In this document: positions 1-64,000 of the stretch, in pieces | How positions within the stretch are numbered: position 1 is the stretch's first letter | Layout of the letters: each line of letters opens with the position of its first letter | NCBI GenBank assembly: GCA_031414535.1 | Contig: JANNVQ010000034.1 | Location: 1 to 64,000, forward strand | Reading direction: 5' to 3' | Origin: Gemmatimonas sp. | GTDB lineage: Bacteria; Gemmatimonadota; Gemmatimonadetes; Gemmatimonadales; Gemmatimonadaceae | Length of the DNA: 64,000 nt | Position numbers and translations under genes: made by a program | The notes under the pieces: generated by a model | The model's input: only the letters and a program-made list of their open reading frames with translations | The model's database searches: none | Told to the model about the DNA's origin: nothing

Positions 1-43
1 GGCCCGCTTCGCGGTTGCTCCGGGCGGACGCGCGTTGTGTCAT
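1..43 (-). CDS. 5' end of a gene running off the window (MTQRASARSNREAG...), product unknown
   Basis: ATG at 43-41 on the minus strand, preceded by TAGCTT plus 6 nt as at other leaderless starts here; open to the window edge. Confidence 0.5.
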   Translation of the reverse strand, partial: MTQRASARSNREAG

Positions 44-61
44 CCCGTGAAGCTAAAACAG

Positions 62-107
62 ACCACGGATGCCGGAAGCAGGGCGCTTCCGTCAGCCGTC
101 TTCCGTC
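62..107. repeat. Degenerate GACGGAW heptamer cluster forming an inverted pair
   Basis: ACGGATGCCGGAAGC...GCTTCCGTCAGCCGTCTTCCGTC; downstream of the sigma factor stop and next to hairpin TCGCCCG-ATCAC-CGGGCGA (117-135). Confidence 0.7.
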
Positions 108-153
108 CAGTCGTCATCGCCCGATCACCGGGCGAGCGATAACGGCTGCCTTC

Positions 154-1044
154 TTACGCCACGCCCCAAAAGCCAGCAAGCGACCGACCTTCCGGCGACG
201 TCCGCAGCTTATCAAACGCGCGCTCGCGAATCTGGCGGATACGCTCGCGCGTCACGCCCATCAGCGCGCCAATCTTCTCGAGGGTCATCGCCTCGGCCCC
301 TTCATCGAGGCCGTAGTACAGGTTCAGAATCTTGCGCTCGCGCGGTGTCAGATACTCGCGGAACACCTTGTTGATGCACTCGCGCATCAGCTTGAAGTCG
401 GTGTTGTCTTCAATCTCAATATGATCGGCGCCAGCAAAGCGCTCGCCGAGCGTAGATGCCTCGCGGTCCGAACGATCCACTGGTGCGTCGAGCGACACCT
501 CGGTGGACGACATGCTCTTTGCGGAGCGCACCTGCTCCGGAGTCTCATCGAGGAGACGGCCAATCTCTTGATCCGTGGGATCGCGCTTCAATACCTGCGC
601 CAGCACCGTCTCAGCGCGCGACAGGCGAATGAGCGCGGAGTTCTGATTCAGCGGGATGCGCACCGAGCGGGTTTGCTCGGCCAGTGCCTTCAATACGGCT
701 TGGCGCACCCACCACACGGCGTACGAAATGAACTTCACGCCTTGGTCAGGGTCGAACTTGCGTACGGCCTTCAGCAAACCTTCGTTGCCGATGGCGACGA
801 GCTCGGAGAGATCGAGTCCGTGGCCCTGATACTTCTTCACATAGGAGATGACGAAGCGGAGATTCGCGGTGACGAGGCGCTCGGCGGCAGCTTCATCACC
901 CTTTTGGGCGAGTCTCGCGAGGCGACGCTCTTCTGCAACATCAGTGATGAGGGGGAGCTTCTGGATGTCCTGCAGATACTGGTCGAAGGCGGACGAAGCG
1001 GACGAACGGAAGTAGCCTTTTCGTGGCTCAGAAGCGTGCTGCAT
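154..1044 (-). CDS. RNA polymerase sigma-70 factor, RpoD/SigA-like short form (no region 1.1)
   Basis: ANLRFVISYVKKY, GNEGLLKAVRKFDP...KFISYAVWWVRQA, region 4 TLEKIG...VTRERIRQI; ATG 1044 preferred over the ORF-track start at 1113. Confidence 0.92.
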   Translation of the reverse strand: MQHASEPRKGYFRSSASSAFDQYLQDIQKLPLITDVAEERRLARLAQKGDEAAAERLVTANLRFVISYVKKYQGHGLDLSELVAIGNEGLLKAVRKFDPDQGVKFISYAVWWVRQAVLKALAEQTRSVRIPLNQNSALIRLSRAETVLAQVLKRDPTDQEIGRLLDETPEQVRSAKSMSSTEVSLDAPVDRSDREASTLGERFAGADHIEIEDNTDFKLMRECINKVFREYLTPRERKILNLYYGLDEGAEAMTLEKIGALMGVTRERIRQIRERAFDKLRTSPEGRSLAGFWGVA

Positions 1045-1176
1045 ACCCACCCCAAACCTGCGTGTGAAGGAATTGGTGCCTTGGGGGCACCACCAATGAC
1101 ACAGACGGGACACCCGACGCGCGTTTGCAACGCACGGAACGAAAGGCTAGGGATGGGGATGCAAAACGGTCAACAC

Positions 1177-1191
1177 CCAAAAAACGTGCCA
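1177..1191 (-). promoter_or_regulatory. Candidate sigma-54 (-24/-12) promoter upstream of the sigma-70 gene
   Basis: Minus strand TGGCACG-TTTT-TTGG versus consensus TGGCACG-N4-TTGC; one mismatch at -12. Confidence 0.35.
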
Positions 1192-1219
1192 GCGGGTGAA
1201 TTTAGCGCCACAATCGCGC

Positions 1220-1244
1220 CATCTCGTTGCTAGGCAACGAGATG
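1220..1244. terminator. Perfect 11-bp inverted repeat downstream of aroB
   Basis: CATCTCGTTGC-TAG-GCAACGAGATG; no clear U-tract. Confidence 0.5.
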
Positions 1245-1251
1245 CGACGGC

Positions 1252-2373
1252 TCACAAATGTTGAAGCGTCTGGAGCACTTCGGCTTCTGGGACGGCGATT
1301 CCGTAGCCGTCTGCGGCGGCTGCCATCACGCCAATTGCGGAGGGGAGGGCGTATTCCACCACTCCGGCGCGCGTTTTCTTGTCAGTGCGCGTCGCAATGA
1401 CAATCTCCGCAGGATCCGCATTCTCGGGCAGTCGCACCGGAAGCCCCGCCGCATCGCACACAGTCGCGATGGTGTCGGCGAGACCTGGTGCGGCGATGCC
1501 GAGTCGTTCGGCGAGCGAGGCTTCCGCCACCATGCCGATTGCGACGGCATTTCCGTGCGGAACGCCGTAGCCAGTCACTTGCTCGACGGCGTGGCCAATC
1601 GTGTGCCCAAAGTTGAGAATCTTCCGTATGCCGCTCTCGCGCTCGTCCTGCGCCACGACGCCAACCTTGATCTCCACGGAGCGCTGCACGAGTCGCATCG
1701 CCGTCGCATCGTCAGTTTCGGCGGCGTCGAGAATTTCGCGCAGTGACGAGGCAATCCACGAGAAGTAGGCAGCGTCGGCAATGGCGCCGTGCTTGATGGC
1801 CTCGGCCAATCCCTGACGCAGATGCTGCGAGGGCAGGGTACGCAGCATCTGCGGATCGATGAGCACCAGCGACGGCTGATGAAATGCCCCGACGAGGTTC
1901 TTCCCGGCGACGGTGTCCACGCCGGTCTTCCCACCGATACTCGCGTCAATCATGGCGAGGAGAGACGTGGGCACTTGTACGAAGGGCACGCCGCGCAGAT
2001 ACGTCGCCGCTACGAAGCCCACGAGGTCGCCTGTCACACCGCCGCCGAGCGCGACGAGCACGGAGTCGCGGCGATGTCCAGCGGCAATCAACTGGTCGGT
2101 AAGAGTGCCCCAGGTGGCGCGCGTCTTGTGTTGCTCGCCCGGAGGGAAACTGAAGATGCCTGGCGCCACCGTGCCACCCACGGTGGCACCGAGCGCTATG
2201 CCGGAGGAGAGCACCGCCGCGAGCGCCTTCGAGGCGTAATGCTGGCCGACGGTTTGGTCCGCAATGATGGCGATACGCTTGCCCGGATGCAGCGCGGCAA
2301 TCCGCTCGCCGAGGGTGGCGATTGCCCCGGGAGCAATTTCGATGCTCGAGCCGTGAAGCGCGAGCGTGCTCAC
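1252..2373 (-). CDS. aroB: 3-dehydroquinate synthase
   Basis: GGGVTGDLVGFVAATYLRG, PTSLLAMIDASIGGKTG, LNFGHTIGHA. Confidence 0.96.
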   Translation of the reverse strand: MSTLALHGSSIEIAPGAIATLGERIAALHPGKRIAIIADQTVGQHYASKALAAVLSSGIALGATVGGTVAPGIFSFPPGEQHKTRATWGTLTDQLIAAGHRRDSVLVALGGGVTGDLVGFVAATYLRGVPFVQVPTSLLAMIDASIGGKTGVDTVAGKNLVGAFHQPSLVLIDPQMLRTLPSQHLRQGLAEAIKHGAIADAAYFSWIASSLREILDAAETDDATAMRLVQRSVEIKVGVVAQDERESGIRKILNFGHTIGHAVEQVTGYGVPHGNAVAIGMVAEASLAERLGIAAPGLADTIATVCDAAGLPVRLPENADPAEIVIATRTDKKTRAGVVEYALPSAIGVMAAAADGYGIAVPEAEVLQTLQHL

Positions 2374-2407
2374 TTGGCTCGTGCTACCAACTGCGTGACC
2401 CCGTGTG

Positions 2408-2959
2408 CTACCACGTGACTTCGCCGGCTCCGGCGCGCTTATTCGCCACGCGGGCGAGCACGAAGAGCAGGTCGCTTAGGCGATTCAGATACACAATCAC
2501 GATCTGTGGCACGTCCGTGTCGCGCTGCAGTGTGATGACTGCGCGCTCGGCGCGCCGGCAGACGGTACGGGCCACGTGCAGCGAGGCAGCCTTAGGCGTG
2601 CCGCCAGGCATGATGAAGGCCCGGAGCGGCTCGAGTTCCTGCTCACCATCATCAATGGCCTGTTCGATCTGGGCGATGCGCGCGTCGGAGATACGCGCCT
2701 TCTCCAACTGCTCCTTCATCTTCTCGAGGTCGGGCGTCGCGAGCATCGCGCCGAGGGCAAAGAGGTCGCGCTGTATGGGAGCCAGCACTTCATCAATACG
2801 CGGCATCATCTCCACGGAACGCGCCATGCCGATTACCGCATTGAGCTCGTCTACTTCGCCATAGGCGGCCACGCGCGGGTGGTCCTTCGCGACGCGTCCT
2901 CCACCGAAGAGTCCCGTGTCGCCCTGGTCGCCGGTCTTGGTATAGATCTTTAAGGTCAT
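2408..2959 (-). CDS. ATP:cob(I)alamin adenosyltransferase, PduO/MMAB type
   Basis: KIYTKTGDQGDT, AYGEVDELN, ARTVCRRAER, YLNRLSDLLF. Confidence 0.93.
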   Translation of the reverse strand: MTLKIYTKTGDQGDTGLFGGGRVAKDHPRVAAYGEVDELNAVIGMARSVEMMPRIDEVLAPIQRDLFALGAMLATPDLEKMKEQLEKARISDARIAQIEQAIDDGEQELEPLRAFIMPGGTPKAASLHVARTVCRRAERAVITLQRDTDVPQIVIVYLNRLSDLLFVLARVANKRAGAGEVTW

Positions 2960-2968
2960 CCGCGAAAT

Positions 2969-3976
2969 CTAGCCGTGCTGAGGGCGGGTGTCGGGGATGT
3001 CCACGGCCGAAATCGCGCGCGTCGGGCGGGTCGGTGGCTGATAGCTCTCGGGAAACAGCGCGGCGAGATGCTGCTGCAGGCGCTCGGGACTGCCCGGCGT
3101 GCCCTGTGACATGTTCCAGCGGTCCAAGGACTGTCCGAGTTTTGCCGCCGTGGGACGCAACTGCGGTTCCTTAGAGATGGCGCCACCAATGATGCCGCGC
3201 ACGCTTGTGTCGACGAGCGGAAGCAAGGTCGTGATATCGGGCGTCGGCGAAATCACAACTTCTTCGATTGCCGCGAGCGTCTCGTTCTCGGTGAACAGTG
3301 TCTTGAGCGCGAAGAGTTCAAAGAGCACCACGCCCATCGAGAACACGTCGGCACTCTTCTCCACGCGCTTGCCGAGCAGTTGCTCAGGAGCCATGTAATG
3401 CTTTTTGCCGAGCAGGATGGAGCGACTCTCTGCCGGGTCGAACATGGTACGCGCCTTTGCGATGCCGAAGTCGGCCAGCTTCACGTGGCCGTCCCAGGTG
3501 AGCATCACGTTGCCCGGCGACACATCTCGATGCACGATCTCGAGCCGCTCGCCTTCTTCGTCCACGTAATGGTGGGCAAAGTCTAAGGCACGGCAGATAC
3601 GGCTGGCGCAATACGCGGCGATGTCCGGCGGCAGAGGCTCTTTTCGCTTGCGATGCGTGTTTATGAGCGTCCGCAGCGTGATGCCCTTGATGAATTCCAT
3701 CGCGATGAATGGACCGCTGTCGGAGTTCCCGAGGTAATAGATCTGCACGATGTTGCCGTGCACGAGGTTGGCAGAGAGCTTGGCTTCGTCAATGAAGAGC
3801 TGCAGCCACTCCGGGTGCTCGGCGAACTTGTCGTGGATGATCTTCACCGCCATGCGCTTGGAGAAGCCAGAGGCACCGAGCTGCTCGGCTTCGTACACCG
3901 TCGCCATACCGCCTCGGGCCACCTCGCGGAGGAGGCGGAAGCGGGTCTCAGAAACGAGGTCTTTTCCAAGGGACAT
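2969..3976 (-). CDS. Hanks-type Ser/Thr protein kinase, stand-alone catalytic domain
   Basis: RGGMATVY, AVK, HRDVSPGN, DFG, YMAPE, DVFSMG. Confidence 0.92.
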   Translation of the reverse strand: MSLGKDLVSETRFRLLREVARGGMATVYEAEQLGASGFSKRMAVKIIHDKFAEHPEWLQLFIDEAKLSANLVHGNIVQIYYLGNSDSGPFIAMEFIKGITLRTLINTHRKRKEPLPPDIAAYCASRICRALDFAHHYVDEEGERLEIVHRDVSPGNVMLTWDGHVKLADFGIAKARTMFDPAESRSILLGKKHYMAPEQLLGKRVEKSADVFSMGVVLFELFALKTLFTENETLAAIEEVVISPTPDITTLLPLVDTSVRGIIGGAISKEPQLRPTAAKLGQSLDRWNMSQGTPGSPERLQQHLAALFPESYQPPTRPTRAISAVDIPDTRPQHG

Positions 3977-3988
3977 GTAGGCACCAGG

Positions 3989-4009
3989 GACGGATGACGG
4001 AAGACGGAA
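3989..4009. repeat. Tandem heptamer x3 (GACGGAT GACGGAA GACGGAA)
   Basis: Read directly; 12 nt upstream of the kinase ATG; abuts TAAGCT (4014-4009, minus strand). Confidence 0.9.
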
Positions 4010-4071
4010 GCTTAAAGGTGTCGCAAAAGAGGGCGTTGTGAAGAGGGTCGTCTCGGGGCGATTTTATATAG

Positions 4072-5091
4072 ATGGCTACCCACAACATCCGAGACATCAC
4101 GATCATCGGCGCCGGCCCTGCTGGGCTGTTTGCGCTCTTCTATGCTGGCATGCGCGGCGCGACTGCGCAAATCGTTGACGCGCTTCCGCAGCCTGGCGGA
4201 CAGCTTTCGGCACTCTACCCAGAAAAGTTCATCTTCGACGTGGCGGGGCATCCCAAGGTGCTCGCCAAAGATCTCGTTAGCGGCCTGATGCAGCAGGCTG
4301 GGCAGTTCAATCAGCCGATTCATTGCGCGCAGAACGTCGTCGGGCTGGAGGAAGAGGACGGCCACTTTGTGCTCGTCACCGAAACGGATCGCTTTCCGAC
4401 ACGCGCGGTCATTATCGCCGCGGGCATCGGCGCGTTCTCGCCGCGGCGCCTGCCGCAGGCGTGCGCGGAGCCTTGGTACGGCAAGGGTATTGACGACGTC
4501 GTCATGGACCCCAAGAAGTATGCCGGTAAGCGCGTCGTCATCGTCGGCGGTGGTGACTCAGCGTTCGACTGGGCGCACCAGCTCGAGGGCATCGCGACGG
4601 ACATCACGCTGGTGCATCGCTCCGACCGCTTCCGGGCACACCAAGCCACGGTGGATGCGGTGATGGCATCGGCAGCGGTGGGCAAGACGGCCATCCACAC
4701 CTTCCACGAAATCGCCGATGTGCAGGGCACCGACGTTGGGCTCACGCACATCGAGCTGAAGGACATCAAGGCCAAGACCACCAAGCGCGTGGATTGCGAT
4801 GCCGTTCTGCCCATGCTGGGGTACGTCTCCGATATGGGAGCGCTGACGAGTTGGGGTCTACAGATCGAGAAGGATGAGATTGTCGTGAACTCGACGATGG
4901 AGACTGGCAGGGCCGGCATCTGGGCGTCCGGCGACGTCAATACCTATCCCGGCAAGCTCAAGCTCATTGCGCTGGGATTCGCCGAGTCTGCCATCGCGGT
5001 GAATCAGGCCTACCACTGGATTTACCCAGACAAGAAGGTGAACCCCGGGCATTCGTCCAACCTCGCCGTGTTCGGGCAGAAGGACGACTGA
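4072..5091 (+). CDS. Ferredoxin-NADP+ reductase (TrxR-like, YumC type)
   Basis: GAGPAG, GGQLSALYPEKFIFDVAG, GGGDSA, YPGKLKLI, PGHSS; no CxxC. Confidence 0.88.
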   Translation: MATHNIRDITIIGAGPAGLFALFYAGMRGATAQIVDALPQPGGQLSALYPEKFIFDVAGHPKVLAKDLVSGLMQQAGQFNQPIHCAQNVVGLEEEDGHFVLVTETDRFPTRAVIIAAGIGAFSPRRLPQACAEPWYGKGIDDVVMDPKKYAGKRVVIVGGGDSAFDWAHQLEGIATDITLVHRSDRFRAHQATVDAVMASAAVGKTAIHTFHEIADVQGTDVGLTHIELKDIKAKTTKRVDCDAVLPMLGYVSDMGALTSWGLQIEKDEIVVNSTMETGRAGIWASGDVNTYPGKLKLIALGFAESAIAVNQAYHWIYPDKKVNPGHSSNLAVFGQKDD

Positions 5092-5109
5092 TTTCGTGAT
5101 GCTTCACTC

Positions 5110-7362
5110 GTGACCCTGCAGCGCTCGCTGCTGCGGTGCTCCGCGCTGCTGGCAATGCTGTTGCCGGCGGCGCTCGCCGCGCAAGAAACGCGCTGCGATC
5201 GCGGGGACATTGAGGTCTCCGCGTTGAGCTTCGACGGCAACACGGCATTCACTGACGCCGAACTCGCCGCCGGTATTGTCACGACGCCCAACTCGCGCGC
5301 GCGCCGCCTCCTGCGCGTCGTCGGCGCGCGGCATTGCCTCGATCAAAAAGAACTGCCACTGGACGTTGCTCGTCTGCGCCTCTGGTATCGCAATCACGGC
5401 TTCAGCGATGTCACGGTGGATACCGTCATCGGCACGCTATCGCCGCGCCGGGTGGAAGTGCGCTTTCTCATCAGCGAGGGCCTGCCGACCATCGTGGATA
5501 CGCTCACGGTGAACGGTCTGGACGCCGTCCCGGAACGGACTGTCATTCTCGCTCGCTTGCCGGCTCGACGGGGCGGCTGGTTTGACCGCTATGCCAATGC
5601 CGCGTCGCGCGACAGTATCACGCGTCGCCTACGCGACAACGGCTACCCAGACGCCGAGACCTATCTCGGCTACGACCTGCGCCGCGACGAACGCTTGGCC
5701 ACCGTGGTGTTCACCGTCGTGCCGGGTCCGCGTCGCCGCATTGGGCAAGTGGAGTTGACGCAGCTTGGTCGCGAGGACGGTAGTGAGCCTCAGGTTCGCG
5801 AGCAGGCGGTGCGTAGGCTCACGGGTCTCAAGGAAGGCGACCTCTACCGGGAGCGCTTGCTCGAACGCGCCAAGCGCACGTTGTACCAGAGTGAGGCCTT
5901 CTCACAGGTGAGCGTCGAGCCGGGGGAGGAACTCGGCGATTCCCTCATCGCGGTTCGCGTCGAGGTGCGCGAAGGTTTTCAGCGTGCCGTGCGGCTCGGC
6001 GGTGGTTGGGGTACGCTCGATTGCTTCCGCACCACGGGCGATCTCTCCAACTACAACTTGTTCCGCACGGCGACCCGCCTCGATCTGCGCGCGCGCGTGT
6101 CGAAGATTGGGATTGGCGCTCCGCTTGGCGGCGCGGCCTCGCTCTGCCCGCAGGCGCAGGACGACATTTACAGTCGCGATCTCAACTACTACGCCGGCGC
6201 CACACTCTCGCGGCCTACGCCGCTGACGGCCGGCTTCATCCCAACGTTCTCGCTCTATTCCGAGCGGCGCTCCGAGTACAACGCCTACCTTCGCACCACG
6301 CCGGCCGGTGGCGCGGTGAACCTCACCAAGAACGTGAACCGGCGTTCCACCAGCATGGGCTACTCGGTGGAGTTTGGACGCACCGAGGCGCAGCCCGCGC
6401 TGTACTGCGCGGTGTTCAATGCCTGTGAAGCGGCAGACCGCGCGGCCCTGCAGCGGGATATCCGTCTCGCGGTGGTGAGTCTCTCGCAGTTGTACGACCG
6501 CACGGACGATGCGCTCGACCCCTCGCGTGGAAGCTTGAGCCGCATCGAGTACCGCTTCTCCGCGCCCTTCATCGGCTCCGAGCAGGACGTGGAATTCAAT
6601 CGTCTCACGCTCGACGGGTCCCGCTACTTCGCGTTCGGCGGCGATGTGGTCCTCGCGTTGCGCCTGCGGTTGGGTGTCGTGCTCGGCCGAAGCTTTTCGT
6701 TCAGAGGCGAGGCTGGCTTCGTGCCGCCGCAGGAGCGCCTCTTCGCCGGTGGCCCCCAGTCGGTGCGTGGATTTCGCCAGAACGAACTGGGCCCGTCGGT
6801 CTACATCCCCACGCGCTACGACACCCTCAACACAGCAGGCCTACCGGTCAGCGCAGTGGCGGTGGGCGACACCGTCTACCTCCGCGCTAATGCCGATGAG
6901 GTAAACGAGCGAGCGGTGCCAACGGGCGGCAACTCGATGGTCGTCGGAAACGCGGAATTGCGCATCACGAGCCCCTTCCTGCCGACGCTGCTCAAATGGG
7001 CACTCTTCATGGACGTCGGCGAGTTGTGGAATCGCGGCGCCGGCGTGCGAGGTTTGGAATTCAAGCAGATGAAGTGGACGCCGGGTCTGGGCCTCCGCGT
7101 GCGGACGCCAATCGGCTATCTCCGCGCCGACCTCGCGTACAACTCGTATCCGCTCAGCAGCGGTGCGGCCTACTTCGATGCACCGGTGTCGGCGGGCGGA
7201 TCACTCTATTGCGTGAGTCCCACCAACACCTTGCCGGCCACGCTGCAGGGTGGCGTGCTGACGCAGGCGCAAGGGAGTTGCCCGAGTTCCTACCAGCCTG
7301 GGCGGCGCAGCGGATTCTTCGGGCGCTGGACGCCATCCATCGCCATCGGACAGGCGTTCTGA
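5110..7362 (+). CDS. Omp85 family outer membrane protein (TamA/BamA-like)
   Basis: Signal peptide, POTRA-like segments, GGPQSVRGF lid motif, C-terminal IGQAF. Confidence 0.88.
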   Translation: MTLQRSLLRCSALLAMLLPAALAAQETRCDRGDIEVSALSFDGNTAFTDAELAAGIVTTPNSRARRLLRVVGARHCLDQKELPLDVARLRLWYRNHGFSDVTVDTVIGTLSPRRVEVRFLISEGLPTIVDTLTVNGLDAVPERTVILARLPARRGGWFDRYANAASRDSITRRLRDNGYPDAETYLGYDLRRDERLATVVFTVVPGPRRRIGQVELTQLGREDGSEPQVREQAVRRLTGLKEGDLYRERLLERAKRTLYQSEAFSQVSVEPGEELGDSLIAVRVEVREGFQRAVRLGGGWGTLDCFRTTGDLSNYNLFRTATRLDLRARVSKIGIGAPLGGAASLCPQAQDDIYSRDLNYYAGATLSRPTPLTAGFIPTFSLYSERRSEYNAYLRTTPAGGAVNLTKNVNRRSTSMGYSVEFGRTEAQPALYCAVFNACEAADRAALQRDIRLAVVSLSQLYDRTDDALDPSRGSLSRIEYRFSAPFIGSEQDVEFNRLTLDGSRYFAFGGDVVLALRLRLGVVLGRSFSFRGEAGFVPPQERLFAGGPQSVRGFRQNELGPSVYIPTRYDTLNTAGLPVSAVAVGDTVYLRANADEVNERAVPTGGNSMVVGNAELRITSPFLPTLLKWALFMDVGELWNRGAGVRGLEFKQMKWTPGLGLRVRTPIGYLRADLAYNSYPLSSGAAYFDAPVSAGGSLYCVSPTNTLPATLQGGVLTQAQGSCPSSYQPGRRSGFFGRWTPSIAIGQAF

Positions 7363-7363
7363 G

Positions 7364-10300
7364 ATGGCACTGAGTCGCCGCGCCCTCGTCGCGCTCGTGA
7401 GCGCTGGCCTGATGCTCGCCATCGCCGCCGCCGCCATCGGCGGACTCGTTGCCGCGACGCAGTCCGAGGAGGGACGCGAGTGGATTCGCCGCGTCACCGA
7501 GGCGCAACTGGAACGCACGTTCCGGGGGAAAGTCCATCTGGGCAAGCTCAGTGGCTCCTTCATCACGGATCTGAGCACGGACTCACTGCTCATCAGCGGA
7601 CTTAACGACTCCGTGTTCGTGGCCACCGGGCCTCTGCGCGTCACCTTCGACCCGCGCGATCTCGCCGACGGACGCATCATCCTGCGCTCGCTGGACGTCG
7701 AGCGGCCCTTCGTGGCGGTGCGCCGCGAGACGGATGGCGCGTGGATGCACGAAAAGATTTTCCCGCGCCGCGTGGGTCGGCGCGTGCTCCGGCGACGCAC
7801 CGCCTTTGGCGCCGTGTTCGTCATCGAGAATACGCGCCTGCGCCGCGGTGAGGTGGCCATGTTCCTGCCCATCGCCAACGACTCGGTGTCAGGTGAAGCG
7901 CGAACGCGCGCGTGGCGATGGACGAACCTCGATCTCGATGTACCACGGGCTCGCTTAGCGTATCCCGACAGCGTCGGCATTCAGGTGACCATCGCAAGGC
8001 TCGATGTAGACGAGAGCGCTCCGCCGTTCAAGTTCCGTAACGTGGCCGGTGATGTTCGGTTGTATCAGGACACACTGCGCGTGGACTTCAGCAACTTCTC
8101 GCTGCCCGGTTCGCAGGGACGCGCCGTCGGGCGAGTGACCTGGCAGCGGGGACAGGCGGCGCGGTTCGTGTTTCGTGTGGAGGCGGATTCTATGGCCCTC
8201 GCGGATGTGGCCTGGATCAATCCGGCCATCCCCACCGAGGGCGGCGGCAGAATGCGGCTCGACGTCCGGAACAACCCTCGTGATCTGCAACTGATGGAGT
8301 ACGTCATCACGCAGATGGACGTGCGGTCGCACGCGTCACGCTTGAGCGGCCAGATGACCTGGGGGGTGAAGGGCACGGACGTTGCTCTGCGCAACGTGGA
8401 TTTGGATCTCGCGCCGCTCAGCGTGGAACTCATCGAGCGATTCTCACAGGGCCCGCTGCCGATTCCCTTGCGTGGTCGCCTCGTCGGGCGCGTACGTGGA
8501 CGTGGTGGTCCGCTCTCTGCCTTTGTGGTGGACGACGCGACGGCCACCTTCTTCGACGGCAATGTGCCCGGCGCAACTGCGCAGTTCCGCGCCAACGGTA
8601 CCGTGGACATCACTGATCCCGCGTATCCAGTGTTCCTAGGCGTGAACATGAATGTCGCGAGCTTCGACATGCGCACGGCGCAAGCCCTGGAGCCTTCGTT
8701 GCCGAAGCTGAATGGCACGTTGAGTGGCACGGCTCGTTTGGACTCGGTGTGGGGCGACATGCGACTGAGCAACGTCGACATCACGCATCGCGACGGGGAC
8801 GGGCCAGCCTCGCGGATGCTCGGGCGCGGACGCGTGAGCTGGGATGCCGCCTCGCCCTTACGTTGGGATCTCGACGTTCAAGCGCTACCCATCTCGTTCA
8901 CCACGCTCGCGCTTTCGTTTCCCGAGTTGCCGCTGCGTGGCGAGTATGAGGGTCCGGTCCGCACGAGCGGCACTGCGGATGACCTGACGATTGTTACGAA
9001 TCTCGGCGGGCCCGCTGGTCGCTTTGACCTTGATATGCGTCTCGACAATGCCTTGCCCAATTACCGCATGGTCGGCGTTCTCAACCTCAAGTCGCTCGAC
9101 CCGCGCATCCTGTTGGACGATCTGCGTGTGCCCGAAGGTGAGCTCAGCGGCCGCGTAACGGCCGATGTCGGCTACGAGGAGCTCGCGGACCTCATTGGCA
9201 ATGTGGACATCGATCTCCAACGGTCCACGCTCAGCGGCATTCGCATCTTCGCCGGTAGCGCGAGACTGACGTTCGGTGCTGGGATGGCGCGACTCGACAC
9301 GCTCTCGCTCGAAACCTCTGCCGTGGACGTCGCTGCGACCGGCGCCCTTGGCCTCGCTGAGGGATTGTCAGACACCGTGAAGGTGCGCGTGCGCATGGAT
9401 TCACTGGGCGGCCTTCGCGCCCTGCTCAACCGTCCAGCCGGTGACTCCATCAGCGGCGCTGCACTTCTCGATGCACGGATCCACGGCTGGGTACGCAACT
9501 TCGCAGTGGACGCCACGGCCACCGCGACGGGCCTCCGCTTTGCGGGCAACACTGCGCAAGCTCTTTCGGCGCAGTCGCAGTTGAGCGGCTTCCCCGGCGC
9601 CCCGAGCGGGCAGCTATTCGTGAATGGGGATACGATTGTGGCCGGCGGCCTCGGCCTCGTATCGTTCAGCGGCAACGCGAGGCTGGCTGGTACGGATCCC
9701 GCGGGCATCCAAGTACGCGCCGCGGGCAACGCAGGCATTGTGCTTGGTCTCGGCGGCACGCTCGCCTTCAATGGCGATTCCACCAGCGTCCGCGCGGATT
9801 CACTGCGGCTGCAGACCAGTCTGCACGCGTGGCAATTGCAGGCACCAGCCTCGCTCTTCGTGGCAGCTGGTGGGTTCCGGCTCGACACCATCACGCTCGT
9901 GGCCGGTGATCGGTCGCGCATGCGGTTCGCTGGCGGGCTTCCTCAAGAAGGTACGATTGACTTCAGCCTGAGCGGACGCGACGTCCCGATGGCCGATGTC
10001 GCCGAGATCTTGCAGATGGATGATGTGGGCAGCGGCCGCTTTGACTTCAGCGGCCAGTTCAGCGGCACGCGTCAGGAGTCCACCTTTGAGGGCCAAGGCG
10101 AACTTCGTAACGGACTGCTCGCTGGTGTGCGTCTCGATACCCTGCGCACGCAGATCCGCGCCGTGAGCGATCGTGTGGACATGCGATTCGTTCTCGGTTC
10201 GGCTCAGCGCCCAAGCCTCACCGCGAATGCCGTGCTTCCGCTACGGCTTGATTTGGCTGGCACGGGTACCGGCCTCGTTGCCGAGGGTCCCTTGAGTGGT

Positions 10301-11842
10301 CGCATCAGCGCCGACTCACTCGACCTGAAAATTTTTGAACGGCTCACGCGCAACGGCAACAGCAACGGCACCGCTAGCGGAACCATGCAGGTGGGGATCG
10401 ACTTGAGCGGCACTTGGGCCCGCCCGCGTGCCGATGGCGCCATCCGCGTTCGCAACGGTGTGCTCTCGCCCGCCGCCCTCGGTGCCGTGCGTTGGGGCGG
10501 CGTGCAAGCCGAGATCGGATTCATCGGCGACTCAGTGGCCGTTCGCAGCTTCAGTGCGAATTCCGCGACGCAGGCGCCGGCACGCGCCGGGCGCGCCTCA
10601 CTCTCTGGGTGGGTTGAGCTCTCTGACTTTGACAATCCGCGGATGGACCTGCGCATCAACGCGCGCGAGTTCAATGTGTACGCCGTGCCTGGTACCGCCG
10701 ACATCGATGTCTCGGGTGCCCTGCGCCTCGCCGGGTCCTGGCGCGGCGCGACGCTCACAGGTGCGCTCACGGCGGACCGGGCAATCATCGGCATTCCCGA
10801 GCTCGCCACCAAGGACGTCATCTCGCTCGAAGGTCCCGATCGCTTCGGTGTGGAGGACACAATCGTTATCGTGGATGGGGCCAGCCTGCGCGGCGCACCT
10901 CCCGCGTTCATCGAGAACCTCACGGTCGCCAACGTGCCCATCAGCATGGGCCGCGACGTATGGATTCGCTCCTCCGAAGCCAACATCAATCTCGGCGGAC
11001 AAGTGAGCGTGACGCGCGGGCGCATCGCCCGCGGACCGAATGCGGGACAAGTGCAACTCGCGGTCGATGGCCCTCTGCAGACCGTGCGCGGGACCTATCG
11101 CCTCAACCTCGGCCCCGTGCAGCGTACCTTCACCGTGGAACAAGGTGAGATTCGCTTCTTCGGCGATCCCGAGCTGAATCCCTCGCTCAACATCAACGCC
11201 CTCCACACGGTGCGGCAGTACAGCGAAGGCGGCGCGCGTCCCGACGTACGCGTGCGCGTACACCTTGGTGGCACCCTGCGGCAACCATCGGCCGACCTCT
11301 CCACGCCGGACTCCTTGCGGGTCACCAACTCCGATCTCATCTCGTACCTCGTCACGGGGGGGCCGAGTTACGAGATCGCGCGCGATGGTGATGTGACTTC
11401 CACCGCGGCGCGCGTGTTGCTCGGTTCCGTTGGGTCTGTGCTTGGCAACAAGGTGGCCGGCGGCCTCTGCGACGACGCCCAGCTCACCACGGCCGGACTC
11501 GATGCCTATCAGGGCGGCGTGCGAGGCGTGGGCGGCAGCATTCTCTCCGGCTCGCGATTTAACTGTGCCAAGCAGGTGGGCGATCGCGCCTTCATTCGTC
11601 TGGACGCGGGCCTCTGCGGCGTCGGTCAACTCGTCTCGCAGGGCGGAGGCGGCAGCGGCATCGGCGACGCGCTCGGCGTGAAGTTCGAGTACCTGCTCGG
11701 ACGCGGCTTCTCGGCATCCTTTGGTGTGGAGCCGCCCACGAGCGCGACGCTCTGCAGCTCGGACGCCACAAACTCGGCTCGAGGATTCGTACCAACACCT
11801 CGTCAACTCGGCATTGACCTTTTTCGTGCGTGGCGGTTTTGA
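7364..11842 (+). CDS. Translocation and assembly module TamB-like protein
   Basis: N-terminal TM anchor, long beta-rich body, TamB/DUF490-like C-terminus (GEIRFFGDPELNPSLNI); directly follows the Omp85 gene. Confidence 0.85.
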   Translation: MALSRRALVALVSAGLMLAIAAAAIGGLVAATQSEEGREWIRRVTEAQLERTFRGKVHLGKLSGSFITDLSTDSLLISGLNDSVFVATGPLRVTFDPRDLADGRIILRSLDVERPFVAVRRETDGAWMHEKIFPRRVGRRVLRRRTAFGAVFVIENTRLRRGEVAMFLPIANDSVSGEARTRAWRWTNLDLDVPRARLAYPDSVGIQVTIARLDVDESAPPFKFRNVAGDVRLYQDTLRVDFSNFSLPGSQGRAVGRVTWQRGQAARFVFRVEADSMALADVAWINPAIPTEGGGRMRLDVRNNPRDLQLMEYVITQMDVRSHASRLSGQMTWGVKGTDVALRNVDLDLAPLSVELIERFSQGPLPIPLRGRLVGRVRGRGGPLSAFVVDDATATFFDGNVPGATAQFRANGTVDITDPAYPVFLGVNMNVASFDMRTAQALEPSLPKLNGTLSGTARLDSVWGDMRLSNVDITHRDGDGPASRMLGRGRVSWDAASPLRWDLDVQALPISFTTLALSFPELPLRGEYEGPVRTSGTADDLTIVTNLGGPAGRFDLDMRLDNALPNYRMVGVLNLKSLDPRILLDDLRVPEGELSGRVTADVGYEELADLIGNVDIDLQRSTLSGIRIFAGSARLTFGAGMARLDTLSLETSAVDVAATGALGLAEGLSDTVKVRVRMDSLGGLRALLNRPAGDSISGAALLDARIHGWVRNFAVDATATATGLRFAGNTAQALSAQSQLSGFPGAPSGQLFVNGDTIVAGGLGLVSFSGNARLAGTDPAGIQVRAAGNAGIVLGLGGTLAFNGDSTSVRADSLRLQTSLHAWQLQAPASLFVAAGGFRLDTITLVAGDRSRMRFAGGLPQEGTIDFSLSGRDVPMADVAEILQMDDVGSGRFDFSGQFSGTRQESTFEGQGELRNGLLAGVRLDTLRTQIRAVSDRVDMRFVLGSAQRPSLTANAVLPLRLDLAGTGTGLVAEGPLSGRISADSLDLKIFERLTRNGNSNGTASGTMQVGIDLSGTWARPRADGAIRVRNGVLSPAALGAVRWGGVQAEIGFIGDSVAVRSFSANSATQAPARAGRASLSGWVELSDFDNPRMDLRINAREFNVYAVPGTADIDVSGALRLAGSWRGATLTGALTADRAIIGIPELATKDVISLEGPDRFGVEDTIVIVDGASLRGAPPAFIENLTVANVPISMGRDVWIRSSEANINLGGQVSVTRGRIARGPNAGQVQLAVDGPLQTVRGTYRLNLGPVQRTFTVEQGEIRFFGDPELNPSLNINALHTVRQYSEGGARPDVRVRVHLGGTLRQPSADLSTPDSLRVTNSDLISYLVTGGPSYEIARDGDVTSTAARVLLGSVGSVLGNKVAGGLCDDAQLTTAGLDAYQGGVRGVGGSILSGSRFNCAKQVGDRAFIRLDAGLCGVGQLVSQGGGGSGIGDALGVKFEYLLGRGFSASFGVEPPTSATLCSSDATNSARGFVPTPRQLGIDLFRAWRF

Positions 11843-12756
11843 TGTCCGCTGCCTTAAAGCGGGACGCACGTCGCGACCCATTGCTGGTCGTGAATCCTGC
11901 CGCGCGCGGTGGACGCTCCGCTGAGGGCGCCGCGCTTGCGGCGTTCACGCGTGCGGGGTTCGCGCCCCGTCTGCACCGCACGGCCTCGGCCGGTCATGCC
12001 GCCGAGATTGCCGCCGCAGAGGCCGGCGACGGTGATGTGTTCGTGCTCGGCGGCGACGGCACCGTGATGGAAGTCGTCGGCGCACTCGTGGGACGCGGAA
12101 ACGCAGTTGGCGTTTTGCCCGGCGGGACGGGCAACCAGCTGGCACGGCATCTCGGCATTCCGCTCTCCGTGTCGCGCGCCGTGGCGGCGCTCGCTCACGC
12201 GAGATGCGTGACTCTCGACCTTGGGCGCCTTGCTGACGGCCGGTACTTCTCGCTTACGGCAGGCATCGGACTCGACGCCGAGATGATTGCACGCACAAGC
12301 ACCGCGTCCAAGCGCCGTTTTGGCGTTGGTGCCTACATGGCGGGTGCGGCTCGCGCGCTGCCCAATATCAAGCCCTTCACGGTACGCCTTACCGTAGACG
12401 GCAAGAGCTTTGAGCGTAGTGCGAGCTTGGCGATGATTGCCAATGTCGGCGCGATCATGGACGGTCGCTTCGGGCTTGGGCCAGGCGTCACGCCAGACGA
12501 CGGCTGGCTGGACCTCTGCGTGCTCTCGCCCATGGGCGTGGCAGATGGACTACGCCTCGCCTGGAAGATGGCTCGACGTGATTTCCGTCCCGATCCGCAG
12601 ATGCTGTTTGTGCGGGCCAAGGTGGTGCGAATAGAGGGAATTGCCGGCGTGCCGGCCCAAGCCGACGGCGAGTTGCTGGCCTCGCCGATACTTGAGGCAT
12701 CTGTGGTGCCGAAGGCGGCGCGCTTTCTCGCGCCCATTTCCGCATATTCACGCTGA
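11842..12756 (+). CDS. Diacylglycerol/lipid kinase family protein (YegS/DAGK)
   Basis: NPAARG, GGDGT, PGGTGN, QADGE; ATG overlaps the tamB TGA. Confidence 0.9.
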   Translation: MSAALKRDARRDPLLVVNPAARGGRSAEGAALAAFTRAGFAPRLHRTASAGHAAEIAAAEAGDGDVFVLGGDGTVMEVVGALVGRGNAVGVLPGGTGNQLARHLGIPLSVSRAVAALAHARCVTLDLGRLADGRYFSLTAGIGLDAEMIARTSTASKRRFGVGAYMAGAARALPNIKPFTVRLTVDGKSFERSASLAMIANVGAIMDGRFGLGPGVTPDDGWLDLCVLSPMGVADGLRLAWKMARRDFRPDPQMLFVRAKVVRIEGIAGVPAQADGELLASPILEASVVPKAARFLAPISAYSR

Positions 12757-14702
12757 TGCCGGACCACTCGCCCGTCGGGCTCGCCCACGACAATAAGCTC
12801 GAGCCGCGCCTTCGGGCCCTGCTCTCCGAGTTGCCTCCCGCACAGGCCGCGGTGCTCGAGGAGCTGTGGCGCGAGCGCGAGCGCTTGGTCTCGCTCGCCG
12901 AGCAGCATCGCTTGGTGCTGCAGTCAGTCACCGATGCCATCCTCGTGACGGGCGTAGGCAGCGTAGTGGAGTACGCCAACGACGCGGCGCACCAGCTCTT
13001 TAACGTGAAGCGCACTCTGCGCAATCTGCGGCTTGCGGATCTGTTCACCGGTGATGACCAAGATCAGGCTCGCGCTCACGTGCAACGCGCCTTGGCGGGC
13101 GATGCCGTGCGTGCGCAGCTGGCCGTGACGCGAGCCGATGGCGATCGGCGTCGCGTGAACGCGAGCCTGAGTCCCATACGCGAGCATGGAGGAGTCTCGG
13201 GTCTCGTGGCCGTGTTTACTGACTTCTCTGACGAAGCGCGTGCCCGCGATGAAGTCTCGGCGTCCAACACACGCTTCCGCGACTTGGCCGAGGTCGCCAG
13301 CGACGCGATCTGGACCGTGGACCGTCGAGGTTTGTTCACCTCCGTGAATCCGGCGACGCTCGAACTCTGCGGACTCACGCGCTCCGAGATGCTGGGACGT
13401 AGCGCTATTCCCATGATTGCCGCTGACGATCGCCAGGCCGTCTCCGGTCACTTTCGCGTGGTGTTGGGCGGCCAACGCCAGCGCTACGAGTGCCACATCG
13501 TGCGCAAGGACGGATCGCGGCGCTTGGTGTCGGTGGCCAACAGTCCGATTCTTGCGCACGGAAGCGTGAACGGCATTCTGGGTGTGGTCCGGGATCTCAC
13601 GGAGGAGCGTTCGCGAGCCGTGGCGCTCCAACAACTCGAGTCGCGCTATTCGCGCCTCACGGACTCCGCCGAGGACGCCATCGCCACCCTAGATGCGGAC
13701 GGGCACTTTACCTCGGTAAACCGCGCGCTCGAGAAAGTCTCTGGTCGCCCGCGTACTGCCCTCGTTGGCACGCACTTCGTGGAGTTGCTGCAACCGGCGG
13801 AGCGTGCGGAGATGTGGCGACTGTTCGCGTCTACCATCGGCGGTGAACGGACCAAGCGCGAAGTACGCTTTACGCGTCCCGACGGCACCCATCGCATTGC
13901 CACGGTATTCGCGAACCCGCTTATCGAAGGGGGTCGTATCACCGGCGTGCTCGCCGTGGCCCGCGATGTCACCGACGAGCGTCGGCTGCAGGAGCAGGTG
14001 GCGCGTCAGGAGAAGCTCGCCGCCCTGGGCGAACTCGTGAGCGGTGTGGCCCACGAGCTCAACTCGCCCCTGCAGGCCATCCTCACCCATGCGCAGTACG
14101 TCGAGCGATTGTCTGGCATCAGCGCCGAGACCATGGAATCAGCGCAGAACGTGGTCGCGGAGGCGAAGCGCGCCTCGCGCATCGTCAACAAGCTGCTGAC
14201 CTTCGCGCGGCAGAATCCCGCCGAGCGCATGGTCACCGATGTCAATCAGGTCCTAGAGGACACGATTGAGTTGCGTCGCTATCCGTTACGCGTGCAGGAC
14301 ATCACGTTAGAGGTGGATCTGGATCGCAGTTTGCCCACGACCTGGGCTGACCCTTTCCAGCTGCAGCAGGTATTCATCAATCTGCTCGGCAACGCCGAGC
14401 AGGCCGTGTCGCCTCACGGTGGAGAGCGGAGAATTACGGTCCGTACGAGGCGAGAGGAGGAAAATCTCGTCATTGAGGTCGCGGATTCGGGTCCCGGTAT
14501 TGCGCCTGAGCATCTGGCGCACATCTTCAACCCGTTCTACACGACGAAGCCACGCGGCTCTGGGACCGGCCTAGGCCTGTCCATTGCCGATGGGATCGTC
14601 AGGGAGCACGGTGGCTCCCTTCGTGTACAGTCTGACCTGGGCCGCGGGGCGCGGTTCGAGGTAGTGCTCCCGCTGGTTCCACCGCCAGCGATTCCCTCGT
14701 GA
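12756..14702 (+). CDS. Cytoplasmic multi-PAS sensor histidine kinase (NtrB-like)
   Basis: Three PAS repeats, AHELNSPL H-box, NAEQA, DSGPG, GTGLGL; no TM segment. Confidence 0.92.
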   Translation: MPDHSPVGLAHDNKLEPRLRALLSELPPAQAAVLEELWRERERLVSLAEQHRLVLQSVTDAILVTGVGSVVEYANDAAHQLFNVKRTLRNLRLADLFTGDDQDQARAHVQRALAGDAVRAQLAVTRADGDRRRVNASLSPIREHGGVSGLVAVFTDFSDEARARDEVSASNTRFRDLAEVASDAIWTVDRRGLFTSVNPATLELCGLTRSEMLGRSAIPMIAADDRQAVSGHFRVVLGGQRQRYECHIVRKDGSRRLVSVANSPILAHGSVNGILGVVRDLTEERSRAVALQQLESRYSRLTDSAEDAIATLDADGHFTSVNRALEKVSGRPRTALVGTHFVELLQPAERAEMWRLFASTIGGERTKREVRFTRPDGTHRIATVFANPLIEGGRITGVLAVARDVTDERRLQEQVARQEKLAALGELVSGVAHELNSPLQAILTHAQYVERLSGISAETMESAQNVVAEAKRASRIVNKLLTFARQNPAERMVTDVNQVLEDTIELRRYPLRVQDITLEVDLDRSLPTTWADPFQLQQVFINLLGNAEQAVSPHGGERRITVRTRREEENLVIEVADSGPGIAPEHLAHIFNPFYTTKPRGSGTGLGLSIADGIVREHGGSLRVQSDLGRGARFEVVLPLVPPPAIPS

Positions 14703-14709
14703 TTAAGTA

Positions 14710-16056
14710 ATGGCAAGTATCCTCATCATCGACGACGAGGTGGCCATCGCGACCGCGTTCGCGATGTTCTTCCGCCACGATGGGCAGCATACGGTGGCCG
14801 AGGCCTACACGGGCGCGGAGGGCATCGCTGCCTACGAGCGCCTGCGCCCTGACTTGGTGCTACTCGACGTTCGCCTCCCGGACATGACCGGCTTCGATGT
14901 GCTCGCCGCCATTCGTGAGCACAACCCCGTCGTCATCATGGTCACAGCCTATGGTGATGTACCGATGGCCGTGGACGCGTTGCACAAGGGCGCCGAAAAT
15001 TTCCTCACGAAGCCCGTGGACTTGAGCCACCTCAAGGCGTCTGCCGAGCGCGCGCTCGAGAAGGCGCAGCTGCGCCGCTTGAGCCGTTGGCTCACGGAGA
15101 AGCGCGGCGCCGAGAAGGGTCTCGTGTTCGGCTCGTCGCCGCAGATGCGCGAACTGCAGGCGCAAATCCAGTTGCTCGCCGCCTCCGACCGCACCACGGC
15201 GCTCATTCTCGGTGAGAGCGGTGCGGGCAAGGGCCGCGTGGCGGAACTGCTGCACGCGCAGAGCCCGCGTGCGGGCAAGCCGTTCGTCGAAATCAATTGT
15301 GCCACCTTGCGCCTCGAGTCGCTGGATAGCGAACTCTTTGGTGTCGAGGCCGGCAATGAGCATGGCGTCACCAAGGCCGGTGCCTTCGAGATTGCCGACG
15401 GCGGCACGCTGTTCCTCGATGAGATTGCTGACCTCGATCCCATTCTCCAGCCAAAGCTGGTGCGTGTGCTCGAGGGCAAGGGATTCCGTCGCGTCGGTGG
15501 TCGCGAGGAAATCACACCGAACGTGCGTGTCATCGCGGCGTCGTCTGAGGACTTGCAGGCGGCGGTCGCTGCCGGCCGCTTCCGTGAGGATCTGTATTAT
15601 CGCCTCGCCGTGATGCCCATTGGGCTGCCGCCCCTGCGCCTGCGCGTGCGTGAGGACCTGCTGGAACTCATTGCGGCCGTGCAGGACGCGCTCCTGCAGT
15701 CTTTGCCAGGGGCACCCACCTCACTGACCGACGCGGCGCTCGATGCCATCCTGCGCTACAACTGGCCGGGCAACATCCGCGAGCTTCGCAACGTTCTTGA
15801 GCGTGCCATGCTGATGGCGCGTGGGCTTCCCGGTGTGGATGTCCTGCACTTGCCACGCGAAGTGGCCAATGCCAGCGGTGGCGATGTATCGCACCACGAT
15901 CCGCGCTCGCTGTCGGAAGTGGAGCGCGCGCACATTGATCGGACGCTTCGCGCCCACGCGCAGAATCGCACGCACGCGGCCAAGGAACTCGGCATCTCGC
16001 GCGCAACACTGATCAAGAAGATTCGGGAGTACGACCTCTCAGATCGCCCCAGATAG
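14710..16056 (+). CDS. NtrC-family response regulator (REC-AAA+-Fis HTH)
   Basis: LLDVRLP, GESGAGK, TLFLDEI, FREDLYYRL, WPGNIREL, AAKELGISR; GAFTGA loop absent. Confidence 0.92.
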   Translation: MASILIIDDEVAIATAFAMFFRHDGQHTVAEAYTGAEGIAAYERLRPDLVLLDVRLPDMTGFDVLAAIREHNPVVIMVTAYGDVPMAVDALHKGAENFLTKPVDLSHLKASAERALEKAQLRRLSRWLTEKRGAEKGLVFGSSPQMRELQAQIQLLAASDRTTALILGESGAGKGRVAELLHAQSPRAGKPFVEINCATLRLESLDSELFGVEAGNEHGVTKAGAFEIADGGTLFLDEIADLDPILQPKLVRVLEGKGFRRVGGREEITPNVRVIAASSEDLQAAVAAGRFREDLYYRLAVMPIGLPPLRLRVREDLLELIAAVQDALLQSLPGAPTSLTDAALDAILRYNWPGNIRELRNVLERAMLMARGLPGVDVLHLPREVANASGGDVSHHDPRSLSEVERAHIDRTLRAHAQNRTHAAKELGISRATLIKKIREYDLSDRPR

Positions 16057-16064
16057 GAGGCCAA

Positions 16065-16244
16065 GTGACTGAACGCGACACCATGGTCTGCCGCTCCTGC
16101 GGCAAAGAGGAGCGGGCCAGCGAAGGCTATCCCTGCGAGAACTGCGGGACATTCGTGTGCCAGATTTGCATGATGCGAGGCGTCACGCTCTGCGCGAGTT
16201 GCCAGGCCGCCGAGGACGCCAAGGACGAGTCCGAGGACTCGTGA
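16065..16244 (+). CDS. Small Cys-rich putative zinc-binding protein, 59 aa (not in the ORF track)
   Basis: AGGAGG at 16055-16060, GTG 16065 (or ATG 16083); (M)TERDTMVCRSCGKEERASEGYPCENCGTFVCQICMMRGVTLCASCQAAEDAKDESEDS; TGA overlaps the next GTG. Confidence 0.8.
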   Translation: MTERDTMVCRSCGKEERASEGYPCENCGTFVCQICMMRGVTLCASCQAAEDAKDESEDS

Positions 16245-17221
16245 GCGCCGCGCAGTCACTGGCGCGCTTCGGCATTGCCGTTGGGCACAGTACGGATGTT
16301 GCGGGCGCCACGGGCTGCACGGTGGTGCGTGGCATCTCGGCAGCACACAGAGCCGCATGCGCGGTCATTGGCCGCGCCACCGGTTCGCGCGAACTCGCAC
16401 TGCTGACGCCTGGCCACCTCGTCGAGCGAGTGGACGCGGTGTTGCTCACCGGCGGCTCGGCATACGGGCTCGATGCCGCCGCCGGCGTGATGCGGTGGAT
16501 GGAAGAGCACGGCCGCGGATTCCCCGTTGGCCCCGGGGTCGTGCCCATCGTGCCGGCCGCGGTCATCTTCGACCTGCTTCCGTTGGGACGCTTCGATGCG
16601 CGTCCCACCCCCGAGATGGCCTACGCCGCCTGCGATTCTGCTACAAGCGAGCAGGTGGCCGAGGGCTGCATTGGTGCCGGCACGGGTGCCACCGTCGGCA
16701 AGATTCGCGGCGCCGCTGGCGCCATGAAGGGTGGTCTTGGCATCGCGGTGGCAGAGGGTGAGGCCTGTGCGGCGGTGGCGGTGGCGGTGGTCAACGCCTT
16801 TGGCGACGTGCGGGATGGGGAGGGTCGCATCATCGCTGGTGCGCGGCACGAAGACGGCCGCTTCGTGGACACCGCCAAGGCGCTGGCCGCCGGAACGGAG
16901 CGCGGCGGATTCGTCGCGGGCACCAATACCACGCTATGCGTCGTCGCGCTCGACTGCGCGTTTACGCGGCTCGAGCTGCAATCCATTGCCGAAGCGGCGG
17001 GCGAAGCGTTGATGAAGCGCATCACGCCCGCCGGAACCATCTCAGACGGTGATATCGTCTTCACGCTCGCGCCTATGGATGGGCCGACGGCATCATTGGC
17101 CGCGGGCGAGCGCGTTGCGAGACGCGCCGTTGAAGAGGCCATCGAGCGCGCCGTGCGCCTCGCCCAGGGACGCGATGGCGTTCCCGGCCTCGCGGATCTG
17201 TCTGCGAATCTGTCTGCTTAG
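16241..17221 (+). CDS. P1/S58 family peptidase (DmpA-like L-aminopeptidase/D-esterase)
   Basis: VGHSTD...TGCTVV, LTGGSAYGLDAAAGV, VPAAVIFDL, GAGTGATVGK, GTNTTL, DGDIVF; start GTG 16241. Confidence 0.88.
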   Translation: MSAAQSLARFGIAVGHSTDVAGATGCTVVRGISAAHRAACAVIGRATGSRELALLTPGHLVERVDAVLLTGGSAYGLDAAAGVMRWMEEHGRGFPVGPGVVPIVPAAVIFDLLPLGRFDARPTPEMAYAACDSATSEQVAEGCIGAGTGATVGKIRGAAGAMKGGLGIAVAEGEACAAVAVAVVNAFGDVRDGEGRIIAGARHEDGRFVDTAKALAAGTERGGFVAGTNTTLCVVALDCAFTRLELQSIAEAAGEALMKRITPAGTISDGDIVFTLAPMDGPTASLAAGERVARRAVEEAIERAVRLAQGRDGVPGLADLSANLSA

Positions 17222-17640
17222 CTGACCATTCCGCCGGTCGGCATCACCGGCGTACCCGCGCGCACGTGGAGAATAATCTCCGCGCTCACATCGGCATCGA
17301 GAATCACGCGCATCACGTGCGTGCCTGAGTGCTGGATGGGCAGGTCAATGGCCGCAATCACCGGCACGTCGAGCTCCGAGGCGCCTGGGGGCGGTGTGCC
17401 CACGTCGAGCTGCCCCGAGGACGACCACATCTCGTCGCCGTCAGGGCCCAGCCAGACGAAACCCAGCGAGTGGCGGCCCACGTCATCCGGCAGGGCCTTT
17501 AATCGCACCACCATCGTGGCCCTCGGATGCACCGCCGGCAGCGAAGCCACCTGCAGGGAATCGAAGACCCCGAGAATGTTGAGTTTGCCTTCTTGGGAGA
17601 TGTTCGCCGAGTCGGCGAAAAGCGCAAAGGATACGTGCAT
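17218..17640 (-). CDS. Conserved hypothetical beta-rich protein (DUF6941-like)
   Basis: ADSANISQEGKLNILGVFD; ATG 17640 follows TATTTT plus 6 nt. Confidence 0.7.
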   Translation of the reverse strand: MHVSFALFADSANISQEGKLNILGVFDSLQVASLPAVHPRATMVVRLKALPDDVGRHSLGFVWLGPDGDEMWSSSGQLDVGTPPPGASELDVPVIAAIDLPIQHSGTHVMRVILDADVSAEIILHVRAGTPVMPTGGMVS

Positions 17641-17724
17641 AGAGGAAAAATAGCGCGGCACCAATAGGTGCGCATCCGTGTTTATGGTTTATCGCAGTGT
17701 TGCCCCCGCTAGATTCCATAGGAT

Positions 17725-18603
17725 ATGACCGCCCTCCCGCGCGCATCGCGCGCCATTGAACTCAGTCTCGTCGGGATGGCGGTCATCTGGGGTGTCAACT
17801 TCTCCGTGATGAAGTACGGCACGCAGAACATGGCGCCCGTTGCGTACAACTTCCTGCGCATGAGCCTCGCCTGTGTGATTCTCTTGGCGATTGCCTACGC
17901 AAGACCCGGCCTACGGCCCTCCACCAAAGACCGTAATCGCCTGCTTTCCCTCGGCGTGCTTGGCCACTTTGTCTACCAGATGTTTTTCCTGCAGGGTCTC
18001 TCGATGACGCGCGCCGGCACCGCCGCGCTCGTCGTGGCGGCGAGCCCCGCGGCGGTGGCCATCGTCGCACGCCTCTCGGGCCACGAGAAGCTTCCGCTGC
18101 GCGCGGTGATGGGCATCGTGCTGTCCATCAGCGGCGTGATGCTCGTCGTCGGGGGCTCCGTCAGCTCTGACGGCACCAGCCACCTCCTCGGCGACCTGCT
18201 GATTCTCTGCGCGGTGATCGTGTGGGCCTTCTATACCACGGGCCTCGTTCCGCTCGCCCAGCACATCGCGCCTGCCCAAGTGGCGGCGTGGACGCTTGTG
18301 GGTGGCGTGGTGCCATTGGCCTTCGTGGCCGCTCCTGCGCTGTTACGCACCGATTGGGCCGGCATCACGCCGCTCACCTGGGGCGCCGTGCTCTACTCCG
18401 GCATTCTCGCGATGGTCGTGGCCTACCTCATTTGGTACTACGGCGTCCGCGCTATCGGCGCTACGCGCACCGCGATGTTCGCCAATCTCCAGCCGCTCGT
18501 GGCCGTGCTCTTTGCATGGGCCGTGCTCGGTGAAGTCCCCACGATCTTCCAGGGAGCTGGCGCGGCCGCAGTGCTTGGTGGACTCTATCTGGCACGCCGA
18601 TGA
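17725..18603 (+). CDS. DMT/EamA family transporter
   Basis: IWGVNF, about 10 hydrophobic segments, NLQPLVAV...LGE. Confidence 0.9.
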   Translation: MTALPRASRAIELSLVGMAVIWGVNFSVMKYGTQNMAPVAYNFLRMSLACVILLAIAYARPGLRPSTKDRNRLLSLGVLGHFVYQMFFLQGLSMTRAGTAALVVAASPAAVAIVARLSGHEKLPLRAVMGIVLSISGVMLVVGGSVSSDGTSHLLGDLLILCAVIVWAFYTTGLVPLAQHIAPAQVAAWTLVGGVVPLAFVAAPALLRTDWAGITPLTWGAVLYSGILAMVVAYLIWYYGVRAIGATRTAMFANLQPLVAVLFAWAVLGEVPTIFQGAGAAAVLGGLYLARR

Positions 18604-19292
18604 AAGTTGTTCTCTTTGATATTGACGGAACTCTCCTACTCTCCGATGGGGCCGGACGCCGCGCCATGGAACGCGTGTTGCTGGAGACCTTCGGCAATAC
18701 TGGGCCCACCTCGTATCGCTACGGCGGCAAGACCGACAAGCTCATCGTGCGTGAGACCATGCGCCTCGCCGGCATTCCGGACAACAAGATCGAGGCGGCG
18801 ATGGATAGCATCATCGCCGGGTATTTGCAGAACCTGCGCGACGAACTCACGAGCAATGCCAACGCCGCGCGCGCGCTGCCGGGTGTCTTTGAACTGCTCG
18901 ACGCCGTCGAACAACACAACGATCTCGTGCTGGGCCTCCTCACCGGAAACGTCGCAGAAGGAGCCGGTGTAAAGCTGCGCGCTGTGAAGATGGATCCCAA
19001 TCGCTTCAAAGTTGGCGCGTATGGGAGCGATCACGAGCTGCGTCCCATGCTGCCGCCCATCGCCCAGCAGCGCGCCAGCGCACTGCTCGGCCACGAGGTG
19101 CCAGGGGATCGCCTCATCATCATCGGCGACACCGAGCACGACATGACCTGCGGGCTAGGCGTAGGTGCCCGCGCCATTGGCGTGGCGACCGGGGGCGTAC
19201 CGCGCCACGAGTTGGAATCACACGCGCCGGCTGCCGTATTCGATGACTTCACCGATACGGCCAGCGTGATGGAGGCGATTCTCAATGCGTGA
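18600..19292 (+). CDS. HAD-superfamily hydrolase
   Basis: FDIDGT, LLTGN, IIGDTEHD. Confidence 0.9.
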   Translation: MKVVLFDIDGTLLLSDGAGRRAMERVLLETFGNTGPTSYRYGGKTDKLIVRETMRLAGIPDNKIEAAMDSIIAGYLQNLRDELTSNANAARALPGVFELLDAVEQHNDLVLGLLTGNVAEGAGVKLRAVKMDPNRFKVGAYGSDHELRPMLPPIAQQRASALLGHEVPGDRLIIIGDTEHDMTCGLGVGARAIGVATGGVPRHELESHAPAAVFDDFTDTASVMEAILNA

Positions 19293-19884
19293 AGTTGAGC
19301 TCAAAGGCATCGCGTATTCGGACGCCGAGGCCACGGAGGCCCGCGCGCGGCTTGAAGCCGCCGGCGCTCTGCTGGTGTACGAGGGCCGCCTCGAAGACCG
19401 CCGCTACGACCTGCCAGAGCGGACGCTCGCGCTCCGCGACCACGTCCTGCGCCTGCGCGTCTATCGCGCTGCGACGGTCACGACCTCGCTCGACTTTAAG
19501 GGCCCGACCGGCTACACCGATGGCTTCAAGGTGCGCGAAGAACTCACCGTGGCGGCGCAGGATCCCGAAGCGCTGGCCCGTATCCTTGAGGCGATGGGCT
19601 ACATCATCACGCGTGAGATTGATCGCCAGATTACGCAGTTCACGCATGCTGGCGCGACGGTCCGTTTTGAGCGATATCCCCGTATGGACGTGCTCATCGA
19701 AGTCGAGGGCGAACCGGCAGCAATCGAAAGCGCCATCCAAGTGCTGGGCTTGCCGCGCGAGCGCTTCACGGCCGAACGCTTGCCCGATTTCGTGCTCAAG
19801 TTTGAGTCGCGCACCGGTGAGCGCGCGGCCCTCTGCGATCGCGAACTCTCTGGCGAATATCGCTACTCAGCGAATGACGCCTGA
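19285..19884 (+). CDS. CYTH domain protein (class IV adenylate cyclase/triphosphatase family)
   Basis: EVELK, LRLR, KVREE, IEVE. Confidence 0.85.
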   Translation: MREVELKGIAYSDAEATEARARLEAAGALLVYEGRLEDRRYDLPERTLALRDHVLRLRVYRAATVTTSLDFKGPTGYTDGFKVREELTVAAQDPEALARILEAMGYIITREIDRQITQFTHAGATVRFERYPRMDVLIEVEGEPAAIESAIQVLGLPRERFTAERLPDFVLKFESRTGERAALCDRELSGEYRYSANDA

Positions 19885-20374
19885 GTTTACGCTCCCGGAG
19901 TTCACGCGTTCGCTGCGTGCCCTCGCGGTGCCGTCGGCGCCGGGTTCGGATCACGACGTGATTTTTAAGCCGCTCCTCGAGGCCCGTCGTGCGGCGCACA
20001 AGGCGAGCTCCGTGGAGCAGCAGATCGCCGCCTTCGAGGCCGGGAAGCTCGAGCGTGGATGGCGCGGGGCGATCGCCTCGCTCGCTGAGCGGCGGCACTC
20101 CAAGTCGCTTCCGGACCGTCGGGCGCTGGCGGCGGAGCTCGAACTCCTTGCCGCACCAGTGTGGCGAGAACTCGCGCTGCTCAAAGAGCGCGGCGAGACT
20201 CTGCGCCTCGCCAAGGCGGAATCGCGTCAGGCGGCCTGGGCCCAGTGGGTGGAGCAGTTGCACATGATCTTTCGTGCGGCGGATGCCTGGTGGGAACTCT
20301 CGCTGCCCGTGCTGGCCGACCCCCGCGGCCGCCGCGGCGCGTTCTGGCGCCGCGTGCTGAAGCACGGCCCGTGA
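19874..20374 (+). CDS. Hypothetical helical protein
   Basis: ATG 19874 overlaps the CYTH 3' end and the TGA overlaps the acpS GTG; it is the C-terminal part of ORF 19289..20374. Confidence 0.7.
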   Translation: MTPEFTLPEFTRSLRALAVPSAPGSDHDVIFKPLLEARRAAHKASSVEQQIAAFEAGKLERGWRGAIASLAERRHSKSLPDRRALAAELELLAAPVWRELALLKERGETLRLAKAESRQAAWAQWVEQLHMIFRAADAWWELSLPVLADPRGRRGAFWRRVLKHGP

Positions 20375-20751
20375 TCGTCGGCATCGGCTTTGACCTCGTG
20401 TCCATTGCCCGTGTGGAGCAGATGATTGCCCGCAAGGAAAATCGGGCACTCGACCGGCTGTTCACCGAGCATGAGCAGGAGTACGCCTTTGCCCGCGCCC
20501 GTCCTGCCATGCACCTCGCGGCCCGCCTGGCGGCCAAAGAAGCGTCATTCAAGGCACTCACCGGCTCCGACGACGCCAAGCTCATTGGCTGGAAGGAGGC
20601 GGAGGTACGCCGCGGCAGCGAAGGACCTCCGGTGCTGTACTTCTTTGGGCGGGCCGAATCGCGGTCCCAGGAGCTGGGGGTAACCAGCGTGCACCTGACC
20701 CTCAGCCACACGGACGAGACCGCCGGCGCAATCGTAATTCTGGAACGCTAG
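20371..20751 (+). CDS. acpS: Holo-[acyl-carrier-protein] synthase
   Basis: IVGIGFDLV, LAARLAAKEASFKA, HLTLSH. Confidence 0.93.
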   Translation: MIVGIGFDLVSIARVEQMIARKENRALDRLFTEHEQEYAFARARPAMHLAARLAAKEASFKALTGSDDAKLIGWKEAEVRRGSEGPPVLYFFGRAESRSQELGVTSVHLTLSHTDETAGAIVILER

Positions 20752-20797
20752 ACAAAGCCTTCCATTTCACTCGGGATTGCTGTTATTTCCTAGTGTG

Positions 20798-22855
20798 ATG
20801 CACTTGAGAACGATTCTCATCTATAGCGCCGCCCTCTTGGCGGCCCTCACCGCGCCTGCGAATCTCGCGGCACAGGACACTCCGGCGCGTCGCCTTGGAA
20901 ACATCGTGGGCGTTGCACTCGATGAATACGCGAAGGGCGTGGATGCACGCGGCACCATCGTCTTGCAGTTGGAGTACGACGAAGCCGTCGCCTTTCTCAC
21001 TGATGCGCGCGCGCTGATTGATCGCGTTAACGATGCACGCGCACCGCAGCTCGCGGCTCTCATTGATGAGATGCGAGCCGGCGTCAATCAAAAGCGCCCG
21101 CCCGCGGCGCTCGCCGATCTGCAGCAGCGCTTCACGCAGGTCCTCGGCCCCGACGCCTCGCTCGATTATCCCACGTCGCCCGTGAGCCTCGCGGAAGGCA
21201 AGGCCATCTACGAGCAACGTTGCGCCAGCTGCCACGGTGTCACCGGTGGCGGCGATGGTTTCGCCGCCGTTGGTATCACGCCTGCACCGCCCGCCTTCGC
21301 TGACCGCAGCATCACTGCCGATGTCACGCCCGCCCTCATGTACCGCGTGGTGTCCGTGGGCGTTCGCGGCACGACGATGGCCGGCTTTACGGATCTCTCG
21401 CCCGAGCAGCGTTGGGCCGTCGTCACGTATGTCACCACCCTGCGCGCCAATGCCGATCAAGTTGAACGCGGGCGCGCGTTGATCTCCGCCCACTGCGTAC
21501 GGTGTGACGGCAGCGAGCCGCCGCAGGGCCAGACCTTCGGCTGGCTCGCGGAGCGCCACGACGTGCAACTCGCTGCCGCCATCGCGGCTGGTGACGTGGC
21601 GCTCGGCCTCGACTCGGGCGCCAAGCTTCAGGGCGCCGAGGCTGACGCCGTAATCGCCGCTTTGCGTGCCAATCCCCAAGTCGTGGTGCCGCCTCAGCGC
21701 ACTCCTGCCACGGTCGCTACCGAGGTGCTGGCGATTCTGGATCGTGCCATCGAAGGCGTGCGCGTGGGTGACCTCACCGCTGGTGACTTGGCCTTCGACG
21801 CCTACGTCGCCTTTGAGCCGCTGGAGTCCCAGGTCCGCACTCGCGATCCTGGACTTGTCGCGCTGCTCGAGCGGCACTTCGCGGACTTCAAGGGCGCGGT
21901 GAACAAGCGCGACATCGCGTCTGCCGCGGACGCGCGCTCGCAGATTGCCAGCGGCTTACCGCAAATGGTGGATCTCGCGTCGCGCAAGCCGACCGTCTGG
22001 AGCGCCTTTGTCGAGTCCTTCCTGATTATCGTGCGCGAAGGCTTCGAGGCTATCCTAATCTTGGGTGCCATCATCGCCTTCCTCGTGCGCACGGGGAATC
22101 AGAAGCGCGTGCGTGAAATCTGGGCTGGCGCCGGCGTGGGGCTCTTGGCCTCGGCCGTGCTCGCCGTGGTGCTCAAGACCGTGCTCGCCAACGCACCCGC
22201 GAGCCGCGAGGTGATTGAAGGCGCCACCATGCTGGTGGCCGTGGCCGTGTTGTTCTCGGTGAGCTACTGGATGCTCACCAAGGTGGAGTCGCAGAAGTGG
22301 CAGGCCTTCATCAAGGATCAGCTTGGTGCGGCGCTCAGCTCCTCGCGCGCTTCTGCGCTGGCAGTGGTGGCTTTCCTTGCCGTCTTCCGCGAAGGCGCCG
22401 AGACCGCGCTGTTTTACCAAGCGCTGTTCATGCGCGGGCCCAGCGTGATTCCGCCCGTGGCACTCGGCTTCGTGGTCGGAAGCGTCTGCCTCGTGGCGGT
22501 GTGGTTCGGCATCCAGCGCTTCGGTCTGCGCCTGCCGCTGCGCCAATTCTTTGGCGTGACCAGCACCATGCTCTACACGCTGGCGTTCATCTTCATGGGC
22601 AAGGGCCTGCGTGAACTACAGGAGGGCAACGTGCTTTCCATCACGCCGATTGATGGTGGTCCCTACCTCGGATTCCTCGGAATCTTCCCCAGCGTGGAGA
22701 CCCTGGTGGGTCAGGGCATCCTCTTGGCGCTCGCGCTGTATGCGCTCTGGCGCACGCTGCTTACGAAGTCAGACGCGGCGCCTGCGCCGCGCAGGGCTCC
22801 GAACGTTAGTGCATCCGTGCCGGTTCGCGAGCCGGTCGCGGTCGAGGCGGAGTAG
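20798..22855 (+). CDS. Cytochrome c / FTR1 family iron permease (PbrT-like)
   Basis: Signal peptide, CASCH heme motif, two RExxE motifs (REGFE, REGAE) in a multi-TM C-terminal domain. Confidence 0.9.
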   Translation: MHLRTILIYSAALLAALTAPANLAAQDTPARRLGNIVGVALDEYAKGVDARGTIVLQLEYDEAVAFLTDARALIDRVNDARAPQLAALIDEMRAGVNQKRPPAALADLQQRFTQVLGPDASLDYPTSPVSLAEGKAIYEQRCASCHGVTGGGDGFAAVGITPAPPAFADRSITADVTPALMYRVVSVGVRGTTMAGFTDLSPEQRWAVVTYVTTLRANADQVERGRALISAHCVRCDGSEPPQGQTFGWLAERHDVQLAAAIAAGDVALGLDSGAKLQGAEADAVIAALRANPQVVVPPQRTPATVATEVLAILDRAIEGVRVGDLTAGDLAFDAYVAFEPLESQVRTRDPGLVALLERHFADFKGAVNKRDIASAADARSQIASGLPQMVDLASRKPTVWSAFVESFLIIVREGFEAILILGAIIAFLVRTGNQKRVREIWAGAGVGLLASAVLAVVLKTVLANAPASREVIEGATMLVAVAVLFSVSYWMLTKVESQKWQAFIKDQLGAALSSSRASALAVVAFLAVFREGAETALFYQALFMRGPSVIPPVALGFVVGSVCLVAVWFGIQRFGLRLPLRQFFGVTSTMLYTLAFIFMGKGLRELQEGNVLSITPIDGGPYLGFLGIFPSVETLVGQGILLALALYALWRTLLTKSDAAPAPRRAPNVSASVPVREPVAVEAE
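20805..20819. promoter_or_regulatory. Fur-like 7-1-7 operator
   Basis: TGAGAAC-G-ATTCTCA; AT-rich near-palindrome at the start of an iron permease gene. Confidence 0.6.
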
Positions 22856-22891
22856 GCGCCCGTCTGCGCGCTAATCTCAGTCCGCTGAACA

Positions 22892-22917
22892 TAGGCGGTT
22901 GAGCTTAGGCGGTTGAG
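22892..22917. repeat. 12-bp direct repeat with 14-nt period across the lgt stop
   Basis: TAGGCGGTTGAG at 22892 and 22906. Confidence 0.7.
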
Positions 22918-23726
22918 ACGGCGGGTCGGCCCGGACCAACGCGCGAGCGCATGGCCATCCAAGTGACACCTAGCAGCACGAAGCCGATGGCAATCATTTG
23001 CGCCATCGTGAACGGCCCGAAAAAGCGGTCGTCCTTGGCGCGAAAGATCTCTACCACAAAGCGCTCTGCACCGGCCAGCACGCAGTAGGCGCCAAAGAGC
23101 CAGCCGGCGGCGTGCTTGTGGTGGCGCATGCGCCAGAGAATGAAAAACATCACGAGCCCCATCGCCGTCTCGTAGAGCTGCGTGGGATGCACGGCGAGTA
23201 CTTGATTGCCGGGCATTCCCTCCAAGCCCTTGGCGCCGAAGGCTACGAGATTGTCCACGGTGCTCGGCGGCGCTCCATTGGGGAAGGCCACGGCGAGCGG
23301 ACCATCCCACACGCGGCCATAGTCATCGCCAACGGCCCAGCAACCGGAGCGGCCCACGCTGTACGCTGCAGCGAGGCCCGGAGCCGCGGCATCCGAGACT
23401 TGCGCGAAGCTGGCCTTCTTGTACAGAATCGTGCCCGCAGTGGCCGCGATGCCGCCAATCAAGCCGCCCCAGAATACAAAGCCCGCACGGCTAAAGACCG
23501 CGCCCAAATCACCCACAAGAATGGCGTAGTAGAGCTTGGCGCCTAGCAAGCCACCAATGACCGCCGCGACGGTGACGTCACCCATGATCTCGGAGTCGTG
23601 TCCACGCGCCTCAAGATTCTCACTCGCCACCATCTGGCCAATCACGAAGGCCAGCAGCATGGCGATGCCGAAGCCGGTGAGCTGCAAGGGGCCGAAGTCG
23701 TAGGCAAACGGAATATGAGTATACAT
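22905..23726 (-). CDS. lgt: Prolipoprotein diacylglyceryl transferase
   Basis: GAKLYY, FWGGLIGG, VGRSGC...GDDYG, HPTQLYE, RFVVEIFR. Confidence 0.9.
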   Translation of the reverse strand: MYTHIPFAYDFGPLQLTGFGIAMLLAFVIGQMVASENLEARGHDSEIMGDVTVAAVIGGLLGAKLYYAILVGDLGAVFSRAGFVFWGGLIGGIAATAGTILYKKASFAQVSDAAAPGLAAAYSVGRSGCWAVGDDYGRVWDGPLAVAFPNGAPPSTVDNLVAFGAKGLEGMPGNQVLAVHPTQLYETAMGLVMFFILWRMRHHKHAAGWLFGAYCVLAGAERFVVEIFRAKDDRFFGPFTMAQMIAIGFVLLGVTWMAMRSRVGPGRPAVSTA

Positions 23727-23728
23727 CG

Positions 23729-23827
23729 GACTTGAGACGTGGGACGGGAGACTTGAGGTCGGACGGATGACGGATGACGGAAGCTAACACCAAGACGCAG
23801 TAGCGTCCGTCATCCGTCATCCGTCCG
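23729..23827. repeat. Composite heptamer locus: GACTTGA-like x4, then 27-bp inverted arms of (GACGGAW)3
   Basis: GACTTGA GACGTGG GACGGGA GACTTGA; arms 23760-23786 and 23801-23827 with 1 mismatch. Confidence 0.9.
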
Positions 23828-24856
23828 CATTCCCGGGATTGGCAGCGAGCTGAACGCATTCAGCGTCGCATCTGAGCGTTCGCCGCGTTCGGCCCTGAAC
23901 AGGCCTGCTGCCGCGATCATTGCGGCGTTGTCTGTAGCGAGGCGCGGCGTGGGTGCGTACACCGTGGCGCCGATGTTGCCCGCGGCGTCGCGCATGGCGT
24001 GAACCAACGCGCTGTTACAGGCGACGCCGCCACCGAGCACGATGCGCTTGCGGCCGTGCGCCTTGGCGGCGCGCAGGGTCTTGGCAACCAGCGTTCCGAT
24101 CAGCGCATCTTGGAATCCGCGGGCGATGTGCGGCTTCTCATCCTCGAGGCTCGCCGCCTGCTGAGTAGCTAACAGCACGGCAGTCTTCAGGCCGCTGAAT
24201 GACACGTCATAGTAGTCGGCATCGCCGAGCTTCTGGCCGGCGTTCAGCATCGGCTTGGTGAAGCGATATCGCTTCGCATCTCCGTCGCGCGCGAGGGCCT
24301 CAAGGTGTCGTCCGCCCGGGTAGGGAAGGCCGAGCAACTTGGCGGCTTTGTCGAAGGCTTCGCCAGCGGCATCGTCGCGGGTGCGGCCCAGCAAGCGATA
24401 CTCGCCCCAGGCGGCAACGTCGAGGAGCAGCGTGTGGCCACCGGAAACAAGAAGGGCCGTAAACGGCGGCGTGGCGTCCGGATGTTCGAGCGCTGTTGCG
24501 AAGAGATGCCCTTCCATGTGATGCACGCCGATGAGCGGCTTGCCGCTCGCGGCGGCCAGTGCTTTGGCATAACTCACGCCAACCAGCAACGCACCGACGA
24601 GCCCCGGCGCGTGCGTGACGGCAATGGCGTCAATCTGCTCGAGCGTTGTGCCGGCGTCCTTCAGCGCGCGCTCGGTTACGGGCACAATTGCCGTGAGATG
24701 CTCGCGCGAGGCGATCTCGGGCACCACGCCACCGAACACGCTGTGCACGTCCTGCGAGAGAATCACGAGTGATTCGAGCGTCGGCCGCGACGACGGTCCG
24801 CTCACGACGGCCGCCGAGGTTTCGTCGCAGGAGCTCTCTATGCCAAGGATGCGCAT
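23810..24856 (-). CDS. tsaD: tRNA N6-adenosine threonylcarbamoyltransferase
   Basis: ILGIESSCDET, GGVVPEIASREH, HHMEGH, SGGHT, DDAAGEAFDK, TDNAAMI. Confidence 0.96.
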   Translation of the reverse strand: MRILGIESSCDETSAAVVSGPSSRPTLESLVILSQDVHSVFGGVVPEIASREHLTAIVPVTERALKDAGTTLEQIDAIAVTHAPGLVGALLVGVSYAKALAAASGKPLIGVHHMEGHLFATALEHPDATPPFTALLVSGGHTLLLDVAAWGEYRLLGRTRDDAAGEAFDKAAKLLGLPYPGGRHLEALARDGDAKRYRFTKPMLNAGQKLGDADYYDVSFSGLKTAVLLATQQAASLEDEKPHIARGFQDALIGTLVAKTLRAAKAHGRKRIVLGGGVACNSALVHAMRDAAGNIGATVYAPTPRLATDNAAMIAAAGLFRAERGERSDATLNAFSSLPIPGMRTDDG

Positions 24857-24911
24857 TGTCACGGGGTATCGGCCAAGCTCATGCGCGTCACGCTGCACAG
24901 GTCGCGTCGCG

Positions 24912-25469
24912 TCACTGCGGCCGCGGCTCCGCGAGCAGTCGCTCGAGGTACGCGACGTTCGCTGGGCTGTCCCAGTTGTCCGCGCCAATCACGCGGCGGC
25001 GCAGGCGGCCGTCGCGCCCGATAATAAACGTCTCTGGAACTCCGGTGGTCTGATAAACACGCTGGATGTCGCCTGACGCGTTGTGCAGGATTTCAAAGCT
25101 GAGCTTCATCTCTTCGGTGAAGCGCTTGATGGCGTCTTCCATGCCGGCCACATCAACGCTGACCGCGACGATGCGCAGGCCCTTGGGGCCGAGTTGCTGC
25201 TCGAGGCGCTGCATCGAGGGCATCTCAACGCGGCAGGGGCCGCACCAGGTCGCCCAGATGTTGAGCAGGACGACTTCGCCATCATAGTCAGCGATAGTCT
25301 TTGCGGTGGCGTTCGTCGCGAGAGGCAGCGCCGAGAAGCTCGGGGCCGCGTTGCCAATGCGGATGGGGAAGAGTTCGGCGGCGAGTTGCTTGCGCGCGGA
25401 AAAAAGCCCGATGCCCACAAGCGTCACCAACGACCCAATGATAATCCACTGAATGTTCCGACTGTTCAC
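24912..25469 (-). CDS. TlpA/ResA family thiol-disulfide oxidoreductase
   Basis: N-terminal TM, NIWATWCGPCRVEMP, GVPET. Confidence 0.9.
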   Translation of the reverse strand: MNSRNIQWIIIGSLVTLVGIGLFSARKQLAAELFPIRIGNAAPSFSALPLATNATAKTIADYDGEVVLLNIWATWCGPCRVEMPSMQRLEQQLGPKGLRIVAVSVDVAGMEDAIKRFTEEMKLSFEILHNASGDIQRVYQTTGVPETFIIGRDGRLRRRVIGADNWDSPANVAYLERLLAEPRPQ

Positions 25470-26140
25470 ACCGTCTCCGTGCAGCGCGTGCGCAGCGCAG
25501 CAATCTCCGCCTTGGGGTCCTTGGCGGAAAAGACGGCATTGCCAGCCACGAAGGTGTCGGCACCAGCTCTCCAGCAGGCGGCAATCGTGTCGCGCGTAAT
25601 GCCGCCGTCTACTTCCAACACCGCGCGCGACCCCGTGGCATTTAGCAGTTGCCGAGCGCGGGCAATTTTGTCAACACTGGCCTCGATGAACTTCTGCCCA
25701 CCGAATCCAGGGTTCACGCTCATGATGAGCAACAGGTCAAGATCAGCCGCGACCTCGCGCAGGGTCTCGAGCGAGGTGCTGGGGTTCAGTGTGGCACCAG
25801 CCTTGGCACCGAGCTCCTTGATGCGCATCACCTGACGGTGCAGGTGTGGTGCTGTCTCGACGTGAATCGTGATGGTGTCTGCGCCCGCCTTCACGAAGGA
25901 ATCGAAATACTTCTCTGGCTCCACCACCATCAAGTGACAGTCCAGCGGAAGCTTCGTGAGCTTCTTGCAGGTCTCAATGACTTTGGCGCCGAAGGTGAGG
26001 TTGGGCACGAACACGCCGTCCATTACGTCCACATGCAACCAATCCGCACCGCCAGCCTCGAGCATGGCGAGGTCTTCGGCGAGCTTGCCGAAATCAGCGG
26101 AGAGCAAGGACGGCGCGATGCGCACGGATTTAGACGGCAT
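25466..26140 (-). CDS. rpe: Ribulose-phosphate 3-epimerase
   Basis: APSLLSADF, HVDVMDGVFVPN, MSVNPGFGGQ, VDGG. Confidence 0.96.
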   Translation of the reverse strand: MPSKSVRIAPSLLSADFGKLAEDLAMLEAGGADWLHVDVMDGVFVPNLTFGAKVIETCKKLTKLPLDCHLMVVEPEKYFDSFVKAGADTITIHVETAPHLHRQVMRIKELGAKAGATLNPSTSLETLREVAADLDLLLIMSVNPGFGGQKFIEASVDKIARARQLLNATGSRAVLEVDGGITRDTIAACWRAGADTFVAGNAVFSAKDPKAEIAALRTRCTETV

Positions 26141-27465
26141 CAGTCGTTTCCTCGGCGCAGACGCGCCGCAAACGATCCATCGGCGCCATGGCGCTGCGGC
26201 AGCACACGCAGACGGCCCGCGTCGAGCACGGCATCAGAGACGGTGCCAACTGGCGGCGGTTCGAGCGTCCAACCCGGATGTTCCACGAGGAAGGATTCGA
26301 CCTGCACGTCGTTTTCTTCGGGCTCGAGCGAGCAGGTGGAGTAGATGAGCAAGCCGCCGGGCTTCACGTTCTTGGCGGCACCGCTGAGCACGGCCCGCTG
26401 CGCGGCCGCCATCACCGCAAGATCGCTCGTGCGCAGACGCCAACGGGCATCAGGGTGACGGCGGAAGGTGCCGGTACCCGTGCAGGGAGCATCCACGAGC
26501 ACGGCATCGAACTGACCCAGCGTGCCGTCACGTGCATCGGCGACGACGGGATCCACGTTCTCAAGATCCAAGCGCTCGATGGTCTCAATCACGCGGCCAA
26601 TGCGATTCTCGTTGGAGTCCGCGGCCGTGACGTGCTTGGCCGTGCGCGAGAGCTCAACCGTCTTGCCGCCAGGTGCGGCGCAGAGATCAGCAACAGTCGC
26701 ACCGGCGGGGATGGCGGCGTAGCGCGTCACCAGCGTGGCCGCCGGATCCTGTACGAAGAAGCGTCCCTGTTGAAATGCCCCAAGCGATGCGAGCGTGGTG
26801 CCAGGGGCGAGTGTGAGCGAGTCTTCCACGAGCGGAGCGTCGCTCACGCTCACACCCGAATCCTCGAGCATGGCTTCGAGCTGCTCGCGCACCACGCCCC
26901 AGGGACGCACAATGAGCGGCGCCTCCTGATTGTTGGCTTCAAGTAGCGCACGCGTTTCATCGGCCCCCCAGCGCGCCACCCAACGGGCGACGAGCCAGCG
27001 GGGATGCGAGTACTCAACCGACAGCGCTTCAACGGGATCAGCCGGCAGCGCGGCATCGAGAGAATCTTTCTCGCGATCTAAGCGGCGCAGCACCGCATTC
27101 GCCAGCTTGCTCGCCCCGATGCCGTGACGCTGCTTGGCGAGCTCCACCGTCTGCGCAATGGCGGCATACGCTGGCACGCTGCCCATGTAGAAGAGCTGAT
27201 AGACGCCGAGGCGGAGCAAATCTGCGAGGTCCGCATCAAGCCGTGCGATACCCCCGCGCACTCGCGGTGCAAGCAGGTGGTCAATCCAACCGCGCTTGCG
27301 CAGCATGCCCCACACGAGTTCCTGCGTCCACCGACGGTCACGCGCATCCAACTCGGCGACGTGGCGATCAAAGGCAGCATCAAGCATCAAGCCACCACGA
27401 AGCTCAAGGAGCGTATCGGCGGCGGCTATACGGGCGTCTGTCACGAGCAGGAGGGCGCTAGGCAT
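26140..27465 (-). CDS. rsmB: 16S rRNA m5C967 methyltransferase
   Basis: NusB-like N-terminal domain, VQDPA, DLCAAPGGKT, DAPCTGTG, YSTCS. Confidence 0.92.
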   Translation of the reverse strand: MPSALLLVTDARIAAADTLLELRGGLMLDAAFDRHVAELDARDRRWTQELVWGMLRKRGWIDHLLAPRVRGGIARLDADLADLLRLGVYQLFYMGSVPAYAAIAQTVELAKQRHGIGASKLANAVLRRLDREKDSLDAALPADPVEALSVEYSHPRWLVARWVARWGADETRALLEANNQEAPLIVRPWGVVREQLEAMLEDSGVSVSDAPLVEDSLTLAPGTTLASLGAFQQGRFFVQDPAATLVTRYAAIPAGATVADLCAAPGGKTVELSRTAKHVTAADSNENRIGRVIETIERLDLENVDPVVADARDGTLGQFDAVLVDAPCTGTGTFRRHPDARWRLRTSDLAVMAAAQRAVLSGAAKNVKPGGLLIYSTCSLEPEENDVQVESFLVEHPGWTLEPPPVGTVSDAVLDAGRLRVLPQRHGADGSFAARLRRGND

Positions 27466-27514
27466 ACCGACGAAAGATAGTCGGTTGGGGGAGCCCCCGA
27501 GCCTGTCGATATTG

Positions 27515-28453
27515 CTATTCGGGGAGCGCCCAAAAATCGCCGACGGCCACCCCACGTCCCTGTGCCCAGTCCAATGCGGCCACGCGTCGGCGACCGGCCG
27601 GATGCACGGTCTCCACGGCAACGGCCCCAGTGCCGCAGGCGACGATCATGCCCATCTCACCGACCTCGAGTACCTCACCGGCATCGCCGCGGCGGTCAGG
27701 CAGAACGCGCACGCCAAAGAGCCGCGTTTCCGTCTCACGGACGAGGCCCCAGGCGCCAGGACGGGGATCGAATGCACGAATCGCGCGCGAGACTTCCACT
27801 GCAGGCTTCCGGAAATCGAGGCGTGCCATGTCGCGGTCAATCTTGGTTGCGAACGTGACCAAGGATTCATCCTGCGGCTTCTCGGCGATGCCACCGATTT
27901 CAAACAGCGTGAGGTACTCGATGATTGCCGCTGCGCCGAGTTCGCTGAGCGCCTCGGTGAGTTCACCCGCCGTGATATCCTCGCGCAGGGACACGCGGAC
28001 TTCGTGCAACACCGGGCCGGCATCAAGCTTGAGCACCATGCGCTGAATACTGACGCCGGTTTCTCCGTCACCGGCGAGGATGGCGGCTTGGATGGGCGCG
28101 GCACCACGCCAGCGCGGCAATAGCGAGGCGTGGATGTTCACCGTGCCCTTCGGCGCGACGTCAATGACATCTTGGCGCAGGATGTGGCCGTAGGCCACCA
28201 CTACGGTGAGATCTGGCTCGTAGCTCTTGAGCTGAGCAAGAAATTCCTCGCCGCGCGGGCGCTCAGGCTGGAGCACGGGTATGCCTTCCTCGAGTGCAAC
28301 CTCCTTTACCGGCGGCGGCACCAGCGTCGAGCGCGAGCGCCCCTGCGGCCTATCCGGCTGCGTCACCACGCACACGACGTCGTGGCCTTCACCAATGAGC
28401 GCACGGAGCGCTGGTGTGGCAAAGTCAGGAGTGCCAAAGAAGGCTATGCGCAC
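27515..28453 (-). CDS. fmt: Methionyl-tRNA formyltransferase
   Basis: FFGTPDFA, TQPDRP, NIHASLLPRWRGAAPIQ; GTG 28453 chosen as start. Confidence 0.96.
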   Translation of the reverse strand: MRIAFFGTPDFATPALRALIGEGHDVVCVVTQPDRPQGRSRSTLVPPPVKEVALEEGIPVLQPERPRGEEFLAQLKSYEPDLTVVVAYGHILRQDVIDVAPKGTVNIHASLLPRWRGAAPIQAAILAGDGETGVSIQRMVLKLDAGPVLHEVRVSLREDITAGELTEALSELGAAAIIEYLTLFEIGGIAEKPQDESLVTFATKIDRDMARLDFRKPAVEVSRAIRAFDPRPGAWGLVRETETRLFGVRVLPDRRGDAGEVLEVGEMGMIVACGTGAVAVETVHPAGRRRVAALDWAQGRGVAVGDFWALPE

Positions 28454-28459
28454 GTTCTT

Positions 28460-28594
28460 GGACGGAAGACGGATGATGGAAGCTAAAAACAAAGGCGAGA
28501 GCATTCGCTCCCGCCTTTGAATCTAGGTGCTCTACATGCTGTCGTGGTGCTCTCCGCTGGCTGCCTTGCCGCTTCCGTCATCCGTCTTCCGTCC
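28460..28594. repeat. 24-bp inverted heptamer arms flanking the def stop and terminator
   Basis: GGACGGAAGACGGATGATGGAAGC (28460-28483) versus GCTTCCGTCATCCGTCTTCCGTCC (28571-28594); 1 mismatch. Confidence 0.9.
28485..28518 (-). terminator. Intrinsic terminator after def
   Basis: Minus strand AAAGGCGGGAGC-GAAT-GCTCTCGCCTTT then GTTTTT; the single mismatch is a G-U pair on this strand. Confidence 0.75.
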
Positions 28595-29134
28595 GGGTCG
28601 AGGCTCATCCGTATCCCCTGGCTTCAACACCCGGAGCAGCTCCGGATACTTCAGCTTCTCCTCATCCCATTCCTTCAGCGCCTTGCGGCGATTTAAGAAG
28701 CTGAGATGGTCAATGAACAGCTTGCCATCCAAATGGTCAATCTCGTGCTGGATGCACACGGCGAGGAGCTCGCGACCCTCAAGTTCAAACGGCTGGCCAT
28801 CGACGCCAATCGCGCGAACCTTTACGTAGGCGGAGCGCTCCACCCATCCGAAGATTTCTGGGATGGAGAGGCAGCCTTCTTCCCAGCGGATCTTGCCCTC
28901 GCGGGCAATGATCTCAGGGTTGATCAACGCGGCGGACACGTCACCGACCTCCACCACGCAGAGGCGTTCGGTGCGCCCAACTTGCGGCGCGGCGAGGCCC
29001 ACGCCGTCGGCGGCGCGCATGGTCTCGAACATGTTCGCCACGAGCGTGCGCAATTCGTCTGTCACCTCGATCACCGGTGTGGTGACCTGGCGCAGGACAT
29101 TCGCCCCGAGAATGGTAATCGGCAGAACGGCCAT
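28532..29134 (-). CDS. def: Peptide deformylase
   Basis: GVGLAAPQ, EGCLS, QHEIDH. Confidence 0.96.
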   Translation of the reverse strand: MAVLPITILGANVLRQVTTPVIEVTDELRTLVANMFETMRAADGVGLAAPQVGRTERLCVVEVGDVSAALINPEIIAREGKIRWEEGCLSIPEIFGWVERSAYVKVRAIGVDGQPFELEGRELLAVCIQHEIDHLDGKLFIDHLSFLNRRKALKEWDEEKLKYPELLRVLKPGDTDEPRPGRKTDDGSGKAASGEHHDSM

Positions 29135-29140
29135 CGGAGC

Positions 29141-29488
29141 TTACGAAGCGGCTGGTTCGCTGCCGCCCACAGAGGCGATGCGATTGCGAACGACAACGAG
29201 CTTGGACTCGGCGCTCTTCACCGTGATGTGATCGGAGAGCGACGGCGTGCCGACGGTGGTCTCCTTGATGTGCACCACTTCGCCCACAATGCCGCCCGCG
29301 GTAACGATCTGATCGCCCTTCTTCATCGCGAGGATGGCGGCTTCGTGCGCCTTCCGCTGCTTCTGCTGCGGACGGATCATCAGGAAGTAGAAGATCGCGA
29401 AGATGGCGCCGATCTGGAACAGAAACGCGGCGATGTTCGTGCTACCGGCGCCGGGGGCGGCAGTTTGGAGGAAGAGCGAGATGGGCAT
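29141..29488 (-). CDS. yajC: Preprotein translocase subunit YajC
   Basis: FYFLMIRPQQKQRK, KGDQIVTAGGIVG. Confidence 0.93.
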   Translation of the reverse strand: MPISLFLQTAAPGAGSTNIAAFLFQIGAIFAIFYFLMIRPQQKQRKAHEAAILAMKKGDQIVTAGGIVGEVVHIKETTVGTPSLSDHITVKSAESKLVVVRNRIASVGGSEPAAS

Positions 29489-29492
29489 TTTT

Positions 29493-29513
29493 GACGGATG
29501 ACGGATGACGGAT
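29493..29513. repeat. Tandem heptamer (GACGGAT)3
   Basis: Perfect triplet 4 nt upstream of the yajC ATG. Confidence 0.92.
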
Positions 29514-29538
29514 GCGAACTACTCGGGGAGAAATCTAA

Positions 29539-30597
29539 CTACAGAATGAGCATGGCATCGCCGTAGGAGTAGAAGCGGTACTCCTCCCGGATGGCGGTCT
29601 CGTACGCTTCCATCATCAGCCCGTAGCCCGCGAAGGCCGCAACGAGCATGAGTAGGGTGGAGCGGGGCAGATGGAAGTTCGTCACGAGCGCGTCCGCGGA
29701 GTGCACCGTGGCCGGCGGGCGAATGAAGATTTTCGTCTCGGCGCTCCCTGAGGCGAATGTGCCATCGGGAAGCCAAGCACTTTCGAGCGTCCGGAGCGCG
29801 GTGGTGCCCACGGCGCAGATGCGCTTGCCGGCGCGGCGCGTCTCGGCGAGCAGCGCGGCGGTTTCCTCAGAAACGTCGTACCACTCTTCGTGCATTTCGT
29901 GCTGCGCGGGATCCTCGGCCTCGACTGGCTTGAAGGTCCCGGCACCCACGTGGAGCAGTACGTCGGCGCGTCGCACGCCCTGCGCACTCAGCGTGGCGAG
30001 TAGCTCTGGCGTGAAGTGCAGGCCAGCGGTTGGGGCAGCCACCGAGCCTTCTTGACGCGCGTACACCGTCTGGTAGCGCTCAAGATCCGTCGGCGCATCC
30101 GCGCGCTCGATGTACGGCGGGAGCGGCACGTGACCATGCACGGCAATCGCGGCGCGCTCGGCGTCGCGGTCCCCTGCCGCCGCGCCTTCTACCATGAGCC
30201 TCACCAGCCGCGTGCCACGCTCGGTGGGTTCACCCATCTCGGCGCCGAAGCCTGGCGAGAACGTGACGATGCGCCCAGGCTTCAGCTTGTTGCCCGGCTG
30301 GACCATGGCTTCCCACATTCCGCTTGGTTCTTCTCGAAGAAGCAGAACCTCCGCGGACGCGCCGGAATCGCGTGTGCCTAGGAGCCGAGCCTTGAAGACG
30401 CGCGTGGTGTTGAGGACCAGCGCATCGCCAGCCTCGAGGTACTGCGCGATATCCTTGAAGGCATGGTGCGAAATGCCGCCACTCGCGCGATCAACCACCA
30501 TCAAACGGCTTTCGTCGCGTCGCGCGCTGGGGGTTTGCGCGATGCGTTCGAGTGGTAGCGCGAAGTTGTAGTCGGAGGTCCGAAGGCCGCGAGTCAT
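29539..30597 (-). CDS. queA: S-adenosylmethionine:tRNA ribosyltransferase-isomerase
   Basis: PLPPYIER, YQTVYA, GSVAAPTAGLHFT, TNFHLPRS, YSYGDAM. Confidence 0.97.
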   Translation of the reverse strand: MTRGLRTSDYNFALPLERIAQTPSARRDESRLMVVDRASGGISHHAFKDIAQYLEAGDALVLNTTRVFKARLLGTRDSGASAEVLLLREEPSGMWEAMVQPGNKLKPGRIVTFSPGFGAEMGEPTERGTRLVRLMVEGAAAGDRDAERAAIAVHGHVPLPPYIERADAPTDLERYQTVYARQEGSVAAPTAGLHFTPELLATLSAQGVRRADVLLHVGAGTFKPVEAEDPAQHEMHEEWYDVSEETAALLAETRRAGKRICAVGTTALRTLESAWLPDGTFASGSAETKIFIRPPATVHSADALVTNFHLPRSTLLMLVAAFAGYGLMMEAYETAIREEYRFYSYGDAMLIL

Positions 30598-30645
30598 ATG
30601 GAGTGAACGCGCCTGTGTGGCCGATGGTGCGCAGGCGAGCGTGCG

Positions 30646-31677
30646 CTAGAAGAGCTCAGGCTGCGCGTCACTGGGACGATTCGGTGGCGGATAGCCTAGG
30701 TGCTTGTAGGCCTGCGTGCTGGCCACGCGTCCGCGCGGCGTGCGCTGCAGAAAGCCATGTTGCACAAGGAAAGGCTCGTACACTTCCTCGAGCGTGTCGG
30801 CATCTTCGCCCACGGCAGCGGCAATTGTGCTCACGCCGACAGGACCGCCGTCGAACTTCTCGATGATGGCGCGCAACACGCGCGTATCCATCTCGTCGAG
30901 TCCGAACTCATCCACGTCGAGCATGGCCAGCGCTTCACGAGCCACGGCGCGCGTGATGTGGCCATCGGCTTTTACTTGCGCATAATCACGCACACGACGC
31001 AGCAGACGGTTCGCCACACGTGGCGTGCCACGCGCACGGCGCGCGAGTTCCTTAGCTCCGTCCGCATCAACCGTGGAATTGATCACGACGGCCGTACGAT
31101 GCACAATCTCTTCAATCTCATCTGCCGGGTAGTAGTTGAGCCTGAGCTCAATACCAAAACGTGCCCGCAGCGGTGCGGTGAGCATTCCCAAGCGCGTCGT
31201 CGCGCCAATGAGCGTGAACCGCTCAATCGGCATCGTAATGGTCTGCGCCTTGGGGCCTTCGCTCAAGCGGATGTCAATCTTCGAGTCTTCCATGGCCGGG
31301 TACAGAAACTCATCAATCACCGGCTTCAGGCGATGGATCTCGTCAATGAACAGGATGTCGCCGGCGCGCAGGTTGGTGAGCGTGCCCACCAGATCGCCCG
31401 GCTTCTCCAGCGCTGGTCCGCTGGTCGTGTGAATGTTCACACCCATTTCGCGCGCGATTAGCTCCGCCAGCGTGGTCTTGCCCAGGCCAGGCGGGCCAAA
31501 TAGCAGGGTGTGATCAAGTGGTTCTTTACGCGCCGTGGCCGCATCAATGTAGATGCGCAGGGCATCCTTCACCTTCCCCTGGCCGATGAACTCCTCGAGC
31601 CGCTGGGGCCGCAGTGACAGCTCCACCACCGACTCATCGGTGAGGGCCTCCGGCGTGGTGATTTCGGTGCGCGACAT
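30646..31677 (-). CDS. ruvB: Holliday junction branch migration helicase
   Basis: [43 protein letters not shown]. Confidence 0.97.
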
Positions 31678-31687
31678 AGCGAGGAAT

Positions 31688-32287
31688 CTACTTCGCGAGC
31701 GCCGCGAGTGATCGGCGAATCAGGTCCGCGGTGGTCTCACCCTTGGCGCCGCCATCCAATGACATGCGGACGGCACGCTCTGCATCGCTGGCCTGGTAGC
31801 CCAAGGCCACCAGCGCGCGCACGGCGTCGGCGCTCGGGCCGCCGCTCGGCAGTGCCTTGCCGGCACCCGCCGTCTCCACTGCGCCTTCGAGTTTGTCGCG
31901 CAGTTCCAGGATGAGGCGCTCGGCCAACTTCTTCCCCACCCGCGGCACACGAGTGAGTGTCGTGAGATCCTCCTCGCGGATGGCCCGCACGAGCCGCTCG
32001 CCGGTGAGCGTGCTCAGCAGGTTCATCGCGAGCGAAGGGCCGACGCCCGTGGTGCCAAGCAGCCGTAGGAACAGCTTGCGCTCATCGGCGCTGCTGAAGC
32101 CATAGAGGGTCGTCGCATCCTCGCGCACGACCATGGCCGTGTGAAGAGCAAGCTCGCCACCCATGCGAGGCAGCGACTCCAGCACGGCCAGCGGCACCAT
32201 CACCTCGTAGGTGACACCGCCCGCTGTGCGAAGCTCAATGCGATCGAGGCCCGAGGCCGCGAGCGTGCCATCTAAACGTGAGATCAT
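31688..32287 (-). CDS. ruvA: Holliday junction branch migration protein
   Basis: [35 protein letters not shown] overlap with ruvC. Confidence 0.95.
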
Positions 32288-32769
32288 CGCTTTCTCCAAG
32301 CAGCGCCGAGCCGCATCGCGCAGGTGAGCGCGGCAGCGACTCCGTCCGCGGCGTCGCTGGGTTGCGGCGGGCTTTTGAGTCTGAGTAGCGTGGCCACCAT
32401 CAACTGCACCTGGGTCTTGGTTGCGGCACCTGTGCCGACGACGGCCTTCTTGATCTCGGCCGGCGAATACTCATGAATCTCAACACCCAGCTCTTCGCCT
32501 GCGAGAAGAATGACACCTCGCGCGTGGCCCAGTACGAGGGTGGTGCGCACGTTCTTGGCGTAAAACGCGGATTCCACCGCCATCGCCTGCGGCATATGAC
32601 GCGCGAGCAATTCTCGCACGCCTTCGGAGATGTCGTGCAAGCGCTTGGGCAACGGAGCATCGGCCTTGGTGCGAATCACGCCGCATTCCACGAGCACCGG
32701 CGGAGATCCGGCACGCACTACACCATAGCCCGTCACCGCAGTGCCGGGGTCGATGCCGAGGATCAGCAT
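32284..32769 (-). CDS. ruvC: Crossover junction endodeoxyribonuclease
   Basis: ILGIDPG...TGYG, LGHARG, DAADG. Confidence 0.95.
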   Translation of the reverse strand: MLILGIDPGTAVTGYGVVRAGSPPVLVECGVIRTKADAPLPKRLHDISEGVRELLARHMPQAMAVESAFYAKNVRTTLVLGHARGVILLAGEELGVEIHEYSPAEIKKAVVGTGAATKTQVQLMVATLLRLKSPPQPSDAADGVAAALTCAMRLGAAWRKR

Positions 32770-32788
32770 CGCGCGCCGGCGTTCTTAG

Positions 32789-33529
32789 TCAAGCGGATAG
32801 CTCCGACATATCCATATCGAAGTTCGCGTCTACCTTCTGCACGTCATCGAGATCTTCAATGGCCTCGAGCAACTTGATGAGCGCGGTTGCGTTCTCACCC
32901 TCCACGCGAGTGCTGCTCTTCGGCACCCACGTGAGCACCGCTTCGGTGGCTGTCAGTCCCATCTTCTCGAGGGCTTCCTTCACGGCGTGCAAATCGGCGG
33001 GCGCGGTCGTGACAGTAAACTGCCCATCCGCAGCGCTGAAGTCCTCGGCGCCAGCGTCCAAGGCCTGCTCCATCACCGTGTCTTCGGTGCGGCCTTCAGC
33101 GGACAGATAAATCTCGCCCTTGCGGTCGAACATAAAGGCCACCGAGTTGACGGCGCCGAGGTTGCCACCGCCGCGCGAGAGTTTGGCACGAATATCGGCC
33201 ACCGTACGCGTTGGATTGTCGGTCAGCGCCTGAATCATCAGCGCCACGCCGCCGGGCCCGTAAGCCTCGTACACGGCCTCCACGTATTCCACGCCCTCGA
33301 GTTCGCCCGTGCCCTTCTTTACGGCGCGCTCAATGTTCTCCTTGGGGCAGGACTGTGCCTTGGCGTTTTCGATGGCCGTACGCAGACGCGGGTTGCCGTC
33401 CGGATCTCCACCACCAGCCTTTGCCGCCACCGTGATTTCGCGCAACAGCTTCGTGAACAGCGCACCACGCTTTTTATCGGTGGCGGCTTTGTAATGCTTG
33501 ATTTGCTTCCATTTACTGTGGCCAGCCAT
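32789..33529 (-). CDS. yebC: YebC/PmpR family protein
   Basis: MAGHSKW, NPRLR, YEAYGPGG, TDNPTRT, DDVQKV. Confidence 0.95.
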   Translation of the reverse strand: MAGHSKWKQIKHYKAATDKKRGALFTKLLREITVAAKAGGGDPDGNPRLRTAIENAKAQSCPKENIERAVKKGTGELEGVEYVEAVYEAYGPGGVALMIQALTDNPTRTVADIRAKLSRGGGNLGAVNSVAFMFDRKGEIYLSAEGRTEDTVMEQALDAGAEDFSAADGQFTVTTAPADLHAVKEALEKMGLTATEAVLTWVPKSSTRVEGENATALIKLLEAIEDLDDVQKVDANFDMDMSELSA

Positions 33530-33540
33530 TGGAAATGCTC

Positions 33541-33657
33541 AGGACGGATGACGGATGACGGATGCCAAATGGCGTGGGATACTCTGGAAATCTAACGGCC
33601 GCCGAGGCATCTGTGCCCCGGCGGCCGTTGCAGCATCCGTCATCCGTCTTCCGTCCT
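33541..33657. repeat. 25-bp inverted heptamer arms flanking a GC-rich hairpin
   Basis: AGGACGGATGACGGATGACGGATGC (33541-33565) versus GCATCCGTCATCCGTCTTCCGTCCT (33633-33657); 1 mismatch. Confidence 0.9.
33594..33629 (-). terminator. 16-bp GC-rich hairpin, likely terminator or processing stem
   Basis: Minus strand AACGGCCGCCGGGGCA-CAGA-TGCCTCGGCGGCCGTT (one G-U); weak U-tract. Confidence 0.55.
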
Positions 33658-34750
33658 AGTTGACCCGTAGCGTCAAACTCGCCCTGAGCCCACTCACCTT
33701 CGTCCCCGAGCCGTCTGCTACCGAGTACAGGTTGCCGAAGCTGTAGCCAACTTGGGGGAAGAGGCCGACCGATCCGATCGGTACTCGCACGCGGAGGCCG
33801 AGATTAATCAGGTTGCCGGCCCGCGCACCGCCCACCTGCCACAGGCGCGTTTCCAAGTTGGGTTGCACGATGAACTCGCCAAATGGAATGCTCACCGCGC
33901 CCGAAAGGTTGACCACGTTTTCCGCGGGAGCCGCTGCGCCGAGGATTTCACCCTCGAGTCGGTACAGGTTCCAGCCGCTGATAAAGACATCCGCACCCTT
34001 CACGGGGAAGTTCCATCCCATGGTCGCAATCAAGCGGTCGCCGGTGCTGTACGTCGTCGTGTCCGCGAGGTCCTCGCCGAAGATCGAGTAGGTCACACCG
34101 AGCGAGAGCGCACCATCGCCAACGGGGCGATCGGCATTGAGCGACACACGATACTCGTCGGCGGGAGTGAATCGGAAATCGTTTGAGGCGATGGTGAAGG
34201 CAGCGAACTCCGTTGATTTACGCGCGCTGCCGCCGAGGCCAAGGTTCCAATTGCCCACCGGGCGCGCATAGGCCACGCCGCCGGTCAACGCGAGGCCGTT
34301 GCCCATCGAGGAGATCGGATAGTACAGGAAGTCGTTGCCGATTTGGCCGGCAGCTTCCTGCTGATCCTCGGGGACGGAGTACTGCCCCGTCGGGAGGTTG
34401 ATACCGACGGTCAGCAGGACGTTATCGGAGCCGATGCGGTAGTTGGCGCGGATTTGCGTGTCGGTGAGTCCACTGATCTCGCTGGTGGTCGAATCATCGG
34501 TCTTGACGCTCGATGACGCAAAAGCGGTCGAGACGTCCATCGAGAACTTTTCACCAAAGGGCAACAACAGCACCACGGGCAGCGCGAGTTGCGAGACCGA
34601 GCGCGACGCGGCGCCCGATCCGAAGGTGAGCGTCGTGAAAGTCGGCGCCGTCAGCACCGATGCGGTTTGATACCACTGCGCGGCCAATGGGCTAGCGGGC
34701 AACGCAGCGAACGAGACGGCGAGCAAGCAACGTCCGAGGGTAGACCGCAT
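33656..34750 (-). CDS. Hypothetical outer membrane beta-barrel protein
   Basis: Signal peptide (LAA-Q); alternating amphipathic strands rich in G/S/T and aromatics. Confidence 0.7.
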   Translation of the reverse strand: MRSTLGRCLLAVSFAALPASPLAAQWYQTASVLTAPTFTTLTFGSGAASRSVSQLALPVVLLLPFGEKFSMDVSTAFASSSVKTDDSTTSEISGLTDTQIRANYRIGSDNVLLTVGINLPTGQYSVPEDQQEAAGQIGNDFLYYPISSMGNGLALTGGVAYARPVGNWNLGLGGSARKSTEFAAFTIASNDFRFTPADEYRVSLNADRPVGDGALSLGVTYSIFGEDLADTTTYSTGDRLIATMGWNFPVKGADVFISGWNLYRLEGEILGAAAPAENVVNLSGAVSIPFGEFIVQPNLETRLWQVGGARAGNLINLGLRVRVPIGSVGLFPQVGYSFGNLYSVADGSGTKVSGLRASLTLRVN

Positions 34751-34753
34751 CGG

Positions 34754-36094
34754 TTAAGGCTTCCGGATGATGATGACGACGGTGCCCACGCGCGTAGCTG
34801 GCTGGTCGGTGCCTCTGCCTTGGCTCGCAGGGTCCGTCGCCGGCGGCTGCGGTGGCGTCAGCGTCGGCGACGTGGTGTTGGAGATCGGAGTCACCGTGGG
34901 CGGATTCACGTTCTGCGAGACGGCATTCAGCGTGTTTGGTGCGGATGCCGGCGTCACGTTGCCGTTTGTCGCACTGCTGACGGTCTGACTTTCACTTCCG
35001 CTCAGGCCGCCTTCGATGCTGGCCGCCGACACCTCGGCTCCCAGCGCGGCCTGCTGAGCTGACTGCAAGCGCACCCCGGCCGCACCGAAGCCCGGATCTA
35101 ACGAACGCGCCTCCTGGAAGTAGCGCGCCGCATCTTCGAAGCGTCCGTCGTCAGCCGCTAAGAGGCCGCGGCTGTACGAGAGAAACGCGTTGAAGTTCGT
35201 GGTCGCCTGGCGGTCCACCAACTGGCGCTCGGCGGGGGTGAGCGTCACGCCGAGCTGCTCAAACACGCGGAACACGAGCTGCTTTTGCAGTACGAAGAAG
35301 TTGTCGAGCTGGTTCGTGACCGACACAGGCGCCACCAACTGCGAGGTCGCCACGTCAATCACGTTCGATTCCACCGTCAGCTGCTGGCCCGACTGCACCA
35401 GCGAGCCGCTCACGAGACGGCCGGCGCGGATGAGCTTGCCCGCCCGCACGGCGCTCGTCGCGTCGGTGCGATCGCTCTCGCCAAGGCGAATTTCATCGGC
35501 AATCGCCTGCATGCGGTCGCGTTCCACCACCGTGAGCTGTGCCGATCGCGAGAGGTCCGTGATCATCAGTTCGGCAAAACCGCGCTCCAAGGGAGCGAGC
35601 GTTGCGTTGTCCGGGCCGCTGAACTTGAAGGGCGGCACCGCAATCGTGCGTCGGTCACCGGGTGTCTGCGAGAGTGTGGCCTCGTTGGCTACGGCAAGCT
35701 TGGCCGCGGCCACGACTTCCACTCGGGCAAGCGCGACCAAGCGCCGCTGAATGTCCGTGCGCGTGCGCCGCGACCGGCCGTTGCGCAGGTAATCGTTGTA
35801 CGCAGCCTTGGCACCCGCGAAATCCTGCTGGCCCTCGGCAGCGAGCCCGGCGTAGAGCGAGCTCACACCGTCGCGAGGATCGAGTTGCCGCGCTTGGTCC
35901 AACACAGCGCGAGCGTCGGCAAAGCGATTCGCCTTGAAGTACGCCACGCCGAGCGCGCGCAGTGCCGCGACGCTACGCGGGTTGGCCGCACGCGTCGCCT
36001 CGAGCCGAGCCACAGGATCACGCCGCTGTGCCTCCGCGGCAGGAGCGGCGAGGGTCAGCAACAAGGCAGCAAACAAGAACCGAGAATGACGCAC
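34754..36094 (-). CDS. Exported TPR + CsgG/HfaB/FlgO-like domain protein
   Basis: AGGAG SD then GTG 36094; signal peptide AEA; TPR-like helices; IAVPPF...LSRSAQLTVVER...AGKL segment. Confidence 0.75.
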   Translation of the reverse strand: MRHSRFLFAALLLTLAAPAAEAQRRDPVARLEATRAANPRSVAALRALGVAYFKANRFADARAVLDQARQLDPRDGVSSLYAGLAAEGQQDFAGAKAAYNDYLRNGRSRRTRTDIQRRLVALARVEVVAAAKLAVANEATLSQTPGDRRTIAVPPFKFSGPDNATLAPLERGFAELMITDLSRSAQLTVVERDRMQAIADEIRLGESDRTDATSAVRAGKLIRAGRLVSGSLVQSGQQLTVESNVIDVATSQLVAPVSVTNQLDNFFVLQKQLVFRVFEQLGVTLTPAERQLVDRQATTNFNAFLSYSRGLLAADDGRFEDAARYFQEARSLDPGFGAAGVRLQSAQQAALGAEVSAASIEGGLSGSESQTVSSATNGNVTPASAPNTLNAVSQNVNPPTVTPISNTTSPTLTPPQPPATDPASQGRGTDQPATRVGTVVIIIRKP

Positions 36095-36102
36095 GATTAC
36101 TC

Positions 36103-36951
36103 CTAGCGGTCGGGGTCCAGCATGTCTTCGAATCGGAGCCACTGTTTGTAAAAATACAGGTCTACATACCCAATGGTGCCGTTGCGGTTCTTGCGCACCA
36201 ACAGTTCCGTTGCGCCCTCCACACCGTAGCCCGGGGCGTACATCTCCTCGCGGTAGATAGCGAGGACAACATCGGCGTGCTGTTTGACCGAACCGAGCGC
36301 ACCAAAATCTTCCAAGGTCGGTCGCGAGTCTTGGCGCGTGCGCTCCCACTTTGGGAGCTGCGCCGTCACGAGCACCGTCACGTCCATGTCGAGCGCCGCA
36401 GACTTGAGCGCGCGCACAGCCCGCGCAAGTAATTCATCCTGCTGGCCCTCGCCAATTGCCAGGGCCTGCAGCGAATCAACGACAATCACTTGGCACGCCA
36501 GCTCCCTGATTCGCGAACGCATCGCGTCCAGAGACGCCGTGGGCAGGTGTTCCACCTTTGGTGAGCGGTCACGCAAACGCACGGCAGCCGCACCGACGGT
36601 CGCCCGCGTCAGCTCATCCAACTTGCCGCTCCGAAGGTCGTCCACGCGCACCCGGCCCTCGAGCGCCAGGGCACGCTCCATCACGCGTTCGGCCGTCATC
36701 TCCCCCGTGAGAAATGCTACCGATGTTCCCTCTTGCGCCATCCGGACTGCCATCGCCAATCCAAGCGCTGACTTCCCAGATCCCACATCCCCACCGAGCA
36801 CCACGAGATCGCCGCGGCGCAGTCCGCCACCCAGCGAGCGATCGATGCTCGGAAAGCCCGTGCGAACCGAGTCCGTGGACGGTTGACCGTCCGAGGCAAG
36901 GTCCACTCGCCGCATCACGCGGGATATCGGGGAAATGTCGTTGGGGCGCAC
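36103..36951 (-). CDS. DnaB-like helicase, C-terminal ATPase domain only
   Basis: TGFPSIDRSLGGG, GDVGSGKS, TGEM, VVDSLQ, QHADVV...R, KNRNG; no N-terminal domain; GAGG SD before GTG 36951. Confidence 0.85.
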   Translation of the reverse strand: MRPNDISPISRVMRRVDLASDGQPSTDSVRTGFPSIDRSLGGGLRRGDLVVLGGDVGSGKSALGLAMAVRMAQEGTSVAFLTGEMTAERVMERALALEGRVRVDDLRSGKLDELTRATVGAAAVRLRDRSPKVEHLPTASLDAMRSRIRELACQVIVVDSLQALAIGEGQQDELLARAVRALKSAALDMDVTVLVTAQLPKWERTRQDSRPTLEDFGALGSVKQHADVVLAIYREEMYAPGYGVEGATELLVRKNRNGTIGYVDLYFYKQWLRFEDMLDPDR

Positions 36952-36996
36952 AGGAACCTCAGTTAATACAGAAGGGCAAACACCCAAACCTACGGC

Positions 36997-37422
36997 TCAG
37001 TCAGGGACCCCGGCAAGCACAATGGCATCCTGCCGAAGAAACTCCGCGAGGCGCGTCAACTCTGAACGTGCTACCCGGTCCAGGTGTGCCGCCGTGACGT
37101 CAGTCACCGCGGCCAGTGCTTCGGCCATGCCCACCCGGTCGCCCTGAGCAGAGACCACAATCGCGCGGAGGAGGGTGGTTCGGGTTTTTGCGGGTACCGT
37201 GAGCGCCGAAAGCCAACCCTTCATTTGCTCGGCTCGGGCGCGTCGCGTTTCTACCGGGAGCGGATGGGGAAGGCGCATGCCATCGGCGAGCCTCGCCACC
37301 ATCATCGCCCCAGCCAAGGCCTCGCGAACACCGCCCAAGGGCGCGCGCCCAGTGGCAGCCGCCAGCCCCGGGCAGGCGAAGAGCGCGCGCGGCGGTGCGA
37401 AGGGGGTTGGGGCGTCCACCAT
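36997..37422 (-). CDS. Hypothetical protein
   Basis: ORF fills the gap, co-oriented with the DnaB-like gene; CAAGTT plus 6 nt before the ATG. Confidence 0.65.
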   Translation of the reverse strand: MVDAPTPFAPPRALFACPGLAAATGRAPLGGVREALAGAMMVARLADGMRLPHPLPVETRRARAEQMKGWLSALTVPAKTRTTLLRAIVVSAQGDRVGMAEALAAVTDVTAAHLDRVARSELTRLAEFLRQDAIVLAGVPD

Positions 37423-37511
37423 GAACTCAACTTGCCGCTCTGTCCTCGCCCCGGGAAGGGGCTATCTTGCGTCCCTATGTTGCCAAAGCTCTCCCGAGAG
37501 GACTCGCGCTG

Positions 37512-39329
37512 ATGCGGCTGTATCGCCGGCTGCTGGTCTTCCTGCGTCCGCACACGTGGCGGCTCGCAGGCAACATCCTGTTCAACGTGATCGCCGCGGC
37601 ACTCGACGGCGTGGCCTTCACCTTGCTCATTCCCTTCCTGAACACGCTGTTCCGCCTGTCCAGCGCGGTGGTACAGGACATGGGCTGGCTCACGGTGGCC
37701 CAAGAGCGACTGGTCGGCGCCTTCCTCGTGGAAGGCGACCCCTTGGGTTCGCTGCGCGGCGTGATCCTCGTGATCATCGCCATGGTCACGCTCAAGAACG
37801 TCTTCCTTTGGGCCGGCGGACAACTCGGCGCCTCGCTGCAGGAATACATCACGCGCGATCTGCGCGCGGCCGTGTTCTCGCACATGCAGCGCTTGCCGCT
37901 GGGATGGTTCTCGCGCACCAAAACGGGGCAGATCATTGCCCGCATCCTGACGGACACGGAACAGACAAAGGCGATTCTCGCCGAAGTGGCAACCCGCACC
38001 ATCCAGAATGCCGCGCAACTCGTCGTCACGGTCTGGATCCTCTACACGATGTCGCCGCGGCTCACGCTGTATGCGCTCGTGGTGGCGCCGCTCATCATTG
38101 GATTCCTGCAGCCGCTGCTGCGCAAGTTGCGTAAAGGACACCGCCGCTTGCGCGCCGAATACGGTGAGATTACGAGCGTGCTCCAGGAAGTCATCAGCGG
38201 CATTCGCTTGGTCAAGTCTTTTCGCGGCGAGCCATACGAAGACGGCCGCTTTCTTGGCGCATCGGCACGCTATTCAAAAGGGATGACACGGATTCAACGT
38301 CTCTCGTTGCTCAGCGCCCCGCTCACGGAAGTGCTCGGCACCATCGTCGCGGTGGCGGTGCTCTGGCTCGGCGCGCGTGAAGTCCTGCAAGGTGGCGGAA
38401 TGGATGGCGGCACGCTCATCACCTTCATGGTGCTGGTCATGCGTCTGCTGCAACCGCTCAAGCAAATGTCACAGGCGCCGACGACCGCCCAGCAATCATT
38501 GGCGGCCGCAGAGCGTCTGTTCGAGGTGTTGGATCAGCCCACGGAAGCACAGGCAGACACCGGGACACGCGAAGTGAAGGCGCTTGAGCGCGAACTGAGG
38601 TTTGAGAGCGTGGGCTTCGCGTACGACGGCACTGCGGTGTTAAACGACGTGACCTTCACAGCTCGGCGCGGCGATGTGATTGCGCTCGTGGGGGCCAGCG
38701 GAGCGGGGAAGAGCACACTGGTGGATCTGATTCCACGCTTCATTGCACCGACGGCGGGCCGCATCACGCTCGATGGTGTGTCCTTGGGTGATATCACGCT
38801 TCCCTCGCTGCGGCGTCTGACTGGCATCGTGTCGCAGGACACGGTGCTCTTCAATGACTCCGTGCGCGCGAACATCGCCTACGGCGCGGAGGCCCAGTAC
38901 ACACAGGCCCAAGTTGAAGTAGCGGCGCGCGCGGCGAATGCGCATGAGTTCATCGCGGCCCTGCCTGAGGGGTATGAGACGGCTCTTGGCGAGCGCGGCA
39001 CGCGCTTGTCAGGCGGCCAGCGTCAGCGATTGGCCATTGCACGTGCGCTGCTGACCGACCCGCCAATCTTAATTCTCGACGAAGCGACCTCGGCGCTCGA
39101 TACCGAGAGCGAGCGGCTCGTGCAGGAGGCGCTGGACCGCCTGCTGGCTGGCCGTACGACATTCGTGATTGCCCATCGCCTGAGCACCATCGTCCACGCC
39201 ACGCAGATTCTCGTGATGGAAGCGGGGCGCATCGTGGAGCGCGGTACGCACGACGAACTCCTCGCACGTGGCGGAGCCTACGCCCGGCTTCACGCGCTTC
39301 AGGAGCGTCGCGAGCGCAGTGATGGCTGA
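37512..39329 (+). CDS. ABC exporter, MsbA-like fused TM + NBD
   Basis: GASGAGKS, LSGGQRQR, ILDEATSALD, AHRLST; upstream of an LpxL-like gene. Confidence 0.92.
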   Translation: MRLYRRLLVFLRPHTWRLAGNILFNVIAAALDGVAFTLLIPFLNTLFRLSSAVVQDMGWLTVAQERLVGAFLVEGDPLGSLRGVILVIIAMVTLKNVFLWAGGQLGASLQEYITRDLRAAVFSHMQRLPLGWFSRTKTGQIIARILTDTEQTKAILAEVATRTIQNAAQLVVTVWILYTMSPRLTLYALVVAPLIIGFLQPLLRKLRKGHRRLRAEYGEITSVLQEVISGIRLVKSFRGEPYEDGRFLGASARYSKGMTRIQRLSLLSAPLTEVLGTIVAVAVLWLGAREVLQGGGMDGGTLITFMVLVMRLLQPLKQMSQAPTTAQQSLAAAERLFEVLDQPTEAQADTGTREVKALERELRFESVGFAYDGTAVLNDVTFTARRGDVIALVGASGAGKSTLVDLIPRFIAPTAGRITLDGVSLGDITLPSLRRLTGIVSQDTVLFNDSVRANIAYGAEAQYTQAQVEVAARAANAHEFIAALPEGYETALGERGTRLSGGQRQRLAIARALLTDPPILILDEATSALDTESERLVQEALDRLLAGRTTFVIAHRLSTIVHATQILVMEAGRIVERGTHDELLARGGAYARLHALQERRERSDG

Positions 39330-40290
39330 GTCGCCAGCTCCCGTTGTCGCTGCGGTGAAGGGCCGCGTGGTGAAGCCGCCGACGATGACCCAGCGCGCGG
39401 AGTATGGGCTACTGCGCCTGATTGGGACGCTCCTGAGGCCCTTCAGTTGGAAGACGGCGTCCAACTTCGGGGCCTTCCTCGGCGGGCTCGGCTACTCGCC
39501 CTTTCGTGTGCGCGCGGATCGAGTGGAGCGCTATGTGCGCGCGGCCTTTCCTGATATCTCGGATGCGCGCGTGAAGCAGATTGCGCGCGAGTCCTACCGT
39601 GGGCTGGGCCGCGTGACCATCGAAAGCATTTTGCTGTCTCGCGAACCCAAGGAGACGGTGCTGGCGGCGTTCTCGGGCGCCGAGAACTGGGAGTTGCTGG
39701 AGGCCGCGCTCGCCGAAGGTCGGGGTGTCGTACTTGTGAGCGGACACATCGGGAGCTGGGAGCTGTCCGCGGCGTATATGTCGGCGCGTGGCGTCCCAGT
39801 GGATGCCATCGCTATGCACATGGCCAATCCGCTCAGCGATGGCTTCTTTAGGCGCACGCGTGAGCGTTTCGGGATGCGCGTGCTGTTTGACGACGAGGCC
39901 GTCCGCGCCATTCCTCGTGCCTTTCGCGATGGACGTGCGGTCGGGTTCCTGTCCGATCAAGGCGCACTCGGTCTCGCGTCCACATTCGTGGACTTCTTCG
40001 GCCGGCCCGCCAAGACGCCACGTGGTGCCGCGGTGTTCGCGCTGCGTGGTCGCTTGCCGATGCTCTTCGTTGCGGCCATTCGCCAAAGCGATCTCTCGTA
40101 TCGTTTCATCGTGCGCGCGGTGCCGCTTGCCGAGAGCGGCGACCGCGAGCGAGACGTGGACGACACGGTGCGCAACTACACGAAGGCCATCGAAGACTGC
40201 GTGCGCGAGCACCCGGAGCAGTACTTCTGGCAGCATCGTCGTTGGAAACGTCAGCCACCTGATACGCCCCCCCACTTGCGAGAGCCGTGA
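39322..40290 (+). CDS. Lipid A lauroyl/myristoyl acyltransferase family (LpxL-like)
   Basis: GHIGSWE, LSDQ, FFGRPA, HPEQYFWQHRRWK. Confidence 0.9.
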   Translation: MAESPAPVVAAVKGRVVKPPTMTQRAEYGLLRLIGTLLRPFSWKTASNFGAFLGGLGYSPFRVRADRVERYVRAAFPDISDARVKQIARESYRGLGRVTIESILLSREPKETVLAAFSGAENWELLEAALAEGRGVVLVSGHIGSWELSAAYMSARGVPVDAIAMHMANPLSDGFFRRTRERFGMRVLFDDEAVRAIPRAFRDGRAVGFLSDQGALGLASTFVDFFGRPAKTPRGAAVFALRGRLPMLFVAAIRQSDLSYRFIVRAVPLAESGDRERDVDDTVRNYTKAIEDCVREHPEQYFWQHRRWKRQPPDTPPHLREP

Positions 40291-40315
40291 TGCGTTCAGC
40301 GATTGGTCGCCATTG

Positions 40316-41473
40316 ATGGCGTATCCCTACGACGTCGAGTCCGTCCGCCGGCGCGAGTACCCTTGGGAAGCGCGTGGCGAGGCCGTGCACTTCGATCACG
40401 CCAGCCTCGGAGTTATTCCCCAGCGCGCGCGCGATGCCGTGGCGGCCTACAACGACAAGCGCGCCGAGATGCACGCGATGGGGGCCGGGGATTTCTTCCC
40501 GGTGCTGGATCGCTCGCGCGCGTTGATTGCGCAGTTGATTGGCGCGAGCGCTGAGGAGATTGCGCTCACCACGAACACGAGCTGGGGCGTGAACCTCGCG
40601 GCCTACGCACTCCCGCTTGGGCCCGGCGACATCGTGCTCGGTTCCGAGGGTGAGTTCCCGGCCAACGTGTATCCCTGGATGTCGGCGTCCAAGTCGCGCG
40701 GGTTTGCCTTTGAGTTGTTGCCAATGGCGGGATTGGAGATTGATGAAGCCGCGATTCTCAAGCGCATCGAGACCGACCCCCGCGTAAAGTGTGTGGCGCT
40801 GAGTTGGGTGTCGTTCTGGAGTGGGTATAAGATTGACGCGGCTACTATTGGTGCGGCCTGCCGTAAGCGCGGGATCTGGTTTGCGCTCGACGCCATCCAA
40901 GGCCTGGGGCCCTGCGTGTTCGATGTCCGCACGATGCCCGTGGACATCCTGTCATGCGGTGCACAGAAGTGGCTGTGCTCCCCTTGGGGTGCAGCCTTCG
41001 CTTATGTGCGGAAGGAACTCATTGAGCAGTTGGAGCCGCCGGCCACCGGTTGGCTCTCGCAGGCGAGTGCCGGTGACTTCGGGCGCTTCCTGGACTACGA
41101 CCCGGCGTGGCGGAGTGATGCACAGCGCTTTGAAGTGGGATCGCTGCCTATTCAGGATTTCGTGGGATTGAATGGCACGCTTGAGCTGATGCTCGAGATT
41201 GGGCCGCGAAACATCCAGGACTATGTGCTGGGGCTGAGCGGAGAGTTGTGGAACTGGGTGGCCTCGCGTGGCTTCAGCTTGCTCACGCGGCCGGAGGACG
41301 AGAGACGGGGCGCGATTGTCGCGTTCCGTACGCCCGACGTCGCGGCGGACTCAGGGCGGCTCCGGGCTGCCGGCGTGGTGCATTCGGTGCGCGAGGGTGC
41401 GATTCGCTTGGCGCCGCATTTTCACAACCTGCCAGGCGACTTGCTGCGCGTTGCGGACGCCCTCGGCGCTTAG
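40316..41473 (+). CDS. PLP-dependent aminotransferase class V family protein
   Basis: FDHASLG, EFPAN, DAIQG, GAQKWL, IRLAPHFHN; ATG 40316. Confidence 0.88.
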   Translation: MAYPYDVESVRRREYPWEARGEAVHFDHASLGVIPQRARDAVAAYNDKRAEMHAMGAGDFFPVLDRSRALIAQLIGASAEEIALTTNTSWGVNLAAYALPLGPGDIVLGSEGEFPANVYPWMSASKSRGFAFELLPMAGLEIDEAAILKRIETDPRVKCVALSWVSFWSGYKIDAATIGAACRKRGIWFALDAIQGLGPCVFDVRTMPVDILSCGAQKWLCSPWGAAFAYVRKELIEQLEPPATGWLSQASAGDFGRFLDYDPAWRSDAQRFEVGSLPIQDFVGLNGTLELMLEIGPRNIQDYVLGLSGELWNWVASRGFSLLTRPEDERRGAIVAFRTPDVAADSGRLRAAGVVHSVREGAIRLAPHFHNLPGDLLRVADALGA

Positions 41474-41502
41474 AGCGCGCTTCAAAGGCGGTGCACGAGC
41501 GA

Positions 41503-42765
41503 TCAGCGCTCGCTACGGCACTCGGGAATCGGACGCAGGCCATCTAGCTGCGGCAGTACCCACCACGCCTGCGTCTCTACGTCGTCTGCGTCACGGGTCG
41601 TTACCAGTGCGCCTTGCGGGCGCACCGCGAGCAATCGCGAACCGATTCGTAATTGTAGGCGCCAAGCACGAGTGCCGTGAACGTCCACGATGGTCCACTG
41701 GTCCGGTTCGCGCTGCGCCGACTCGCGAAATCTCTGCACCCAGATGGCACCGTCCGCGCTGGTGAGCACGCGGCCGAAGCTTGGGAGTCGAGCGGGGAAG
41801 CTCACGTGCTCGCGCAGCGCACGCTCGAATTGTGCGCGTGGGAACTCACTGTTCTGCGGCATGCGAGCCATCGTTTCGACGATGTACTGTTCCTTGCGTT
41901 GCGCGGTGACCACCGTCCCGGAGTCTCTCGGCGCGCGTACGTATGCGACGGTCGTGAACGCGCCGCTGCTGTCTGGCGCCTCGATCCGCAGTTCCCAGCG
42001 TTCGGGATATCCATACACCATGCAACGCCCATACGCGCGCCACTGCGCATTTGGCGCGAATGGTTGGCCGATGGTGTAGCCGCGCGGTAGCACGCCGTCC
42101 GGCAGGCGCTCCGAAACACCGAACTGCCTTGGATCGCCAAGAGACGGTTTGTCACTGCCAATGATCAGCGTGCCGAGCCGGTAATTGATAGGGAAGAGAC
42201 CTGGAGCTTTGACATCATCGTCCAAGCCAAACTCTGCTACGGCCAGCGTGTCTCCGCTGAGTCCAGTCCACACCGACAGTCCACTCTTGTCGGTGAACCG
42301 CGGGTACGGCGTGCTCCGTGCAAAGCGCAGATCCGTTCCGAGTCGCGAAAGCCGACCCGCCGAAATGTCCGCGACCCACAGTGAATCATCGGGCGACTGC
42401 CAAAGGGCGGAGAGCGAAGCGACTTCGCCCGGGCCCCGGCCCTGAGGCATCGCAACGCCCACGAAGGCGCCCGCCGAATCGAAGCTCGCGACGAGATTGC
42501 CGTCGCTGACCAGCGTCCGCCCATCGCGCAGTGGAATCATCATCTGCGGATTGTTGGCGAAGAGGTCTTCCGGTGCGCCCTTCAACACGACGGTATCCGT
42601 TGCGGTAATCTCCGCGTACGAACCGAGGCTGTCCTCGAGCGAAACGATTGAGCGTCCCGCGGAGTCGCTCCGGACTACGGACGCACTGATGACGACTGCA
42701 GATTCGGCGCAGGCCGTGACGGCGAGCGTGGCGAGAATAAGGGGTGCACACCTTGTCATCCGCAT
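41503..42765 (-). CDS. Hypothetical lipoprotein, probable beta-propeller
   Basis: Lipobox-like LAVTAC; GRGPGE and LWVAD / IWVQR blade-like motifs. Confidence 0.65.
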   Translation of the reverse strand: MRMTRCAPLILATLAVTACAESAVVISASVVRSDSAGRSIVSLEDSLGSYAEITATDTVVLKGAPEDLFANNPQMMIPLRDGRTLVSDGNLVASFDSAGAFVGVAMPQGRGPGEVASLSALWQSPDDSLWVADISAGRLSRLGTDLRFARSTPYPRFTDKSGLSVWTGLSGDTLAVAEFGLDDDVKAPGLFPINYRLGTLIIGSDKPSLGDPRQFGVSERLPDGVLPRGYTIGQPFAPNAQWRAYGRCMVYGYPERWELRIEAPDSSGAFTTVAYVRAPRDSGTVVTAQRKEQYIVETMARMPQNSEFPRAQFERALREHVSFPARLPSFGRVLTSADGAIWVQRFRESAQREPDQWTIVDVHGTRAWRLQLRIGSRLLAVRPQGALVTTRDADDVETQAWWVLPQLDGLRPIPECRSER

Positions 42766-42869
42766 GTCGGCTCCATTTAAGGACGCCAGAATGTGCGGGG
42801 CGGGACATCTCGCGGCAATAGGCTTGGCTAAGCAAACAGAGGATGAGTAGGCCTCGTTAGATTTGACAG

Positions 42870-44546
42870 GTGACCGCCCCCGCCATCAGCACTGCCCCGC
42901 TCGCCGACCAGATCGCGCGCCGGCGCACCTTCGCCATCATCTCGCATCCCGACGCCGGCAAGACCACGCTGACGGAGAAGCTGCTGCTCTACGGCGGCGC
43001 TATTCATCAGGCCGGCTCCGTGAAGGCGCGTAAGGCCCAACGCCACGCCACTTCCGACTGGATGGCCCTCGAGCAGGAACGCGGCATCTCGGTCACGAGC
43101 TCGGTGCTGCAGTTCGAGTATCGCGGTTTCGCCGTCAACCTGCTCGATACGCCAGGCCACGCCGACTTCGGCGAAGACACCTTCCGCACGCTCGTTGCTG
43201 CCGACTCGGTCGTGATGCTGCTCGACAACCGTAAGGGCGTGGAAGAGCGCACGCGGCAGCTGTTCGACGTTTGCCGGCGTCGTCGTATGCCGATCTTCAC
43301 GGTGGTCAATAAGTGCGACCGCTACGGCGAAGATCCGCTCAAGCTCATCTCCGACCTAGAAGCCGACCTCGGCATCATCGCCGTCGCCGCGCACTGGCCG
43401 ATCCACATGAGCGATCCGGTGCTCGGCACGCAGTTCCGCGGGGTGTATGACCGTCGCCACAAGCGCGCGTTCCTGTTTGAGCGGGACGAGCGGCACGGCG
43501 CGGACAAGGTCGAGACCAGGACGCTGCAACTCACCGGCCCCGACGACACCGCCTTGCTCGATGCGCTCGGCGGTACGGACGAAGCGCTGCAGGCGGTGGA
43601 GAAGCTCGCGCACGACATCGAACTGCTCGACATGGCCGGTCACGAGTTTGATCCTGCTGCCATCATCAGTGGCGAGATGACGCCGGTGTACTTCGCGTCG
43701 GCGCTGACCAACTTTGGCGTTGAGCCGTTCCTCGAAGACTTTCTGCCCATCGCGCCGAGCCCGGTGGGACGCGAGAGCAATGCCGGCGTGATTGAGCCCT
43801 CGGAGGAAGTGTTCACGGCATTCGTGTTCAAGGTGCAGGCCAACATGGATCCGCGGCATCGCGACCGCGTGGCCTTCCTGCGCGTGTGCAGCGGTCGCTA
43901 CACGGCGGGCCTCGAGGTCACGCACGTGCGCACTGGCAAAACCTTCAAACTCGCACCGCCCCAGCAGTTCCTCGGACGAGAGCGCGCCTTCGCCGAAGAA
44001 GCCTTGCCTGGTGATGTCGTCGGGGTGCATGATCGCGGCAGCCTGCGCATTGGCGATACGCTGGCCGCCAACGGTGCGCCCAAGGCCCCCGGTGGAAAGC
44101 TGCTTGAGTACGTGGGCATTCCACGGTTCGCGCCGCAGCACTTCGCGCGCATCCTCTCCAAGGACCCATTGCGTCGCAAGGCGCTCGACAAGGGACTGCG
44201 AGAATTGTCGGATGAAGGCGCGGCGCAGGCCTTCTTCGCCGAGTCGGCGATGGGTCCCGTGCCGATTGTTGGCGCGGTTGGTATGCTGCAGTTCGACGTC
44301 ATGGTGCACCGGCTCGAGAACGAGTACGGCGCGCCCTGCACGCTCGACAACTTGCCCTATCGCTTTCCGCGCTGGGTGACGGGACCCGAGGATGTCATCA
44401 CTCGCTTAGGTGAGGCGCAAGATATGACGTTGCTCGTAGACTCCAAGGACAATCGCGTACTCGTGTTCCGCGATGAGTGGCGCCTGCGATGGGCCCAGGA
44501 GAAGGGCGTGGAGCAGGGGCTCACGTTCCATACTGAGGCGCCGTAA
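42870..44546 (+). CDS. prfC: Peptide chain release factor 3
   Basis: RRTFAIISHPDAGKTT, ATSDWM..EQERGIS, DTPGH, FKVQANMDPRHRDR, GAVGMLQFDV. Confidence 0.97.
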   Translation: MTAPAISTAPLADQIARRRTFAIISHPDAGKTTLTEKLLLYGGAIHQAGSVKARKAQRHATSDWMALEQERGISVTSSVLQFEYRGFAVNLLDTPGHADFGEDTFRTLVAADSVVMLLDNRKGVEERTRQLFDVCRRRRMPIFTVVNKCDRYGEDPLKLISDLEADLGIIAVAAHWPIHMSDPVLGTQFRGVYDRRHKRAFLFERDERHGADKVETRTLQLTGPDDTALLDALGGTDEALQAVEKLAHDIELLDMAGHEFDPAAIISGEMTPVYFASALTNFGVEPFLEDFLPIAPSPVGRESNAGVIEPSEEVFTAFVFKVQANMDPRHRDRVAFLRVCSGRYTAGLEVTHVRTGKTFKLAPPQQFLGRERAFAEEALPGDVVGVHDRGSLRIGDTLAANGAPKAPGGKLLEYVGIPRFAPQHFARILSKDPLRRKALDKGLRELSDEGAAQAFFAESAMGPVPIVGAVGMLQFDVMVHRLENEYGAPCTLDNLPYRFPRWVTGPEDVITRLGEAQDMTLLVDSKDNRVLVFRDEWRLRWAQEKGVEQGLTFHTEAP

Positions 44547-44586
44547 CCGGCGCCTGAGCAGCGCCGGGCGCAACGGTTACGGCGCC
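44537..44586. terminator. Long GC hairpin between convergent prfC and the hybrid kinase
   Basis: GGCGCCGTAACCG (44537-44549) / CGGTTACGGCGCC (44574-44586) perfect 13 bp plus an inner stem; no U-tract. Confidence 0.55.
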
Positions 44587-44604
44587 GAGGCTGCCCGGTG
44601 ACAT

Positions 44605-46875
44605 TCACCGCGGCACACGAAGCAGGCGATTGATCGCCCCGTTGAGATCGATCTCTCGGAAGGGCTTCGCGAGGAACTCCGAGTTTCCCGCGTGGAGGAA
44701 CGCGTTCAGTTCGTCGCTGCCTTTGGCGCCCGAAACAAACAATACCGGCACCTGGGGGCAGACGGCGCGCAGATGGGCGGCGAGTTCCTCACCGCGCATG
44801 CCGGGCATGTCAAGGTCCGTCACGACCAGCTGAGGCGTTGGGTCGTTCTGACTGAAAGCGCGTGCGGCCTCGTGTCCATTGGCGGCGGTGACGACGGCGT
44901 GACCGAGCCGCCTGATCAGCCGCTCGGAGATTCGACGGATGAGTGGATCATCATCCACGAGGAGCACCGTGACCCCTGCGCCTGGTCTGGCTACTGATGG
45001 AGAATCAACTATCGCTTCCTCACTCGCCGCATCGACGAGCGGAAACCGCAACAGAAAGGTCGAACCGAGCCCAACGGCGCTGCGCAGTTCGATCGTACCG
45101 CCGTTCTTCAGGACGAGATCGCGGACCATCGCGAGCCCCAATCCCGTGCCACGACCACTCTCCTTTGTCGTGAAGAACGGTTCGAACACCTTCTCGGTCA
45201 GGCTCTCAGGAATACCGATTCCGGTGTCATTGACAGAGAGCTCCGCGTGAACGACGCCATCCAAGTCTTTCGTCCGCAAGCCCAGTGAGAGCATACCGCC
45301 CGCAGGCATCGCATCGCGCGCGTTTATCGCCAGGTTCAGCAGTATCTGTTCGATATTTCCCTTGTCTGCGCGGATTCTGACGGGCGCCTTCGACTCTGCA
45401 ACCGAGAGGCGGATATCGGGATTGCCAAGCAGCCGGATGAGCATCTGTCCGACGTCGTGTAGCACCACTGTCAGGTCGACGATGGTGCGTGTGCCACTGC
45501 TGGGGCGGCTGAACCCGAGCAATTGACTGGTCAACCCGGCCCCGCGGTAGGCAGCGTCCCGCGCAGTTTGCAGGTCGACCGCCACGGGTGTCGTGTTTCC
45601 GATGTCGTCCAATGCGAGCTCTACGCTGAGGGTGATGACGGAAAGCAAATTGTTGAAGTCGTGGGCAATTCCACTGGCAAGGTTTCCCACGACTTGCATT
45701 TTCTGGGATTGGCGCAGCTGCGACTCCATTCGTCGGCTTTCCGTGAGGTCGCGGACAACAACTGCAGTGCCATTTGGAATTCCGTCGGCGTCGCAAGTCG
45801 GGGAGAGGTGCACCTCGATCACGAGCGGCTGGCCTTGGTTGTTCGTGGTGAACACCTCGCGAATCTGGTGCCGCAGTTCGGGAGACTCGACCGCGCTCAG
45901 CGCGACCTGTTCGCCACGGTCATCCACGGTGACGAACGGGAGCGCCTGGCCTACACACTGCTCCGATGACCACCCGAAGACCGTTTCTGCAGCGGGGTTC
46001 CACAACTGAACGCAGCCATCGGCATCAAGGACAATCATCGGCAACGGCGTGGATTCCACCATGGCCGAAATGAGCGCTTGGGCTTCAGACCTCTGCCGCT
46101 CGGCTCGCATCTCCCCGGAGATATCCACGGCGATGGCGACGCCGGCGAACTCGGAGCCCTCCAAGCGCGACGCTGACATCAACACGGACACTCGCCGCCC
46201 GGAGGGGTGTAGAAATTCCTTTCGGTATGGTGGGCAACTGCCCGTTGCCGTCAGCGACGCGACCGCAGCCTGATCTGCCGCCGCGAATGCCGCGGGGGTT
46301 GCCCGCACCCAGTCCAGCGATCCGTCGTTCAGCTGCTGTCGAGTAAAGCCAATCATGTCCAGAAAAGCGTCGTTCGCATCCACGATGCGGTATGCGGCAT
46401 CCCAAAAGGCGATTCCTACGACGTTGCTCTCGTAGACGCGCCGAAAGCGCATCTGACTCGCTCGCAGCGCGAACTCAGTGGCGCGACCCTTCCGTCGGAT
46501 TCTTGCGTCGCGCAACTCGCGCTCCGCGGCCGGGACCAGGCGATGCATATGCTGCTTGAGCACATAGTCGTGCGCGCCGGCCCGCATTGCCGCAACGGCG
46601 TATTCCTCGCCCATCGAGCCAGACACAAAGATCACCGGAACCTCAGCGTCGTGTTCCTTCACGATCTGCAAGGCATCAGGGCCGGTGAACCCGGGCAAGT
46701 CATAGTCGCAAAGCACGAGTTCCCAGCGATCCGAAGCAAGCGCGTCACGCAGCGATGGCGCGCTATCGACGCGCTTCGTCCGGATGGGAAGTCCCCCCGC
46801 GCGCAGGACACGCTCGACCAGCAGCGCATCGTTCGCGTTGTCCTCCACCAAGAGTACGCTGATGGCGCCGCTCAT
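44605..46875 (-). CDS. Hybrid sensor kinase REC-PAS-PAS-HisKA-HATPase-REC
   Basis: LLVEDN, AHDFNNLL, NARDAMP, GTGLGL, C-terminal LLVDDD...AKPF. Confidence 0.92.
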   Translation of the reverse strand: MSGAISVLLVEDNANDALLVERVLRAGGLPIRTKRVDSAPSLRDALASDRWELVLCDYDLPGFTGPDALQIVKEHDAEVPVIFVSGSMGEEYAVAAMRAGAHDYVLKQHMHRLVPAAERELRDARIRRKGRATEFALRASQMRFRRVYESNVVGIAFWDAAYRIVDANDAFLDMIGFTRQQLNDGSLDWVRATPAAFAAADQAAVASLTATGSCPPYRKEFLHPSGRRVSVLMSASRLEGSEFAGVAIAVDISGEMRAERQRSEAQALISAMVESTPLPMIVLDADGCVQLWNPAAETVFGWSSEQCVGQALPFVTVDDRGEQVALSAVESPELRHQIREVFTTNNQGQPLVIEVHLSPTCDADGIPNGTAVVVRDLTESRRMESQLRQSQKMQVVGNLASGIAHDFNNLLSVITLSVELALDDIGNTTPVAVDLQTARDAAYRGAGLTSQLLGFSRPSSGTRTIVDLTVVLHDVGQMLIRLLGNPDIRLSVAESKAPVRIRADKGNIEQILLNLAINARDAMPAGGMLSLGLRTKDLDGVVHAELSVNDTGIGIPESLTEKVFEPFFTTKESGRGTGLGLAMVRDLVLKNGGTIELRSAVGLGSTFLLRFPLVDAASEEAIVDSPSVARPGAGVTVLLVDDDPLIRRISERLIRRLGHAVVTAANGHEAARAFSQNDPTPQLVVTDLDMPGMRGEELAAHLRAVCPQVPVLFVSGAKGSDELNAFLHAGNSEFLAKPFREIDLNGAINRLLRVPR

Positions 46876-47324
46876 AAAGTCCTTGGGGGTGGTTCATTGA
46901 GAATGAGCCAGAACAGGCCAAGCGACCGCACGGCTTGCGCGAACTCTTGGAACTCCAGTGGCTTGCGCACATAGCTGTTTGCTCCTAGCCCGTAGCTTCG
47001 CACGATGTCCGCCTCCTCAGCCGAGGACGTCAGCACGACGACGGGGAGCAGTCGCGTTCGCGAATCAGCACGAATCGCCTCCAAGACCTCGAGGCCGCTC
47101 ACCTTGGGCAGCTTGAGGTCCAACAGCACGACTCGCGGCGGTGGCGACGACCCAGGCTCCGTAAAGCGACCCCGCCGAAAGAGGTAGTCAAGCGCTTGCA
47201 CACCATCGGAAACCGCGACCAATGGATTGGCAATGTTGTGCTGTCGCATCGCACGAGCGGTGAGCTCTTGGTCGTCAAGGTTGTCCTCGACGAGCAGGAT
47301 GGTGTCCAGGAATCGTTCGGTCAT
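46872..47324 (-). CDS. Single-domain response regulator (Rcp1-like)
   Basis: LLVEDN, LLDLKLP, ANSYVRKP, FWL tail; ATG 47324 overlaps the kinase stop. Confidence 0.92.
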   Translation of the reverse strand: MTERFLDTILLVEDNLDDQELTARAMRQHNIANPLVAVSDGVQALDYLFRRGRFTEPGSSPPPRVVLLDLKLPKVSGLEVLEAIRADSRTRLLPVVVLTSSAEEADIVRSYGLGANSYVRKPLEFQEFAQAVRSLGLFWLILNEPPPRTL

Positions 47325-49576
47325 GACGTTGCCTCTCCCGTCCCGAGCGTGAAATGAAACGCGGCGCCTTTGCCGACGGCGCTCTCCGCCCACACCTTGC
47401 CCCCGTGTCGGTGCACGATGCGCTGCACGATCGCCAGCCCGACGCCGGTGCCCGGAAATTCCTCTTCACTGTGCAGGCGTTGAAAGACACCAAAGAGCTT
47501 GTTGGAGAACCGTGGATCAAATCCGACACCGTTGTCTTTGAACGTGACGACAACATCGGCACCGCTCGTCTCATACGAGAGTTCGATTCTCGGAGCGCTC
47601 GCCTTCGCCGTGAACTTCCACGCATTCTCCACCAAGTTCTGGATGACCTGACGCAACAGGCGTTCGTCGCCCTCGACGCGTAAGGATTCGGGATGTTGAA
47701 AGTCAACCTCGCGCCTAGGCTCGTGCTGGCGAAGCTCAGCGATTGCGCTAAGGGTGAGCGGTACGAGATCAACGGGCTGACGCAGGAGGCTGGTACGGGA
47801 GACACGCGAGAGTTCGAGCAGGTCGTCAATCAGGTGACTCATCCGCTGCGCTGCGCTGTTGACCCGACGGGCATAGTTTTGGCCCTCGCTGTTGAGCTGC
47901 GGCGAGTGATCTTCCAAGAGGGCTTGGGTGAAGCCGTGAATGCTGCGCAGCGGCGCGCGAAGGTCGTGCGATACCGAGTAGGAAAAGGCCGCTAGCTCAG
48001 CGTTCGCCTCCTCAAGTTGTTGCGCGTGCTGGGCAAGCTTGTCCGAGAGCCTTCGCCGCTCGGTGATGTCTCGGAGGATGGCTGCCACCGCGTGAGAACT
48101 ACCCTGCGCCCATCCCGTCACGCTGATTTCGGCAGGAAACAGGGTACCATCCCTGCGCAGCGCGCTCACCTCGCGAAGAGTATTCATCGCCCGTCCAACG
48201 CCGGTGCGCATGTAATGACCGTGCCCTTCCGCGTGCGCACTCCGGTGATGTGGCGGCACCAGCACGGTCACCGGCTGGCCGCGCAAGGCGCCGGGTTCGT
48301 ACCCAAACAGTCGCTCGCCAGCCGAATTGATGTACGAGATGCGCCCATCCCCATCGCTGATGATGATGGCATCAGGAGTAGAAGTCGCCAGCTGACGAAA
48401 GCGCTCTTCGCTTTCTGACAGCTGAGAGATCAGGGTCTCCAGCTGGGCCGTTCGCTCGGAGACGCGGGCCTCAAGGCTGCGACGACTCTCCGCAATCTGC
48501 GCAGCCATTCTATTAAATGAGCGACTCAGGCTCCCCACTTCGGCCGGCCCCGTTTCCGTGACGCGTCGCGACAGGTCCCCGCTCGCCACCGCCTCCGCTG
48601 CAGTCGTGAGCTCTGTCAAGGGAGAGGTGAGCGCACGGCTGAGCATGGTACCGAATCCGGCACCGATGGCGACAACCAATAGGCCACCCCAGAGCAATTC
48701 CTTAAGAAAGGGCCGCGTGGAGGCCAACGCGAGCGCCCTTGGTGTTTCCACCCACACGTGCCAAGGTGTGCCAGCGACTCTCGTGCCGCGGCCGAACATT
48801 TCGCGGCCGTCCGCGGCTTTGTACACAAGGGCGGAATCGCTTCGATACACCGCTGCGCTCGGGCCGAGCTGTCCACCTCGCAAATCCGACCAGCCGGTAG
48901 GTGCACTGCCGACGCTAAAGCGCGAATCCTGCCCAATCAGATTGTTGATCAGCCGCACCGTCTGTCGGCTCGCGGGAACCAGCCGCCGCCGCCGAACCAC
49001 ATAACCTGCAGGATCCTCAGCGGCGCCCACGGACGCAGCTAAGTCGATCCACTGAATCGAGTCGGCGAACTGTATCTCGGAGATCCAAGCGCCAGTGGAA
49101 TCAGCCTCGTTCCATTTGGGAGCGCGTCGAAGTGCCGGCGGAACCGTCAGCGAATCCGCGGACGCCTCGACGGCGAGCATCACGGCGCCGTCTCTTGAAA
49201 TCAGTTCGATGCCGTCGGCCTGACTGGATTCTCTCTGTAATTCTTGGAGCGCTGCGCGGGCGGCTGGCTCCGCGCGGCGGTCGCCGCGCAGGTAGGCCAA
49301 GAGGGCTCGATGGTCGGCTGCGTCTCGAACGGCCGCCAGTCGAGCCCGAGGACTCACCTCTAGAGCGCGCGCCAGTTCGCCCACCGGCGCACGTAAGCGC
49401 TCGCCCACAGCTTCCTCGGCGAGGCGCCGCACTTCCACGTTGGCGACGAGCGCCAGGGCTCCGGCGGTGCTCCCGAGCACCACCACCACGGCAAGTGGCA
49501 GGACCCAAGTCAGTCGGAACCGACCTGGGGGTTCTGTGCGCTTGGGCGAAGTGATGGCCGGGGGGGAATCTTCCAC
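47321..49576 (-). CDS. Membrane sensor histidine kinase (periplasmic domain-HAMP-PAS-HisKA-HATPase)
   Basis: Two TM segments, HAMP, PAS, FSYSVSHDLRAPLR, NAWKF, FQRLH...GTGVGL. Confidence 0.92.
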   Translation of the reverse strand: MEDSPPAITSPKRTEPPGRFRLTWVLPLAVVVVLGSTAGALALVANVEVRRLAEEAVGERLRAPVGELARALEVSPRARLAAVRDAADHRALLAYLRGDRRAEPAARAALQELQRESSQADGIELISRDGAVMLAVEASADSLTVPPALRRAPKWNEADSTGAWISEIQFADSIQWIDLAASVGAAEDPAGYVVRRRRLVPASRQTVRLINNLIGQDSRFSVGSAPTGWSDLRGGQLGPSAAVYRSDSALVYKAADGREMFGRGTRVAGTPWHVWVETPRALALASTRPFLKELLWGGLLVVAIGAGFGTMLSRALTSPLTELTTAAEAVASGDLSRRVTETGPAEVGSLSRSFNRMAAQIAESRRSLEARVSERTAQLETLISQLSESEERFRQLATSTPDAIIISDGDGRISYINSAGERLFGYEPGALRGQPVTVLVPPHHRSAHAEGHGHYMRTGVGRAMNTLREVSALRRDGTLFPAEISVTGWAQGSSHAVAAILRDITERRRLSDKLAQHAQQLEEANAELAAFSYSVSHDLRAPLRSIHGFTQALLEDHSPQLNSEGQNYARRVNSAAQRMSHLIDDLLELSRVSRTSLLRQPVDLVPLTLSAIAELRQHEPRREVDFQHPESLRVEGDERLLRQVIQNLVENAWKFTAKASAPRIELSYETSGADVVVTFKDNGVGFDPRFSNKLFGVFQRLHSEEEFPGTGVGLAIVQRIVHRHGGKVWAESAVGKGAAFHFTLGTGEATS

Positions 49577-49645
49577 ACCGCACGATGCGCTGGAACCGAG
49601 GCCCCGACCACGAGGCGTTTCCCTTAAGACACCTGAGGAAATTCC

Positions 49646-50305
49646 CTAAACGTCGGCATCGTGCGTCAGGTCGACCAGTCCGTGAAGAATTGCATAGCGG
49701 ACGAGGCCTGGAACATCCCGAATCCCGAGGCGGTCCATCAGTTGGCTCCGATGCGCCTCCACGGTCTTTGGACTCAAGCCGAGTTCAGCTGCGGCCCGCT
49801 TTGTGCTGGCGCCTGAGGCAATCAAGCGTAAGACGTCACGCTGTCGACGTGTCAGCATGCATTCGGAGGAGCGGGCGCTGCGCGAGTCTTGGCCTGAGGA
49901 AAGCCGATGCTCTGCTGCAAGGCCGCGGGACAGGTAGTTCTCACCTGCAGCGACGGCTCGAAGCGCGAGGCCAAACTCGACGACATCCGCACTTTTGAGA
50001 ACGTAGCCCATCGCGCCCAACTTGAGCGCTTCACTGACATACTCATCGCTGCGATGCGCCGTAAGCATCAGACAGCGAGTTCGAGGATGCTCGGCCACGA
50101 TTCGGCGCAAGGCCTCCAAACCGCCACATAGCGGCATCGAGACATCCAGAATCGCCACGTCCGGTGCCAACGCAGCGACAGCCTCGACGGCGGCGAGACC
50201 ATCGGAAACTTCTGCAATGACGGCTACGTCCCCCGTGAGCTCAAGGATTGAGCGGATGCCTGCTCGCACCAACGCGTGGTCCTCTGCAAGAATGACTCGA
50301 ATCAT
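49646..50305 (-). CDS. NarL/LuxR family response regulator
   Basis: AEDHALVR, LTRRQRDVL, LSPKTVEAHR. Confidence 0.93.
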   Translation of the reverse strand: MIRVILAEDHALVRAGIRSILELTGDVAVIAEVSDGLAAVEAVAALAPDVAILDVSMPLCGGLEALRRIVAEHPRTRCLMLTAHRSDEYVSEALKLGAMGYVLKSADVVEFGLALRAVAAGENYLSRGLAAEHRLSSGQDSRSARSSECMLTRRQRDVLRLIASGASTKRAAAELGLSPKTVEAHRSQLMDRLGIRDVPGLVRYAILHGLVDLTHDADV

Positions 50306-53028
50306 GAGGCTGACTCCGCGGCGTCTTCCGGGCGTGCCGTCGACGTTATGGGAATACTGAGGAGCATTTGCGTACCACCAGGGCCGGAGCGAAAGTCAAC
50401 GCTGCCAGCGAGAAGCGCCGCGCGTTCAGCCATGCCAAGCAGTCCGAGTCGCGCTTCGTGCGGCGCTTTGCTCATCGCGTCCACATCGAATCCTGTACCG
50501 TCGTCCCTCAAGGTGAACACGAGGTTTCCATTCTTGCGCTGGAGCAAGACTTCAACGTGCCGCGCTGACGCGTGGCGAAGCACATTCGTCATGGCCTCCT
50601 GTGCAATTCGGTAGCAGCAAACCTCGATCGCGGAATCGAGCCGCGCCCCGCCAAGTGTCGACTCAAAAGCGACGTCGATATCGGCGCGTGCGGCGGATCG
50701 GTGGAGGTACCAGTGTAGAGCGGCTTCAAGTCCGATGTCGTCCAAGACCGACGGGCGGAGGTCCACCGAGAGTTCAAGGACGCTGCGCGCCGCCAAGTCC
50801 GACATGGCAAGGGCATCCTCCAACTCTGGCGGCGGGGAATCTTCGCCCAGCCGCGCCTGCAAGGCGGTGAGACTGAGACGAATGGCCGTGAGTGTTTGCC
50901 CAATCTCGTCGTGCAGCCCTCGCGCGATGGATTGCCGCTCCGCTTCCTGGGCCATGATCACGCGACGCGATAGCTCCGAGAGCTTGTCGCGGCTTTCGCG
51001 AAGGGCGCGTTCGGCATTGAGTCGGGCGGTGAGGTCGCGGACAAAGCACTCATGGCACAGCACCTTTCCCTCGACGTCACGGACCGCTCGGGCATCCCAT
51101 TGCACGCGGACACTCGACCCGTCCTTACGCCGCAACTCCACCACGGAAGCGAGGGATTGCGCTCCCCTGGCGAAGGCGCTGAACAGCCGCTCTCGCTCCG
51201 CCGGGTCGTGATAGAGCACCTGTCGCCTACTTGTCGCGTATAGATCTTCAGGGGACGAGTAGCCGAGCAAGTTCGCGAGCGCGCGATTTGCCATCAACAA
51301 TTCGCCATCAAGGGTCTTGCGGTAGATGCCGACGGGGGCCGAATCAATGATGTCGAGGAGGTCGGCCTCCGAACGGCGGAGTTCGGCTTCAAGTCTCGCG
51401 CGCGCCGTCACGTCCTCGAGAATGGCAATGACGGACTCGACGGCATCGTGCCCGGTGCGAACCGGAGCAAGCGAGACGCGCGCCATGAGATCCGCGCCGC
51501 TCTTGGAAATTCGTCGCTGTGCGCCTATAACAACGGTCTCGCCGCCGAAAGCCTTCTCGAGGGCCTCCGCATATATCGGCCAACCGTCTGCAGGCACGAG
51601 TGGATTCTGGACGCCGACGATCTCGTCCGCTCGCCAACCGAAAAGGCGTTCCGCGCTCGCATTCCACGCGAGCACGCGAGCATCGCGGCTCAATTCAAGT
51701 ATGGCCAACGGTGAGGAGTCGATGACGGCCCTCAGATGCCCGAGCGTGCGACGTAACTGTACCTCCTGCTCGCGCCTTTCGGTAACGTCGAGGCAGGCAC
51801 CCACGAGTACGGCATGTCCGTCCGCGTCGTACTGCACCCGGCCAAATGACTCCAACGTTCGAGTCTCGCCGTCCGACCCGCGGAGAATCCGCTCCTCAAA
51901 GCTGAACCCCTCGCCAGTGGCCAGCGCTGACTGCAACGTGTCCATTACCGCCTGCTTGTCTTCAGGATGCAGTCGGTCCGTGAAGTCCTCGACTCGTCCG
52001 CCAAACGCAGGGCGTTCGAGACCGAAGATTGCAAGCAGACCGTCGGACCAACTGAGCTTGCCGGTGTTCGTTTCCCATTCCCAGCTGCCGGAGCCCGTCA
52101 GCTGCTCTCCGATGGTGCGCAGGCGTTCGAGCCGCTGCTGGCGAGCGAGTGACTCGAGGTGCTGTTGCCAGAAGCTGGAGAAAAGCAGCCCGGCCACGGA
52201 GAGACCCAATAACAACGATTGGTTGAACTCCAGGGCCTGTGCCTGCTCCGGCGATCCCGCAGTGCCTTCCAAGAGGAGTACCGTTGTGCCGACGATTGCG
52301 GAGAGAACCGTCGCCGACGCCGCTCCGACCATTCCGTCTCTCACGGCGCGCCAGCCGACGACGAGAAAAAGAATCCACGAGAGTCGCGTGCTTACGATGA
52401 TCGAGGCGACGGTCGCGGCGATTACCAAGCTTGCCACGGCGACTCCGTGTTTCGTCACCTGCAGACGGATGCGCTCGTGGTCCCGTAGCGTCTGTAAGAA
52501 CCACGGCCCAAACGCGAGCACACCAAGCGCATCTCCTGTCCACCAAGTCAACCAAGTCCCCGCGCCCGCACCGACGTCATTGATGAGGTTGAGCCCGGCC
52601 ACTCCGACGCTGGCCGAGACTAACGGACCTAGGAGCCCTCCAAACGCGATGAGCAACAGCCCATCGCGCAGGGATGCCAGTCTGTGGTTGAAGCCCACTC
52701 GGCGTAGGACTGTGACGGCCGCGAGTGAACCGAGCGCGTTCGCCGCGCCCAAGACTGCAGCGGTGGGAAGGGGCGCGGCGTGCATCCAATTGGCCAGCGC
52801 GGCAGCCACCGCCACGGCTGGCGCGAGGGACCGGCCACGAATCAGAAAAGCAGCGAGGGAGAATCCGGCTGCAGGCCAGATGGTGGAGACGAGCGGGTGA
52901 CTCGTCGCACCCAGGAGGCCCAATGACACGAGCACGAAAGTGCCCGCGGCAACTTTCAGTACATCCTGCATCCGCTTGAGGTACACGGCGACGCTCGGTT
53001 GGCGACGGGGAGAACTCCGAACCCGCAC
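50302..53028 (-). CDS. MASE1 + multi-PAS sensor kinase (HisKA_3 type)
   Basis: IWPAAG and WWTGDALG MASE1 motifs, three PAS domains, ARGLHDEIGQ, QEAMTN, GLLGMAER; start uncertain (53028 or 52971). Confidence 0.9.
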   Translation of the reverse strand: MRVRSSPRRQPSVAVYLKRMQDVLKVAAGTFVLVSLGLLGATSHPLVSTIWPAAGFSLAAFLIRGRSLAPAVAVAAALANWMHAAPLPTAAVLGAANALGSLAAVTVLRRVGFNHRLASLRDGLLLIAFGGLLGPLVSASVGVAGLNLINDVGAGAGTWLTWWTGDALGVLAFGPWFLQTLRDHERIRLQVTKHGVAVASLVIAATVASIIVSTRLSWILFLVVGWRAVRDGMVGAASATVLSAIVGTTVLLLEGTAGSPEQAQALEFNQSLLLGLSVAGLLFSSFWQQHLESLARQQRLERLRTIGEQLTGSGSWEWETNTGKLSWSDGLLAIFGLERPAFGGRVEDFTDRLHPEDKQAVMDTLQSALATGEGFSFEERILRGSDGETRTLESFGRVQYDADGHAVLVGACLDVTERREQEVQLRRTLGHLRAVIDSSPLAILELSRDARVLAWNASAERLFGWRADEIVGVQNPLVPADGWPIYAEALEKAFGGETVVIGAQRRISKSGADLMARVSLAPVRTGHDAVESVIAILEDVTARARLEAELRRSEADLLDIIDSAPVGIYRKTLDGELLMANRALANLLGYSSPEDLYATSRRQVLYHDPAERERLFSAFARGAQSLASVVELRRKDGSSVRVQWDARAVRDVEGKVLCHECFVRDLTARLNAERALRESRDKLSELSRRVIMAQEAERQSIARGLHDEIGQTLTAIRLSLTALQARLGEDSPPPELEDALAMSDLAARSVLELSVDLRPSVLDDIGLEAALHWYLHRSAARADIDVAFESTLGGARLDSAIEVCCYRIAQEAMTNVLRHASARHVEVLLQRKNGNLVFTLRDDGTGFDVDAMSKAPHEARLGLLGMAERAALLAGSVDFRSGPGGTQMLLSIPITSTARPEDAAESAS

Positions 53029-53050
53029 CCAGCAGTATCACGTTCGTGAC

Positions 53051-54361
53051 CTAGGGCGTTTCTCGCAAGGGCAGCGAGGAGGCCGGCAACTCCGATGCCG
53101 GATTGCCGCCGCTCGCAATCGTCACGGCGCCGAGCTGCGCAGTTACGTTTAGCAAGGTCTTGAACAGGTCGGGCAGCAGGTCAAGTGCGATGAGCACGCC
53201 GATGGCCTCCGCCGGAATACCGAGCGCACCAAAAAAGGGCGCAACGACGAACAGGCTCGCGCTCGGAATGCCCGGCACGCTGAAGCTCATCAATACTGAC
53301 GTGACCGCCAGCGATATCACGGTGATGTTGCTGAGCTCGACGCCGTAAAGCTTTGCCGCGAACAGCGCCATCACCACCCAGCTCACGGCTTGGTTGAGAC
53401 GGAACGTCGAGACGGCCAAGGGCAATCCGAAGCTCGACGCCGTGGAAGGCAACGCGAGGCTACGGTCCGCGGCCACCACCATCGCTGGCAGTGCGGCCAT
53501 GGATGAGCGCGTGGTGAGTGCCACCACCTGCGCGGGTAGCATGGCTCGCGCAAACGTTGAGACGCGCGTGCGGCTGAGCAGGGCCACGGCTAAGTACACG
53601 AGCAGCGTCGCGGCAATCAAGAAGGCCGCATACACCACAACATAGAAAGCCACCGCGCCCACCACTGCCGTGCCGATGCGCGCCGCCACGACGAAGGCGA
53701 GCGAGAGTACGCCGAGCGGCGTGGCTTTGAGAATCCACTCGATGAGCACTGTGACAGCAGACGCGACGGCGCGGAATACGCCAACGACGGCTTCGCGCTT
53801 GACGGCTTCCACGCGTCCGAGCGCGAGACCAAAGGCGATGGTAAACACCACCAGTGGAAGCATCGCACCACTCGCAGCAGCAGCGATGGGATTCACGGGC
53901 ACGAGGCTCACGAGCCAATCGGTAAACGAAGGCAACGTGGGTAGCGCGACGCCCGTGCCGACGTCGGCGCGCAAGGACGCGGCGGCCGTTGCGTCAATGG
54001 TGATGAGGTCAAACACTGCCGGCGCCGTGAGCGCCGTGAAGGTCGCAACGAGGCTGAGCAAGAGCAAAAAAACACCGAGCGAACGGATGCCGAGCCGCCC
54101 CATGCTGCGAGCATCCGTGTCGGCCACGGCGACAATGAGCGAAGCCACCACGAGGGGAATCACCGTCATCCGGATGGCGGCGACCCAAATGAGGCCAGCC
54201 GGCTCAATCCAGCGAATCAGCGTTGGGGCCGCGTCACTAGACGACGCGACGATCCCCGCACCTGCCCCCACCACGAGCGCTGCCACTGCGAGGAGAACGG
54301 GGCGTGAAAGCGCCAATGGAATCCAAGTTGATGGAGACGTGAAGCTACACTTTCCTCGCAA
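53051..54361 (-). CDS. Dicarboxylate/amino acid:cation symporter (DAACS)
   Basis: IRMTVIPLV, VPVNP, TRSSMAALP, KTLLNV; start may be TTG 54316. Confidence 0.88.
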   Translation of the reverse strand: MRGKCSFTSPSTWIPLALSRPVLLAVAALVVGAGAGIVASSSDAAPTLIRWIEPAGLIWVAAIRMTVIPLVVASLIVAVADTDARSMGRLGIRSLGVFLLLLSLVATFTALTAPAVFDLITIDATAAASLRADVGTGVALPTLPSFTDWLVSLVPVNPIAAAASGAMLPLVVFTIAFGLALGRVEAVKREAVVGVFRAVASAVTVLIEWILKATPLGVLSLAFVVAARIGTAVVGAVAFYVVVYAAFLIAATLLVYLAVALLSRTRVSTFARAMLPAQVVALTTRSSMAALPAMVVAADRSLALPSTASSFGLPLAVSTFRLNQAVSWVVMALFAAKLYGVELSNITVISLAVTSVLMSFSVPGIPSASLFVVAPFFGALGIPAEAIGVLIALDLLPDLFKTLLNVTAQLGAVTIASGGNPASELPASSLPLRETP

Positions 54362-54875
54362 AGCGTCGAATCATCCAACGTGGAGCCAAGTACAGCACTG
54401 CGCCACCCAGCGCGAACACCGTCGCGATGACGAGCGGGAGTACGCCGCCGAAGGTGTAACTCATCGCGAGGACGAAACCTAGAATGTACTCTGCCCGGTA
54501 AATCGGGAATGCTAGGGCCAGTAGGGGAATCAGTTGCACCTGCACGTTCGGAATCTCAGAGTATCCAAGCGAGAAGGCGGTAGCGAGCACCGCACCGAAC
54601 ACCACCGCTCCGACTGCGCCCATCAAGGCCGCCTTCGCAGACGTGCGTCCCTTGGCGATGCGCGACTGTGTGTTGCCGAGGGCAAGCCACGTCAGCAGCG
54701 GCAACGTGAGCCCGCCCCACCAATTGGAGATGCTCGGCATGTCATCACGAGCCATGAAACTGTGAGACGGGACGCCGTCGTGCAGTTGCTGCCAAACCAG
54801 GAGAGACCAAACGGTCAGGGCGACTGCAATCGAGAGCAAGGCACGCGAGCGGTTCGGCATTCGCAATCTCAGCAA
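54345..54875 (-). CDS. Hypothetical membrane protein
   Basis: Several hydrophobic segments; GVPSHSF...MPSISNWWG. Confidence 0.7.
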   Translation of the reverse strand: MLRLRMPNRSRALLSIAVALTVWSLLVWQQLHDGVPSHSFMARDDMPSISNWWGGLTLPLLTWLALGNTQSRIAKGRTSAKAALMGAVGAVVFGAVLATAFSLGYSEIPNVQVQLIPLLALAFPIYRAEYILGFVLAMSYTFGGVLPLVIATVFALGGAVLYLAPRWMIRRFARKV

Positions 54876-54927
54876 GGGGAGCGAGCGATGCGCTCACTAC
54901 GCCGCAACGTGCCTGCGGTTTCTCAGT

Positions 54928-56214
54928 TCAGCCGCGCGTATCAACCACCGCGATCTCCCGCGCACCCTTCCGCAGGAGCATCCAGCGCCCTCGCACCGCA
55001 TCAGACGCCGGCACATGCGTGGCCTCAGCGCCGAGCTTCGCGCCATTCACCGAAACCGCACCTTGCTGCACGAGCTTGCGCGCCGCGGTCTTAGAAAGCG
55101 CGAACGCCTGAGCGAGGACCTCCACCACATCCACTCCTTCAGCTGCGGGCGCGAGGCGCACCGACGGCATCTCCGCCGCCAACATCGCAAACACTTCGTC
55201 GCTGAGCGCATGGGCCTCAGCCTTTTTGTCGAATACCGTGCGTGAAACAGTCTCAGCCAGCTCAGCCGCCGCCGCGCCGTGAATCAACGAGGTGACCTCA
55301 CGCGCCAAGCGCTTTTGCGCCCCCCGCTCGTGCGCCGCGGCAGTGTGCGCCGCCTCGATCTCGGCAATCTCTGATTGACCGAGCAGCGTGAACGTCCGCA
55401 GCAGACGCCCCACATCTGCGTCTTCGGCATTGATCCAAAACTGATAGAACTTGTACACGCTCGTCAGCCGCGCATCGAGGTACACCGCGCCCGCTTCCGT
55501 TTTCCCGAACTTCTTGCCCTGCGCGTCCGTCAGCAGCGGAAACGTCAGCCCGTGCGCCTCGCCACGCTGCGTGCGGCGCACCAATTCGGTGCCGGCCGTG
55601 ATGTTGCCCCACTGATCGCTGCCACCCAACTGCAGCGTCACGCCATCGTGCTCGTGCAAGCGCGAGAAATCGTACGCCTGCAACAGCATGTAGCTGAACT
55701 CCGTGAAGCTGATGCCCGTCTCCATACGCGTCTTTACGGAGTCCTTCTGCATCATCCAGTTCACGGTGAAGTGCTTACCCGTGTCACGCAGGAACTCCAC
55801 CAGCCCAATCCCGCCCAGCCACTCGGAGTTGTTGCGCACGGCGAAGCGGCCAAGGGATTCGGCGCCGAGTGCGTTGGACGCCACTCGCTGAATCTGCTGC
55901 CAGATGAGCTCGGCGTTGTGCGCAATCTCCTCAGTGGAGCGCATCGGCCGCTCCTCGCTCTTGCCCGAGGGGTCACCGATCATCGCCGTGCCACCGCCCA
56001 CGAGCGCGACGGCTCGGTGGCCGGCGCGCGCGAGGCGCACCAGCCCCATCAGCGACACGAGGTTGCCCACGTGCAGGCTCTCCGCCGTGGGATCAAAGCC
56101 GCAGTAGCCGGTGACCGGACCCTTGGCGAGATGAGCTTCGCAGCCCTCGGTCTCTTGGTGTAACAGACCGCGCCAACGGAGTTCAGTGTGCAGGGAGCTG
56201 GGGAGCGTCGTCAT
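54928..56214 (-). CDS. tyrS: Tyrosine--tRNA ligase
   Basis: YCGFDPTAESLHVGN, YMLLQAYDF, GGSDQWGN, KFGKT, S4 domain. Confidence 0.97.
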   Translation of the reverse strand: MTTLPSSLHTELRWRGLLHQETEGCEAHLAKGPVTGYCGFDPTAESLHVGNLVSLMGLVRLARAGHRAVALVGGGTAMIGDPSGKSEERPMRSTEEIAHNAELIWQQIQRVASNALGAESLGRFAVRNNSEWLGGIGLVEFLRDTGKHFTVNWMMQKDSVKTRMETGISFTEFSYMLLQAYDFSRLHEHDGVTLQLGGSDQWGNITAGTELVRRTQRGEAHGLTFPLLTDAQGKKFGKTEAGAVYLDARLTSVYKFYQFWINAEDADVGRLLRTFTLLGQSEIAEIEAAHTAAAHERGAQKRLAREVTSLIHGAAAAELAETVSRTVFDKKAEAHALSDEVFAMLAAEMPSVRLAPAAEGVDVVEVLAQAFALSKTAARKLVQQGAVSVNGAKLGAEATHVPASDAVRGRWMLLRKGAREIAVVDTRG

Positions 56215-56266
56215 GCCGCCAATTTACGGGTCGCGGGAGGGGAAGTCACTCCACTAGCTTTCCCGC

Positions 56267-58381
56267 GTGCTCTCCAAGTACCCACGGCTTCGTTTCTACC
56301 TTCCACGCCTCGCGCTCGCTGTCGGCGGGCTGGGCGTCGTTTTCGCCTTGGTCTTCGCGTCTTGGTGGACTTGGTTCCTCTGCTCGGACGAGACCTGCCC
56401 GAGCATTGAGCAGTTCGTAGACTACAAACCCTCCGAGCCGGCCCGGCTCTACGCCGTCGACGGCCGCTTCATCGGCGAAATCGGCCTCGAGCGCCGCTCG
56501 GTGGTCACGCTCGACCAGATCCCGCGCCACGTGGCGGACGCCTTCGTCATCACCGAAGACAAGCGATACTACCAGCACTCGGGTGTGGACTACTTCCGCG
56601 TGTTGGGCTCCGTGATCGCCAATGCGCGCGCGATGGGTTTCGCCGAAGGCTTCTCGACCATCACCATGCAGCTCGCGCGCAATATCTTCCCGGCGCAGTT
56701 GCCTTCGCGTTCCAAAGCGGGCTCGGCCTACAACAACCTCGTGCGCAAATTCCGCGAGGCCAAGGTGGCGCGTCAGCTCGAGGGAGCGCTTTCAAAAGAC
56801 AAGATTCTTGAGCTGTACCTGAACCAGATTTCACTCGGCGCCGGCGCCTATGGTGTTGAGGCCGCCTCGCAGCGCTACTTCGGGCGTCCGGTCAGCGAAA
56901 TCACGGTTGCCGAAGGCGCCATGCTCGCGGCCCTGCCCAAGGCGCCGTCGCGCTACAACCCGCGCCGCTTCCCCGACCGTGCCATTCAGCGCCGTAACAC
57001 GGTGCTCGAGTTAATGCGCCGCGCTGGTGCGCTTTCGGATGCCGACGCTAGCGTGGCTAAGGCCTATCCCTTGCGCCTGAACCGTGCAGCGCGCGGAGCC
57101 GGCGATCCCGCGCCGTACTTTGTGGAGTGGGTGCGCGCCGAACTCGAGCGTCGCTTTGGCAAGCAGGTGTACGAGAGCGGTCTGCGTGTGCTGACTACGC
57201 TCGACCTCGACATGCAGGGCGCCGCTGAACGCGCGGTCGAACGCCAACTGCGCGCCATCGAGGCCAACACATTCGGAAACTTCCCGCACCAGACCTACGA
57301 GGCCTATTTGGCCCGCGCCGCGAGCGGGGACGTGGTGGGCAGCGGTGCCAACTCGCCCTACCTACAGGCCAGCTTCGTCGCCTTGGACCCGCGCAGCGGC
57401 GGCGTGCGCGCGCTCGTTGGCGGCCGTGATTTTGACGATTCGAAGTTCGATCGCGCGGTGCGAGCCACCCGTCAGCCTGGCTCGACCTTCAAGCCGATTG
57501 TGTACGCAACAGCGGTACGCTCGGGCCGATCGCCGGCCTACCTCATTGACGATGAGCCCATCGAGGTGCCGCAGCTCGATGGCACCCTCTGGACGCCGCA
57601 GAACTACGACATGAAGTTCGAAGGTCGTGTGACAATGCGCCGCGCCGTGATGTTCTCACGTAACCTCCCTGCTATTCGCCTCACAATGGAAATCGGCGAG
57701 GGCGCAGTGGTAGACATGGCCAAGAACTTCGGCATCACCACACGCGTGCCGCCCTACCCGTCCATCGCGTTGGGCTCGGCGGACGTGTATCCCATCGAGA
57801 TGGTCGCTGCTTACTCCACCTTCGCAAACCTTGGCTGGCGCGTGCCGCCGAATCCAATCGTGCGCGTGGAGACGCTCGACGGCCGCAGGCTCTACGAGGC
57901 CGATCCGCAGCGTATCCAGGTGCTCTCGCGCGAGGAAGCCTGGATCATGACGGACATGCTCCGCGACGTCATCCGCAGCGGCTCCGGCGCCCGCGTGTGG
58001 AACCAGGAAAACTTCCGCGTGCCTGCGGGCGGGAAGACCGGCACCACCAACGATTACACGGACGTCTGGTTCGTGGGATTCACGGCAGACCTCGTCGCTG
58101 GCGTATGGATTGGCTTCGACCAGCCGAAGGAGATCATGGCCAATGCACAGGGCGGGCGCCTCGCGGCACCGGCTTGGGCGGCCTTCATGCGCGAGGTCTA
58201 CGAGCGGAAGCCAACGCCACCTGATTGGCCCCGCCCCTCGGGCATCCTTGCCGTCCCGATCGATCCCGCCACCGGCCTGCGCGCCGGCCTCGGATGTATC
58301 TCGGACGCGATACGAACCGAGTACTTCATCGCGGGAACCGAACCCACTCAGGAATGCCCGCGACGTGGGATCGTCCCCTGA
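56267..58381 (+). CDS. Class A penicillin-binding protein (PBP1A family)
   Basis: EDKRYY.H, GFSTITMQ, RKFRE, STFK, SRN, KTG. Confidence 0.94.
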   Translation: MLSKYPRLRFYLPRLALAVGGLGVVFALVFASWWTWFLCSDETCPSIEQFVDYKPSEPARLYAVDGRFIGEIGLERRSVVTLDQIPRHVADAFVITEDKRYYQHSGVDYFRVLGSVIANARAMGFAEGFSTITMQLARNIFPAQLPSRSKAGSAYNNLVRKFREAKVARQLEGALSKDKILELYLNQISLGAGAYGVEAASQRYFGRPVSEITVAEGAMLAALPKAPSRYNPRRFPDRAIQRRNTVLELMRRAGALSDADASVAKAYPLRLNRAARGAGDPAPYFVEWVRAELERRFGKQVYESGLRVLTTLDLDMQGAAERAVERQLRAIEANTFGNFPHQTYEAYLARAASGDVVGSGANSPYLQASFVALDPRSGGVRALVGGRDFDDSKFDRAVRATRQPGSTFKPIVYATAVRSGRSPAYLIDDEPIEVPQLDGTLWTPQNYDMKFEGRVTMRRAVMFSRNLPAIRLTMEIGEGAVVDMAKNFGITTRVPPYPSIALGSADVYPIEMVAAYSTFANLGWRVPPNPIVRVETLDGRRLYEADPQRIQVLSREEAWIMTDMLRDVIRSGSGARVWNQENFRVPAGGKTGTTNDYTDVWFVGFTADLVAGVWIGFDQPKEIMANAQGGRLAAPAWAAFMREVYERKPTPPDWPRPSGILAVPIDPATGLRAGLGCISDAIRTEYFIAGTEPTQECPRRGIVP

Positions 58382-59730
58382 TGGCGGCGCGCGTCCGTTG
58401 GCACGCGCGCTGGGTGGTCCCGGTGGCATCGCCACCGATTGAGAATGGCTGCGTCATCACGGAAGCCGAGCGCATCGTCTGGGTCGGCGAGCGTGTGCAT
58501 GCGCCAGCTGGTGGGAGCGACGAGGAACTTGGAGACGCCTTCCTCACGCCGGGCTTGGTGAACGCACACACGCATCTGGGTCTCACCATGATGCGTGGCT
58601 TGCTCGGCGGACTGCCTTTCTTCACTTGGGTGCGCACGCTGACCGCGGCCTCCGCCACGCTCACTGACGCGGACCTCCTCGACGCCGCCTTGCTTGGCTT
58701 GGCCGAAGGCATCGCAGCAGGCACCACGACCTTTGCTGACACCGCGCCCAATGAGGCGGCGTTCAACGCCATGCGCCAGCTCGGCGTGCGTGGCATCGCG
58801 TATCGCGAGGTGTTCGGGCCTGATCCCGAGGTGGCGGAGAAGCATCTCGCGCTTCTTGCAGACCAGATCAACTCCATGCTGCAACGCGCCACGGACTTGG
58901 TCCATGTGGGCGTGTCACCGCATGCGCCCTACTCGGTCAGCGATGCGCTCTTCGCGGCCGTCGCCCGTCTCGCAGCGGAGCGCCGCATCCCAGTGGCCGT
59001 GCACATCGCGGAAAGTGCGGAGGAGCAGCGCTTGGTGACGGAAGGTGAAGGCGACTACGCCAACTTCCTCCGCGGTCGTGGCATTGACGTGACGCCGCGT
59101 GGTTCGGAGCCGATGGCCATCATCGAGCGCGCCGATCTGCTCAAGCGCCACACGCTGCTGATTCACGCTGTGCGAGTGAGTGAGGGCGTGATTGCGCGCA
59201 TCGCCAGCGCCGGCTCTGGTGTGGCGCACTGCCCGGCGTCCAACGCCTGGTTCGGCCACGGCGTGGCCCCGCTCGCTGCCATGACCCAGGCGGGCGTACA
59301 GGTGGGGCTTGGCTCTGATTCAATGGCCTCCAACGATCGCATGGATCTGCTCGAGGAGGCGCGCTTGGCCGCGTTCGCCCAGCGCACCATCAGCGGGCGG
59401 CACGACCTCATCACGGCGAAGCAGGCCTTCCGTCTCGCCACCCTCGGCGGTGCTGAGGCTTTAAACCTCGACGAGCAGATTGGTTCGCTGGAGGTGGGCA
59501 AGCAAGCGGACATCGCGGCCTTCGCGATGCATCCGCAGCATGGCCCGGTGACTGATCCGTATGCCGCCCTCGTTTTCGGTCCGCGTCCAACGACCACACG
59601 CGTGATTGTCGCTGGTACAGAGCTTTATCGGGATGGAGCAGTGAAAGGCTTCGACTCCGCAGTTTCAGCTCGTGTGCAGGCTACCGCCGAGCGACTTCAG
59701 CGGTGGCGCCGCGAACAACCTTCGGTTTAG
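58381..59730 (+). CDS. Amidohydrolase family (MtaD/AtzA-like deaminase)
   Basis: PGLVNAHTH, SPHAPYS, HIAES, HCPASN, GSDS, GKQADI; ATG overlaps the PBP TGA. Confidence 0.88.
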   Translation: MAARVRWHARWVVPVASPPIENGCVITEAERIVWVGERVHAPAGGSDEELGDAFLTPGLVNAHTHLGLTMMRGLLGGLPFFTWVRTLTAASATLTDADLLDAALLGLAEGIAAGTTTFADTAPNEAAFNAMRQLGVRGIAYREVFGPDPEVAEKHLALLADQINSMLQRATDLVHVGVSPHAPYSVSDALFAAVARLAAERRIPVAVHIAESAEEQRLVTEGEGDYANFLRGRGIDVTPRGSEPMAIIERADLLKRHTLLIHAVRVSEGVIARIASAGSGVAHCPASNAWFGHGVAPLAAMTQAGVQVGLGSDSMASNDRMDLLEEARLAAFAQRTISGRHDLITAKQAFRLATLGGAEALNLDEQIGSLEVGKQADIAAFAMHPQHGPVTDPYAALVFGPRPTTTRVIVAGTELYRDGAVKGFDSAVSARVQATAERLQRWRREQPSV

Positions 59731-59757
59731 GTTCAAAGGTCCGGATGACAGCTCCAC

Positions 59758-59785
59758 TCCCGTCATCCGTCATCCGTCTTCCGTC
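59758..59785. repeat. Tandem heptamer x4 (TCCCGTC ATCCGTC ATCCGTC TTCCGTC)
   Basis: Read directly; at the 5' end of ilvE. Confidence 0.9.
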
Positions 59786-59795
59786 CACTAAAGAT

Positions 59796-60743
59796 TTGTC
59801 TCGCGGCTCCGGCGCAACTCAGCTCATTTGGCGTGATGGCAGCCTCGTCCCTTGGGACGACGCCAACCTGCACGTGATGAGCCATGTGATTCACTACGGC
59901 TCGAGCATCTTTGAGGGCATTCGTTCCTACAAGACGCCGACCGGTGGCGCTGTATTCCGGCTCCGCGAGCACATGCGGCGCTTTCAGGACTCGGCCAAGA
60001 TCTATCGGATGCCGATGAAGTACTCGCTGGACGAGCTTTGCGACGCGGTGACAAGCACCATCGCCGCCAACGGGCTCGAGGCCTGCTACATCCGCCCGCT
60101 CGCGGTGCGTGCAGGGCAGGAGATGGGCGTGCTACCGACGAATGCTCCGGTTGAGACCTTCGTCATTTGCTGGACCTGGGGCGCCTATCTCGGCAAGGAC
60201 GCACTCGAGGAAGGCGTGGATGTGACGATCAGCAGCTGGCGGCGTGCCGCACCGGGGACTTTTCCGGTGATGGCCAAGGCGGGCGGCAACTATCTGAATT
60301 CGCAGCTCTCCAAGATGGAAGCACGCAACGATGGCTACGTCGAGGGCATCATGCTCGACGTGCACGGGCACGTGTCTGAGGGCAGCGGCGAGAATTTGTT
60401 TGTGGTGCGCGACAACATCCTCTACACGGCGCCGCTCTCCGCGAGCATCCTCAACGGCATCACGCGCGACGCAGTTGTTACGATGGCGCGCGATTTGGGG
60501 TATGAAGTGCGGGAGTTATTGATGCCACGGGAGTTTCTGCTCATCGCGGATGAGGTCTTCTTCACCGGTACGGCGGCCGAGATCACGCCGATTCGCAGCA
60601 TTGATAAGAGTTCCATTGGTGCGGGGAAGCGAGGCCCTGTCACCCATGCGATCCAAGAGCGATTCCTCGCGATTGCCACCGGACGAGCGCCTGATACGAG
60701 AGGTTGGCTCACTCCGGTCCCCCCGGCTCCGAAGCAGAGTTGA
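59796..60743 (+). CDS. ilvE: Branched-chain amino acid aminotransferase
   Basis: HYGSSIFEGIR, YIRP, KAGGNY, EGSGEN, GITR, TGTAAEITPI; start TTG 59796 or ATG 59745. Confidence 0.93.
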   Translation: MSRGSGATQLIWRDGSLVPWDDANLHVMSHVIHYGSSIFEGIRSYKTPTGGAVFRLREHMRRFQDSAKIYRMPMKYSLDELCDAVTSTIAANGLEACYIRPLAVRAGQEMGVLPTNAPVETFVICWTWGAYLGKDALEEGVDVTISSWRRAAPGTFPVMAKAGGNYLNSQLSKMEARNDGYVEGIMLDVHGHVSEGSGENLFVVRDNILYTAPLSASILNGITRDAVVTMARDLGYEVRELLMPREFLLIADEVFFTGTAAEITPIRSIDKSSIGAGKRGPVTHAIQERFLAIATGRAPDTRGWLTPVPPAPKQS

Positions 60744-60794
60744 CCGTCGAGCGACGGTCGCTTTCACTCGAAGCCCTCACTTGAGGAGGTAGAT

Positions 60795-61397
60795 GTGACC
60801 GTCGGCTGTCTCGCGCTTAATGCGTCCTTCGAACCATTGACGATGGTGCCGCTCAAGCGTGCCTTGCGTCTGGTGATCGATGGGAAGGCCGAGATCGTCG
60901 AAGCGGACACGGGCAAGGCCGTGCGCTCCGAGCGCATGTCGGTGCCGCGTCCGGTGGTCATCCGCCTTCGCAAGTTCGTCCATGTGCCGCGGCGCTTCCG
61001 CCGCCAGGTGACGAACACCTTCCTCTTCGCCCGCGACGGTTACCGCTGCCAGTACTGCAATCGTGCGAGCTACGAGTTGCGTCCGCGCGAGTCGCTCACC
61101 CGCGACCACGTGGTGCCCATCTCACGTGGCGGCCTCAACGTCTGGACCAACGTGGTCACGGCCTGCTCAAGCTGCAACACGAAGAAGGCGAATCATCTCG
61201 CGGCGGAAATCGGGATGCATCTCGCGCACGCTCCAGTGGAGCCGCACTTTGTGCATCTCTCTTGGGCGGTGCGCAAGCTCACGCCCACGCAGTCGCGCTA
61301 CATCAAGCTGTTCTACGGTGGCGATGTGGTACGCCAGCTCGAGGCCATGGAGCGGAAGAACGGCGGTACCTTGCCGCCTGAGGCGCAGGCCATCTAA
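60795..61397 (+). CDS. HNH endonuclease (McrA-like zinc-binding family)
   Basis: GAGGAGG SD; LALNASFEPL, RDGYRCQYC, DHVVPISRGG, NVVTACSSCN. Confidence 0.9.
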   Translation: MTVGCLALNASFEPLTMVPLKRALRLVIDGKAEIVEADTGKAVRSERMSVPRPVVIRLRKFVHVPRRFRRQVTNTFLFARDGYRCQYCNRASYELRPRESLTRDHVVPISRGGLNVWTNVVTACSSCNTKKANHLAAEIGMHLAHAPVEPHFVHLSWAVRKLTPTQSRYIKLFYGGDVVRQLEAMERKNGGTLPPEAQAI

Positions 61398-61419
61398 GCA
61401 GCAGGTCTGCTCGCCTGTG

Positions 61420-62088
61420 CTAACGCGCAGGTCTGAAGATTGCCGTGCGCGCCGCGTACTCGCGGCGCTCGCCGCCAAGGAGCCGCGTGGTGAGGTTGCG
61501 CAGGCCTCGTGAGAGCGCCGTGCCCGGATTCCGCTGGCCGCGCACCGCTGGCGTGAGCTCACCGCGCAGCCAAGCATTCACCTCGTCTAAGTCCGACACG
61601 CTTAGCGTGCGGACCTCGAGTGCGGCTTGATAGTAGTACCGTCGGTTTCGCGTCGGCGAAGTGATTGGCACACGCAGCGGACGTTCCACTGCCGCTTCCG
61701 CGTCTTCGATTCGCGCAAAGCTGCCCAACGAGAGGACGCGGTCGCCCACTCGCTGGCTCACTTCATAACGCTGGTCCGTACCACGCCACCGCACCAACAC
61801 CTCCCACTCCACAGCGCGGTGCAATTGATCCGCAAAGCGCTCGGTTGACCACAGCTCCACGCGGTAGCTCAGGCGTGCCGGGAAGCCATTCTCCAACAGC
61901 TCACGCATACGCGCGTCGCTCAGCACGGCGCGCGCTCGCACCAAGGGGCCCTCGCTGGTGAGCTGTGCCGGCGCCGGCAACTGCACCTCAACGCGCGGCC
62001 GAGTTTGCCCAGCAAGCAGGCTCCCGCCCAACGATGACCCGAAGGTCAACGCCGCGAGCAGCAACCTGAGTGCGGGTCCGAACGTCAT
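61420..62088 (-). CDS. Exported hypothetical protein (DUF4390-like)
   Basis: Signal-like N-terminus; ELLENGFP...YRVELW pattern. Confidence 0.6.
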   Translation of the reverse strand: MTFGPALRLLLAALTFGSSLGGSLLAGQTRPRVEVQLPAPAQLTSEGPLVRARAVLSDARMRELLENGFPARLSYRVELWSTERFADQLHRAVEWEVLVRWRGTDQRYEVSQRVGDRVLSLGSFARIEDAEAAVERPLRVPITSPTRNRRYYYQAALEVRTLSVSDLDEVNAWLRGELTPAVRGQRNPGTALSRGLRNLTTRLLGGERREYAARTAIFRPAR

Positions 62089-62089
62089 T

Positions 62090-63799
62090 TTAGAATCGCC
62101 GCCCCAATCGAATGAGGAAGTTCACGCGCTCCTGGGAGGTCGTGACTGACTTGGCCAAGTAGAAGCCGAGCCCGCCAAAGTCCACGCCAACGCCGATGGA
62201 ACTGCGGAAGGTGTTCAGTGGCGGAATGCCCTTGTCCTGACGCGTCTCCAGAGGGCCGTCGCTCACCGTCCATCCGCGGCCGGCATCGGCGAACAGCACC
62301 CACTGCCCGCGGCCGTTGAAGCCCGGACGCCACCAATCATCGTCCCGATCCGTGCGCACCCAACCCACATGGAAGTCCTGACGCAGTTCGATCTGGCCCA
62401 AGCCGATGCGATCGCAGAGCGTCGGGCTCCCCGGCATCGTCGCAATGCCTCCACAGGTGAAGACGTCATCATCAAACGGCGCTCGACGGAAATCGTAGCC
62501 TTCAACCGAACCCGGACCGCCAACCGACAACTTTCGTTGTTGCGGCAACTCGTTTCCGCCGAGTTGTCCGCCCGCGACGATGCGGATGTTCAGCTGAGTG
62601 CCCGGTGAGAGATTCGTGTAGCGCCGTGCGTCCAGAAAGCCACGCGTGTAGGTGACCTCGGCTGGCGGGCCAAATCCTCCGAGGGGCGGCAGCGTGCGTG
62701 CCAGCGTGCCACGGCCTCGCTCCACGTCGGCCGAGATGAACCATCCCCCGAGCCACGGCGCGCGCACGCGTTCGCGCGTGTCGATCGTGAACCGCGTCGA
62801 GATGAGATCGATTGTACCCTCATCAACCTCGGGATTCACGCGCCAGGCCTGCCGGTCATTGCGCAACGCAATCGGGTTGCGCGCCCCCACCGAACGCCAA
62901 CGCTCAGATCCAAACGCCACCGTCAGCGACACTTCTTCACCGATGCGGCCGCCAATGCTGCCCTCGGCACCGTGACGTCCGTAGTGATCGCGCAGATCGC
63001 GGTGGGCGAGGAAGGTGAGCAAGCCGGCTTCCGTATTGCGCAATTGCCAAGCCTCAATCGGCTCGATCACGTCAAACAGCCGTCCACCCAACACCAGGCC
63101 ATATCCTCGGCCCACGCGCAGCTCGGTGCGAGCATCGTGGCCCATCGTGCCACGGTCCCAGCGCACAGGCTCCGCTGTGCGCATCACACCGAACGCCTCC
63201 ACCTGAATGCGGCCCCAATCCATCGTGCGACGGAAGCGCGGGCCGACAGTGACGGGAAGTCCTTCAACGCGGTTGTACGTCCGCGCGGCCACGAAGAACA
63301 GGTCCGTGTATGCCGGACGCTGCCGATCATCGTCCCTGCCGCCGATGCGTGGACGCCAGTCGCCCGGAACAAAATCCTCAGCTGCAATCAGCTCGCCATT
63401 CATGGAGTAGCGGAGTAACTCCGCCTGCGTCCGCACATCACCGCTGATGGTCACGCCATTGGCACGGCGCAGTGAGCCGCCCACAATCACGACGTTTCCC
63501 GTGATCACGGCACCGCTCTCGAGTCGGACGTCCGCATTGATGGCTACCAGCGTGCCGTCAATGCGCCCACCAATGACTGCGGGACCATTCAGTACACCCA
63601 CGTTGCCACGCACCTCTCGGCCTGCCGGCACGTCATACGACCCAATCACCCGCGTTGTGCCCTCGGCGTTCCAGGTCGCAACCGCCACCTCCGCGATGGG
63701 GCCCCCGCGTCCCTGCGCCTCGAGCGGCGACAGAAGTGGCATCAAAAGCACCAGCGCGACCAGCTTCACCATTCGCATCATTCGCTCCACGAGGTTCAT
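62090..63799 (-). CDS. Omp85-like beta-barrel protein with an N-terminal beta-helix/bactofilin-like region
   Basis: Signal peptide, G-x-V repeats, YNRVEG, GGPGSVEGY, C-terminal LGRRF. Confidence 0.7.
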   Translation of the reverse strand: MNLVERMMRMVKLVALVLLMPLLSPLEAQGRGGPIAEVAVATWNAEGTTRVIGSYDVPAGREVRGNVGVLNGPAVIGGRIDGTLVAINADVRLESGAVITGNVVIVGGSLRRANGVTISGDVRTQAELLRYSMNGELIAAEDFVPGDWRPRIGGRDDDRQRPAYTDLFFVAARTYNRVEGLPVTVGPRFRRTMDWGRIQVEAFGVMRTAEPVRWDRGTMGHDARTELRVGRGYGLVLGGRLFDVIEPIEAWQLRNTEAGLLTFLAHRDLRDHYGRHGAEGSIGGRIGEEVSLTVAFGSERWRSVGARNPIALRNDRQAWRVNPEVDEGTIDLISTRFTIDTRERVRAPWLGGWFISADVERGRGTLARTLPPLGGFGPPAEVTYTRGFLDARRYTNLSPGTQLNIRIVAGGQLGGNELPQQRKLSVGGPGSVEGYDFRRAPFDDDVFTCGGIATMPGSPTLCDRIGLGQIELRQDFHVGWVRTDRDDDWWRPGFNGRGQWVLFADAGRGWTVSDGPLETRQDKGIPPLNTFRSSIGVGVDFGGLGFYLAKSVTTSQERVNFLIRLGRRF

Positions 63800-63803
63800 A
63801 GCG

Positions 63804-64000
63804 TCACTCTACCCCGCTGATGCCGAGTCGGCGCATCCGGCGATACAGGTTGGGACGGTCGGTCAGCAAGCGACGTGCGGCCTCGGCCACCACTCCATTC
63901 GCCGCCTGCAAGGCGCGTTGAATCAACAGGCGTTCGTAGTCATCGAGTTGATCGCTCAGTCCCATCTCCAATCGGTCAGCGCCCGGAAGACTTGCCGGCG
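63804..64000 (-). CDS. 3' end of a Fis-HTH (probably NtrC-family) regulator, truncated by the window
   Basis: ...LSDQLDDYERLLIQRALQAANGVVAEAARRLLTDRPNLYRRMRRLGISGVE*. Confidence 0.8.
   Translation of the reverse strand, partial: PASLPGADRLEMGLSDQLDDYERLLIQRALQAANGVVAEAARRLLTDRPNLYRRMRRLGISGVE

Follow-up and report, generated by a model that had tools for sequence, protein, structure and literature searches.

Dispersed heptamer arrays in Gemmatimonas: a repeat unit that tends to match the allele of a four-helix-bundle gene

In the genome of the bacterium Gemmatimonas sp. studied here, short tandem arrays of the heptamer GACGGAW are scattered mainly at the edges of genes. Across the genus, the heptamer that is repeated genome-wide tends to match the allele of a gene for a four-helix-bundle (4HB) protein located between hppA and ychF. 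The 4HB alleles group by the unit of their flanking arrays, hereafter called arms, in conflict with the host tree. Orthologous insertion sites, or slots, hold different units in different species, the unit being species-specific. The arrays themselves belong, as arms, to a dispersed family of non-coding repeats of the Xanthomonas GGGAATC/STRR kind, and there is about an even chance that this family is organized in a REP/RAYT-like manner, with a protein partner that sets the unit. In the literature examined, both the dispersed heptamer repeats and the intervening-sequence protein family have no assigned function, and the match between allele and unit suggests a testable origin for the former.

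The window, that is, the whole 64-kb stretch of DNA that was analysed, is contig C34 of a 3.70 Mb genome (G000, 98% complete). The named relatives of one protein from this genome belong to the Gemmatimonadaceae. A first-pass annotation had located ten GACGGAW arrays in it, and all of them (10/10) lie where it had placed them (Table 1), those at 28461-28481 and 87-107 with one altered base each. The five distances to start codons that it gave are all correct. At lgt, the arm lies 35 nt from the start, with an array of an older unit in between; this GACKTGA-type unit is abundant in four close relatives. The gene names agree with NCBIfam and Pfam, except that the "beta-barrel gene" (33656-34750) has no family match. 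The proposal that the purine form marks 3' ends holds for polarity but not for position in two cases, as the arms of tsaD and def are not beyond the stop codon: the tsaD stop falls within its arm, and the def arm is in frame in the coding tail, 39-59 nt ahead of the stop, where it is translated as GRKTDDGS. It had been left unremarked that six of the ten arrays combine into three local inverted pairs, each array having its partner 22-91 nt away. These pairs fold at -44 to -76 kcal/mol, values calculated without a shuffle control. The arm of the kinase leader is also found in two of the five relatives compared, and the slot of the yajC leader keeps an equal spacing in close relatives, where it holds intact, decayed or other units. 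An Rfam search of the window returned 0 matches at gathering score. Elsewhere in the window, an HNH endonuclease gene (60843-61397, plus strand) gives IscB/Cas9d matches that are far below cut-off and limited to the HNH part, and a short DnaB_C/KaiC-like ATPase (36103-36906, minus strand) is devoid of the N-terminal helicase domain.

Table 1. Heptamer arms and -10-like hexamers in the window (arms named by inverted pair where paired)
Feature	Position	Strand	Remark
Solo arm, purine form on minus strand	87..107	-	46 nt beyond stop of sigma-70 gene (154-1044, minus)
Solo arm, pyrimidine form in Ser/Thr kinase leader	3989..4009	+	Kinase start 3976, minus; distance 12 nt
Decayed array, GACKTGA-type unit	23729..23756	+	Between lgt start and GACGGAW arm
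Left arm, inverted pair 1 (lgt leader)	23762..23782	+	
Right arm, pair 1	23805..23825	-	Spacer 22 nt; provides TGA stop of tsaD (23810-23812)
Left arm, inverted pair 2 (fmt leader)	28461..28481	+	GTG start at 28453 is 7 nt away
TAGATT, -10-like hexamer upstream of fmt (putative promoter element)	28520..28525	-	Seen in relatives with and without arms
Right arm, pair 2	28573..28593	-	In frame, C-terminal tail of def (28532-29134)
Solo arm filling yajC leader	29493..29513	+	ATG start at 29488 is 4 nt away
TAGATT, -10-like hexamer upstream of yajC arm	29532..29537	-	
Left arm, inverted pair 3 (yebC leader)	33543..33563	+	13 nt from start codon
Right arm, pair 3	33635..33655	-	Immediately past TAG of 33656-34750 gene
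Four-unit solo arm, pyrimidine form in ilvE leader	59758..59785	-	10 nt from TTG at 59796

Genome-wide, 320 arms were found with at most three mismatches to (GACGGAW)3; in 234 of them the number of units is exactly three. A single order-5 Markov genome of equal length yielded 0, so the arrays are not due to chance. The arm consensus is G-(GACGGAW)3-GC, and much variation is seen at the seventh base of the unit only. Gene calls were home-made, with 3104 genes kept and uncertain starts. With these calls, 285 of the 320 arms lie outside genes, as dispersed and mostly intergenic tandem 7-mers, whereas 35 lie inside, several of which correspond to start-call errors. The first-pass annotation had also proposed a strand rule, with the pyrimidine form on the sense strand ahead of starts and the purine form at 3' ends. 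The genome-wide scan upholds it: 176 arms (118 at stops, 58 at starts) abut a gene only in the claimed orientation and 5 only in the opposite one, the others having both orientations (17) or no gene end within 20 nt (87), or being inside called genes. The rule can be restated more simply: the purine strand runs from the flanking gene into the gap, at start or stop alike. It follows from the geometry of the pairs, in which the purine arm is on the left. Indeed, among pairs within 150 nt, 100 are purine-left and a single one is reverse, the latter being located between two purine-left pairs. Solo arms keep the polarity, in 13/17 convergent and 12/13 divergent gaps. Stop-facing arms are mostly within 10 nt of the stop (114/150, against 8% for a random intergenic base), and 14 called stops fall inside arms. 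Three other periodic families, GARGAGC, CACGAAGG and CACGGAGG, show pairing of this same orientation 10, 13 and 8 times, respectively, and the reverse never. It was also observed that in five genes, including G000:C32:3841-4521, the called start codon, itself uncertain, is inside a purine-form arm. Contigs C3, C6, C9, C36 and others of the same genome carry a distinct repeat, about 125 nt long, with GTTA/TAAC-type ends and a characteristic 14-mer counted 74 times; it resembles the attC sites of a large integron array. An integron integrase gene scoring over the TIGR02249 cut-off is found at C31:45625-46566.

Several simple origins of the pairs can be set aside. The two arms of a pair resemble each other no more than arms drawn at random do (7 identical pairs in 100, 5.5 expected), and the sequence between them often consists of host promoter or terminator DNA, with hairpins and -10-like boxes common to relatives without arms. 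Thus, the pairs do not represent simple co-insertions. Insertion of a perfect palindrome as a whole was rejected because, in two of three spacer classes, agreement between the variable bases of paired arms does not exceed that obtained after shuffling; in the shortest class it is borderline (p 0.05). No target-site duplication was detected, the flank repeats of the 100 pairs matching those of shuffled flanks. Finally, avoidance of upstream start codons was rejected as the sole cause of polarity, since the GACGGAA unit of genome G024 contains no start or stop triplet; its polarity is unchanged at the sites examined.

With respect to the RNA level, a TANNNT box lies just 5' of 31/68 start-abutting arms versus 13/125 stop-abutting arms (Fisher p 6e-8), and just 5' of all six leader arms in the window. 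Because of this box, the leader arms are probably transcribed. The hexamer TAGATT is the most enriched one ahead of arm-free starts, and the yajC junction carries TAGATT or TAGCTT in the relatives examined. Over the genome as a whole, TANNNT boxes peak 5-9 nt ahead of start codons (121 matches in 1433 leaders), and the sequence suggests that many mRNAs of this organism are leaderless. The starts that follow leader arms had been described as lacking an SD sequence. This lack is partly by construction: the arm occupies the SD window (SD motif in 1/68 leader-arm genes), and an SD-like motif precedes no more than 756/3024 other genes (about 25%). It had been further imagined that complementary 5' and 3' arms would close one transcript into a loop. 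The counts do not favor this idea: a trailer arm is present in 12/88 leader-arm genes versus 43/463 neighboring same-strand genes (p 0.24). A cis-acting RNA code in a conserved form is also unlikely, since the orthologue comparison showed junctions of varying content, empty in several relatives, with a unit that differs between species. At the def-fmt junction, for instance, the stop directly abuts the start in at least 6 of 29 relatives, and others have arms of different units.

Only five pairs have a spacer of 150-1500 nt, and one of them, on contig C27, encloses a 4HB gene, antisense, between hppA and ychF. The product matches TIGR02436 and PF05635 (Avd-like) and is similar to PDB 2GSC. The first-pass annotation had envisaged that the arrays bind a protein, and this gene provides a candidate partner, which would bind them. 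The second 4HB gene of the genome lies between GARGAGC arms (PF05635 matches of the 4HB genes have E values of 1e-27 and 7e-11), and the one GxxExxY (PDDEXK_3) gene found, G000:C24:46997-47368, lies between inverted arms of the octamer CACGGAGG. Inverted arms thus lie on both sides of all three genes, and the dispersed family that supplies them is a different one in each case. The CACGGAGG family has 43 arms and its sister family CACGAAGG has 39, no gene enclosed by the latter having been seen in this genome. A TIGR02436 match is present in 45/55 genomes of the genus, across which the 4HB gene keeps the hppA-ychF slot (42 loci inspected, from 41 genomes). The ychF leader carries a period-7 array, the unit of which differs by species. 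Slot arrays scoring at least 9 were found upstream at 24/28 loci and, in inverted form, downstream at only 12/28. Comparison of eight pairs of 4HB genes gives pN values of 0.03-0.17 versus pS values of 0.40-0.65, indicating purifying selection. No paper linking 4HB proteins to heptamer arms was found in the open-access literature, although the supplements of Rehm 2015 and MacGregor 2015 may list such neighbors.

A tree was built from the first 112 codons of 42 4HB rows, 31 of which fall into six unit groups, the 11 rows with other units being left ungrouped. This core tree requires 6 changes of unit label, for a minimum of 5 and a shuffled mean of 20.1, with 0 of 200 shuffles as low; the groups had been named after a first 4HB tree was seen, before the host tree. 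The GATGKRA group does not form a single clade (p-AU 0.037); resolution of the GACGGAW group is weak. The host tree (fmt, def and queA; 30 genomes) rejects as a clade each of the five groups tested (p-AU at most 3e-4). Two further observations concern the 4HB loci. In the G024 assembly, two different 4HB alleles (L075 and L076) are each beside ychF, which may reflect a strain mixture. In G017, G004 and G012, a second conserved 4HB slot (L072, L074 and L079), with longer, GGGAGAG-like purine/pyrimidine arms, lies between orthologues of two adjacent C41 genes; at this place in G000 there is no 4HB gene, but a GACGGAW arm is present.

How closely the genome follows its allele was assessed by counting six units only, with overlapping matches and the arms of the slot itself included. 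Twenty of 30 genomes have the unit of the slot allele as the commonest of the six (20,000 shuffles gave a mean of 5.2 and a maximum of 13); these genomes are kin rather than independent, and many are incomplete. At least five matches are observed in 21/30 cognate cells versus 11/150 other cells. Among close hosts that differ in allele, the contrasts G000/G012, G023/G068, G050/G011 and G055/G043 follow the allele, and G044/G009 does so by half. Five genomes with an assembled but empty hppA-ychF slot have 0, 0, 0, 0 and 4 matches over the six patterns. On the other side, the cognate unit is not on top in 10 of the 30 genomes. G017 and G023 contain 94 and 144 GACGGAW matches, yet the arms of their ychF slot are GACKTGA, and none of the 4HB loci inspected in them has GACGGAW arms. 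G042 and G056 show the same kind of mismatch for another unit, and G057 has 28 matches with no 4HB match. Moreover, gene and flanking arms are linked, so that their joint transfer does not show specificity of the protein. The genus nevertheless offers a natural allele series at one locus. Since each allele comes with its own unit, binding specificity and repeat turnover are directly testable by allele swap.

Where arms are found is constrained. It had been suggested that the arrays behave as a short mobile repeat with preferred sites, and this idea is supported: arms occupy a limited set of re-used slots, namely gene edges, leaders after a -10-like box and protein linkers. In G017, an array is present at 25/30 of the orthologous junctions that bear an arm versus 6/184 of the arm-free ones, in a sample of 320 kb from which five junctions with other arrays were left out. 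The corresponding figures for G070 are 7/27 and 0/120. Arms also occur in frame inside conserved proteins, including IleRS, MetH and aldehyde dehydrogenase, in both orientations. Seven such sites were compared with three to five relatives each. At the MetH site, three units are found in five genomes, with length changes of 0, 0, 0 and +3 nt in four relatives. The linker of aldehyde dehydrogenase holds three units in six genomes, with changes of -3 to +9 nt in five relatives. Site 1 of IleRS varies by +12 to +33 and contains other units in four of five relatives; two relatives have no array at site 2, which in others is longer by as much as 102 nt. At the DnaE2 site, an array is missing from one relative, and three have octamer families. 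From these comparisons, arms behave like units that are gained or exchanged at edges tolerant of them, and not like the ends of a fixed insert. Repeat DNA thus rewrites leaders, stop codons and linkers of essential proteins between close species.

Considering these properties, the preferred mechanism would be as follows. Through recombination in the conserved genes on either side, 4HB alleles would pass from one lineage to another. The 4HB pentamer would bind its own unit, in the form of single-stranded DNA or RNA, and together with repair enzymes of the host would promote the copying of arms into permissive slots and over older arms. Selection would retain only those placements that leave frames, promoters and initiation intact. 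The system would operate as RAYT-REP pairs do, its partner protein having no known catalytic activity; every step assigned to the 4HB protein is one that we infer. A more specific proposal is that 4HB is a sequence-specific writer-partner, such that a horizontally acquired hppA-ychF allele would reset the unit of the genome, overwriting arms in place, even in the essential ileS and metH, without a transposase or a reverse transcriptase of its own. This proposal is possible but doubtful. If true, it would provide one mechanism for the STRR, GGGAATC and TAACTGA repeats, as well as a function for PF05635.

Alternatively, the 4HB gene could be a passenger. Exchange of the slot among lineages would import arms of a new unit, which would then spread and replace older arms by host slippage and gene conversion alone. 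Allele-unit linkage, re-use of slots and length-neutral swaps are explained equally well in this manner, which also accommodates the large families without a cognate-armed 4HB gene (G017, G023 and G057) and the fact that units can be derived from one another by changing one or two bases. However, purifying selection on the 4HB gene, the presence of arms at all three small orphan genes found in G000 and the near-absence of the six units in the five empty-slot genomes would be left without explanation, and a passenger gene seems rather unlikely. The arms may also be imagined as a selected RNA code regulating core genes, with pyrimidine leaders for SD-less initiation and purine trailers, read by a protein (possibly 4HB) or through 5'-3' pairing. 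Position of leader arms after -10-like boxes (31/68) agrees with such a code, as do the higher coding score per codon of arm-flanked genes (median 0.40 vs 0.35), the capacity of complementary arms to pair (-36 kcal/mol) and the regulatory role proposed for TAACTGA in passages of MacGregor 2015 (PMC4679880). Still, bracketing of the same gene is without excess (p 0.24), orthologous junctions are empty in several relatives, protein linkers carry arms in both orientations and passages of Rehm 2015 (PMC4692102) report that no regulatory role was identified; overall, a code of this kind appears distinctly improbable. In a last model, a DGR- or telomerase-like reverse transcriptase would extend 3' ends at breaks with templated purine repeats. 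Such addition would produce exactly the purine-left, pyrimidine-right polarity, PF05635 resembles Avd according to a passage of PMC10053308, and the variable base of GACGGAW faces the only adenine of the other strand. Yet RVT_1 is found in 2/55 genomes of the genus and in none of G017, G023, G024 and G012, and the variable bases of other units are not confined to adenine-templated positions, which leaves this model with very little probability.

Returning to the reading in which a protein partner sets the unit, comparison with known systems shows which features are shared. REP/REPIN-RAYT systems likewise comprise hundreds of short intergenic repeats, inverted doublets among them, and a partner gene of low copy number that has the repeat on either side; the REP unit is a short palindrome with a tetranucleotide foot. 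GACGGAW arms also form inverted doublets able to fold into a hairpin (100 pairs). Unlike REP, each arm is a direct tandem heptamer array without a palindrome. A RAYT partner was ruled out, as the search for a Y1_Tnp gene gave 0 candidates in the 98% complete G000 genome, a control search giving matches in 6/14. Unlike RAYT, the candidate partner is a four-helix bundle, the alleles of which conflict with the host tree. In ORF-bearing 23S rRNA intervening sequences, the stem is excised by RNase III. The 4HB protein is in the same family as the proteins of these sequences (PF05635/TIGR02436; XCC0516, PDB 2GSC) and as DGR Avd, but its gene is between hppA and ychF and not inside a 23S rRNA gene. 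As described in passages of the corresponding articles, Avd is a positively charged pentamer binding a specific RNA region (PMC6182149), and PF05635 is homologous to it (PMC10053308). In contrast with DGRs, the 4HB gene is not beside a reverse transcriptase, the RVT_1 gene of G000 being on another contig. The pairs resemble MITEs in being short and non-coding, with inverted ends and empty sites in relatives; they differ from them by the absence of target duplication, the many solo arms, the swaps at nearly constant length and the lack of a conserved interior (spacers of 2-150 nt, unrelated in the 25 examined). The GACGGAW family thus belongs to none of the REP-RAYT, MITE, rRNA intervening sequence and DGR classes.

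Closer relatives are found among tandem heptamers, and the kinship with STRR-type repeats put forward in the first-pass annotation is borne out. According to passages of Rehm 2015 (PMC4692102), the G-rich strand of the Xanthomonas GGGAATC and Nostoc GGGGA(C/T)T heptamers is antisense where the repeats lie no more than 50 bp ahead of an ORF and sense where they lie no more than 50 bp from a stop, and many convergent pairs occur. GACGGAW arms are likewise dispersed tandem heptamers with equal polarity and convergent pairs. In contrast with those repeats, the GACGGAW unit has GG only, with no G-quadruplex-capable GGG tract, and the modal number of units is three instead of four; moreover, the same passages name neither a partner gene nor a unit turnover. 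The TAACTGA arrays of Beggiatoaceae, cyanobacteria and Bacteroidetes are located just ahead of SD-less start codons in a genome with about 25% SD use (passages of MacGregor 2015; PMC4679880), in both respects like the GACGGAW arrays, whereas inverted pairs are rare for TAACTGA according to these passages. By our own comparison, the reverse complement of TAACTGA, once rotated, reads GTTATCA and differs by a single base from the GGTATCA unit found in relatives. The terms "four helix" and "intervening sequence" have 0 occurrences in the main text of PMC4679880. The strand rule itself is already known, having been published for the Xanthomonas/Nostoc and Beggiatoa heptamers. Nothing was found in the open-access literature on in-place unit swaps or on the tracking of allele and unit at a fixed locus, and these two features are the new part that Gemmatimonas adds to the known heptamer systems.
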